The notes under the pieces were generated by a model. The model had not been told where the DNA came from, ran no database searches, and saw nothing but the letters and a program-made list of their open reading frames with translations. Of a DNA stretch of 64,000 bases, positions 1 to 64,000 are shown piece by piece. Made by a program: the position numbers and the translations under genes. The stretch lies in contig CDMY01000897.1 in NCBI GenBank assembly GCA_001179505.1, positions 62,001-126,000 of the forward strand, written 5' to 3'. Each line of letters starts with the position of its first letter. Within the stretch, counting starts at the first letter, position 1. This DNA comes from Vitrella brassicaformis CCMP3155 (taxonomy: Eukaryota; Protista; Chromerida).

Positions 1-991
1 TGGCGCTTGCACAACCGCTCTCGAGGAAGAGATCTGGGAAGATGGATGCGCAGTTCCTCTCTGCCAATTCGAAGCAGACGCCCTTCCATCCCGCCCACTC
101 CAACAAGGATGACCAGAGGTCCACCTACTTCGGCAGGCACTCGCCCTCGCGTACGTGAGATCCAGAGGAACGCACGCGTACCTGCAGCCCCCCCACTCAT
201 TCACAGATCCGTCATCTGGGATGTTTCTTGCTTGCAGCTGGTGAGCGGCGTGCTGGCGGCTTCACATCCCCCCGCCGCGACCGTCGCTCTGTGAGGGATC
301 TGCCCGCGGAACTGTCGGAGTTCCAGCTTCCTAAGGGTGCTGATCGGGGCGCACAAACGATAGGAGGCTGGCAAGAGGGTATGCATGTGTTGTTGCCTGT
401 ACTCCTTTCAGGCGCGTCGTGGCTGGAATGGACTTCGACGAAGGCTCCCCGGGAAGGCCTCACCAACGTCGCGGTGAGGAAGACACACACAGGAATGGCG
501 TCAGTCAGTACTGTGCTGAGACGGCACTCGTGTGGGTGACGTATAGGTCAAGATCGAAGGCGTCAGGGGCGAGATCACCAAGGCAGAGCTGCACGAGGCA
601 ATCAGTAAGGGCATCTATGCAGCCCCACAGAGCAGACGGCTTGCAGCAGACACCATCACGTCACTGTGGGGTGTGTGTGTCACAGAGGAGCTGATCACGC
701 ACAGCGGTTTCCAGAAGATGTACTGTGCCGTTGACCCCACGCCCACGCAGTCGACCCTGCAGATCTATGTCACATTCACACTCGACGATGCCGGGTCAGT
801 CAACAGCATTACAAAACACAGGCGACAAGGCACGTTCCCGTTCTGGCTTGTTGTCCTTCAGAGTTCGCCGCGCCGAGCGTGTCAAGACTCGCACCGACGG
901 TGTGGATCAGGCCATTCTGGTGCCCAACGCATGGAAGGGCCGACTGGTCGCCTCAATGGGCACTCTCATCGTCCCCGACCAGCACAACTGA
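1..991 (+). CDS. Hypothetical protein, spliced; 5' end may lie outside the window
   Basis: Short exons bounded by GT/AG that join into plausible protein: SVIWDVSCLQL, ASWLEWTSTKAPREGLTNVA, VKIEGVRGEITKAELHEAI, ELITHSGFQKMYCAVDPTPTQSTLQIYVTFTLDDAG, RVRRAERVKTRTDGVDQAILVPNAWKGRLVASMGTLIVPDQHN* (TGA ending 991). No family recognised. Confidence 0.5.
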
Positions 992-2482
992 GCGAGGCGT
1001 ATTGTCTTGTCCTTTTGGCCTTCGCATTTCATTCTGTGTGCGTCACTCACGAGCTCGCTGCCTGCCTTGTCATATTGCGCCTGCCCGGTACTGGTCAGCT
1101 GCTCACTCAGCACAGTGTGGCAGCTGACAAGTGCGGGGCGGGGGTGGGATGACAAGGCGGACAGCGAGACCCGATCCCATGTCATATGTCCACCATCCAT
1201 GCGACTGGGCACTCGTCGGTACGTTTCCCATGGGTGACACGAACAGACAGACAAGGAACAGACAGACAGACAGGCGACACCAACAAGATGGTTGTGAGAG
1301 CAAACCTGTGGTATGCAGCGTATGGCGTACGTCGTACATGTGGGTCTATGGTATCTGTCGGTGTATGGTGTATAATAATGTATCAGAGAGGGGCAGGCAG
1401 CCTTTTTTGCTGTCTGTCCATATGAGCCCTGTGGTGTGGTGCTATATGTGGGTGTTTGTATGATACGCAGTGTGGCACATGTGGTGTGGATCCGATCCGG
1501 ATGCTATGCGATGCGATGCGGCAGGCCGCTTTTTCGGTCTGCTGCATCTGTCTGTGTGTCTCGTGAGTCTATCTCGTGAGTCTATCGCGGTGGTGGTTTG
1601 TGTATGCTGGCTGCATGTGGGTGTGGCGTGGGGTTGAACTGACACACACAGACTGACTGGTGGTGTGGTGGTTCGTTTCACTTGAGAAAAGATGTGTCCG
1701 CGCGTCCGTTCGTCTGTCAAATCTGTCACGATGATGTAATGTGTACGATCCCCCCCATCCCTCCCTCTCTCTCTCTCTCTCTCCCGTCCCTTGCTACGTG
1801 ACAAAACACCTCTTATCGGTCATGTCAGCGCACCCCCCCACCCCCCATACAGGCGTCACGTCAACACATCCAAGGCAGCCAGCCGCGCATGCACACAAGC
1901 AGTCTACCGAAGGGTCCTCCTTCCATCCATCCGCCTCTCTATCAGTCCGTTGGTTGGTTCGTTCGTTGTCTACATAGAAGCATAAAACACCAGCCCGCGA
2001 GAATGGGTGTCTGGACGTTCCCTAGGCTAGCCGATCGGTCTGTCGGTCACACAGTGGCTGGCGTCTGTGTGTGTGTGGTGTAAGGGGAGTGGGTGGAAGA
2101 AAAGCTATGCACATAGTCCGTCTGTCTGTCCATCTGTCTGTCCATCTGTAGGTATCAGTGAGAGAGTAGTGAGTAGTGAGTCGAGAGCGGGGTGGGGTGG
2201 GGTGTGGTGTGATGTCATGTGGTGGGCAGATGCAAATGCATGCACGTACATGTGTGTGTGTGGATCAATCAACAACTAAACGCATGCATGGCAATCCATG
2301 GCAAGGCAAGGCAAGGCAAGTAGACGATGAGGCGGGCAGAGAGAGAGAGCCGGTTCAAAAGGAAGATGCTGCACACGGCCACACACGCACACACACAGAG
2401 CAGGGGAGGTCGGCGATAATCATACTCTGTGTTAGAGAGCCCACCTGTGTGTGTGTGTAGCGATGGGTGGGTGTTGGTGTAT

Positions 2483-5400
2483 TTACGCGGCTTCTTCGCC
2501 GTCATTCTCGCCATTGTCAACTGAACAACAACAACAAGACACCACACCGTCATGCCATCAACACCACACATGCCACATCAGCCAGCCAGCCATGACACGT
2601 CACGTCAATAGGCGTACCGTGCTGCTGCTGCTGGTCGTGTGGCTGGTATGGTGGCTCGAGCGCGTCGTCGCCTCCCTCCTCCTCCCCGTCATCCTCATCA
2701 TCCTCATCGTCTTCGTCGTCGTCATCCATCACCTGACCTAACATCTCCTGCTCAGACACACACACACACACACACAGTATGTCTCTGTCTCTGTCTCTCT
2801 CTCTGTGTGTCTGTGTGTGTGACCGACCCTTCTGAACGCGGCCCCTGCGGCAGAGCGCTGCATTGGGCGGCCGTCAGCCTCCAAGCCCTCCTCTTGGCCC
2901 TCGCCCTCCTCTGACACGACGGACGCACCCACAGTGAATTGGTCAGTCACATCACATGAATGGCGGTCAGGTCACCTACCAACGTATTCCTCCTCGCCCT
3001 CGTATTCGTCGTCCTCCTCGTCGTCATAGTCGCCCTCCTCTTCTTGCTCCTCCTGGTCGCCAGCCTGACGGCCCGCCATGCCCTCCTCGCCGTACTCCTC
3101 GCCCTCGTATTCCTCCTCGCCCTCATACTCCTCCTCACCCTCATACTCCTCCTCACCAACAACCGCGGCATACTGTGCACACACAGCCACGACAGCCACA
3201 CGAATCATTTGCATGTCTGTCGGTCTCTCTGTCTGTCTGTCTGCCGGTCGAGTACCTGAGCGCCGCCGTTGCCACCGAGGTCGGGAGGAGCAGCAAAGCC
3301 TGCAGGGACAACGAGCACACACACGCCGCCATTGATAGAGGCCGAAGCTTGCACCATCCATCTTGATATCACGCACGCACCTGGCGCCTCCTGGGGCCCG
3401 GCAGCTAGTGTGTCCTCCTCTTCTTCTTCCTCCTCCTCTTCGCCCTTTTCCTCCTCGTCAAAACGGCCCGCATCCTCGCCGGCGCCAAGCCGCTGACGAA
3501 TGACACACAACACAACACATTATACACACACACACACGTGACATCTGTATGTACCGTTGATCTCTCGATAGTGTCCTCACATACGTGAGCGATAGCATCG
3601 TCACGGTACTCTCCTTGTTCGTCCTCCCCCTCGCCCTCGTATCCCTCCTCCCCCTCCTCCTCTGCCGCCTCATCGCCCGCTGGTCCCTCGAGCTCCTCTT
3701 CATGCTGAAGCAGCTGCTGTGCCTGCGCCTCGATCTCCTCCTGCAGGCCAGCATAATCCTCCTCCTGGCCGAGTCGAGTACCACGGCAACACATACAAAC
3801 GTCCAAGGCAATGACACACACGTGTGAAGCCAGCCAGCATGTGCCAGCATGTGGGCGCGACTGACCTGGTCCGCTGGATGTTCGGCAGGTAGGAGGCCGT
3901 ACTGCACGCCGCCTGCGGCAGCTGCTGCAGCTCCGCCCTCCTCCTGCTCTTCCTCCTGAGTGTATTGTTCTTCCTCCTCCTGTGGTGGCTGAATCAGGCG
4001 GGGCGGGCCCTCCTGGATGTCAGGCACGCCACCCACATCCTACAACCACACACAACACAGAGAGACCACAGATGAGCTGCTGGCTGGAGCGAGAGCGTGT
4101 TTCTCCTTTTGGCTGGCTGGCAAGTCAGTCACCTGGATGAACCGCAGCTGGTCGGGCTGTTGGGCTCCGTTGAGTGCCCGCTCCATATCGTGAATCTCGC
4201 CGTTGCCGCGGGCCTCCTCTGCCACCTGCTGGGGCGCCTCTCGCTGCTGCTGCTGCGGAGGGTGCTCGGGCAGGACCACGGGCGGCAGCAGATCCTCCTC
4301 CTCCTCATGAGCAACGTCAGGCTGCAGGCACCATGACATGCATGTCATGAGAAATGTAAGTGTGTATGGTTACAGTACACGTGTGTCTTCTGTCTGACCT
4401 GGACGAGAGTTGGTGCTTGTTGGAGGAACGTCTGCGGCTGTTCCGGCGCGACCGATGCGCCATTCCGCTGCTGCGAGAGGTCGCGGCTGACGGGCAGGCC
4501 GGGCAGCACGACGGGCGGCAACAAGTCTTCCGAATCAGGCATTAGGTCACGACTCACAAGATGCGGCGGGGGGTACTGCACACCACCCCCTCCCACACTC
4601 CCCCTCTGGCTACTGGCAGGCCCCTCCCCCTCCCCCTCCCCCGCTTCCATGTCTGACAGCTGCTGCAGGCTGGGCGGCGGTGGCTGGCCAGCCCCCTGCT
4701 GTCCATCCGGCTGCTGGGCGGTCGGATGGTACAGGTGCTCCTCTCCGCCGATGCGCACATCCACGCCTCCCTCGGTGTCCAAATCAACGTGCACGGGCGC
4801 CGCCAGGTGTCGCGGCGCGTCGATCTCGATGTGTCGGTCCTCGCCCGCCTCGCGGCACGTCAGATGCAGGTTGGGGTGGGACTCGGGGTGCAGGGCGCCC
4901 GATGGCAGGGATGGCGACGCGACAGAGGGAGGTGAGTACACGTGTGGCGGCGGCGGGGCAGCCGTGGTGGCCAGGGGAACGTACATGGCTGGCGAAGGCA
5001 CCGACGGGGCTGCACGGGAGGAGGAGATGTCACTCGGGGGTGCGGGCGGGGGCGATGCGAAGCCCGGCATGCCCGCTGCATGCACATAGGCAGCTGGCGG
5101 TGCGGGTGGTGCGAATGCGAATGCAGGTGCGGGTGCGCCGGGGGGGAATCCTCCATACATCTGGGGTGCTGGCGGGGTCGGTGAGGGGAAGAGCATGGCC
5201 GCCGGTCCGTAGCCCCCTCCGTTGAGCGACGAAGCCCTCGGCAGCGGGGCGCTCGCCTCCGATGACGTCCGGCCACCGAGACGGGCATCCACACTGCGAC
5301 GACCGACGACGCTCTGTGTGGCGCTGCCCGAGGCACGACGACCGAACGACTTGAGGCCCTCCAGGAGCTCACGGGGGACGCTGAGCAGCTGGCTCTTGAA

Positions 5401-6456
5401 GAAGCCCTCAAGAAGTGCCTTCCGGTCACCGTTGCCGGTGGTGGGTGCTGGTGGCTGTGTCTGTGCCTGGCCGGCGGCAGCAGCAGCAGCAGCAGCTGGC
5501 ATGAGGGGTGGAATGGTCGCGGCAACCTCCTGCTGCTGCAGCTGCGGTGCGGGTGGTGGTGGTGGTTGGATGACGCCGGCCTCCCTGGGCACCTCACGCG
5601 GCGACACCGGGGGCAGAACGACCGGCCTGACACACGAGAGAGACACAAAGGGCAGAGAGACGGACGGCTCACGGGACGGTGGTCTGATGAGTGTGCGTGT
5701 GTGTGTGTCTGACTCACTCGAAGTCTTCGATTTCTTGCTGTGGGATAGGAACTTGTTTGGGCAGCTCCTGTCGGGGCTGCTCCACCTGCACCTGAGCCGA
5801 CAGGGGCTGCTCCTCCATGCGGTACGATGGCGGGGCCGGCGCAGCAGCTCCAACAGCGAACTCCTTGCCCTCCTGGATGATGATCTGCTCCTGCTGCTGT
5901 GCCTCAGGCTCATGGACGCCAATCCTGATTGAGTGAGCAACGGACAAGGCACACACACACACACACACACATGCAGACATGGGTGCGTGTCTGCCGTGTC
6001 TGTTGCATGTGTGTGTGTGGTAGGGGTGGGGGACACTTACTTTTGTATCTGTTCAGTCGCTTCGCCCATGGCTTTGGCGATGGACGCCATCCCCAGCTCA
6101 TAGTTCTCAGGGATCTCCACCAACGATGCAGCTGCCGCCGCGGCACCGACCACCGCGGCTTCCTGCCCGCCCTCACGAGGGGCGCGGTAGGTCTGCACTG
6201 ATGCCGCCGGTCGGAGGCCGAATGGTGCCCCTGGGGAGGGGAGGTACGGCGGCTTCTGAGTGTCTCGCTCGTAGTACAGCTGGCCTTCGTGTGTGGGCTG
6301 CTGCGAGATGGTGTGAGGGGGCATGCGGCCTGGCATCTGCAGCGCGGAGACGGCACTCCCACGGCCTGACACGAACCCACGACCGCCTGCACACACACAC
6401 ACGTGACAGCCATGAGAGCATGACAAGAGATGAGGGATGACCTCCGCCATGCCGTG

Positions 6457-6487
<31 letters not shown>

Positions 6488-9002
6488 AGGTCTCGTACCG
6501 TCCTCCTCCCACACGAGTTTCGCGCCGTTGCCCTGGTCGCCCTCCTCCGCCTCCATGGACACCACCACCGGGCCAGGTGACCGGCCGGCGCGCCACAAAC
6601 GGCGCTCACCCGACGGCTCCAGCTCGTCCTGCTCGTCCAGCGACACAAATGAACGGGCGCGGGGACCCTTGGCAGCAGGCGGGGGATAGCGGCCATACTG
6701 CGGTGACTCGGTGGTACGGCTCCGACGGGCCACGCCGGAGATGGTCTGAACGGGGCGAGTGGCGTCCTCGAGCTCCACACGAGGGGCGGTGGGGGCCGAG
6801 ATGGCGGCGCCTGCACGAAGGCCAGCGCGTTTCTGTCGGTCGGCCTCGGTCTGGATGGACGATCCGTCTGGCTCGGGTGTGGACTGGATGCTGCTGCGGT
6901 AGTCCTCTATAGGTCGCTCCACCTTCCTCCCCATGCCGATGCCGATGTCGGGCCGCTCCGCAACGAACGCATCCGCCCCAACCACGGGCCCCTCCACCCG
7001 CTCCAGCTGACGGTAGTGCCGTGGCTCCTCCGTCACCTGCCCGGCGACCACCCTCGCCCCCTCAACCTCCGCCGGCACGCCACGCAGGTCCATGGTGCCC
7101 CTGCGATGGACAGCGTCGCCCTCACCGAGCTGCTGCTGCTGCTGCTGGAGTGGGAGGGCCACCGATCGTGTGGCGGCGGGCATGGCGAAGTCTGGGTCGG
7201 TGACCTGCTTCTGGCGCGACGCACGGTGGAAGAGGGGAGTCTGTGCGCCGGAGGGGGGCTCGGTGGTGCTGGGCTTGCCCTTCTCGCGGGGGCCGAACCA
7301 ACTCTCGTACAGGGCGGCGCCGAACCACATGGCGCCTGCCGGTGGGGCAGGGGGCGAGACGGTCTCCTCCGGCTGCTGCTCGGGTTTCTGCTCTTCGTCT
7401 GTCGGTATCTGTCTCTCGCCCTCCCCCTCAGCTGGTGGCAGCAGGGGCGGCGCCTCCTGCTCGAATGCGGCCACCTCGACCTCCACCTCACTCGTGACTA
7501 CGGCGGCCTCTCGGGCGGCCTCCTCCTCGTGTTTGGTGGGCTCCACCAGCTCCTCTAGGGCCTGTTCAATGACCCCCTGCACTTGCATCTCGATCTGCTC
7601 CTCACTCGGCAACTCCACGCCGCCCTCCCCCTCGGCTGTGGCCTTCTTGACATCCTCGGCCTCGGTCGCAGCACCCTCCTGTGAGAGAAAATGACCCCAG
7701 ATGGGAGGCACACATACATACGTGGTCTGTTTGTCTGTTTGTGTGTTGAGGCGTGCTGTAGTCTTACCTGAGGCGCTTCTTCAGTGGCGGGTTGTTCGAT
7801 CTTGGTCTCCTCCAGTGGCACAGCTGCTGCAGCTGCAGCAGCCGCAGCCGCAGCAGCAGGTGCCGCCTCGAGGTCGCCCACGTCCACGTGGGGCTTCTCC
7901 GTCTCGGGTGCCTCTTGCTTCTTGCCGCGCGCGAACAGCAGCGAGAGGGACCGCGCGAAGGACCCCACACGCTTGCTGATGGGCTCACCCTTGACGGCCT
8001 TGGCCCTGGCTGTGTCGAGAGCGCTAGGCGGCTCCAGCCGTGGGGACGCCTGGGTGGACTCGACGCCGCCCGTGACGGACCCTTGGGTGAGGAGCGTGCC
8101 GGTCTTGCCGAGCTGAGGGACGTCCCCCGCGGCAGTGCTGATCTGGGAGGGTCCGCGAGCGACACGTGCGGCGCCGAACTGAGCCTCCTTGGTGAGAGGT
8201 GGTTCCGTGGGTGTGAGGCCCCGCTCGGTGGAGGCCATGTCGTCGGGGTAGAGGTTGTCGAAGGTGGCGCCGCGGGTGTCGCCCTTGGCGCCGATGATGG
8301 GCTTCCGCTGCTCACCAGCAGACAGACCGAACAACTGCACACACCCATCATGGTCACACACACACACAGAGAAAGGAACATTTGTGCGATGTAGGTGTGC
8401 ATTGCCCGCCTCCCTCCCTCCCTCCCTCCGTGGCTCACCGCGAAGAATTTCTTGAGGTGTTGTCGTGCGGTGACGGTGGACTTGAGAGTGGGTCCGAAGA
8501 ATCCCAGGCAGGTGCCGTAGATGAGCCAGAACCCCGCGAGGGCCAGCTGTCCGATGGCCATGCCCACCGAGAACGTGTCGGGGAGCATGCCGAGGACCAT
8601 GTAGACGGTGAAGAGGCCGATGAGCACGAGTAGGCCGATGTCGAGGCTCCAGAGGTCGGACCGGTGCCGCCTCAGCCAGGTGTGGATGCCCCATACTGCC
8701 ACCACCACGGACCACACCGCCAGCAATGTGTTGAAAAAGAAGAAAGAGACCACGCCAAACACGGTCTGCGCGAAGGCGAACACGGTGAACACCGTCCACC
8801 AAGGGAACGCTGCGGGACGGACGGACGGACGGACCACACACAACAAAGGGAAGGGAAAAGGCGGAAAAGACATGACTTGACGCAAGGAAATGCATCGCAC
8901 GGATCCCATCTATACTGTGTGTGCGCGGTGTGGCCCTCGTCGCTCACCGCTCGAGCACCTGAGGCACTCCATGTCTAGCAGTTCAAGGAACGTCACGGCC
9001 AT
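2483..9002 (-). CDS. Large multi-exon protein: N-terminal ~4-TM domain followed by a very long Pro/Ala/Glu/Gln-rich disordered region and an acidic (EEEYEG)n/poly-D tail
   Basis: MAVTFLELLDMECLRCSS (ATG 9002), GT-AG intron, then the hydrophobic exon AFPWWTVFTVFAFAQTVFGVVSFFFF...GFWLIYGTCLGFFGPTLK (about 8810-8440). Long open exons follow at about 8320-7770, 7680-6490 and 5630-4400, then Glu/Asp-rich exons at 3820-2600 and a last exon VDNGENDGEEAA* (TAA at 2485-2483). Confidence 0.7.
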
Positions 9003-9702
9003 CACTCTGCGGGCCCTGGGCAGCGCTACTCATGGTTGTGGCGGTAGTCTCAAGGATGGGTGGGTGAAGGGCTCCTCTCTTGCTCTCAGGGGGCTGGATG
9101 CATGCGCTGCACGGGCCGGGCAGGGAACGGCTCAGAGAAAGCGGTAAGACGGTCGCCGGGACGGGAGGTGCGACGCGACGGAGGATTCGTCCGTAGGTGG
9201 ACGAGTGGCCGCAGTATTCCGTCCCTTCGCCAAGAAATGCGATGAAAGGGGAAAGAAAACGCGCCCTCTCTCCGCAAAATGCGAGCTTGTGTGCGAGCTC
9301 ACCTCTCTCGCGCCTTGCCTTTCCCCTTCCTCCCCCCGTCCAGCCCTTGGGGAACTCTGCTATCCCTCTCACGCTTCTTTCAACAGTTGTCTGCCTGACT
9401 TTCTCTGCAGCACCGCGGGACGGACCCAGGCAGGAGACAGTCGGTACGGCAGCGTTGCGGGTGATCTAGCTGTCAGATCAGCCAGCTGCTTCGCTAGCAC
9501 TCTGCCTGTCGCCCTGATCTGTCGGAGACGACCCTGCGCTCGATGGCCTGCACCTGACTCAGCGCCTGAGCGTGGCTGTTTGCACCAGCAGCGGCATCGG
9601 CAGTGGACGCAGGGTGAGTGTTGCCGGCCTGGTGCGTCGCTTGTGGGGTCGGCGGATCTTTGTCTCCTGCTGCCGTGGCGTGGTGTGGCGGGTGTGCACC
9701 AC

Positions 9703-11432
9703 ATGGCCGAGGTGATGACGAGCAGGCCACATGACGCAGCTGCCGCGCTCTCGCAGACAGGTAGGTACCGACACACGACGTGAGCAGCACACCAGGCAGT
9801 GAGGCACGCACTGATGGCACTCACTGCAAGTGGGGATGCCAGCTGGAGATTGGGGTGTCTCTGCGCTGCGTGTTTGTCTCGCTCTCTCAGATGCATCGCT
9901 GAAGGAGTCTTCTCAGACGATAGAGGTAAGTGGGTGGAAAGACGAAGAGAACACCGGGCCGACGTCGTCATCTCAACCGTCTCTCTCTCTGTCCTTCCTG
10001 TCGGTAATGTCGTCTCTTCTCTGACTGACCCGACTCCAGGGTGTGTTGGAGCAGCTCCATGGCTTTAACATCAACCCCTCCGAGCTGACCAAAGACGTAT
10101 ATAACCTCTTCCAGTCTCACACATCGCAGGTCAGCCAGTCGGTCGGCCAGTGAGCCAGTGCGGTCAAAGGCCCGAACACCAACACCACCACAGGGAGGGA
10201 CACGCCTGTGTGTCGTTGCTCGTCAGGTATCCTCGAGCGGCACTCCAGTCCAGGAGAGTGCCAAGCCCGATCAGATGCCCAGCTTATCGACCCCTCCCTC
10301 CGCCACACGGCCGCCCACGGCCGCAGCAACTTCACCCACACCCACACCCACAGGCGCCGAGCGCGGACCCACCGAGCCCCCAACAGACACCGAGCAACAC
10401 CAGCAGCCGTCCGCCGTTGAGCAGAGGGGCGGCCGGCCGTCTCAGAGCTCCCCCGCCGGCATGACGACCTCCCCCTGCACCCCGGAGAAGCCGGGCAGCA
10501 GCAGTGGCGACGGGATGGACGCTGCCGTGGCGGCTGCTGAAGTGGGTGAGGAGGACTCGGGCGACTCAGACGGCAACCTCGCCGTGCCGCCGACATCGAT
10601 GCGTGGCGGCATGGGTGAGGGCGGTGCTGCGAGTGGTGGTGGTATGGGTACGGGTATGGGTATGGCTGTGCCCGATGCCCCACCGCCCGACACGCCCTCG
10701 GTCACTGTGTCGGTGGAGGGCATCGGCTTCCAGTACCAACTCACAGAAGAGGATTTGGGCAAGGTGAGCGGAGCGGGCGGGACAGCGAACACTTCGCCGG
10801 AGGCCGTGTGCACTACACGTGTGTTGGCGTGTTTGTGTCTTCAGGTGTTTTCACGGTATGGCCGTGTGGCGTCAGTGCACGTCCCGCCCGACGGGACGTT
10901 TGCCGTTGTGACGTACGAGGACTTCGACGACGCCCGGAAGGCACTGAACGACCTCAACGGCAAGGTAAGTAAGGTGGGCGACCACTGAACCCACTGGCCT
11001 GACACTCACATCACACTCTCTCCCGTATGTGTGTGTGAGCAGTTGTTGACGGGGGTCCAGGGTTGTCTGCGTGTGGGCTGGTACCGCGGTCAGCAGCTCA
11101 ACATCACCCCCACGTCGAGCGCCTCGTCCCAGGCGCGGGCCACAGGCGGCCTCTCCACCAGCCCTAGCGCACACGCGGCCGCTCACACAGGCAGCTGGAC
11201 CACTCCCGTGAGTCCACTGCACTGACTGATGGGTGGAGAGGGCGTCGTATTGGATTGATCTCTCTGTTGTGTGTGTGTGTGTGTGCAGGCGAACGTCGGT
11301 GTGAGTATGGGCGAGCCGTCTCGGGGGTCGTTTTCGTCGTCGCCGGCGTTCGAGACGCAGCTGCCGGCCTCGTACAACACCAGCACACACATGCTGCCGC
11401 AGTCACCTCCCAACAACATGACTGTGCGCAGC

Positions 11433-11478
<46 letters not shown>

Positions 11479-13196
11479 TGGTGCAGACGCCTCACCTCAC
11501 TCACCTGCTGATCGTTTTGTTGTGTGTGTTACCTCCCTCCCTCCCTCCGTCAGCCTGACGGCCGTCACATCCGGAAGTATACGTGCCGGTTCGACGTGGG
11601 CATCGAGAACGATCGCGAGTTCCAGGTGGCCAGGAGGATCATCGGCACCAAGGTCGGCAGGCCAACAGGACCGGACCGGACCGGACCGGCACACACAAGT
11701 AACTCTGTGTGGTGTGTGGTGTGTGTGAGTAGGGTGCGAACATGAAGCGCATCTTCAAGATGTCTGAGGCCAAGTTGAGGCTGCGCGGGAAGGGGTCCGG
11801 CTTCCTCGAGGGAAACACCAAACAGGGTGAGTGGAGTGGAGTGGAGTGGAGCTGAGTGGGGACAGACAGTACACATGAAACCATCACATGCCAGTCAGCC
11901 AATGCAGCAACAAGTGTCTGTCCGTGTGTGTCCTATATCGTATCAGAGTCTCCCGAGTCGCTGCACCTGTGTGTGTCGTGCCGCGACTACATGGGTTATC
12001 GCACTGCCGTCCAGATGTCCACCGAGCTGCTCCTCAGCATTTACGAAGACTACCGCAAGTTCTGCGAAGAGAAGGGCATGCCGCCACCCAACCTACGGAT
12101 CCAACTCAGGGAACACCCACGTATGTCACCAATCCACCACTGTGGCCGGATGTCGACTCGACTAACTGTCTGGTTCGTTTGTGTCCATGATGCGGTGCTG
12201 TGTGCAGTGATCGCCAAGGCGCCGAGGAATCCTCGCGACGACCACGGCCTGATGCCGGGCGGTCAGGGCCCCGCCAACCGCGGCGGCCAGTGGGTAGGGC
12301 TCGGCCAGCAGTATGTCGGCTACGGCGGCGTGCCGCCCCCTCCCATCCAGCCCCCACCTCCGCCCTCTGCGGGGTTCTTCGGCCAGCCCAACGGCATCAT
12401 GTCGCCCTCCACCTTCGGCAACTTTGGCGCACCACCGGGCGGCATTCCCCCCCACCCGCACCACAGGCAGCATGGCAACCTCACCCCTCTGGGCGGGAGG
12501 AATGCGTGGGCGGCCGAGCCATCCTATGGCCACCAGCAGCCAGGACCAGGGCAGGGGCACATGATGCACCACTCCCAGCAGCAGCACCACCACCACACAC
12601 AGCAGAGCATGGCCATGTTTGGGGGGCATTACCTGACTACTGCTGGGGTTGGTGGTGCTAGTGGCATGGGCGGCGACGGCTCGCCCACCGTGGGGGGAGG
12701 TGGCGGGGCGGGCGTCATGCACCAGGGCACCTTCTTCCCACACGCCGTTGCTGGGCCTCACGCCTCCTCCGGCCGGTCGCCTGTCGGCACTGCGTCGACC
12801 TACACACACACACCGCAGAGCCAGCCCAGCCCCCTCAGTGTGCGCACCATGCCCGGCTGGCAGCAGGCACAGCAGACCGCCGCGGCGTCGAGCGCCCGAG
12901 TCGACGCCTCACATCCGGCGGCGAGCTCGTCCACCACCACGATGGCTGGGCAGCCCAACCACACAGGCGACCCCAGCGGCATGTCATTCCCAGAGTGGGG
13001 GTACTTCGGCGCTTTCGACGGCAGTGTCGGCGCTTCGTCGGCCAGTGGTGGTGGTGCTGGTGCGCGGGCGGGCGGTGCTGCGGGTGGTGGCGAGTCGGGG
13101 GCTCCTCATCAGGTCGGCGAGGGGGGAAGCAATGCGGCTCCCTCGTGGACGCCGTGGGCGCCGAGGAGTCCACCGGGGGCGGCCGTCAGTAGCTAG
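9703..13196 (+). CDS. RNA-binding protein with one RRM, one SF1/STAR-type KH domain and a G/Q/H/P-rich C-terminal tail
   Basis: RRM: VSVEGIGFQYQLTEEDLGK|VFSRYGRVASVHVPPDGTFAVVTYEDFDDARKALNDLNGK. KH: FDVGIENDREFQVARRIIGTK|GANMKRIFKMSEAKLRLRGKGSGFLEG|ESPESLHLCVS (GxxG = GTKG). Introns are GT-AG and the stop TAG ends at 13196. Confidence 0.85.
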
Positions 13197-13562
13197 GTGA
13201 TATTAGCTGATGACGGACGGATACACTCAGACAGACACGGGACGGGCCAGGGGGGGTGGGCAGAAGTGGGTGGGGTGGATGTGGATAGCAGCCAGGGGGT
13301 GGGGTGGATTGGGGTGGGTATGGTGTGGTTTACCGTGCCGTGTCTTGCTGTGACGTGTCTTGCCGGGCTGTGTGTGTGTGTGTGTGCCGTGCTGTGGTGA
13401 CCTTTTTCAGTTGCTGGGTGGCTGACTCACTGACTGACTCACTCAGAACACACGCGCACATACAAGGAGCTGCCGCCTTGCCTTCTCTCTCTGTCCGGCC
13501 CGGCTCTGCCACAGTGGTGAGGGAGGGATGAAGAGTGCTTGGTTGGGTGGCTGGGGATGGTG

Positions 13563-13862
13563 NNNNNNNNNNNNNNNNNNNNNNNNNNNNNNNNNNNNNN
13601 NNNNNNNNNNNNNNNNNNNNNNNNNNNNNNNNNNNNNNNNNNNNNNNNNNNNNNNNNNNNNNNNNNNNNNNNNNNNNNNNNNNNNNNNNNNNNNNNNNNN
13701 NNNNNNNNNNNNNNNNNNNNNNNNNNNNNNNNNNNNNNNNNNNNNNNNNNNNNNNNNNNNNNNNNNNNNNNNNNNNNNNNNNNNNNNNNNNNNNNNNNNN
13801 NNNNNNNNNNNNNNNNNNNNNNNNNNNNNNNNNNNNNNNNNNNNNNNNNNNNNNNNNNNNNN
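13563..13862. other. Assembly gap (300 N)
   Basis: Run of N. Confidence 1.
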
Positions 13863-15352
13863 GGGGGGGGCACATGACCATCACATGCACACAAACATGT
13901 GGTGGTGGTAATTCAATTAAACAAAGACAGGACAGGCTACTTCGAAAGCGGTTCATTTCGTTGGGGGGCTGCTAGTGGTGAGGGAGGGGGTGGAGGGGGG
14001 GGGGGCAACCATCCACAGCATCCATCCATCCATCCAGCCACTCTACTTATCATGCGCCGTGCCTGTATTGTTGGGTTGTTGGTGCTGTTGATTTGTTATG
14101 TTGCTGGTGGGTGACCGGGGGGGCAGGGGGTGGGGTGGCTGCTGGGTTGTTCGTACTATGCGTGTTGCAGCGTCGGCGTATGACCTGACACGGACATACT
14201 TACTTCAGAGGAGAGAGAGAAAGGGGAAGGAGACGGAGAGAGCGCCAGCGCCCCCCACCCACACATCACATCCCTACACTCTTGCACACCACGCCATCCC
14301 GTGCTTAAACTTTTTTCTTCAAGAGGAAGGAGAACGGACCATTACAGCGTCTGCGCAGGCAGAGACAGACACAGAATGAATCAGACACAGAGAGGCGGAG
14401 AGGCCGGCGGGTGGATAGGAAAGACAGACAGACAGATAGGTGCAGCGAATTAGCGATTTTTCCTCCCTGTGTTGGTAGGGCAGGCCAGCTGAGCTCAGCT
14501 GGTTGGTACTTCTTGGTTGGTTTGTTGTGGCGTGTGTGGTTCTCACGTCAATCAGTCAGTCGAGTCAGCCTCAGTGAGTGAGTGCATCGCTAGTCATCAG
14601 TCAATTAAGCCAGCCACGCCATGCTAGCTACATAACGACATCCAAGGGAGGGAGGCCGGATGGATGGATGGACGGATGGAGCAAAGGCTTCCATGCGCAC
14701 AGCCCGCTCCTCTCGAATGCACTATATAATGACTATGTGCCTGCCTGCCTGCCTGCCTGCATACACACGTACCTCTATATGACGAGTGCCACCCAGCGCG
14801 CCCATCAATCAGTCCCCCGTCTGTCTGTCTGTCTGTCATGGTGTGTGTAGCTGTCTGTCTGTTGGTTTGTTCTGCTGCTTTGCGAACGGATGCCGGATGC
14901 CGGCAACCATGCACAATATGTCCAGCGCTGCATGTCCTGACTGCGTGCGCATGAGCCGACGTGCGCCTTGGCTGGTTGATGGCAATGATTGCGATTGCGC
15001 TCCTTCTGTGTCCGTGTCTGTCTGTCTGTCTGTCTACTGGACTGACTGCCCGTCCGTTTGTCGTCGTGGATTGCATCATGATGTCGTTGCTTGTGGGTGT
15101 GGGTGAGTGAGTTAGTGATGAGCAATTAAAGAGCCGCCTGCCTGCCTGCCTGCCTGCATGGTTCGTGCGTATCTCCTGCCTGCCTGCCTGCCTGCCTGCT
15201 GTGTGAGTGTGTCCATGGAAGCAAGCGGTGCAGAGAACGAGCAATGCACGCGGATGATTGGATGGATGGACACAGACAATTAAGAGCCTGAAAACGTCCC
15301 ATTGCAAGTTTACTTACCCTACGATCAGTCGAAGCTGTGTTGCTGGTCAATC

Positions 15353-18300
15353 ATGGCGTCCTCATCTAATGACGGTTCCGAGATCTCCGACGACGAGCAC
15401 CAGCTGGGCCAGCAGCTTGGCGCCCTCAATGAGAGTGTGGTGTGTGGCGTGCTGGTCAAGACGGCCAACAAGGTGCGCACCGTCGGGTTTGCCATGTTCG
15501 ACCGCGACGAGAAGCGCATCAAAGTCTGTGAGTTCAAGGACAACGAACACTTCTCCACACTCGAGGCCACACTCCTCCAGGTAAGAAAGATCTCGACGGC
15601 ATGATCTGATCCATGCTGCGCTGTGTGTGTGGATTCGGATGGATGTGTGTGTGTGTTTGGATCACACACACGCACAGGTGCGGCCCGTGAGCTGTGCGTT
15701 TCTGGCGCCGGATGACCCCGTTGACGCCAAGAAGATCGACGAGCTGCTCAAGGCGTGTGAGATTGAGGCCGTACAGCGCAAGAAGGCCGAGTTCAAGGGT
15801 GAGGATGAACGGCGCAGCGCAGCAGACACGAAGCTGCACATGACACGTGGTGGATATGTGTGTGTGTGTGCGTGTGGTGCAGCGGCTGATTTGGAGCAGG
15901 ACATCGAGCGTCTGTTGTGCGAGGACGACAGCATCAAGAACCACCTGGGTCAGCTGCAGCAGGCGGCGGGCATGGAGGCGCTGGCCGGCCTCCTGGGCTA
16001 CTACCAGCTCATGGCCGACCACACGAACTTCCACCAGTGCGCCCTACACACATACGACACCATGCAGTTCATGCGAGTCGACAAGGCCGCCGCAAACGCC
16101 CTGCAGATACTGCCCAAACCCAAAGAGAGTAAGAGGACGGCAGAGCGAGAGAGATATATGGTGGGGACAGACCACACTCTGTGCCCACGCGTGTGTGTGT
16201 GGTGTGGTTTTCTGCAGCTGCGCGGAGTCCGACGTCGCTGTATGGTTTCCTCAACAAGTGCCGCACGTCGCTGGGCAGCCGTCGGCTCAACACCTGGGTG
16301 GCGCAGCCGCTGCTCGACGTCAAGGAGATACAGATGCGGCTCGACGTAGTGGAGATCTTCAAAGAGGTCGGTCGGGGATGAAGTGCGCACCGCACCCCTC
16401 ACACAACAAGTGAAGTGGCCTGGCCTGTGTTCCTTCGTTGTGTGTGTTGGGGGAAGGAGGATGCCCGAGACTTACTCCTTCTCTCTCTTTTTTGGCTGCC
16501 CCCCCGCTGTGTGTGTGTAGGATGCCGAGTTGCGTCAGTCGCTCCACTCGGAGTATCTGCGGAAGGTGCATGACCTTGACAAGACCACGGCGAGGTTCCA
16601 CCGCATCTCGGCCCTCGACGAGCAGCAGCCGCCGCCGGCCAAGGGCAAACTCAAGGCCAAGCTGGACGACCTCGTCAAAACATACGATGCCGTCATACAC
16701 ATGAGGGTCAGTTAGTGGGGTGGGATGGCTCATACCGACACACACATCTGTGTGTGTGTCTGTCTGTCTGTGGCTGGCGCGTAGGGTGCCGGTCATGTGT
16801 TGAAGGAGTACGTGTCTTCACCTGCTGCCGCTGGAGGGAGCGCCAGTGCCGCTGGTGGTGGTGGTGGTGGTGGGGGTAACCGTGAGAGTTTGCGCGAGTA
16901 CATTGTGAAGCCCCTCAAGCAGGCCCTCGAGGGCTTTGAGAACTTCCTGCAGCTAGTCGAACACACCGTAGACCTAGACGTGAGCACACCACGCCCCGCC
17001 CTGCCCCGCCCACACACTGATGGCTCATCCACTCGTGAGTGTGTCCATGTGTGTGTGTGTGTGTGTCCATCGCATCGATCAGGAGTATCAGCGGAGCCAG
17101 AGGTGCATCCTCCACCGCACCTTCGACCAGCGCTTCACGCAGCTGGCCAAGGAGAAGGACGACATAGCACAGGCCATAGAGGACCACAGACGACGGGTAC
17201 ACACAGATCCCTCCACCCCATTGAGAGAGAGAGAGAGAGAGAGAGAGGCTGGCTCCAGGAGCTCACCACCACAACTCTCTCTCCCTGTGTGTGTGTGTGT
17301 GTGTTGCGGTGTCAGGTAGAGAGTGATTTGGGTTTGGATCGTGGCAATCGCAAGAGCGGCAAGGGCAGCGACGAGCTCGTCACCATCAAGGACGACGGCC
17401 AGCACGGCAAAGTCTTCAGAGTCACCAAGAAAGACCAAAAGACAGTAGAGGTATCTCAACACACAGCACAGACCACACAGTACACACGAGAGCCTGCGTC
17501 TGTCTGTGTCTGTGTCTGTGTGTGTCAGGGGTCCAAGAAGGGCCGCTACCGCCAGGTGCGCATCAACAAGGGCGAGTACCTCTTCACCACATCCCAGCTG
17601 GCGGGCTACGTCAAGCAGCTGACGGAGAAGGAAACCGAGTACGAGGACCGACAGAAGAATGTTAGTGAGTAAACACACACGCGGAGAGAGAAGGACAGGC
17701 AAACAAGAGCGTCGCTGTCGTGGCATGCCATCCCTGGCTCTGTGTGTGTGTGTGTGTGTGTGTGTGCAGACTGTGTATCGGGCGGTGCGTGTGGGGTCGA
17801 CCCACTGGCCGTGTTTGGAGCAGCTGGCTGACGTGGTGGCCAAGATCGACATACTCTCCACCTTTGCCCTCATAGCCAACAACCACAGATACAACAAACC
17901 GACCCTCGAACCTGACGGTCCGTCAACCGCACCATAATCCCCACACACACCCTCTCTCTCCGTGTGTGTGTGTGTTTAGGCAGTGTGGTGTGTCTGGAGG
18001 GGAGCCGTCACGCGCTGGTGGAGATTCAGCACCACACGAGCCACTTCATCCCCAACGATGTGCACATGGACCGCGACGCCTCCCGCCTCCACATCATCAC
18101 CGGCCCCAACATGGGCGGCAAATCGACATACATACGACAGGCAGGCAGCCCTACACCCCCACACAGCCAAAGCCACAGCCACAGCCACAGCCACTTACAT
18201 GCCTGTGTGTATGTGTGTGCAGGTGGCCTTGGTGTCGTTGATGGCGCAGATCGGCAGCTTCGTGCCCTGCAAGAGCGCCCGGCTGCCCATCTTCAACCAG

Positions 18301-19395
18301 ATACAATGCCGCGTCGGCGCGTCCGACGTGCAGCTGCGGTAGGTGAACCAACACGCCACACGCCACCACACATCCGCACGTCTAAGATGGACCCATGTGT
18401 GTGTGTCAGTGGTATATCGACCTTCATGGCCGAGATGTCCGAGGCGAGTGCCATCCTCAAGACGGCCGACAAGAACAGCCTGGTGGTCATTGACGAACTC
18501 GGCAGGGGCACCTCGACCTTCGAGGCAAGTCGCGTCGCCAACGACGGCAGATCAGGCCACACAAGGAAGGGCACATAGGCAGCAAGGCAAGACAGACACG
18601 CCATTCATTGCCTTGCGTGTGGTTTGTTTGTGTGGCGTATGGTGTGCAGGGGTTTGGGTTGGCCTGGGGTATTGCCAAGGCGATTGCCGACGAGCTGGGC
18701 TGCTTCTGCCTCTTCGCCACACACTTCCACGAGATGGGCGCCCTCGCAGGTCTGTGGGCATCTCTCTCTCTCCCTGTGTGTATTTGTGTGTGTGTGCACT
18801 GAATGTCAGAGTGCCCCGGAGTAGTGAATCGCCACGTGACGGCCGCCATCGAGACTGGCCATGGCCGTAGGGACCTCAAGTTCCTCTACAACTTACAAGA
18901 CGGATGCGCGGTCAGTCAGTGAGCCATTACCCCACCCACCTCATCAACTCAACTCAACTCCCTCCCTGTCGCCATGCAGGACCAATCGTACGGTGTGCAC
19001 GTCGCCGAGATGGCCGGACTGCCCGCGGCGGTCATCGAGCAGGCCCGCCAGAAGAGCCAGGAGCTGGAAGCCGTCGAGAAGAGCCACCCGACAGGCAACA
19101 AGCGCAAGAGGGACGGCGATCAACTTGATGGGGCAGTGGCAGAGGACACCACCGACAGCACCGGCGGCAGCACTGGCGAGGCCATCAAGCGGCTGAAAGG
19201 GGTGCTGCGGGAGATCTTCCAGCCGCCCGACGCACAAGGTGCCTGGCGCAGGGAGGGAGGGAGGGAGGGAGGCCTTGAGTGGTGTTCCGTCACGTCACCC
19301 CAACAGGTGTGTGCCCGTCCTGTGTGTGTGCAGGTTTGCAGGAGCGTGCGGTTGCGTCGCAGGCGGGCCTGGCGGAGGCGGCAGCCGTCTTCTGA
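15353..19395 (+). CDS. MSH2: DNA mismatch repair protein MutS homolog 2
   Basis: Connector/lever motifs [18 protein letters not shown] and [26 protein letters not shown]. ATPase motifs [53 protein letters not shown] (MSH2-type), FATHFHE and [13 protein letters not shown]. Last exon [20 protein letters not shown]. Confidence 0.95.
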
Positions 19396-20520
19396 GGAGG
19401 GAATAGGGAATAGCAAGGAGCCAGACAGACAGGCGGCATCTAGTGTAATGTACATAAGTAAACACACACGCGTGAGCAGTTAACTCCTATCCGCCGTAGA
19501 ATGGATGGCTCGTGAAGGAGTGAGGTGACTGAGTGTGGGGTAGATGAGGGTGTGTGTGTGTGTGTATGTGGGTCGGTGAGTGTGATTGAGTGCGGACCCC
19601 AAGACCCCTTTGAGGGCTTCTGCCCTTTGCGTGTTGGATGTTGCGTGTTGCCATCCGTTCCATATGCGCAGCCTCCTGCCTGCCACGGTCAAAAACGGGT
19701 CGGATAACCGGGTCACCTTCCAAAATGACCGCAAGACGATGAAGAACCTCTCTGTGAAAGAGCGGGCCGATGAAAGAGTGAGTGATTCCATGGAGAAATG
19801 CTGTGGGCCTGGAACACGGCCCAGGTGGCCTGTCCCAGTGCATCCCAGCCCGGGTGGGCCCGGAAAAGAAAAGAAAAAAGAAAGCAACCCGGCCGGCGGC
19901 GAGGATGAGGAGAGCGAGCAAAGCAAGACCTTGAGCGTCGCTTGAGCGTTGACTGGCGAATGAGTGATGAAATGCGACGAGCAATCGACAGATTGAGTGA
20001 TGGAATGTCCAAAAACACACATGAATCAAGGCGAACTTAAAGATCGATTGAGGTGTGTGTGTCGACTGACTATCATATGGAACTGCAAATGGGCGAACAT
20101 TCCACGGCACTCCTAGACACACACACACATACCGATCCATCCGTCCAGATAGCCCCTCCCTCCCTCCCTCCCTCCCAGGTCGATCGCCCGTCAGCCATCA
20201 CTCAGCCATTAGAGCAAGTCAAGTGCCCCTGACCCCCAATCAGGCGCACAAACAAAACAACCGACGGACGAGCAAGAGCACGACAGCACACAGCCCCACC
20301 CTGCCCCCAGACAGACGTCCATGTTTGTGTTGTCAGTGGATGGATGGACTACGGCATGATATGGTCTGGTGCTGCGATCCGTGACCGTAATGGAGGATGA
20401 TACTTACGTAGCAAAAATAGCTCCACACACATACACACACACATCAATAAGGAGCACTCAGCGATCGGTCAAGAAGAAGACTGCACGCACATGCACAACA
20501 CAACACACACACACACACAC

Positions 20521-20572
20521 AGTTATGTCAGATCCAATGCACTCCTAGTTATGTCAGATCCAATGCACTCCT
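20521..20572. repeat. Perfect 26-bp tandem duplication
   Basis: AGTTATGTCAGATCCAATGCACTCCT x2. Confidence 0.95.
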
Positions 20573-20668
20573 CTCTCCGTTCCTCTCGATCTCGTGTTGG
20601 TTGGCGGCTTACGGTGTGTCCAGTGTGTCCGCCAAACTGCCCGGGCTGCTGTGATGAGAACGACTCAC

Positions 20669-21135
20669 GGCCTGGTACTGGGGCTGGGCCTGCTGCTGTG
20701 CCGCAATACCGCCATACTGCAGCGCCTGCTGGTGTGGGGGCGCCTGTGCGTGGGGCGGCAGGGAGGGCTGCTGAGGCGGGCCCACCACGGTCGCACCACC
20801 AGCAGCCCCAGCAGCAGCACTCCCAGGTCCGCCGGCGGCCACCTGTGCGGCCCCCACATCGAGGAGGACCAACTGGAAGAGCTTCTTGATGTCTTGGCCC
20901 ACGACCTCATGCTTGAATTCATCCTCCCACAACTTGCATCTGCAGACAGACAGATGTGTGTTGGTGTGCTGAATGGCATCGCTCTCTCGTCTGTCTCTCC
21001 GTGTGTGTGAGTGGGGTGTGTGGCGTGCCGTACCTTGGGTTTCTGATGAGTTCGATGAAGGTGATGAGGAGGCCCCAGGGATGCGGGCGGTCCACTGCCA
21101 AACGATCCAACAACACCCTATCAACAAACACAAGG

Positions 21136-21167
<32 letters not shown>

Positions 21168-21420
21168 CAGCCACGACGGAAGTTGGTTGGGTGCGTACGC
21201 TTCATACCCTTGATAGAAGGCTTTTGGAGAGGATGTCCTCCCACAAGGTCCGGTAGGCTGAAAGCGGACCGATCGCTCGAGATGCAAATTGAACATGATG
21301 CGTTGGTCGGTCGGTCGGGCGTGTGTACTCACCTTCCTTCTCTTGAGTTGCAGACCATTGATGCCAGTGGACTTTGATCACAACAGGCAGATTCGCTGAT
21401 CGATCGCCGGTAGGAAACTC
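20669..21420 (-). pseudogene. CNOT1: Isolated C-terminal fragment of CCR4-NOT scaffold NOT1 (about 60 aa) fused to unrelated upstream exons
   Basis: Spliced exons give ...SKSLLSR|[28 protein letters not shown]|[29 protein letters not shown], matching the NOT1 C-terminal signature [28 protein letters not shown]...FW...EIEKLF. There is no room upstream for the remaining >2000 aa. Confidence 0.6.
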
Positions 21421-21828
21421 AAACAGGACACATGTATGTGTCACTGTCGTGTTTTCACCTACTGGCTGTCGAGGGGGGGCTGCTGTCGGGAAAAGAGAGC
21501 ATGTCTTGAGCACAAGCAGGGGAGGAGCATGTATCGCGTGTTCATTCCGTCCCTGCTTGTGCTCCTCCCGGCATACCTTTCGACACGTCAGCGAAGAAGG
21601 CGATTCCATGGCCGCCGGCTGAAAAGCTGCATCCGACCAACAGGCAGCAGAGCATTCAACACATCCCCCTTCCAAAAACGACGGGCCTCGGCCTACATCA
21701 TCTTGTAGTCCATCGCATCGAGCGTGAACCGGCTGTGGTCGTCCACGAGGCTGAGAACGGTGGTTCTGTCCTTGCCTTCCGTGGTCGAAAACCTGTATGG
21801 CTCCACTTTATCCACCCCTAACGAGTGG

Positions 21829-22050
21829 TCAGGGCTGGAGTGGACCAAAGTCATGGAGAAAAGCCTCGTGGCTACCGTGGGCGTACACGTGCTCTATGGA
21901 GCAGACGCTGACAAGGGGGTCGCCGTTTGAGTCGTCGTCCATACTGTCCGACTCCACAGGCTGTAGCAAGGGCGTGGTGTCCGCCGTCGATGCTCTAATG
22001 GGCCACCTCGCGCAGAGAGCGACCAGGAGGGAAAGGAACTTCAGCTTCAT
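21829..22050 (-). pseudogene. Signal-peptide-starting ORF, probably the damaged 5' part of the locus that ends in the NOT1 fragment
   Basis: MKLKFLSLLVALCARWPIRAS looks like a signal peptide. The ORF stops after 73 aa, while a second frame (SLGVDKVEPYRFSTTEGKDRTTVLSLVDDHSRFTLDAMDYKMM*) continues immediately downstream. Confidence 0.3.
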
Positions 22051-22162
22051 CTTTACCCTCAGTACTGATCTGTAGAGACGTCACGTAGGCCCCCCGGCCC
22101 GCCCCCGCGCATGCATGATGCGGGCGTAAATTTAAACTTCGCCAGCCATCCACCACTTCGCC

Positions 22163-22586
22163 CGCCTGGGCGCATCGGGAGCCGCTGACGGCTGGCATGG
22201 CGGGTCAGAGAGAACCGACCGCGTCATAATGACGGCACGCAGCGTTGAGGTCGCTTTGCTGACGTCTGCTGAGAGTAGGCACTGCTAGAAAGACGAGGCG
22301 AAAGAAAGTCAGATATCCGCTGCTTTGCTGGCGGCAGGCTTCACTTCACTCAGGCAAGCTACAGGGAGGGGAGCGGATTGCGAGCAGTTTCACGGAATGA
22401 GCTTCATTCGACGAGAATTTCGCGTGTTCGCGAGACGGGAGACGTCTCTCTGAGAAAAAGCGCGATTTCATCCGTTTTCCCCCTCCTGTGGCCATCCTGC
22501 TCCTTCCTCTGCTCATCCTTTCTCTTTGGGCGGCTTCCGCAAACGGCTTTCTCTTTGGGGCGCCAATTCAAAATACGCCCACAGGT
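22163..22586 (+). repeat. 5' module copy 1 (~420 bp; upstream sequence plus signal-peptide-like exon); inverted homolog of 48611-49060
   Basis: Direct comparison shows long near-identical stretches (CGCCTGGGCGCATCGGGAGCCGCTGACGGCTGGCATGGCGGGTCAGAG ... GCGGCTTCCGCAAACGGC). It reads PVAILLLPLLILSLWAASANGFLFG and ends at the donor AG|GTAGAC (22585). Confidence 0.9.
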
Positions 22587-22666
22587 AGACCTACCGATGG
22601 TGGCCGCCGGCGTTTCCGAAGCTGCTGAGGAAGCCCCATGCTGCGTGTAGTGCGCACAGCGCACAG

Positions 22667-24705
22667 TCGCGCCCAAGAGCTGCACCTCTTGTGCCGTTCC
22701 CCGCAACAGCAAGAACAGCCGCTACAGCAGCAGCAGAGCATGGGAATCCTATCGCGCGGCGAGGGAGAGGGAGGGGGAGTTGATCGGGGCGAGGGACGAG
22801 GTCGAGGACGACGAAATCGGGGACCAGGAGCCCGCTGCTCTCCCACTGTCAAAGACCAGCGCCACTGCCACACTGCTCGAGGGGCGAGGAGGTGACAAAG
22901 AGGACGACTGGTGCGGTGATGTTGGCGATGAGGAGACCGCCATCCCCCCAACGAACACCATCGCCACCCACTGCACCAGCATGAGGCCCAGCAAGGCCGG
23001 CGACAGCAGCAGCAGCGGGGACGGATCAGGAGAGGAGACCCCTGTGATGCTGAAAGAGGTGCGAATACCTGCACACAAACACCCAACGCACGCTTACCCA
23101 TTCGACGTCTGTATTGTCCTTTCTACATAGGTGATGGCCGCATCATCGCCAAAAGAGTCGACGCTAGACTCACCACCCCTGCCGTCGCTCCTACTCAACT
23201 GCCCCTCTCCCAACTGGTCAGCCATCGACGACATGGGCACACCCCCAGCCATGTTCGCATCCCCATTCACCGGCGCCTTCCCTCCCACCTCCCCATGCAT
23301 GTATTCTCGCCCTTCGGCCCACGACCATGGGAGGTGCTTGCACCCAAGGGACCCCCCGTGCCTCTTGCCGTCATGCCGGGCGACACGGTCCCGCTCGGCC
23401 ATGGGGTGGAGTCCGAGTGTGAGCGCCTGTTGCGGGGCGGGAGGGGGGGGTATATGGTGGCGGGGGGCATCTTCAGAGAGGGCGAGAGGCCCCAGCCTTC
23501 ATGAAATGGGTAGCGACAGATCACCGGGATGCGGGGGAGTGTCGGGTGAGGGAGCTGTGTAGAGATCTTGAGTTTGAGGCGAGCCAGCTGCGCAAGGCCG
23601 AGGCGGCGGTGGGCATGATCCAGCAGCTCCATCACACCCGGCTCAACAGCACCCACCCATCGGCGGGCGGCACGCGCCTCGTCCCCCGGGTGCTGGCGGA
23701 GGCCGCTGACGTAGAGGCGCTGCGACCGGTGGTCAATGAGGACGGGGAGAGGGTGGTGGGCACTGGGCGATGCCTAGTCATGACCAAAGTGGGCGACGGT
23801 AAGTCTCTATCGGAGCACGCAGACAGACAGACACACAGACAGACAGACAACGGGCGACATACACACACAGATTCGTGAATGAATGTACCTTGTCTGCGCC
23901 TCAGGTCTGTCGCTCAAAAAGTTTGCCGAGGGCCGCAACGCCGTTCCCCCGTTCCTCAAACCCACAGCCGCCGTCAACACCAGCCGCGCCATCCTCGCCC
24001 TCCACAACGCCGAGATCACCCACAATGACCCGCATGCGGAGAACTTTTTGATGGCCGACGAGACGACGGGTGAGGTGGGCGTCATCGACTTCGAGACGTC
24101 ACGCGACATGCGGCAGGCGAGCCCCCCGCCACTCGACAACCGCATCCGCCCCCCGGCCACGACGGTCGGCAACATGCAGGCCGTGTTGAAGGAGCGCGCC
24201 ATGCGGGATGAGGAGGTCGGCTACCACGCCGACCTGGTGGCCGTGGCCAGCTCCCTGCTGCCGCTGTGCTGCGACAACTCGGTCCTGTCGGCGGTGGTGT
24301 GGATGGACGCCCGGGACCTGGTGAAGGGGGTTCTGACCAAGTGCGAGGATGGGCGGCTGAGCAGCATGGAGGAGGTGACGGCGGCGTACCCGGAGGCCAT
24401 CAAGGAGGCCTACACCAAGGCCGTCAAGACCATCGGCCAGGACGAACGCCTCACCCCGGCCACCCACGCCATCTCCCTCAAGACGGCAGGCCTCTTCCGC
24501 GACGTCTGCATCGGCCATGCCGAGGGGCTGGCACCTGAGGTGCTGCGGGCGAAGATGGCCACCTACTGCGACGAAGTGACGGCGGGTGAGAGAACACTTG
24601 TGGTGTGGGTGCATCCGTGTGGCCATCTCGCTATCGCTCTCTCCGTGTGTGTGTGTGTGTGCAGACATGGTGAAGATTGCACGTCAAGAAACCACAGCTA
24701 TGTAG
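22667..24705 (+). pseudogene. Atypical (APH/RIO/Kdo-like fold) protein kinase, disrupted by two -1 frameshifts
   Basis: Gly loop LLRGGRGGYMVAGG, AFMKWV (beta3 Lys), CLVMTKVG hinge, catalytic loop HNDPHAEN, and VIDFE. The reading frame has to shift at about 23295 and about 23500 to join these motifs. Last exon DMVKIARQETTAM* (TAG ending 24705). Confidence 0.7.
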
Positions 24706-24738
24706 CGGGGTGTGTCGCCCTCCACGCCACGCCACGCC

Positions 24739-24907
24739 GACTCCCCTCTTCCACCGTGCGTCGCGCCAGAAGCAGGTCACCGACCCCGACTTTGCCATGC
24801 CCGCCGCAACACGATCGGTGGCCCTCCCACTCCAGCAGCAGCAGCAGCAGCAGCAGCTCGGTGAGGGCGACGCTGTCCATCTCAGGGGCACCATGGACCT
24901 GCGTGGC
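24739..24907 (+). repeat. Copied coding-exon fragment; inverted copy of 7079-7241
   Basis: GACTCCCCTCTTCCACCGTGCGTCGCGCCAGAAGCAGGTCACCGAC...CACCATGGACCTGCGTGGC matches the reverse complement of 7079-7241 except for a few substitutions and a longer CAG tract. Both read TPLFHRASRQKQVTDPDFAMPAATRSVALPL(Q)nLGEGDAVH.RGTMDLRG. Confidence 0.95.
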
Positions 24908-24992
24908 AGGTGTGCCATGTAATGTCATGCTGTGCTGGTGACTTCTTGATCATGTGAGTTGACGGGACGCACGTCAGTCCGCCACTGTAACG

Positions 24993-25057
24993 ATCGTTGC
25001 CTACATTTTATATCTGTTGGTTCCGTCTATCCATTTCTCTCGCTTTTGCGCGGTGTG
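24993..25057 (+). repeat. 3' module copy; homolog of 40951-41016, 41318-41375 and (partly) 45729-45751 on the minus strand
   Basis: ATCGTTGCCTACATTTTATATCTGTTGGTTCCGTCTATCCATTTCTCTCGC-TTTTGCGCGGTGTG versus the reverse complement of 40951-41016: 5 substitutions and 1 gap over 66 positions. Confidence 0.9.
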
Positions 25058-26382
25058 TGATGGGGGCAACGGAGACACACACATATGCTGATCAACTCTA
25101 GTCAAAGGTGTGGTCCTACTACAGTACTCGCCCACCCACCCACCCACCCATCAATGTAGGCACAAACTCAAGAATGCGGGATCCAACAACGCACACCAAT
25201 GTGTGTGTGAGCTGCGCCTGCTGTGAGACGTGGCATAATACCAACCCACCCCGCCTCACCCATCCATCCATCACAGTGAAGTGTGTGTCTCTCAGGAGGC
25301 GGATGGAGCGTCATCAGCGTCAGAGGTAGCTCACACACACACGCTCAACCTTCGGTGTCTCTCTTTTTGTGTGTGTGTGTGTCAGCGAGCCTGATTTCGC
25401 CTCAGCAACTCGATCGAGTATGAGTGGATCGGCCGGAGTTCTGCCGCATCCAGGGTCGCGAGATGAACCCATTCGAGCTAGCCTATGTGATCAACTACCT
25501 CCAGCGGTCAACCTAGTGGCGCAAGCACATTCTCCCACATGTTACGTGGACGTCAATCATGTTGTGTTTCTGTTTAGAGTATATGCAAGACGGCTACAAT
25601 AACTGCAAGAGAGGAGGCGGCGGCGAAAGTGTAAGAGCCAGTCAGGAAAGAGACATTCATGAGATGCTTTCCAGTGCGGCCTTTCTGTGTCTCCAGTGCG
25701 GCGCCACCAGCAGCAGTAGTTCCTGCTTCTGACCGACAGAAAAACCACAACGACGGAGAAGAAGGTACGTAACCACACCCACACACACGAAGCAGGGAGG
25801 GGTGCATCCATATGAATGTGGCGCTGTGTGTCTGTGTGTGTAAGTGTGTGTGTGTGTGTGAGTGATTTCGAGACGAGTGATGAACTGCCAGAGATGAACC
25901 AGCGTCGATGACAGTCACAGACTGACGAATCCATGACGACTTCCGTACTGGTGCACATGTCAAGTCAACACACACACATGACGTCTCCTCTATCGATCCT
26001 AATTAACTACGCACTCTCTCTTGATGACATCGCTATTCAGTCAGTGATCCAGAACTTCTTGTCTATCTATCTACACGCAAGTCAGGCAGGGCAATTAAGG
26101 CAGAAAGAAGTAACTGAGAGAGAGAGAGAGACACGGACAGATAAAGGGCTGACTGTAACGAATAAACCGGACGAGGATCATCTCATCTAAGCAGCCATTC
26201 ACCCACCCACCCACCCACCCACCCATCAACCCACCCACCCACCCAACACACCCCACCCCACCCAACACACTGAACCGGTCCGCGCACAGCACACGCAACC
26301 AACACATATATACACATAGACAGTCAGACACACTCGCTCTCTCCGTCGTCGTCTCGCGCTGGTGAAGTCCTTATCAATCATC

Positions 26383-29300
26383 TCATCTCCCCCTCGGCTG
26401 GCCATGGCCGTGCTCAGGGAACACCCGCACCGTCTGCGTCATGCCCTCGGCGGCGAACAGGAAATCACCACCCTGGTCGAAAAACAGCGAATGCTGCGGC
26501 CGGCCAGGTGCAGTGTGAGGGTGGGACTGCTGGGAGATCGCCGGCGTCACTCTGGCGCGGGTGGGAGCGTGGGAGTCGTGTGCAGACGCTTCGGCGGGGG
26601 TCTGCATGCCGTGGGTGAGCAGGGGCTGCAGGTCGCTCTCGTCTGTTGCCGAACGACGATGGAGCCGCTTGTGTGGCTGATGCTGCTGTGGGTGGGCGGG
26701 CGGGATGCCAGGCAGAGGGCCGACGTGGTCCTCTGCAGTTGTGGCCGACGTGTACTCGTCGTGCGGTGTGGCGGGCTCGCTGGCACAGGCCTCCTCGTCG
26801 ATGCAGGAATCGAAACAACCCTTGAGGCAGCACACGGTACCCACAAAGATGACGAAGCCCATCAGCTGCAGCGCCAAGATGCTCTCGACGGCCAGCTCTC
26901 CCGACAGCCGATGGATGAAGCGGCTCGCACTGCCCCTCTCACGCACACGCACCTCACGGACCTGAACCAGCCGAAGGACACAGACAGAGAGCATAGCCAC
27001 ACATGCGGTGTGCTGGCTGCACATATGGCCGTGGAGCATCCATCCCACCTGCATGAGTGCCTCCATTTCCCTCTGCTTCTCCGTTTGATGCCGCGTGCGC
27101 GCGAGCGGCTGGTGCACCAACGACACGGAGGGGGGAGAGCCGTGCTCCACCAGCACTGTCACGTAGTTCATGCCGCGGGCCAGCCTGCACACAGACAGAC
27201 AGACACACACCCACAGAGAGAGACACACATGCAATGCGGCGATGGGTGGTTTTGGCAGTGGTGGCACGTACCAATCTGGTGGGATTTTCATCTCGTGTAG
27301 CTCTTGTAGCTCCTCGTGTTGCCGCTGCTGCTCGTCACTCTCATCATCAGGAGAGACGTCTTGACTGTTTTCGTAGGGCGAAGAAATGGCAGTTATCGAC
27401 CCATGGTGGCCTGAACCAACACGCACACAGACACGGCAACAGAGACCTTTGTCCGCACTGAGCCCACTGGTATCGCCTCACTGACCGATAAGCCTGTCGC
27501 TGCACCAAACTTGCCCAACAAAGGTGCCGTTGACCCGCAGGAAGTACCGCCCGTTCATCACGTTCGGCGTGTGCGGCACGTGAAATGAGTAATGCGACCA
27601 CACCATCGCCGACCCCTCACCGCCCCCTCCCCCTCGCCCCCCATGCAGCCCGGCAAAGTGCCACCAATCCGCGACCTTTCTGCCGTCCACACGCACCTTG
27701 CCCCCTCCCAGCCCTGTTCGGTGTATCCTGGGGGCCCTGCCGCTGCTGGTGTGATATGCGACCGGGGGCTCGATTGAGTGCACCACAGAGAGGAAAGCCA
27801 GGTGCCTTGTCGAAGCTGGGATGGCCACGGACAGCTGCACGAACGGCTCGTTCGTGCCGTTGGCCGTCCGCCGTTTGCGTATGGGTGCCGCGAGTGGGGG
27901 AGTGGTGAGGAGGAGGGAGGTGTTGGTGAAGATGTGCATGTGGGAGAACTGGTTGGTCAGGGGGAGGTCGATCTGCATGATCCGCGCCTTGGGGGAGAGC
28001 CACTGGCGGACAGGAAGATACGTCACGTACCTGGCCACCACACACACACACACACACACACACAGTCCCGTGTGTTTCATCCGCTTCACTGACTGACCAT
28101 AGGTAGTCGGTCTTGCCCCTGGTGACGGCAATCTGGTCGATCATCCCTCCAGCCCGCAGGCCCGCCCTTCCCCCTCCCTCACAGCACTGCCCGTCCTCAC
28201 ACACACGCGGCACCTTCACACCGATCGTCCGCACATCGCCGGGAGGTATCACCTGCTCTGGCAGTAAGTGTGTGGGTGCCAGTGCGTCTTGATAGGGGGA
28301 GGGGAGGATGGCTGGCGGTGAGGAGGGGAGGGGGTCTGTGGTGGCGTAGAGGGCGGTGGGGTCGCTGTTCTTGACCAGCAGGCAAGACCTGATGGCGGAC
28401 GGCACACAGCAGAGTGCCGCGCTCTCCGCGTGGACTTGTGGGTTGGTTCTTACCAGGGGAGGATTGAGTATCGACATTTCCTCCACCACACCCGGACGGG
28501 TGACGTAGCATGGTGGTTGCACAACACGCCATGCGTGTCGCCCCACTCCCACCCAATGCCATACCCCCGACCGCCATAGAGCACCCTGCCCCTCACAGAC
28601 GCATGTGCGCCTCCCTTGCGAGTGGTGCCGTTGTTGCTGGCCTCAAGATGCTGCTGCTGGAGGTGTCTGGCGATCGACGGCATGTACTTGGATATAAGGG
28701 TCGGTGGAGGGGGGAGAGAGTCAAGAAGGATCCACTCGAGTGTGTAGTGGAGGTAGGCCGCGTGTGAATACGCCTCCGTGGGCTCGGTGTACTCGTCGAC
28801 AAGTCTGAAACGATGCGAGATGTCCGCTTGCCAGAGGCAGGCAGCCGTGGTGTGGGTGTGTGTGTCGTTACGTGTGTGTGTCGTATATCACTGCAGCGCC
28901 TCCCCTGGCGACAAAGCGCATCGACGCGAAGGCACGGTCCTCGCCAGAGTACTCCAAGCCATCTGCACACACCAAGAGCCGGTCCGGTTCCACATACGAG
29001 TGTTTCGTCTGTGCTCGCCTGTTTGCCTACCGTCTGTCGGCCACTGATCCAGCCACAGACAGGGCGTCCCCCGCTCTGAAAACAGACAGGCCATGTGCAT
29101 CATCATCACACGAAAAGCTGCGTGCCGTGAATTCCTTTACTTATGCAGACGTCCTGCAGCCAGTCGCCTGTGACACCATGGTGACTCCCGGGGTAGGGTG
29201 CGCCCGGCCCGCCACAGTATCGTCCGACGCACGACGGCACGTAAGGCCCAAAGCGACTGACAAGACAAGGGCGGCCATGCAGCTCGTCGTCGCTGTTGTA

Positions 29301-30459
29301 GTACCTACCTTTTGTTTCCGAAGAGTGTCTTGGCGTGTCCGCTTCTCTCGCAGTGGAGGGGCCAGTCGAGCGCCCAGATGACACCCAGGTCCTTCCCATG
29401 ACGGGCGGGCAGAGATGCCAGCCACTTGACGTAATCTCTGCACACACAAGCAGACAGACTCATTGAATGAGAACCGCTGTCTGCAATGCAATGGGCCGCT
29501 CTCACTCTCACTCACTCACCGTTTCGCTGTGGCGCATCCTCTGATATGGCTCAGCCGCATCATGACGATGGGCCCGCCGTGTTTGGCGCTGTCGTCCCTG
29601 ACGATGGCCGTAAGCTCCCTTACCCACCGCTCCAGCCGATGAACCCACGGCAGACTAAACGAGTGGAAACGAAGCGCCGGCCGCACGTACTGCACCACAC
29701 ACACCGGAGCAGAGACAACAGGAGCAGAGACAACAGTGCTAATGTGATTGATGCACACAGATGGACTGAAGTAAGTGTGTCGTGGGCCGTGGCAGTCCAG
29801 TGCAGTGGGGTGTGGATGTCTAACAACTAACCTGTAGCCAGAGGGGCATGCCGCCGAAGGTTCTGTCTGATATGGGAGAGAAGTCAGGGCCGATATGCAG
29901 GATGACATACAGCGAGAAGGAGGCCGCCACGCGTAGGAAGTGGGCCAAGCGGGATGTGTGCAGCGTCTGGGTGCCATTCCACGGCTGGTGGTAGCCCCAG
30001 TACACACGAGTCTGACACGGACAGACAGACAGACAGACAGCTGTTCTTGATTTGATAAATAGACACGTACATGCACCTCTTTACCTGCACGACATTGCTC
30101 CCCATCCCCTTGGCGGCTTCAAGAGCCTTCTCCACCTCGCCCTCACTCACCCCGGCATACTCGACTGTCGCACCTATCAGCAGTGTCCGCACGCCGCCAA
30201 TCGACACATAAGGCGACGCCGCGCTGACGTTCACCGCGTAGCCGCCACTGTGGCCGTCCGTGTGGTTCACACGCGCCTTGTACCGCACCAGTGTGGGCGA
30301 CGGCCGTGAGCAGCCGGAGGGGGACGATGAATGTGCGGACCGCAACCCCGGTAGGTGCGGCCGGATGACCGGCTGCTGTGCTGCGACAAGGGTGACGAGC
30401 AGCAGGGCAAAGCCGGGGAGGGACAGCATGCTGCGCGAGCCCGGTGCTTCATTCATCAT
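26383..30459 (-). CDS. GH35 beta-galactosidase-like type I membrane protein (signal peptide, GH35 TIM barrel and beta domains, TM helix, cytoplasmic tail); catalytic residues apparently lost
   Basis: Signal MLSLPGFALLLVTLVAAQ. GH35 landmarks: NVVQTRVYWGYHQP, FLRVAASFSLYVILHIGP, GGMPLWL, GGPIVMM, DYVKWLA, EDRAFASMRFVARGG, TDYLW, LRVNGTFVGQVW, IPPDWLARGMNYVTVLVEHG. TM ILALQLMGFVIFVGTVCCL. Stop at 26383. Confidence 0.8.
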
Positions 30460-30892
30460 GCTATTCACAGTGGCGGGTCGGGTAGAAGAGACGACACGAG
30501 AGGCTATATCCGATCAAGCATCGTCCTTTCAACCATTCTGGCTTCCTTCCGTGCCAGATCTCATTCCCGCAGCAGCGGTTTCAGGGAGCGCCAGGTCCCA
30601 TTTTAGCTCGCAGAGGAGGGAGAGAGGGGGAAGGAGAGAGAAGAGGAGAGAGTTCGATCCCGGCACTCGGCGATCACGTCAGCTCCGAGTGCCGGGTGGC
30701 TTTCATCTGAACAATTGAGGCCAGAGAGCAGGCACAAGTGTGTGCTCTGCCTGCTGCAGAACCATCGCTAAGTCGATGTCACTTATTGATTGAGGTGCGC
30801 ATCGGTCAGAGAGAGCCAAGTTTCATGTATGTCGATATAGTATGTCTGTGTGAGATGTGTGTGTGAGTGCAGGGCGCGTGAGTGGCCACTCC

Positions 30893-32692
30893 ATGACTGC
30901 CAGTGCACACGGCCAGCCACCACACGACTTCGTGCCACTCGAGGATGTCGAAATCCTCCACAGCTGCATGGATCCCGCCCCCAGCAATGCGACAAGGCGG
31001 CTGGCCGAGGGCATCATCTACAGAACCTTCACCCATCAGCAGCAAGTGACGGACCTCATACAACAGCATGGCGCTCGCGCAAACGCCTCAATCGAGCTGC
31101 CGATGCGGGGCTGCAGCGGTGGCTGGGCCTACTATCTCCTGTCGCTCACCATTGACAACCTCAGCGACAACACGATGCCGACCATCGCGGCAACTGATGA
31201 GGCGCACACGCCAGGAGCTATTCGCCAGCGGCCCGTGATCCTCCCCCGGTGGCCATCTCCTCAGCTGGAGGCGGCCATCATGAACGCGCTTATCGACAGC
31301 GGCGCCGACGTGAATGGGCCGGCTGGTGGCGAACAACTGCCAATCAGGATAGCAATCCGGGCGGGCAATGAGGGGGCCCTTAGCGTGCTCTTGGCGCGCA
31401 ACGCTGCGGTGCGTTGGAATGACCATCGTCATCCCACCGTCATGGATCTTCCCCACACCGGCGAACATCTCGGCTACAAGGTGCCCCCCGCCTACGAGCA
31501 GCGGCTGCTTTCAGTCTACCGGCGGCTCATCCAACACGACCCCACACTCGCCACCGTGCAGGACCACATCGGCCGCAATCTGATCCACTCGGCAGCCCAC
31601 GACGAGCGATGGAATTATTCGCAGGCCTTCATCGACTCATATTTGGACCTGCTGGTGGCCAATGGGGCGAATCCGATGGCGATGAGCACCAATGGATGGA
31701 CGGCTCTTCACGATGCCGCCTACATATGGGAGAATGAACTCGATGATCCCTACGACAGCTCCCCCTGTGTGGTGGATTATGTGGGGCGCCACGTGCCTGC
31801 TGAATTCGTCAACAGAGAGATACACGGCGGTGAGACGGCGCTGTCTCTCGCCGCCGAACAGCTTGAATGGGCGATTGCGGTGCCGCAAGATGACGATGCA
31901 GACCAATACATCAGGGAGCGAGCCACTCGCAAGATACCCCTTCACGAGGCCACCATCCGCAATTTGCTGAGATGCGGGGCCGACATCAGCTTCTTAGCTA
32001 ATCGGCCGCCGTCCCCCTACATCTACATCAGCTACTTGGCTAATCGGCCGCCACCCCGGGAGCTGGTGCTGCCCCAGTACACGGCGGTGCTCAACGAGGT
32101 GCCCGCTGCGGCGATGGCAGCCGTGAACGCGGCGCTGCGGCCGCAGCGGTCGTTGGCCGCCCTGCTGACGCACCTGCTGCCCCACGTGGCGCACAACGAC
32201 GGCGAAGACCCCGCCCCCTCGCCCCTCTCATTCGGACCACACGAGTCGGCCGCCATCGGCTGGAAGATCGCCGCTTTCTGCCTCGACATGGAGGCCGCCC
32301 ACGAGGCCATCACCCGCACACTCACCGTCCGCAACAGCGACTTCGCCCGCCGCGTATGTGGGGCCGTCGAACGCTTCGTCAAGTCGGCGCTGAGCGCGAG
32401 CGGCAACCAGGAGGTGGTGGGCGGCACGGCCAATGTGGACGGCGTGACGGTGCGCGTGCCGCTGCAGTGCTTCGCTGTCAATGGAGGGCAGCAGGGCGGC
32501 CATCGTATGGTGGGCGTGCGTGAGGTGGTGCACAGGGCGCGGCTGGACGAGGCGGCCCGACACGGCATCGAGGGGGCGTCCATCGCCAAGGGCTTCAACG
32601 AGCAGCTGGCGAATGCCGACTGCCAATTCCTGTGGCAGCAGCTGCGGCGCGTCGACGGGCGGGGACGATTCGTGACCCTCGACATCAACTGA
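30893..32692 (+). CDS. Intronless ankyrin-repeat protein (~600 aa) with an unrecognised C-terminal domain
   Basis: Single uninterrupted ORF with ankyrin-like units GADVNG...LPIRIAIRAGNEGALSVLL, GRNLIHSAA, GANPMAMSTNGWTALHDAA and GETALSLAAE...LLRCGADI. Confidence 0.85.
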   Translation: MTASAHGQPPHDFVPLEDVEILHSCMDPAPSNATRRLAEGIIYRTFTHQQQVTDLIQQHGARANASIELPMRGCSGGWAYYLLSLTIDNLSDNTMPTIAATDEAHTPGAIRQRPVILPRWPSPQLEAAIMNALIDSGADVNGPAGGEQLPIRIAIRAGNEGALSVLLARNAAVRWNDHRHPTVMDLPHTGEHLGYKVPPAYEQRLLSVYRRLIQHDPTLATVQDHIGRNLIHSAAHDERWNYSQAFIDSYLDLLVANGANPMAMSTNGWTALHDAAYIWENELDDPYDSSPCVVDYVGRHVPAEFVNREIHGGETALSLAAEQLEWAIAVPQDDDADQYIRERATRKIPLHEATIRNLLRCGADISFLANRPPSPYIYISYLANRPPPRELVLPQYTAVLNEVPAAAMAAVNAALRPQRSLAALLTHLLPHVAHNDGEDPAPSPLSFGPHESAAIGWKIAAFCLDMEAAHEAITRTLTVRNSDFARRVCGAVERFVKSALSASGNQEVVGGTANVDGVTVRVPLQCFAVNGGQQGGHRMVGVREVVHRARLDEAARHGIEGASIAKGFNEQLANADCQFLWQQLRRVDGRGRFVTLDIN

Positions 32693-33169
32693 GGAGGCTG
32701 GGGGGGATGGGGGGCATTTTTAGCTGCCGACTCATCGTGTGAGAGAGGCTGGCACAAGCCGATGCTATCAGAGGAAGCGAGACCTCAAAGAGAGAGGGAG
32801 GAACGCCTGTAGTCGGACGAGAAATGACGTCTGTCATCACTGTGTTCGCCTGGTCGGCCTAGCTGTGTGTGCGCGGATGCTCATTCATTGGATGTGACTC
32901 AACTCCACGTGTGAGACGTATGAGTGCTCGCGCTAAGAGGGTTTGACGGCCACACACAGGTTCGCGCATTGCTATGAGTCGACACTTCCTTCACACGCAC
33001 CCACCCTGACGACGCCAAATACACGGGTGCCTCGACAATGTCCCTTTTGCAATGTGTGATTGATTATCTACAGTCTCTGCACAAGCAGCACGCCTCGCCC
33101 GGCGCGCCAACAGCTCAGCTCAGTCACTATGTACAAGCATGCACTGGCAGATCCTGACAGACTCCCTAG

Positions 33170-34339
33170 CTAGAGCTGATCTCCCTTACGAGCCGCTAGA
33201 ACCGTCTCGCGCGATGCCAGCGACTGATTCAGGAACTTCTCTAAGAAGGCCTCCACCTGCACCCACACACGCAACGAACAGCATCTTGCTTGACTCATCA
33301 GCGGCCTGCAGTGGCCTGCCTGCCTGTGTGTGTGTGTTGCTGACCATTCATACCATGTCGTCCGAGAATGAGGTGAGTGTGGGGAATGCGACGACAAAGT
33401 CGTCCCGGTCGTTGAAGCAGTGGTGGGATGGGGTGTGTCGGCAGATGGCCCACGGGTAGGCGTTGATCCAACGCTGAGGCACAAGACGCACCTGCACAGC
33501 ACACCACACACACACATCAGCCAGCCCCATGATGCGCATCCCGTCCGTCCATGTCATCATGTGGCCATACAAACCTGTGTGGGATACTCCAGCTCGTCCC
33601 ATGAGGCGGGCCGCCATGGATTCCCCCCGTTGATCTTCGACAGGTCGTACATCTGCAGGCCGGCGCTGCCCGTGCTGCTGTCCTGCCGCAGGGGCAGCGG
33701 TAGGGGAGGTATTGGCGTCGTTGCCAAAGGGCGAATGAGGTGCCACAAGAGGGAGAACTGGTCTCTGACATTCAATTCACACAGACAGACACCATACACA
33801 GTGGTGGTGATGGTGAGCGGGGTGTGGGGTGGGTGCAGTGCGTGGTCTTGTCTGGTGACCTGACGTACCTGAGGTCGTGTCGCAGGAAAGGGTTGGACGG
33901 CCCATCTGGTCCGTATACCTCTCGCAGGAACTGCTTCGACCAGGGACTGTTGCGGACCAACCAGTTCCCTGCACACACACACACGGCCACCAATGGGATG
34001 GACGAGATGGCCTTTTTGCTTTGCCTGTCTGTCTGTCTGTCTCCGTGCAGGCTCTGCTCCCTCTCACCTCCCGCGAGCCCTCGCCCGTCCTCCGATATCA
34101 GCAGATGCACAGATGGATCCAGCCACGGCCAGCCATCTGACGTGTTGTTGTTGTTGTTGGCCCTCGGTGCGAGATCTTGGCACTGGTGCTTTGCACGGCA
34201 CTGCCGTGCTGCCGCTGGTGTCGCTGGTGGTGGTGTGGCCGTCCCTACAGTGTGGTGGATGAGGAAGTCTATGGTGTGTGTCATGTTGGCGAACATCGAG
34301 TCGCAATCCATCCACAGCAACCAATCGTACGACTCCTGA

Positions 34340-34373
<34 letters not shown>

Positions 34374-34608
34374 TTGGCCCGCCGACAATATTTGGCTGTC
34401 TTGCTGTGTTACCGACCGTCTCCAGGTGGTGCAGGGTGAGTGCAATCGCCCCCCACACAGGATGCCTCTGAGCAGCCGGTGTGGTGGCGCTGCCGTGTGG
34501 TGACGCATGTGGCGGCCTCGATGTGTAGAAATGGTTGGCGTAGCCGTGGAGGGACGTGTAGCCCTCACGGTTGGCCCGGGAGGTGCGGGGAAGGGGCGAA
34601 CCTATCCA

Positions 34609-34642
<34 letters not shown>

Positions 34643-35969
34643 TCCATGCGCTTTGTTGTGGGGGCCCTAGGCTGCCCTGTCTGTGTGTGTGTGTGTGTGT
34701 GTGTGTGGTCTGACTGACCTTCTGGGTATTCACACAGCGTCACCACGCCGATCCGCAAAGAGCCTGAGATGAGCAATCTCGGTGGCTGCTGTGTGTGTGT
34801 GGTGCAATGGATCCCGTCCCATCCCATCCCATCCCCCACCCCTCCCTCGGTCGTCCCTCACTTTTGTAGTCGATGGGTGTGTCCGCCTGCGGCTGGGGCA
34901 GGCCCTCCACCTGGTTGCGGCCCAGCTGAGCTGAAAAGCACCAGCAGTAGCGACAAACAGACAGACAGGTGAGATCAGCTCCATGTGGCTGTAGGTGTGC
35001 TCACAGATGAATACCAGCAAGGGTGAGGTAGTCCTTCATGAAGTCAGACCACTGAATGCCCCACAGATGTCCGCCATCCAGACACTCGAGGCCTGAATGA
35101 AGAGAACCAAGCAGAAGGAAGAAGAAGGAAGGCATCACATCATGGGCGAGGGAGGCGACAGTGGATGTGATGTGTGCAGTGCAAGCCCGCGTGGCGCCTG
35201 ACCCTTATCGGTCCTCGAGGTTTGCCACACCTGGCTCATGGCCAGTTGGTGCAGATTGTGGGCACGCTGGTAGTAACCCTGAACCAACCAACCAACCAAC
35301 CAACGAAGGGGAAAGAAGCACATGTGTGCTGATGATCCATCAATCCCCCCCCACCTGTGCTGTGCCCACCCGTTTTCTGAAGAATGTGGCCAGCCGGTAC
35401 AAGACGGCCGCCAGCGCCATGGGACACGCCAGGGCGGTGGCGGCGTCCATCCCATAACCATCAGCTAACTCCAGCCACACCGACTGCACACACACAGCCC
35501 AACAGACACACACACACACACACACACACAGGCCAGCAAACAGTCAAATGCCTTCACCGTGTTCCTCCTTTGGCCGTGCGCCCACCAGTGCTTCGACGTC
35601 CCTCCCTTGTGCCTCGAGAGCGCTTGCAGTGGCATAGCCGTCACGAAACACCGCCCATCCTGACCGACCAAGGCAGCAGCGCATTGCAATGGCAGATCTG
35701 TCATTGCGGTCCATCAAAATATATGGGCACCTCGGGACCCTGCCCTGTTGCTGCTGCTGCTGTCGCTGTCGCACCGGACAAACAGCCGCTCGCACTCTGA
35801 AACACAATCATACACATCCACACACACGCGGCCATGCATTCATCATTGTCAGTTTTCGCCGCTCACCGTCAATTCCCTTTGATGAGGCTTGATTTGAGGA
35901 GTCAGAAGCAGCATTGGATCTGTGCAGCATCGCGGCCGTGATGAGGAGCAGGGATGGAAGGGAAGTCAT
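33170..35969 (-). CDS. Glycosyltransferase family 34 (MNN10/GMA12-like) with an N-terminal signal/anchor
   Basis: MTSLPSLLLITAAMLHRSNA start. ANREGYTSLHGY, RHPVWGAIAL, YDWLLWMDCDSMFAN (DxD), HLLISEDGRGLAG|GNWLVRNSPWSKQFL, DQFSLLWHL, VRLVPQRWINAY, DFVVAFP. Last exon VEAFLEKFLNQSLASRETVLAARKGDQL*. Exons between 35000 and 35800 are uncertain. Confidence 0.75.
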
Positions 35970-36204
35970 GATCAATTGCACTCGTGTTGGTATGATCTGT
36001 GGGAGATTGGTAGCTGATCCTCGCAGTCCAAGACGCTCTCCACGGCGTCGATGTCCACTCCGATAAGCTCGCACTTGAAAGCTCGCACCCCAAAAGGCAA
36101 CACTCGAGCAGTCCGCCAGCAGTTTCGGCGAGGCATTGAGTTCGCCAGGGCGGTGATTGCCACTCTCAATTCGTTCCGGCTGCTGTGATTCGCCGTCGTG
36201 AGGG

Positions 36205-39200
36205 ATGGAGGTGAGCAGCGGCGAGACGAGCGAGCGGAGCGCCGCCCTGAGCCCTCTGATCAAGCGCAAGCTGGAGGAGCTGCTGCCGGGCGTCGATGCG
36301 GACGTTTTGACTGAGTATGTGGAGCTCTTCGCCGCACAGAAGAAGGACAGGGGCGACTTCATCGAAGATCTCAAGGAGTTTCTCGGCGACAAGGTCAGTG
36401 GACACAGCGCACACGCAGAGACACACACACGTCAGTCTTGCCTGTCTGTTGTGTGTGTCGGTATGCGTCAGACGGTGGACTTCGTTGACTGGTTCCTGGC
36501 CCACCAGCAGCGCGTGTCGGCACCTCCCGAGGCAGCACCGCCACCAGCATCCCAGGAGGAGTCGTCTCGCGGCCGCAGCCGCGACGACCGGCGGGACGAC
36601 CGTGAGGACCGTGACTATGACCGATACGACAGCCGGGATGACGACAGATACAGCAGGGACAGAGACCGCGACAGACGCGACAGGAGATACAGGGTCAGTG
36701 AGGGAAGAGAGGAGAGTGGAGTGGCCACGAGCACCCTCTGACTGACGGGGCAATCCAATCAATCGTTGCCCTGCCCGTCTTGCCTCTGTCTGTGCTGTGT
36801 GTGATAGGATGAGCGGTCGCGTCGTGAGTACGAGTATGACCGCGATCGCGAGAGACGTGAGAGGGACAGGTATCGTGAGGGGGACTACAGGCGCGACAGG
36901 CGGGTGGACGAGAGGGACAGGCGGCCCAGGCCGCCCTCATCAATCGCCAACGAGGACCTCAGGAACGAGGTGAGTGAGCCACCAAGGTCATGTCGTCATG
37001 CTCGTGCATTGAAGTGACGGATGCACTCCACTGATGCACCTCGTAAGTCTCTGTTTGTGTATGGTTTGCGTCTGTCTGTCTTTTTACTTATGGCATGGCA
37101 GATTGACCGGCGTGCGCAAGAGCGAGACAAGCGAGAAGGTGAGGGAGTGAGTGAGGGCGTGGTGTGAGCTGCAGGATTCCACTTAGGATTCCACTTCCAC
37201 CCTCTCTCACTGTGATGTCCATTCCCTTGTCCTTTCCGTCCACACAGCCGGTGGTCGTGCCCGTGGCGGTCCCTTCGGCAACCTGATCCTCCGAGCTGCT
37301 CAGGAGGCTGCTGTGTCAGCGGGCGGGGAGGCCGCCGCTGTTCCACCTGGTGCTGCAGCTGCTGCACCCAAGACTGAACACAGGGTGAGCCACGCAAACA
37401 CAGATTGCCACAGAGGCCACCCCTCACCCCACACAATGTAATGCCGCCCCGCCGTGGATTTCTCCTTTGTCTTCCACATGATCGATCCATCAGGAGGGCG
37501 AGGAGGTGCACATGCAGACGTCCATCGAGATCGTTGACGACACCCCCGCCCCGCCCGGCCCCACACCCATCCCGTCGCCCGCAGCCGACCAGGAGCAGCC
37601 TGCAGCGGCAGCAGGATCGGCAGCGGCCGACCAGCAGATGGGTGGGGCGCCCCCAGAGCGGCCGGACCGACGCAGGCCGCGCGAGGAGCCGCCTCACCCA
37701 GAGGGAGGACCTGCTGCTGGTGGTCCAGGTCCTGGTGTTGGTGGCGGTCCCTTCATGCCGCAGCAGCCGCCACATCGTGTTGTGGTGCGTGTGGACCCCA
37801 TCACGGGTCATCGTGAGAACGCCCCGCCGCCGTTCAGTGCGGGCAGGCCGCCGTACAGCTACGAGCCGCCCTTCGCACCGGCCATCCCTGGGTGAGCGAG
37901 CTTGTAAAGGAAAGAGGGGAACACACACGACGACGCCTGTGTGATGTGATTGGTCTCTGTCTGTCCCTCTTGCTTGTGTGTTCAGTCCGCGAGGCCCTCC
38001 CCATCCGTATGGTCCGTTCCCCTCCCACCAGGCCATGCGCGGCCCGCCACACTTCGCCCGCCGAGGGGGGTTTGGTGAGGGTCCGTTCGGACCAGACCGC
38101 CCGCCACGCTTCCCCTTCGCCCCCCGACCATTCAGCCGCGGCGGCAGGGGACTCACCCTCACACCCGGGCCGGGCGCCTGGCAGGGCCCGCCGGGTGGTG
38201 GCGCTGGTGGTGGCGGTGGCGGCCCGCCGCAGCACAATGGCATGGAAGAGGACACACCGATCCCGCCCGACCAGCAGCAGCCGCAGCAGCAACAGCAGCA
38301 GCAGCCGGACATGGGAATGGGTGGTATGGGTGAGGAGCCGCACATGCCGCTGCCACCGGGTCAGGGTCCGTTCAGTGGTCAGCAGGAGCCGGGCAGGCCT
38401 GAGGGCGACGTCGAGATGGAGGGCATGCAGCCCACCAAGAAGATGAGGGCCGTCCTCAGGTGGGGGGCGTGGGGTGGGGGAGGCGCCTCGTGGGCTGTGT
38501 TGTGTTGTGGGGTGTCCCATCTCTGCTGTATGTGTGTCATTTGTGACATGACAGACCCAACCCATCGTTTCAGTGGCCGGAGGACGGCATGCAGATCGCA
38601 CCGCCGCCAGGGTGAGTCAGTGAGTGAGAGAGAGAGAGAGAGCAACTCGCACCCAATGCTCTGTGACCCCATCCCATCAGTGTGAATGAGTTCGGTATGC
38701 CATTGGGTGGTCCGGTTGGCGCGTTTGATGGCGGGGGTCCGATTGGCGCGTTTGATGACGGGCCGCCGCCGCCCCCCGAGGACCCCATGGCGGGGCTGCC
38801 CAAGGGACTCAAGCAACTCGCACACCTCTTCCCCGGCAAGGTGCGCAAATGCCCTCTGACAGACGGACGGATGTGACTGTTTTGCACGTCTGTTGTGTCT
38901 GTCGTGTGAACGGAAACATCAGAAGTTGAAGCGTTGCCGGAATTGGCCGGACTGTCCGTTTGGCGACCAGTGCAAATATGTCCACCCGTCCTCATTTGTA
39001 CGCACAAGGGGAGGGCGGAGGGGAGGGCGGAACAGCAAAGCGATGCGTCGAGAAACCAACCATCGATATATGCTATGCGTGTGCTTGGCTGTGGTGGTTG
39101 GTTGGTTCAGTGCAAGATGTGGCCCGGCTGCAGCTTTGGCAAGGAGTGCCTCTTCATCCACCCACAAGTGCCCTGCAGATTCGGTAGGTACACATGCATC

Positions 39201-40242
39201 CAATCCACTGCATTCCCACTCTAAGTCGATTGATGTGACATTCGCGTGTGTGTGTGTCCTTATTACCAAAATGACGTGATGTCAGGTATCCGCTGCAAGA
39301 ACGCCCGCTGCAGCTACGCGCACCCGCCGGGCTGGCAGCCATACGGCATGCTCGACACCATCAACAAGGGCGACCAATACTTCAACTCACTCACACCGGT
39401 TAGTAACCACTCTCTCCCACACACACACGCAGAGGCATCGACGCATAATCACCTCTCCACCGCTCCCTCCCCTGTTTGTGTGTCGTGTGCACGTCAATCA
39501 ATCAATCAACTAATCAAGCAGCACTGGTCCAAGGCCAACCGCAAGGCTCTCCACAAGAACCTGTCCCTCAACAGGTCGCAAATCGACCAGTTGGTCATCA
39601 AGCAAGACGAAGAGCGACAGGCGGCCGCCTCACAGCCAGGCGCCGAGGGGGACGCATCGGGCCATCATGACTGCATGCATCCCCACCAGGAGGGCGAGGT
39701 GCACTTGGGTGCCGACGGGGACGTTGAGATGGGTGTGGAGGGGGGCAGTGGGCACCAGAACGGCTGGGGGATGGGGTACGGCGACGAACATTACGGCCAT
39801 GGCCACGGGGAAGAGGAAGACGATGAGGAGACCACACGGGTCAGTGAGTGAGACGGAGACAACGCGCACACACACACACACTTTGTCGAATCTCTTTCTC
39901 CTTCCATTCCATCCACCTCAGAGGCAATTAGAGGAGCTGCAGCAGCTTGAGAAGGCCGAGGCAGAGCGCGACACCTCTGACCACCCGCACCCACACCACC
40001 CACCCGGCACATCGGCCGACACAGCAGCGGGCGGCGGCGGCAACACCACCTCCAACCCCAACGCGTCCCACTCCCTCACCCGAGAGGAGTATCTCCGTGT
40101 CTATGGCTTCCAGCCGTCGAGTGCGGGCGCCACTCCTCGCCAATTCACTCAGCAAGGCAGCATCGAGTCGCAGCAGAGCCAGCAGCAGCAGCCGGGCCCT
40201 GCTGCTGCTGGAGGGGCGGGTGGGGGGCAGACGGCAGCATAA
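36205..40242 (+). CDS. NAB2: Nab2/ZC3H14-like polyadenosine RNA-binding protein (PWI-like N-terminus, RD-rich and P/G-rich regions, tandem CCCH fingers)
   Basis: LIKRKLEELLPGVDADVLTEYVELFAAQKKDRGDFIEDLKEFLGDK|TVDFVDWF (PWI-like). Fingers CRNWPDCPFGDQCKYVHP, CKMWPGCSFGKECLFIHP and CRFG..RCKNARCSYAHP have Nab2-type spacing. TAA ends at 40242. Confidence 0.75.
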
Positions 40243-40950
40243 TGAAGGGGAAAGAATTCGATTCGCAGTGTGCATGTTGATGCTTTCTTGTTTAATGGGC
40301 TGAGGGATAGGGAGGGAGGGAGGGAGGGCCCGATGACTGACTGACTGACTGACGGACGTACGGAGTTTTGTCTCTCAGTCAGATGGTGGGGTGTTGTTCG
40401 TGGAGTCAGCTGTTCACGCTTCCATGCAATCCTTGCTCGTCTCGTTCGTGCTTTGAATCAATCAACAGCTTTGGCTGTCTGTCTGTCTGTGGTTGTATGG
40501 GTGGTGTGGTGTGGTGCCGTCTCCATGCCACGTCATACACACGCACACACACACACACACACATTGGTGTGAGCCACTCTGTCCTCGTGAGTGTGTGTGT
40601 GTGTGTATGTGACCTATGCTGTGCGTCCCGTCCCGTTGGATCCCGCATTTTTCAATAGCAGTGTCTCGTTCCATGACCTCATGACATGTGCTGGGTGGGC
40701 TGGGCGTGGTTTTGCCCGACAGACAGACACCCGGCAGACAGACAGACGGACAGGCAGGCGCAAGATGCGGGTGACAGACTGATACACAGAAAAGCTTATG
40801 GGTTATGCGTGTGTGGGTATCTGTGTGTGCCACTGTGTGGGTGGATGGACGGACGGATGCGTGGGACCAACCAACCCGTAAGTATACTGAATGTACTGAA
40901 TTGAATGATGGAGAGAGTCATGAGGGAGTGGGGGATCATCACAGCATGTC

Positions 40951-41375
40951 CACACCGCGCAAAAGGCGAGAGAAGTGGATGAACGGAGCCAACAGATATA
41001 AAACGTAGGCAACGATAGCCACGACACCACACGGACGACACGAGGGAAGGCACCATTCGCACACACACACTCCATCCGTTCCATTGCGTGGCATGAGTCA
41101 GTTGCGTCACACACACCCGACTTGTCACTTGTCAGGCGATGTACGTATTCCCCACCCTCGTACACCCACACACACAGACCCACACACCATCCATCCATCC
41201 GTCCAGCACTTCCCCAGCCCCCGGCCGCACTGCACGGCCTATCACTCTCTGGGTGGCGAAGGGAAGGCAGACAGAGGTGGAGAATGGCAAAAAACAAGCT
41301 CTCTCCGTGCACGGCCTGCAAAAGGCGGGAGAAATGGATAAATGGAACCAACAGATATAAAACGTACGCAACGAT
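40951..41375 (-). repeat. Two nearby copies of the 3' module (40951-41016, 41318-41375), reading AIVAYVLYLL(A/V)PFIHFSRLL
   Basis: AAAAGGCG(A/G)GAGAA(G/A)TGGAT(G/A)AA(C/T)GGA(G/A)CCAACAGATATAAAACGTA(G/C)GCAACGATAGCCA occurs twice about 360 bp apart. Confidence 0.9.
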
Positions 41376-42433
41376 AGCCAGAGTGGCTGCCTGGCGCCCA
41401 CTTTGACTGGCATCTCTGCCGCAGCATGAGAACGGGTGCTGCAGGAAAAAGGAGGGTGGCTCAGCCCCCTTCTCCTTCTGCCGCTGCTGCTGCTGCTGCT
41501 GCTGGGCCTGTTGCTGCTGGGCCTGTGGAGTCTTCCATATCATAATCTCTCCGCCGTCGCTGTTGGCCTCCTCATTCTCTGCACGACCTGACACATCCAA
41601 CACATCCGACCAACACATCCGACCAACAAAAACAAGTGCAGTGCAGTGCAGTGGACACCATACACACGTGATTGGATTGACAGACACGCCCTGCCCTGCC
41701 CTCTCCCTGCCCTGTACGTATGTATCTGCTTTGTGGCTGGCACTGGCTGCTCACCTTGTTGCGTCTCCTCCTGCTGCTGCATGGCCTGCATCAACTGCAT
41801 GGCCTGCTGCCCCGAGTGACACTGACGAGGACAAATCACAGAGACAGAGGTGGGAGCCATATGAATGGCTTGAGTGCTGGGTGCTATGCTGCCCTGCCAC
41901 TTACGGGTTGCACTTCGAATGGCGAGGGCTGGATCCAATCTGGGAGAGACTCCGCTGACACAAGCAGACGAAGAGTCAGTCAATCAGATGTTCATATCAC
42001 GCGATGGACTGATTCTCACTCTCTACCTGATTGGGCTCTTTGTGTGCGCCCCTCTCCCGCATGCAAGTCATGTCGGAACTTTTCGACTCCGCTGGGTCCA
42101 GTAATACCTCCTCAGGCAGCGCACCTGACATAACGTACGTACATACAGACAGACGAGAGAAGAGGAGCTGACACGAATGAAGGCTCGCCCGTCCGTCGTG
42201 TGTGTCTCGTGTGTGTGTGTACCTAGTCCGATCATGGGGTCTGTTGGTGGTGGGCTGAGCCGACCGACTGCAGGCACACATTGATGGATGGATGCTGCAG
42301 TGTACTGGCTCTCCTTCCATACGTACATACTTATGAGATTCAGCAGCACAGGGTGTGATTCCTCCGTTCCCCAGTCTGGTCCCAATAATTGATAGAGTGG
42401 GCGGTCGAGGTCTTGGTCACTGTGAACGACAGA

Positions 42434-42464
<31 letters not shown>

Positions 42465-43459
42465 GTGGGCTCGGCATGCAAAGATGCATACACACGCACC
42501 TCGTCTCTGTGAATTTTCTCTGTGCCCGGAACACCGCCGCCGGTTTTCATGTCTTTCTGCCACACCTGTCCACATGCGTCAATACACGTATCTTCAGAGA
42601 AATATACAGGCAGGGAGGTCCCCCACGTGGATCTGCAGCTTCTCTCGGTGGGTATCATGACGCGCCACACGCACAATTGAAACGTCCTGAAGAATACACA
42701 CAAGAATCAGCCATATGTGCGAGCGAGTTGCGCACGTACCTTTATCTCTTGCGCGATGAGCAGGCGGCTCAGCGGTGTCGTTACGTACTTCTCCAGGTAC
42801 CTTGATGGTGCATATGTGAAAGGATGTGCACACACCACTCAGCAATGCGTCTCTACTACCTGCTGAGTGGTCTTGCCCCGTATGCAGGTGGTCTAGTGCC
42901 TCGACAGAGAACTCTACCTGTGCACGCACTAATACTTCTGTCTGTATGTGCGATTCTGTGTGCTGGAGTGTTTGAATACGGAGATGTCTCGGCCTGAGAG
43001 TCTGTTTGCCAGCTCCCTCGCCTGGTTCTTCAGCACACCGCGCAGCTGCGCCTGCACACATGCGAATACGACTGCGTATATCAAATTGGCGCGGCGGTCA
43101 CGTCACCCACCTTTGTGAGGGGCTCGAACACCATCACTGCATCCAGGCGGTTCAAAATTCTGCACAGGACACACATGCTCGTACACGTGTCATCTGTCGG
43201 CGTGCTTGACACACACCCGGGCGGAGAACGGCCTGAACGTCTTTAATTGCCCGAGCCTTTGCCGCTTGCTTGGCCTTCTGCAAAGGCCCATCCCATCGTT
43301 ACATCTCGCTTTGGTGTGTGTGTGTGTCGTTGTGTGTGTGTGTGTGTGTGTGTGTGGAGAGCGACGCACGTTGTCACGGCCTTCGAAGACCCCCGCCACG
43401 GGGTGCCGAGTGCCGACGTTGGATGTCATGATGATGACCTGCACGTATACCATGTATGC

Positions 43460-45770
43460 AGAGAGATGCATGTGTACGTAGCAATGCGGCATACTCCGTG
43501 TCAAGGTCCAGCTCGTAGATGGAGCTGGCCGAGCTCGAGGGGGGCGAAGTTGCGGAGGTTCTGCAGCTCGATCTCCTCCAGAGGATCAAGCGGCATCAAT
43601 TTGGCCCCACCTGATCATGGATCGATGAGACACGAGCGACACACACATAAAGTGACCACCATAATCCGCCCGCCCTTCAGGGGGGCCAGGCCAGGCCTCC
43701 TCTGTAGTGCAGCCGCTGGTCTGTGCCGGTCAGTCGGTCTTCTTACCGCTGGCCGCATCATCTATGCTCGCCGGGATCTCCTGCTGTTGATGCAGCGGTG
43801 CCGGCAATTGGAAAGGCATCTGGGGCTTGGGTGCGGGCGGGATCGACGGGAGTACCACGTGAGACGACCCGAAGCCGCCAGCCATCATGCTGCCGTCACC
43901 GAGAGTCGGGCTCACCACACCACGTGCTGGTCGGATACAGCGGCTTGGGTCATGCCCTGGGGTGACGACATGGTGGGCAGAAACGAGGGACCAAACCAAG
44001 GGTGATCCAATGCCTCTTGAGCTGACACACAAATCACAGAGCGTCTCTTCAGGGATCCATCCAGATGGGAGAGCTATCCTAACCTCACCTGAGAATAGTC
44101 TGTTGTTTGGGTTGTACTCAAGGAGTCTGCTGACGAGGTCAGTGGCCGCAGGGAATCGCTTAGCCACCGCATCATCAAAACTTACACCCTGACACAGATG
44201 AAGGGGTCAGTTGTGTCTCAGGGCTTGTCTGTGTTGATATGGCTGCTGTCTCCCGCCTCTTACCTGACTGAGTATTCTTAAGACTTCCTCGTTGCTTTTG
44301 CAGCTGGACAAGTCATATGGGAGATAAACCGTGAATCAACACATACGCGTGGGGGGATGTCTCTGGCTTACAGGATGACGCCGCAGCTCCACAGATCCGA
44401 CGCCCGTGTGTACTGGCCCTTGTGGCACTCGGGGGCTGCACACAACAGACACACTTTCCCACTCTGGTCTGTATTGCTTCCTTCGCTCATTCTCTCACCA
44501 TGTAATCTTTGGTGCCGACTCCCCATCTCGAAAACGAACGCAGCTGATGTGACAGCACAATGAGATATACTTCCCTTGGTCTGCTATTTCCTTCCGAATA
44601 CAAATATGTCGCTTACTGTCCCATGGGTCTCCCCATCCGTCCAGCGGTGCACCTCCACGGCCCAATACCGAGGATCTCCCTCGCCTTCCCGCCTGCACGA
44701 CACATCAGAACCGAGCCCACGAATGTGTCAGTGTGTGAGTGATGCTTGTGTGTTGATCACTTACGCAGGCACTGCCGCCTGGTGGCGGAAGCCGCTCAGG
44801 CATGCCTTGAGGAATCTGCCGTTGGTCAGCACCGCCTCAAACAACAGCACACGCGACGGCTTGAGGCCACGGTGGACACAATTGCTGAACACAGGCAACA
44901 GAAAATGTCTGTGCGCGACTGTATCCTCACAAGATGTCTGCCTTGCTGACCACTGATGCACCACTTTGAATCCCTCCAGAGCACCCCCTTCGAACCACCC
45001 GATCAGCGAGTCCGACGCTGTCTTGACCTTCTCACTGAACGACACACACGATGCCGAGGATCAGTTTGGCTCTTGTAGCTTCATTTTTCGTTCAATTTAC
45101 CTCTCGAGCAGCGATTGTACGTCGCCGCTGGCTCTTACGCTGGGGATGAACACGTATGAGTCCTTGACGGTGGCCTATCCGACAAGTGCGATGTACGGTG
45201 ACCGTGCAGCCACATAGGACTAAGCGCAGGCGGCACACGTGATCTGCATAAGACACGCACACAACCTGTACTGATGCATTCACGTATGCAGCCATCGTAC
45301 CATGACGTAGGTGTGTGGGCGTGGAGTGATTTGGTATACCTGCATGACGAAATGTCCAACACGTTGCCTGCTGGCTGCGGCAACAGGGACGCTCTCTTCG
45401 CCACCACCAACTACCTCCAGTCCATGCGTCACGGTGTCTAAGTGAAAGGGAGAAAGGAAGAACCATGCACGCCGTGAGCGCTTTCCTCTTGCGAAGTCCG
45501 TGTCGTGAACAGCCGTCCCATGGACCTTGTGCGGTCGCTCACTTGGCTTGGGTGTCTTGGTGTATTCAAGGCGCTTCCGTGCCATCCAACCAAGTCGGTC
45601 TGCCCATACGACCATCTGCACACAAAGGCACACAGAGGGGGAGAAGGAGAGAGACACTGTGATACGCACTCTAGAGTGGTGCTCACTTGTTGGGCGTCAC
45701 GTCATCGGTGTATCCACAAGACTGTCATAGATATAAAACGTAGGCAGCGATGAACGCGGCCCTCCCGTGC
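43460..45770 (-). pseudogene. Degenerate CAMK/CDPK-like kinase nested between ClpB exons
   Basis: Spliced exons in kinase subdomain order: WMARKRL (II), HFVMQ (V), CVHRGLKPSRVLL (VIb; HRD to HRG), KACLSGF (VII; DFG lost), APECHKGQYTRASDLWSCGVIL (VIII-IX), KSNEEVLRILSQ|GVSFDD...AATDLVSRLLEYNPNNRLFS|AQEALDHPW (X-XI), then LQNLRNFA (junction-like). No EF-hands were seen. Confidence 0.75.
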
Positions 45771-47184
45771 GCGACCTCCGACTGGCCATGTGACGGGTGC
45801 GCACGCCTGAAAGAAAGAACGCGGCTTCATTCATCCTTACTTGTGCGCCGCTTCATTCATCCTTACTTTTATCAGAGAATACCCCTCTTCCCCTTTGTTG
45901 CCTATTCGCTCACCAGTGGTGCTACTCGGCCCTCTCGGCGCGTTCGATTGGCGCCTCCTCGCCACCTTTGCCACAGCGCCCGCAAAGGCGACAGCAGCCA
46001 GGGCCGCGACCGAGACGACGGGGAAGGTGAAAACCATAAGGGGCAGCACATGGCCGGCGACAATCACCAAACGTTTCCCCTGCGTGAGCAGTCGTATGCA
46101 TGCATACACATGAATGCAGCTGCTGCATATGCACCGACCTGTGCGTCTGTGAGGCGGCCGTCGTCCAGCTCTTGCAGCAGCGTGTTGAATATATGCGGAT
46201 GTGCTTTTTCCATTTCGTCGAACAGCACCGCGATGTACACATCAATACATATGCACGTGTCAGGGGAGTAACGACATATGTGTATAAACACACCTGTAAG
46301 GGCGCCTCTTGACGGCCTCTGTGAGCTGGCCGCCCTCCTCGTAGCCCACGTAGCCGGGCGGCGAGCCTGATGTGTATCATATAGAATGTGATTACATGTA
46401 TATACATACATCTTATATACCAATGAGTCTGCTGACTGAGTGGCTTTCCGGGAACTCCGACATGTCGAAGCGCACAAGGTTCTTCTCGTCGTCGAATGGC
46501 TGCATGCATGTGTGCACACACGTGTACACATGTGTCTCTGGCGGTCTGTCTGTGTGCAGTGAGTACGTCACCTCTGCTGCGACTGCCTTGGCAAGGTTCG
46601 TCTTGCCCACACCTGTTGCAAACACGTTGTGTTGTGTTCTGTGCGAAGACTAGGCCTGGATACCCACCTGTAGGCCCCAGAAATAGAAAGGAGCCCAGCG
46701 GCTTCCCCCGCCGGCTCAAACCAGACCTGAACACAAACACACAGAACACAAACAACCTTTCTATGTTGCGTGCGCGTGTGTGTGTCTCGAAACATGCGCG
46801 TCAGCACCCCGATCTCAGCACGGCATCGACCACGGCTTGGACGGCGTAGTCTTGCCCCACCGCTCGCTGAGATCAGCAAAGATGCCCCTCTCTCTCTCTC
46901 GCCCTGTGTGTGTGTGCGGACCTGGTGGAGGCGCTTTGAGAGGTCCAGAAGCCTCTCGCTCTCGCTGGTGGTCAGCTTGGTCACGGGGATGCCCGTCCAA
47001 TCAGACAGCTGTGCACAAATGGATGTGCAGGTGTATGCACGTGTGAATGTGCTTCTCAAACCAACGAGCGCACCACAGCGGCGATCTGATCGGCGCCGAC
47101 GATTATGACATTCTGTACACACCATTAACAGGTGTACGTGTGTGCAATGACATTATGTATACACGTACCTGTGCCGAGATGCCT

Positions 47185-47254
47185 GGACGACCGAAGCCTT
47201 TCACTTCACCGCCGAGCACGGACGACCGAAGCCTTTCACTTCACCGCCGAGCAC
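47185..47254. repeat. Perfect 35-bp tandem duplication inside a ClpB exon (frameshifting)
   Basis: GGACGACCGAAGCCTTTCACTTCACCGCCGAGCAC x2. Confidence 0.95.
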
Positions 47255-48561
47255 GCCTCGTCGACTGCAACGCACGAATGCATATGTGTGATACAGTGCT
47301 GTGGCATGTGAGAATATGTGCACCAACCGATGTCGACCGCCTTGTCGGGCTGGTTCCGGTAGGGGACGTACCGATTGCTGCAAAGGCACAGCGGCATCCT
47401 TGCGCACCGGTATTTGAGCGTGGCGTATGTGTACGTGAGCTGCACGGCGGCCATGAGTGCGTCGTCAGCGATGCGGACGTTGTGGCTCTTCTCGTACTTG
47501 TCCTTCACGCCTGTGTACATCCACACAAACATAAAAAGTACGTGCCTGTGCTCATCTATCTAGGTGTGCATGGGTGTGTATATGAACCGCGCAAAATCGA
47601 TCTCACAAACACCTGCACGCAGCCAGAGACACGGACAGGTCATATATGCAGCTCCCGTGTCTCTGGCCGCTTGCCTTCTGGAACCGTCTCTCAAATGCGG
47701 CGTCCTGTGTACACGGACATGCACAGAGACCCACACTTCTTCTTTGGATGCTCACCTTTTCTATGTGCTTGTGGTATTCGTCTTGAGTCGTTGCGCCGAT
47801 GCGTCTGCATGCGTACGCATTAGTGGGCTGTGCAGATCCCTCCGCGGTTGTGTGTGTGTGTACTTGACGCTTGGCGGGCTTGAGCAAGTTGGCGGCATCC
47901 ATGGCACCTTCTCCTTTCCCTACATACAGTGTATGTGTCTTCGCTTGTGTGTACACAAGTGTGTCTAGTACCTGCCCCAAGCCGAAGATTCAGCTCGTCA
48001 AAAAACAGAATCACCTCGCCTGCATTCCACATTCGTGAAGGAAAACGTGTGTATGCATACACATGTGCACTGCTGTGCACCTTTGCTCTCTTCTGCCTCC
48101 TTGATCACTTGCTTCAGCCGCTCTTTGAAATCGCCGCGCAGCTTGGCACCTGATCGATCCGCCTCAACACGCGTATCCATGCAGACTGAGTGAGCAACGA
48201 ATTGTATTGTATTATATGTATTGGTCCACCCGCAATCAGGCCAGCCAGGTCGACTTCCACAACACGACTGCCTTGGAGCTGCTCGGGCACGCGGCCCTCT
48301 CGAGCGCGACGGCCCAGCGCTTCGACGATGGCCGTCGTGCCCACTCCCGGCTACTCCCGGCTCACCTACGAGAAGAAGGCTGCTTTTGTTGTGTCAGACA
48401 TAAACCAGCCACAAAGCGAGCGATGGGGGGACGAAGTAAAGACTGAGATCTTTTCGTACGTGGTCTTGCTGAGGATGGTCACGACGCGCTCCAGCTCTTC
48501 TTCTCGGCCGATGACTGGCGCAGCTGGACTGTTTGTCAGGTCCCTGCACCAATGGGATGAC

Positions 48562-48595
<34 letters not shown>

Positions 48596-48610
48596 CTGGA
48601 CCGTATGCGT

Positions 48611-49060
48611 ACCAGTTGGCGTGTTGAATTGGCGCCCAAAGAGAGAGCCGTTTGCGGAAGCCGCCCAAAGAGAAAGGATGAGCAGAGAAAGGAGCAGGAT
48701 GGCCACAGGAGTCGGAAAATGGATGAAATCACGCTTTTTCTCAGAGAGACGTCCCGTCTCGCGAACGCGAAATTCTCGTCGAATTTTGTAGCTCGCATTT
48801 TGTCTGTCTAGGACATTCCGTGAAACTGCTCGCAATCCGCTCCCTGTCCCTCCCTCCGTGTGGCTTGCCTGAATGAAGTGAAGCCTGCCGCCAGCAAAGC
48901 AGCGGATATCTGACTTTCTTTCGCCTCGTCTTTCTAGCAGTGCCTACTCGTCCGCAGACGTCAGCAAAGCGACCTCAACGCTGCGTGCCGTCATTATGAC
49001 GCGGTCGGTGCCCTCTGACCCGCCATGCCAGCCGTCAGCGGCTCCCGATGCGCCCAGGCG
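48611..49060 (-). repeat. 5' module copy 2; homolog of 22163-22586
   Basis: Reverse complement aligns to copy 1. It reads PVAILLLSLLILSLWAASANGSLFG and ends at the homologous donor G|GTACGC (48612). It lies between the ClpB pseudogene and GGPPS. Confidence 0.9.
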
Positions 49061-49094
49061 GCGAGGCTGTAAGAGCTGTGCTGATGTGGTGAGG

Positions 49095-51424
<2,330 letters not shown>

Positions 51425-53022
51425 CCGAGGGAGTGTAGCGTGTGTGCAAGGATTGAGGGAAGGAAACAAGACGAGACGAGGAATGCCAATTTTTCAGACA
51501 AAGTCTGACACACACACACACATACTCACACGGACTGAAGGAGGGACGACGAGCGGGACGTCGTCAGGGATAGACAATATTTTTACCCGTGCGTACCGTA
51601 CCCACATTACATTGTGGCTAGTGCGCATTGTAGGGAATCCAGTGGATGGATGGATGGAGGGATGGAGGGATGTGTGGAGGGAAAAGGCTTTTTAGCGTGC
51701 GTGATGATGGATGTACAGAAGAGGAGGATCCAGAGGATCGGCCCGCCCCTAGGAAAGGTTTTTCCGTCCCCTGCTGGATGGATGCGCATCTGCGTGCTGT
51801 CTGTCTGTCGTCCATGTACGTGTTGTTATCGCTCCCTGGCTGCATGGCCATCGTGAGGGCTTTATGACACGCCATCCATCCATCCATTCATTCACACCCA
51901 CCACATCCACCACGACTCACCCCCAACCCACCCAGTACTCACACCACCCACTTACTTGTCTGTCTGCCTGCCCCCGTCTCGTCTCCTCTCGTTTTCACGC
52001 CGTTGTCACTGTCATTGACCCACGTGTGTGTGCGTGCAGTGTCCTGGTGGTAGGTACGTGGATGTGAATTAACCACTCACACACACAGAGACATACACAC
52101 AGAGGGAGAGAGAGGAGAGAGTGTAGGAGCAAGTCCGTCTATGCGTGTCGTCGTCATCCGTCCTTAGCGTGTTTGGTATGGTAGTAATGGAATGGAATGG
52201 ATGCCTCATTGTCCATCCATGAGCAGCGGTTCCCTTGCTGCACGTCACCCTTTCCAGCTGCTCCACCCGACGGAGCAGCTGACAGACGTGGCCTGCGGGC
52301 AGGCTAACCTTTGCTCATACAGGATGGACGCAGACGAAGGCGCAGACAGAAAGACAATCACCAATCCGCCCACACACGTAGATACAGCGGATTTTTCATC
52401 CGACTGTCTGCCTTTTCCTCTTCGTCTCTCTGTCGCTTGGACGGATTTTTCACACTGAGAGAGGTATGTCCGCGGCCGTCCGTCCGTCCACCTCCCTTTG
52501 TGTGTACGTCGATCTGTCGCCTGATGTGTGTCTCGGAGAGGGGGCGAGGGAGAGAGAAGGGAATCGCAAAGAGAGAGGTGTCAGTAAAGCGGTGATTTGT
52601 CTTCTCGGTCGCCCCGCCATCACGTGAGCTCTCTCTGGTACTCTCTGGGAAGACAGACGCCTCGGGATGGATGGAGATGTACAGACAGCCGCGTGGACTG
52701 GATGGGTCAGTGGAGGGATGTGATGTGATGGGTTGTGTTGGGTTGTGTTGGGTTGTGTTGGGTTGTGTTCGTTGCAGTGTTCGTTGCATGTGTGGCACCG
52801 CGGTACATATGCCGTACGTACGTACCATAGTTAGCGTTGTTTGTGCAGACGGCGCAAGCGATTCAAACAGTGATCGGTGCCATGTGGACAGAGCTTAATT
52901 TTTGGAGATTTGGAACTACCTAACAACTTCTGCATGCAATCATGGGGGCGTCCCACGGGGGCGTCTCAAGAGCGCGGTGATCTGAAAGGTCCTCCTTGAG
53001 CAACGTGATCTGGAGGGCGCAT

Positions 53023-53069
53023 CGCATTGGAAAGGACAGCGCATTGGAAAGGACAGCGCATTGCAAAGG
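53023..53069. repeat. 17-bp tandem repeat (2.8 copies) about 80 bp upstream of the large gene's ATG
   Basis: CGCATTGGAAAGGACAG x2, then CGCATTGCAAAGG. Confidence 0.9.
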
Positions 53070-53150
53070 TCAGCTCATTCTGCTGCTGCTGCTAATGGGG
53101 CTTGTCAGTGGTCATTGCTGCCTTGTCTTTCTTAGACTGAGTGGTCAACC

Positions 53151-56100
53151 ATGGCGGCCATCAGCGGCGGCGTGCAGAACATACTCCGGAGGGCGGGAGA
53201 TCTCGGTCAGCTGCGTGCCACGGGGCAGCTCCTTTTCTCTCTACGGCTGCTCACAGTGTGTGTGCTGTGCTGCCTTGTGTGCAGATGCCAAGTCGGGGAA
53301 GATGTTCGTCTTCGACCAGGTGAGTAAGCATGCAGGCAGGGCATCCTTCTCAACTTCCTGTGTCCGTCCGTTTGTGTCTGCGTCTATCTGTGCACTCTGC
53401 CTGCAGGTGTTCAATTACCTGGAGAACTATCACGAGGAGTACCCGTCCCACCAGCAGCCGTCCGAGCAGGCGGCCAGGGAGCCAGGCGCCAGCCGGGCCT
53501 CGGTGCGCCGGCTGTTCCTCGAGGAGAGCCCCGACCTGTTTGCACGGATGCTGCGCGAATGTCGGCTGGAGGTGTTGCCCTTCGATAGGGACAGCCGGAC
53601 GCTGTACGACTTTCTCAACGACTACCGATTCCTCAAACTCGACACGCAGCCCAACGACCGAACGCTGCAGGTCAGTCGATGTGCGAAGAAAAAGAAAAGC
53701 ACGAAGAGCTGGTACAGGCGATTTTATGTGTGGGCAGGAGCACACACCGTTTGTGTCGAATGGCAAGCTGACGATTGCCTCGAGCGAGGCAGTCGCCATC
53801 AACCTGCCTGAGTTCCACTCAGGCGCCGAACGGAACATCACCTTCTCGTTCCACTTTGCACTCGAGAGCTTCCCCGTCACACAGACGGAGGAAACGCACA
53901 GTAGTGCGACCCCCACAGCTGCCCAACAGACTCCTCAGCAGCAGCAGCAGCCAACCGCCACGGCAGCTCAGTTCGGCCTTTCCTTTGGGCAGACGAGGGT
54001 GTATTTCTCGCCAGAAGGGGAGGAGGGGATCCAGGAGCAGCAGCAACAGCAGCAAAAGACACAGGCGGGCAAGAGAGGGACCTCTGCTGCTGGAGCGGAC
54101 AAGTCTAAGCGGAAGGAAAAAGAGAGGAGTGGGGATGAGGAGGCGGAGAGCGGCCCGATTGTGCAGAGTCAGTTCCGGCAGGTATACTTGCAGGAGGGCA
54201 GCGAGCCTGTGCAGGCCACCAAACTCACATCATTCTCTTTCCTGGAAGGTAAGGTACCTACAGACGCCGATGGATGCGTACGTATGTGTGGGCATGCATC
54301 CTTCGGGTGTGTTGATTGGCTGGCCTGGCAGGGGAGCGCATTCGTTGTGTGGTGAACATCAGCCTGGATGGGCTTTCATACCTGTCTCTATACAAGGCAA
54401 GCAGACCGGCAGGCATTCGGGGAGGGGAGCCAGCCTTCTTTGCACAGACATGTATATTCGTAGTGGTGTGCCTCTGGTCTGTCTGCAGGGTACGAGCAAC
54501 CACTCATCCAATGTCAAGCCCTTCGTGCTGCCCCTCCGACTCAACCGATCGGGATTCTGCCAGTCGGACACACACCACACCAGACAGACATCAGACAAGC
54601 CATCACATGAGCACCCAGACAATGACGTGTGTGGATGTATGTATGGACCTTGTGTGCAGCCCCGCCAATTTGCAGACGTCCTTCGTCACAATCTTCCTGT
54701 CAGGACCTGGTGGGTATGCAAGGGTCGTTTGTGCATGTGCATGTGAATGTCATGGGTTATTGTTTGTCCACGTCTGCGCTGCACACTGTATATACAGGTC
54801 CGAAGGTGGTGTCTCTTGAGAGTTTGGCGTTCTTCCAGACCTATGTTGAGGTCGACTCGTCTCTGCTGGGTACGCTATTCACTTTTGCGAACCGCTACCG
54901 TCTCATGTATGGGTATGTGTACACATCTCTGCATAAGGACAGATCCGATCGACATGTCCGTGAGGGACAGCGCGCTGAAGCTGCTGCATCTGATCGAGCC
55001 CATCCTAAGCCCGGCGACGGGCAAGATCATGCCGCAGACAGAGGGGGCCGACAGCCGCTCGTCGCTCATCCAGTGCGTCATGAAGATACTCACCTCGGGC
55101 ATCACAGACGCAGGTACATACGTGCTTATGCGGGAAGGGTAAGAAAGAAAGTGAGTCACACAAAATGCACAGTGGCATTTGGATGTGGGTGTGGTGTTGC
55201 GGACAGAGTCGGCGACATGCAGCATCCTGAATGAGTTTCAGAAGATTCTGCTCCGGCTGGAGGACAAAGTACAAAAAGGCCTGACTGACACCAGAGATAC
55301 GCACAGGGGGGGATGTGTACATATGTGGCCACCCCACAGGCGACGCTGGGCAGCTACGTGAAGGATCTCATCGACCTGCTACAGCACTTCTGGACTAAGC
55401 ACTCACCCAAGCAGCAAACTACACCTGCTGCCGGTGTGCGCAGAGTGTTCGGCCGCGCGGCCGCGCTGGCCGCCCCTGCTGCTGCGGGGCTGCCCAGAGA
55501 CGATGAAACGAGCACTGAGAAGCGCCGCGTCTCCTCTGCTGTCGGCACTCTCATCCAAATGATCACCGCGCTCGTGGCAGATGATGAAAGACGGTCAGCT
55601 CGACTCGACGCCATCCACATGCACAGCGTCTCTGTTCATGTGTCGCGGGTGGGGTGGATGGCGTGAATGGGTGTGTCCTCAGGTGCACGGAAGCGCTGCG
55701 TTACAACGACAACGCGCTGTTCAATGTGTTTCGTCGCATCTTGGACACGTCGCTGTCGTCTGCCGGTGTGGGCAGCCCGATAGTGCAGCAGGTGGTGGCC
55801 ACACTCTACGCCCTCAACATTGTTGGCAGGCCGCAGAGAGTCGCCGTGCTGGTACGCACGCACAAGGCCTCGTGAATTCCATGGCAAGAAGGCAATCTGA
55901 TTGTTTGTTTGTGTGTATTTGTGCGTGTGTGTGTGTGTGTGTGTGGTGAGCAGGGTGGTCCCATGTCCGAGACCATCTATCTCAATGACGCCAAGCGCGA
56001 AGTGGCCCGACTCACGCAAGGAGTGAGGCAGGCCGTCACAGAGCCCACCATACGTAGACACAGATCACTAGGAACACATGACACAACGGTGGATGCGTAT

Positions 56101-59100
56101 CGATATGCATAGGACGCTGATTCGTTGTTCGGCGGTGCGAGTGCGGCCTTCCCCTCGTATACCATCTCATTTACGCTGGACTTCACCAAACCATTGTCAA
56201 CTGCCCCCGCGGCCATCCCCACCTCAGCCAGCGGCAGCGCACCGCCCGGGACGCTCATGCAGGCCCCGGGGAGAGACAAACAGAAAAAGGAAGAAGGTAT
56301 CCATCCATTAACCCGATCTGATCCAATGCAGAGACAGACAGACAAGGGCTCTCTGCTATTTCTTTCTGTTTGTGTGCTGTGCAGTTGTGGAGGACGCCCG
56401 TGGGTTTCAGGCGCTGCTGGACTGCTCTGCGTGCAACCTGCCGTCTGTGTGGATCAGCTACCAGGACCACCGTGTGTGGGTGCAGGTCCCCACGCAGGAC
56501 GACCACCTCGAGTCGGCCGTCTCGTCCGCCGCTATCGACACCTACACTGCACAAGCCGCGGGACTCATCGTCACCGTGGTCAGTGAGCGATGGATGCACC
56601 CATGTCATCCTGTCTGTGGCTTTGCTCTGGGGGAGCACTTCTTCCGTGTGCTTCGTGTTTGTGTGCAGGTGGTGAACGGGACATCTGTGCAGTTCTACTT
56701 CAACTCTCATGCGCAGCTGACGGCCCAGCCCTTGCGGCTGACAGCCTTTGCCAAGCCAGTGCACGAGGGCGCCATCTACTCAGGCAGACACATCGACATC
56801 AGAGGCACGCAGGACACACGCACACACACACACACACCCAAGGGACATGACCCTCCCTCTCTGTGTGGGTGCAGGACCGAATCCCTTTGAAGGTCGTCTG
56901 GTCAACATCCGACTGTTCCCCAGGTCAGCCGAGACGACACGCATCAGGTTGGCCGTTGTCGGCCGATGTGTCACGTCCCTATCTCACACACATACAGGGC
57001 GTTTGCCAAGCACGAGGTCGAGAGTTTGGTTCGGTCGAGCAAGCGTGATCTGCAGAGCATCAAGACCAAAGAGGGAGCCGGCAAGGGCAGGCGCAGAATT
57101 GGCAAACAAGAGACCGCCGATGCCGACCTGGTCACCGAAGACGAGCAGGAACAAGAACCGTCCACCGACCAGGAATGTATGTTAGTTTTAAAACATGGAG
57201 ACATACGCATAACATATGACACCCACATCTGCCCTCGGTGTTCGTGCAGCGTCTCAGAATATTTTGGAGGTGACGCAGCTGCTGGCGTTGTTTGTGGAGC
57301 GCACCTTTGCCCCCGCCCGGCACAAGAAGAGCCGCGCCATCACGAACCTGAGGTTGCAGCAATGGATGCTCCTCGACCTGGTCAACTCAACCACAGACAC
57401 ACAGACCCGGAGCCGCGCAGATATGTGTTTTGGACTGCAATGTTGCAATGCCTGTGTGTGCGGGCTGCAGGGTTTGTGTTCTCTGTATGTGCCTACCACC
57501 CACCCTGCTTATGGGGACCTCGTGCGCCAGCCATTCGACCAAACACTCAAAATGGTCGGTCAGCCGTGTAGCCAGCCGAAATGTGTCCCCATATTTCTGC
57601 GTGCATGTGTTTGTGTGCTGTCAGATAGGTGTGATGCTGGATCGTGAGGAGCTTGTAGAGGAGGCTGCCATGGGTGTGCTGCCGCCCGAGGAGCAGTCGG
57701 TGATCCTCGCGGCGTCCGTGTTCGTCGCACAGATCCTCAAATCACCCAGAGGTGCAGACAGACAGACACGCTTCACACTCATGGATGTGATGTGTATTCA
57801 TGTGATATGTATGTGTGCGTTTCCAGGCAAGCAGATCTTGGTGCAGGACGACACTGTGGCCACGACGGTCGTGAAGATCATACCCTTCAGGTACGTGCAC
57901 ACACTGTGTGGGGCCGCAGGATGCACAACATTGGCAGGCACCAACAACCGTCTGTCTGGCCTGTGTGTCTGCATGCAGCGAGATCCCGATCGATTTGCAG
58001 GAGTATGTGTCGCGGCAGCTAGAGGCCCTCTCTGTCAAAATGTGTGTTGTGCTCCTGCACGCAAACCAGACCCTCGCCACAACCGTAAGCTCCACACACG
58101 TGTGCGTGTGCGTCAATGTCACGGCGCCGTCCGGTTCTATCTATTCAGACGTTGGTGATGCAAGCTTTGGTGAAGCGGATCTTCAACGAGCAGGGGCTGA
58201 TATACAAGGAGGACCTGCAGGAGATACTCGTCAACAGAGGACTACTCGCGCTTGAGAGACTGCTCGTTGAGGCCGGGGGCGACACCGTCGTAGACGACAC
58301 AACCGCGCCCGGCGAGTCCGAAGGTGAGCACAATAACCGTGGCGACACGACGGACGGATGCAGGAGTATAATTTCTCGCTCACTGTCTGCTCGTCAGGTC
58401 TTCTTGGGTGTGTCCGTCGTGTGTATCGTCAGCTGCACACACAGCTGCACCATGTTGTCGATGAGCTCGTGCGCGGCCTGCCGCTGGACCCACACACGGT
58501 GTCCTCACTGAGCCGGCTCGTCAACACATCGGCGGGTGTACCGTTCGTAAGCAAGAAAGGCCACACGCACCAGCACAGTTGTGTGGGTGAGGTGGACGAC
58601 CATTGTCTGTCTATGTTGCTGTCAGAACATGTATTTCCCGGCGGAGAGCACCAAGCTGACGCGTCTGCCTGAGAGTGATGGTGGGAAGAGTTAGATAGAC
58701 AGACAGACACGTGAATGCAGACCACTCAGCGAGTGTCCCCTGTCTATATGCAGATCCCCTGACGGCCTACGAGATGATGCAGCCGGTCAATGTCCCCACG
58801 GCCAAAATGCTACAGGTAGTACACACAAGAGACAGACACCTTTCATGTGTGGCGACTCACCTCATGTCATGCGCGCCCTCCATTCATGGGCGCTGATGCT
58901 GCAGGTGTATTCGTATCGGTACTACCCCCTGTCGTATCGTGTCCGTGAGTGGAAGGGCGCCCGGCTGCGTGTGAGCGACAGCATCTCGTTGCGCGACGCG
59001 CAGACGGCTGCCTCGCCCGCCATAGAGGAGGGGGGCTACACGGCAACCAATAGTGTCTACATTCACATACAGGGCAGCAGGCACCACACCAAAGTCGACC

Positions 59101-62100
59101 TTGAGGTAACCTACTTACCGTGGACACATTTGGAAACTGCACATGTCTATTGAGTGTATGTGCATATTTCTGTCTCAGGTCCGCATTCGTCCAATTCATG
59201 AGCCTCCCTTGTGTCCGCAGAAGACCGTGCAGTTCCTCACGGCACCGGAACGGATTGTGCCATACTGCCTGTTCCTGCTGAGGTCATCCAAGTTCGCACA
59301 CATGCCGGAGGTGTGGGCCAACGCAGCCCTGCTGCTGTCTGCCACAGCAATCGACGTGACCACAAACAGAGAGAGAGGCACGGAAAACGGCCGCCAACAA
59401 TCGCTTTGTGTTGCAGCGTAACGACCCCGACATGGTAGCGCGTCACCTGTCGTCCCTCGTGCGGTCCGCTCTCTTGTCCGACTGGAACTGTCGGACGATC
59501 TGCATCGAAGTACTTCATAAGTAAGATGCATCCTCGCCATTCATCCATCCATTAATCCATTCATCCATCCATGTCAATGTTGGCCTCACTCAGAGTGTTG
59601 TACCCCGATCGCCACTTGATGCCCCTGCTGATGGCCGCGGCCATCTCCACGAAGACCCCGCAGGAGCACAGGGCAGACCTGGTGCGGCTCACAGCCAGGA
59701 TAGGCCATCCATCCTTCACACCCGACGAAGGATTCGCTGAGTTCCTCGCAATCACTCGTAGCGCCGACATGCGCGTCTTTGGCGCTCCACCCGAAGGCAA
59801 GTGCGTCGACAAAATGTTGAGACATATTATGACAGGTCGTGTTTTCAAGTGCAGGCAGTGTCATCAGCGTAGGATCCGGTGAGTTTGAGGGTTGGGTGAT
59901 CCAGCCGGGCAGCCAGGAGCACGGCGAGCTCGTGAGGAGCCTCACCATTCCCGAGTCCGGCGCATTTGCCCGTGCCCAGCCGGCGGGTGTGGCGACCATC
60001 CTGCTGGCACAAGTCATGGGCGCCGCGGAGGACCTGCAGCTGGCCGCTGTAGAGCTCACAGAACAGGTAGGCATAGCGTGGTCTATATGGTACACACAAC
60101 GGCGATACTGCTTGCACAGGTCATATTGCGTGACGACGAGTCGCTGTCGCGGCTTGTGTCTGAGGTCAAAGACAAGCAAGGGGCACTGCTACCGAATGGC
60201 ACGATATTCAAGGTAGGTATCATACATACTGTACTGGCTGACGTGCGGGGAGTCTGTCCATATCCGTTTTACAGGTGTGGAAGGCCCTCTGCGACCTACT
60301 CGCCAGCAAGAATGACGCGCTGAGGGTAAACACAAAAGGCGGAAACTGTGGCGTACACAACGAACGTGCTTTGACGTTGTCGCTTTGCAGGCGTCGTCTG
60401 CCCGTCTGCTGCACAGCATGTACACCCGCAGGCCCGCGCAGACTCTGTCACTGTTCGCGCCTCCGAGAGACATCAACCTGTGGATCCTCCCGAAGCTTGT
60501 CAGTGGGCAACCAGAGAGACTACACTCGTCTCAGGCCATCCCGTATCAACGTATCTTCCTGCTGTTGTGCCTGCAGCTGGGCTGCTTGGGTCATCCTGAC
60601 GACAACACAGTGACTGACGTGCTGGAGATCCTCTCGCCACTCGCAGAGGAGCAGGGAGGTCCGTGGAATGAATGACACAAGCGTCCGTGAGACGGATGTG
60701 GCGAACTCACGGTCCCTGTCTGCTTGTTCACAGGCAAGGAGCTGGTGCTGGGCAAGAAACCAAAGGCCGAGTGAGCAACGGCACCGACACAGAGACCGAC
60801 AGTGACGCGACTCCGCCCCGTCACGTCTGCTTGCAGGGTGCTTGTGGAGCTGATCAAAACCATCCGGCCTAACTTCATCCTCAGCGCAATGGAATGGAAG
60901 GTATATGCCTAACCACCACGGGGCAGCCCGTTCTCTCGGTGTGTGTTGTCAGGCGTCTGTGCGCAACTTCATCTTGACAATAGTGTTGCACGAGAAGGTG
61001 CTGACGGAGCTAACCACGTCCTCTGACCTGGTGGACGAGTTCTGGGAGGTCGTCGTGCAAGTCCTCAGGGTTGGTGACAAAAACACCCGCTCACAGACAT
61101 ATCGGTGGACGAATGATTGCTTGCCAGACGGGAGGCGTGACGGGGCAGTCGTTTGTGTCCAAGACCCTTCAGTCACTGTCCACTCTCGCCGGCAAACGGG
61201 CCTCTCAGTCCAGAGACCTCACCATGGTCGAAAGCGTATGCTCCAAACGAGGTCAGTGGGACACGGGAATGATGCGGCGGAGAGGCTCCCTCTTCATGTG
61301 CATGTTACCGCTTCAGTGCTCGTGCCTCTTGTGACGCATCTGTCGACCATCCCTGAGAGGGCCGGCAAGCAAGCCAGCGGCGCATCTGCCATGGTGAGCG
61401 AGTGACCCCGTACATATGAGCGCGATGTAACACACACGCCTGCACTCATGTGTTTGGCCAGGCGTTTGTCCCCGACGAGATATTGAAACTGCTCCGTTTC
61501 GTGCCGACGACGAGGCAGACGGAGATCCTCTCGGACATCCTCGAGAGCCTCCTCACGCAGCCAGGACAGAGCGAGAACACCAGCATCAAGGCCTATTGTG
61601 CGCGCATCCTGCTGGTGTATTTCTCGTCTGCTCTCGTGCGGCCCTTCCAAGCCCAGTGGTTCAACAAATCCACAGAAGAGGGCGGCATCGACCTGGCACC
61701 GCTGCAAGTAATACCACATGTGTCTCATCCGTGTGTGTCTCGTGTGTGTATGGCCTCGACCCTCCACAGATCTCTGTTCCCGGCGTGGCAAGTCTCCGTA
61801 TCCGGCTCGAGTCACGGAAGATGGGTGGCGGTCTGTGTCCCCTGGTGTCGACTCAGAGCAAGGAGGCGGCGGTGTCTCAGGAGAAGGCCGAGCATCGGCT
61901 GATGAACCTCAATCAGAGCACACCCGACATTTCGTTTGCCGCAGAGTTCCACAACGTGACCACCGGCACCGTGTGGCTCGGTGTGGAGAAGCAGCTGGTG
62001 TCGACCAAGGGAGGTGAGGAGTTCTGGGTCAAGATTGTGCCCGCGTTCCTCTTCGAGAAGATCAGTCTCGACGCCGTCAACTCCTTCCTCAAGTCCGGGC

Positions 62101-64000
62101 ACTTCAACAAAATCGTCGGCCTGCTTGTGCAAGGTAGGTGGCCTTTCCAACAATCCGCCGAAGCCACAAACGGCAGCAAAGCATTTGTGACTGTCCAACA
62201 GGCAAGGATAATCGGTTCCGCGCGTCATCGTCCGTGCTGTACAGTCTGAGTTGGCTGCACGGCGTCATAGCCAACAGCAACATGACCGAAGAGCTGCCCG
62301 AGTTCGACCCTGCTAATGTCGACCTGCTGCCGTTGCTGCGGCTCACACGCACTCTTGTGCAGAAGTGCGCCACGCTGAGGCCCGATGCCAAAGAGTTGGA
62401 ACTCATGAGGGAGCATCTGTCAATCACTGAGGTACAGAATGGTTGATGATGAGAAGTGATGGCTTCCGTCAAATTCGTTTGTATGTGTCATCGTGTCACC
62501 AGAGAACTCTCTATCGCCTGGCCCAGATATCCAAGTTCCGGACAGCCCTTCTTGGCGGAGAGGACTGGGAGAACCTTCCCCTCTTGCTCGAGATCCTGCA
62601 GCACCGCCTCACACCCGAATGGATCGCAGCCATGACGCGACTGCTGGCAGTCCTGCAAGACCATGACCCTGCCAGCGTCCCGTCTGTCTTTTCAGCGCTT
62701 CTCCTGTACGTCCCCGAGAGGGCAGAACTGATGAGTGCCAACCGTGCCACCGCAGTTGGGCACGTGCTGAATGCCTATGGCCGTCTGTTGGAGGAAGGCC
62801 TCATCCCCACGTTTCTCGAAACGTTCCGGCGGGGTGGCTTCACGAGTGTGACGGGATCAGGCCCCATGTCAAGTGCGCTCAGGGGAGCCGTCGACAGCAC
62901 GAAGCGGTCTGACGTGAGCCACGTTGTAAACATGCTCACGTTCCAGGAGGACACGGCCGTGCGGGCCAGCTGTCTTCGAGTGCTGCGGGCGCTGGGCACA
63001 CGGAGATACCGCGAGCAGCCGATTCTATCTATCTGCCGCCTGCACAACCTGTCGATGCAAAACGCAGCCGCCAGCTTCGCAGCAGCCAAGAATCAGACGG
63101 GCGAGGGACTTCCATCTGCCGGCCTGGCATACCCCCTTCCGTCTGAGTGCCTGGTCATGCCTCCCTTCGCCTACTCTGTGTGGGTCTACCCCGTGCAGCC
63201 CATCACCCAGGCCGTCAAGTCGCAGTTCGTCTTTACTCACGTGTCAGACTCGCATGCAACCTGGCCAATCAGCCTCGTCGTGACACCCATCGGCACTCTG
63301 GGGGTCCGGATCGGCCCCGAGTCGGCGCCGAGCGGCCGCACAGAGCTGGTGGTTAGGGAACTGCAGTGGTCGCATCTCGTGCTGGTCGTGGAGCGCAAGA
63401 AGGCCGTCGCGTACGTCAACGGCATCAAGGCGTGCGAGGCCCACCTAGCAGCGCAGGATGCTCAATCTGACATCTCTTCGACTCAGACCGCACGGACGTC
63501 GAGAAGATTAGGGGGCGTGTGCTATGTTGGAGTCCCTCCACCGGATGTGGTGGGTTTCAGCACGGCGAACTGGTTCTTTCCGGGATACGTCTATAGGCTG
63601 ACATACCATGATGAAGGGCTCGCGGCGCAGGTACACGAAAAACGAAAGAATGCATGACTTCGGGAAGCTTGCCAACATCACTTGTCCTGTCTCTCTCACA
63701 GGACGTCGAACAGATCTACGACATGTCAGTAGCCAACACGTCAAGCCTGCCGTCCGCCGAGGAGCTCGAGGCCCTCGAAGGCCATCGCCGCACCCTCACC
63801 TTCCCCAGTCATCGATTCCTGCCCAACCCACTCTACTATGTCACATCCAGCGACTCGTGGGACCAGCTCAGCCCAGTCATCAGAGACACGCTAGCGTCGC
63901 GAGCTCATTTGACTGACGAAGGGAGAAGCGGCCCCATAGCTGAGCTGCGAAGAGAGGGCGGCGGGCTGTTTGCAACGCTTCTGGACCTCGAGAAGCAGAT
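53151..64000 (+). CDS. Very large multi-exon protein, mostly helical, with a LamG/ConA-like domain near the window end; incomplete at 3'
   Basis: MAAISGGVQNILRRAGDL start, followed by more than 20 GT-AG exons with consistent coding character. 63150-63460 reads FAYSVWVYP...WSHLVLVVERKKAVAYVNG, the LamG-type SxW / WxHxxxV / YVNG pattern. Confidence 0.7.

What the first reader, a model, noticed from the sequence alone, without database searches (positions are those of the whole stretch)
22163..49060. Candidate exon-shuffling cassette: the same 5' (signal-peptide exon) and 3' (TM-like) modules bracket unrelated cargo at two loci
Seen: locus A (+, about 22163-25190) and locus B (-, about 49060-40620) share a ~420-bp 5' module and a ~65-bp 3' module in the same relative orientation. 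Short exact matches add support (AATGCGGGATCCAAC at 25173 vs 40635; GACGGGACGCAC at 24961 vs 40621). The interiors are unrelated: an atypical kinase plus a copied exon in A, ClpB plus a CDPK-like kinase in B. 5' homology stops at a phase-1 splice donor in both copies (22585, 48612). The module reads as a signal peptide (PVAILLL.LLILSLWAASANG) and the 3' module as AIVAYVLYLL.PFIHFSRLL. Inference: this is either a non-autonomous gene-capturing element (conceptually like Pack-MULEs or Helitrons) or a 'signal peptide - variable cargo - membrane anchor' cassette producing chimeric secretory proteins. No transposase, TIRs or TSDs were seen.
Basis: partly seen in the sequence, partly recalled or inferred. 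Interest (0 to 1): 0.8.

Follow-up and report, generated by a model that had tools for sequence, protein, structure and literature searches.

The report
Duplicated gene ends around different genes
Three places in the genome of the alga Vitrella brassicaformis share the same gene start and the same short stretch near the gene end around unrelated genes, but the supposed membrane anchor is a small intron from a family of about 900 look-alikes and the supposed signal peptide is out of frame with its start codon in every copy, so this looks like patchwork gene duplication, not a gene-capturing element.

Summary
The repeat is real and extends further than reported. The 5' module (22162-22587 + / 49061-48610 -) is 95.5% identical between loci A and B. 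Its 105-nt core has one more copy in the genome, on contig C347. All three copies have the 3' module 2.4-7.6 kb downstream on the same strand, around different genes: an atypical kinase in A, a ClpB-like gene with a nested kinase in B, and J-domain genes on C347.

The hydrophobic leader frame was once under selection: B and C347 differ only at five third-codon positions, and all three copies reach the donor in phase 1. No copy has an in-frame ATG; each is one frameshift away from one.

The "TM" module in B is exactly an 86-nt GT-AG intron of the annotated Vitrella protein P0016. Its 28-nt core is a dispersed motif: 97 strict and 936 relaxed copies, against 0 in the reversed control. It lies in an intron on the sense strand in all four cases that annotated proteins let me test. 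There are no TIRs, TSDs or transposase.

Best reading: B is the parent gene, and A and C347 are rearranged partial duplicates that kept its two ends. The intron-motif family is the more novel result.

The parts
22162..22584 (+). R5, locus A: upstream region plus leader exon. The hydrophobic region starts at 22488 (VAILLLPLLILSLWAASA) and the exon ends at 22584 before G|GTAGAC.
   Evidence: 95.5% identical to B. No in-frame ATG; the nearest ATG, at -91 nt, is out of frame.
48613..49061 (-). R5, locus B: the same module. The hydrophobic region starts at 48706 and the exon ends at 48613 before GTACGC. A 23-nt insert carries an ATG (MRATKFDENF...) that is out of frame with the hydrophobic region.
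48524..48612 (-). Candidate 89-nt intron (GTACGC...(CA)n...GTCCAG). It would join the leader exon in frame to the first ClpB-homologous exon (...TPTAAPVIGREEELERVV).
   Evidence: Phase arithmetic and junction translation. Inferred, with no transcript evidence.
46142..48523 (-). ClpB-like gene, front part. The exons cover TIGR03346 positions about 172-700. There is no N-domain, and the NBD1 Walker A reads GVGTT.
43600..45521 (-). Protein-kinase-like gene nested in a ClpB intron, approximate extent. Its ATG is at 45521 and its first exon has FVMQVY in place of the VAIK lysine. Exon 1 (45502-45254) is 78% identical to C347.
   Evidence: The Pfam match is below the cut-off.
45724..45751 (-). Fourth copy of the 28-nt motif in the window (6 mismatches). 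It lies inside the ClpB intron, upstream of the nested kinase.
42740..43159 (-). ClpB-like gene, back part (VIIMTSNVG, GARPL, D2-small domain). It is annotated as protein P0016.
41316..41401 (-).
   Evidence: P0016 maps at 100% identity to 41588-41400 and 41313-41245 only if this stretch is removed.
40951..41021 (-). R3b: second tandem copy of the module. It lies past the P0016 stop codon and has no AG at the matching position.
   Evidence: (D10).
40635..40950 (-). Non-coding block downstream of R3b, ending in ...AATGCGGGATCCAAC. It is 74% identical to C347:355679-355428, and a trace of it survives in A.
23615..24922 (+). Locus A cargo: an atypical (Kdo/APH-like) kinase, annotated protein P0001. 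The stop codon TAA is at 24920-24922. The upstream homology to paralogue P0004 changes frame between 23483 and 23495.
24972..25057 (+). R3, locus A: motif at 24993-25020, GTGAGT 39 nt upstream, a 1-nt deletion, and the acceptor AG replaced by CG. This is a degenerate copy 70 nt past the P0001 stop.
25173..25187 (+). AATGCGGGATCCAAC: the shared right-hand end of homology in A, B and C347.

Best explanation
Locus B is (or closely resembles) the parent. It is one ClpB-like gene whose 5' end is R5, made of a promoter region plus a first exon that once encoded a signal-peptide-like leader. Its last intron is R3a. A kinase gene is nested in one of its introns, and a non-coding tail ends at ...GGGATCCAAC.

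Loci A and C347 are partial duplicates of that gene. They kept both ends but had their interiors remodelled. On C347 a deletion fused the leader exon to the first exon of the nested kinase, and J-domain genes fill the rest. In A a member of a dispersed atypical-kinase family and a dispersed 'copied exon' lie between the ends. This patchwork could come from one template-switching duplication or from deletion followed by insertion.

R3 is not a membrane anchor. It is a short spliceosomal intron of a large family defined by a 28-nt core, and it travelled with the gene end.

Shown:
- the collinear shared blocks;
- the intron status of R3a;
- the size of the motif family;
- past selection on the leader frame;
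- the absence of an in-frame ATG in every copy.

Inferred:
- the direction of duplication, from B to the others;
- the mechanism;
- that R5 acts or acted as a promoter plus leader exon for the ClpB-like gene.
For: - The R5 core has only three copies, each followed by R3 on the same strand.
- B and C347 share four collinear blocks: R5 core 89%, kinase exon 1 78%, R3 85%, downstream block 74%.
- In B these blocks are simply the ends and one inner piece of a ClpB-like gene with a nested kinase.
- ClpB homology in B starts at model position 172 with no ATG and no N-domain. It starts right after R5, and a phase-compatible acceptor gives ...TPTAAPVIGREEEL.
- At the C347 junction a short CGCA microhomology sits at both B breakpoints.
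- R3a is an annotated intron. The same motif lies in introns of the genes for P0004 and a P0003-like protein.
- In the leader h-region all 5 differences between B and C347 are synonymous third-position changes. Exon length from the V codon to the donor is 97, 94 and 91 nt, so all three copies are in phase 1.
- There are no TIRs or TSDs.
- A is a mosaic. Its last exon has copies on C973, on C507 and at window 7079-7216.
Against: - Both rearranged copies break within about 10 nt of the same splice donor. Random deletions would not be expected to do that.
- R5 is 95.5% identical between A and B, but R3 is only 84-91% identical, so the two ends may not have been copied at the same time, or R5 was later homogenised.
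- No transcript data were available, so no use of R5 or R3 in mRNA is shown, apart from the annotated protein models.
- The microhomology is short (4-5 nt) and could be chance.
- The C347 R3 abuts an assembly gap.
Confidence: 0.55

Rival explanations
1. R5 and R3 are the first and last parts of a small host gene: leader exon, one long intron, short last exon. The gene was duplicated three times, and the kinase, ClpB and J-domain genes are nested in its intron.
For: - The R5 donor and the R3a acceptor are both phase 1, so joining them directly stays in frame.
- Homology ends at the donor and resumes near an intron end.
- The leader frame was under selection.
Against: - In B the R3a intron and the exons on either side belong to the annotated ClpB C-terminal protein P0016.
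- ClpB needs an upstream exon for its start.
- Four of the five R3 copies have no AG at the acceptor position.
- Three different same-strand nested genes in one intron would be odd.
Confidence: 0.12
2. This is a non-autonomous mobile element whose ends are R5 and the R3 block. It picks up host gene fragments in the manner of Pack-MULEs or Helitrons.
For: - Three units with different, partly broken cargo: a frameshifted kinase, a kinase lacking the VAIK lysine, and a ClpB without its N-domain.
- A and B share the same left and right ends.
Against: - No TIRs: the best local score between the ends is 5.
- No TSDs, and no 5'-TC/CTRR-3' ends.
- C347 lacks the outer 270 nt of R5.
- There are only three copies in 72.7 Mb.
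- B and C347 share an inner block (kinase exon 1), as paralogues would.
- The published genome paper reports only 1.5 Mb of TEs.
Confidence: 0.08
3. This is a working 'signal peptide - cargo - membrane anchor' cassette that makes chimeric secretory or plastid-directed proteins.
For: - The h-region VAILLLSLLILSLWAA plus ASA is signal-peptide-like and was conserved by selection.
- Splicing in frame to ClpB is possible, and phase-compatible acceptors exist in A.
- Acquisition of presequences by exon shuffling has been proposed for secondary plastids (PMC3017844).
Against: - No copy has an in-frame ATG.
- The TM module is an intron in B and lies past the stop codon in A.
- Neither P0001 nor P0016 contains either module.
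- Protein searches with exon ORFs from the 5' part of locus A found no annotated protein in the size range searched.
Confidence: 0.1
4. These are two unrelated small repeats that lie near each other by chance, or an assembly artefact.
For: - The R3 core is very common, with 936 relaxed copies.
- The C347 R3 abuts a run of N.
Against: - The extended R3 subfamily has only 5 copies at 4 loci.
- All three R5 cores have such a copy within 8 kb downstream on the same strand.
- A and B differ by 19 substitutions and several indels and have unique flanks, so they are not a collapsed repeat.
Confidence: 0.03

Closest known systems
Introner elements: families of near-identical, transposon-derived spliceosomal introns in Micromonas, Aureococcus, dinoflagellates and others (PMC9860276; bioRxiv 10.1101/2020.10.14.339549)
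   Same: There are hundreds of copies of one conserved sequence inside introns of unrelated genes. It is on the sense strand in every testable case. In the short members (86 and 73 nt) the element is the whole intron, with its own GT, pyrimidine tract and AG.
   Different: Only a 23-28-nt core is conserved across the family, and the arms are alike only within subfamilies. In longer introns (185 and about 415 nt) the core is a small part. No TIRs or TSDs were seen and mobility is not shown. The 2022 survey scored Vitrella brassicaformis CCMP3155 as having no introners (Supplementary Table 4, ie = 0).
Acquisition of targeting presequences by exon shuffling in organisms with secondary plastids (discussed in PMC3017844, citing Kilian and Kroth 2004)
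   Same: A separate first exon encodes a hydrophobic leader and ends at a splice donor. It is found at 95.5% identity in front of two unrelated genes.
   Different: In the present assembly the leader is out of frame with its ATG in all copies. Targeting has not been tested. The promoter region was copied along with the exon.
Gene-fragment capture by Pack-MULEs and Helitrons (own knowledge)
   Same: Conserved ends surround variable, partly broken host gene pieces.
   Different: There are no TIRs, TSDs, terminal hairpin or CTRR end, and no autonomous partner. There are three copies only, and the copies share an inner block.
Mosaic segmental duplication by template switching or microhomology-mediated repair (FoSTeS/MMBIR; own knowledge)
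   Same: Locus A is a patchwork of pieces whose closest copies lie at different loci. The breakpoints are sharp, and a short microhomology sits at the C347 junction.
   Different: The mechanism cannot be proven from one assembly. The repeated use of one breakpoint beside a splice donor is not explained.

Membership tests
Gene-capturing DNA transposon (Pack-MULE / Helitron-like) | Terminal inverted repeats, or Helitron 5'-TC ... hairpin-CTRR-3' ends | tested here: not met
   The left end is CCGCCTGGGC... and the right end is ...GGGATCCAAC. The best local score of the left end against the reverse complement of the right end is 5 in both A and B.
Gene-capturing DNA transposon (Pack-MULE / Helitron-like) | Target-site duplication, or a fixed A|T insertion site, at both ends | tested here: not met
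   The flanks of A and B show no shared duplication.
Gene-capturing DNA transposon (Pack-MULE / Helitron-like) | Many dispersed copies with the same ends and unrelated insides | tested here: inconclusive
   There are three loci only. C347 lacks the outer part of R5. B and C347 share an inner block.
Gene-capturing DNA transposon (Pack-MULE / Helitron-like) | A related autonomous element (transposase or Rep/helicase) in the genome | not tested
   None lies inside the three units. No genome-wide search was made.
Signal peptide - cargo - TM secretory cassette | Start codon in frame with the n- and h-regions | tested here: not met
   A: the nearest ATG is out of frame. B: the MRATKF... ATG is at frame offset 2. 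C347: the MAKFST... ATG is at frame offset 2.
Signal peptide - cargo - TM secretory cassette | Leader frame conserved as protein | tested here: met
   Between B and C347, 5 of 5 differences over 48 nt are synonymous third-position changes. All three copies reach the donor in phase 1.
Signal peptide - cargo - TM secretory cassette | The C-terminal module is a translated exon | tested here: not met
   It is an 86-nt intron in P0016. It lies past the stop codon in A. The third-position excess is 8 of 14, which is not significant.
Signal peptide - cargo - TM secretory cassette | Leader exon spliced to the cargo in mRNA | not testable with these tools
   Only phase compatibility could be shown. No transcript data could be reached.
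Introner elements | Many copies of one sequence inside introns of unrelated genes | tested here: met
   97 strict and 936 relaxed copies against 0 in the control. The motif is intronic in the gene for P0016, the gene for P0004 and a P0003-like gene (two introns). Only four introns could be checked against annotated proteins.
Introner elements | Sense orientation relative to the host gene | tested here: met
   All four checked introns are in sense orientation. So are the copies beside P0001, in the ClpB intron and on C347. The sample is small and partly non-independent.
Introner elements | Similarity over the whole intron, with the element supplying the splice sites | tested here: inconclusive
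   This holds within subfamilies (86-nt and 73-nt introns). Across the family only the core is conserved.
Introner elements | Evidence of insertion: TSDs, or presence/absence between paralogues or strains | not tested
   No TSD is obvious at the two short introns by eye. No other strain or sister genome was available.

The most novel reading that the evidence does not exclude
The 28-nt core ATCGYTGCCTACATTTTATATCTGTYGG marks an undescribed family of roughly 900 sense-strand intron elements in Vitrella brassicaformis. These would be introner-like units of about 75-90 nt, each carrying its own donor, pyrimidine tract and acceptor. The published whole-intron survey scored this genome as introner-free and would have missed them. 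R5 would be a portable promoter-plus-leader exon that has been placed in front of different genes.
Probability: 0.3. Interest if true: 0.7.

Novelty: new variant of a known kind. Interest (0 to 1): 0.5.

Why it matters
If the reading holds, the window shows how new gene fronts arise in a free-living relative of apicomplexan parasites. A promoter and leader exon were copied almost unchanged in front of unrelated genes. That process has been proposed, but rarely caught in progress, for the origin of plastid and secretory targeting signals.

The by-product may matter more. A 23-28-nt sequence occurs about 900 times and, wherever it could be checked, lies inside an intron on the sense strand. It is either a family of mobile intron-making elements in a genome reported to have none, or an unknown splicing or regulatory signal. 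Either possibility can be tested at once with the public Vitrella annotation and RNA-seq data.

Tried and rejected
- **Spliced-leader RNA or relic leader.** The motif's sharp 5' edge and the GT donors after some copies suggested this. I dropped it because the motif lies inside introns of annotated genes, and no paper links Vitrella with spliced leaders.
- **TATA-box promoter.** The reverse complement of the motif contains TATAAAA. I dropped this because the motif occurs at any position along genes and always on the sense strand.
- **Motif as a coding 'IVAYILYL' peptide.** The 39 copies show no codon-like variation and no preferred open frame.
- **Rfam.** It gave only microsatellite-driven miRNA look-alikes.
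- **Protein word searches.** Searches with exon ORFs of the 5' part of locus A were blank. A blank covers only proteins of 0.55-1.75 times the query length.
- **Literature search for the motif sequence.** No hits.
- **Earlier notes of this scan.** They did not cover the motif.


Full report
**Organism and place.** The assembly has 72,700,666 bases in 1064 contigs, and the window is C897:62001-126000. These figures match the published Vitrella brassicaformis CCMP3155 assembly (PMC4501334). A source of protein P0016, which is encoded in the window, names it as a product of that strain.

**Check of the observation.**
- The inverted repeat 22162-22587(+) / 49061-48610(-) is real: 400 matches, 19 mismatches and 40 gap columns.
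- Both edges are sharp. The 3' edge lies just past a G|GTA donor; the last exon base is 22584 in A and 48613 in B.
- The short module is real too. A 24993-25057 matches B 41016-40951 at 91% and B 41396-41318 at 84%. These are two tandem copies in B, 359 nt apart.
- The interiors are unrelated at the DNA and tblastx level.

**Genome-wide census.**
- The 5' module has only the two full copies plus a 105-nt core on C347:360427-360325(-).
- A more sensitive local comparison showed that C347 also carries the 3' module at 356102-356005(-). It has the same order and strand and lies 4.2 kb away. All three copies of the 5' core therefore have a 3' module downstream.
- The extended 3' module also stands alone on C973.
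- The interior on C347 is again different: one kinase exon followed by two tandem J-domain genes.

**What the 3' module is.**
- Its 28-nt core, ATCGTTGCCTACATTTTATATCTGTTGG, occurs 97 times with up to 3 mismatches, against 0 for the reversed control. A relaxed 23-nt form occurs 936 times, against 0.
- In 30 sampled copies the core has razor-sharp borders and mostly unrelated flanks. Copies often form same-strand arrays in tandem gene families.
- A search with the open frame through the module found the annotated Vitrella protein P0016, a ClpB C-terminal protein containing PF10431. P0016 maps at 100% identity to 41588-41400 and 41313-41245 only when an 86-nt GT-AG intron at 41401-41316 is removed. 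That intron is the module.
- The same core lies in a 185-nt intron of the gene for P0004. It also lies in a 73-nt and an approximately 415-nt intron of a P0003-like gene. In every case it is on the sense strand.
- Donor-like sequences are enriched within 45 nt upstream: 21 of 39 copies, against 32% at random positions.
- Across 39 copies the variation is not codon-like and no frame is preferentially open. Within the five-copy subfamily the third-position excess in the 'TM' frame is 8 of 14, which is not significant.
- In locus A the annotated protein P0001 ends at a TAA at 24920, 70 nt before the module. That copy has lost the acceptor AG and carries a 1-nt deletion.
- The 'membrane anchor' reading is therefore not supported.

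**What the 5' module is.**
- Between B and C347 the 48-nt hydrophobic core differs at five sites. All five are third codon positions and all are synonymous.
- The exon from the V codon to the donor is 97, 94 and 91 nt in A, B and C347, so all three copies are in phase 1 despite indels. This frame was therefore translated and under selection.
- No copy has an in-frame ATG. B has MRATKFDENFAFARRDVSL in one frame and KKRDFIHFPTPVAILLL in another. C347 has MAKFSTDARRDVSHGKKRDFIHFSP in frame with its ATG but is shifted before the hydrophobic core. A reads FDENFA...KKRDF...VAILLL in one frame but lacks the ATG, which in B lies in a 23-nt insert.
- Each copy is thus one frame break away from an intact leader. 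Either all three are decaying or the assembly has indel errors at short homopolymer runs.
- R5 also contains the word TGCGAGC. An earlier, untested note of this scan proposes the related 8-mer TGCGAGCT as a Vitrella promoter word; only B's copy at 48797 has the full 8-mer.

**Gene content of B.**
- ClpB-like exons run from 48523 to 46142 and from about 43.4 to 42.7 kb.
- They start at model position 172, with no N-domain and no ATG of their own. An acceptor at 48524/48523 would join the leader in frame (...TPTAAPVIGREEEL).
- A kinase-like gene is nested between the two ClpB parts. This agrees with the scan's note on the same window.

**Relation between the loci.**
- B and C347 share four collinear blocks: R5 core 89%, kinase exon 1 78%, R3 about 85%, and a non-coding block 74% ending in AATGCGGGATCCAA.
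- On C347 the leader donor lies 14 nt from the kinase ATG. In B these two points are 3.1 kb apart, with the ClpB front part between them, and a CGCA microhomology sits at both points.
- A shares with B the whole R5, a degenerate R3 and the terminal 15-mer.
- Between them A holds a paralogue of a dispersed atypical-kinase family, with an apparent frameshift at 23483-23495. It also holds a last exon that has copies on C973, on C507 and at 7079-7216 in the window.
- No TIRs or TSDs flank the units.

**Conclusion.**
- The simplest account is that B is a ClpB-like gene whose two ends were retained in two rearranged partial duplicates.
- The mobile-element and secretory-cassette readings are not excluded but fail defining tests.
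- One weak point remains unexplained: both rearranged copies break within about 10 nt of the same splice donor.
- The intron-motif family is, as far as the searched literature shows, undescribed. The 2022 introner survey scored this strain as lacking introners.

Noticed in passing
genome-wide; window copies at 24993-25020(+), 40989-41016(-), 41348-41375(-), 45724-45751(-): The 28-nt motif ATCGYTGCCTACATTTTATATCTGTYGG has 97 strict and 936 relaxed copies, against 0 in the reversed control. It is intronic and on the sense strand wherever annotated proteins allow a check. Its function and mobility are unknown.
   Followed up: partly
window 24731-24907(+) and 7079-7216(-); L009:309-464 (C973); L046:5466-5632 (C507): The last exon of the locus A kinase (TDPDFAMPAATRSVALPLQQQ...) is itself a dispersed piece, with copies 80-87% identical at unrelated places.
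   Followed up: partly
window 23483-23495(+): Homology of locus A to paralogue P0004 changes reading frame within 12 nt. This is an apparent frameshift, which may explain why the annotated protein P0001 starts at an internal Met at 23615.
   Followed up: partly
window 48117-48350(-): The NBD1 Walker A of the ClpB-like gene reads PGVGTT instead of GVGKT, so the lysine is replaced. The gene also lacks the N-domain. It may be an inactive or decaying paralogue.
   Followed up: no
window 22379, 48834, 48797: R5 holds the word TGCGAGC. B's 23-nt insert holds ATGCGAGCT. The palindrome GAGACGTCTC sits just where the C347 homology begins. These may be promoter elements.
   Followed up: no
L049 (C113:50000-58000), 6052-6470: The approximately 415-nt motif-bearing intron of the P0003-like kinase gene contains a second copy of the coding piece GVSLMSFCKR...KPVRPLVKLVMAV. 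This could be a pseudo-exon or an alternative exon.
   Followed up: no
C897:230262-230358(-), outside the window: There is an 88% copy of the 95 nt that lie just upstream of R3b (window about 41116-41022).
   Followed up: no
window 36200-40300(+): A gene on the opposite strand has a PWI-like N-terminus and CCCH zinc fingers (CRNWPDCPFGDQCKYVHP), resembling Nab2/ZC3H14. It converges on the tail of locus B. This rests on reading the ORFs only.
   Followed up: no
L048 (C579:21000-28500), about 1354-1386(-): In one tandem gene family the motif follows a GC-type donor (GAG|GCAAGT). If it is not spliced out, the protein would end in ...IGAYILYLFGL*.
   Followed up: no
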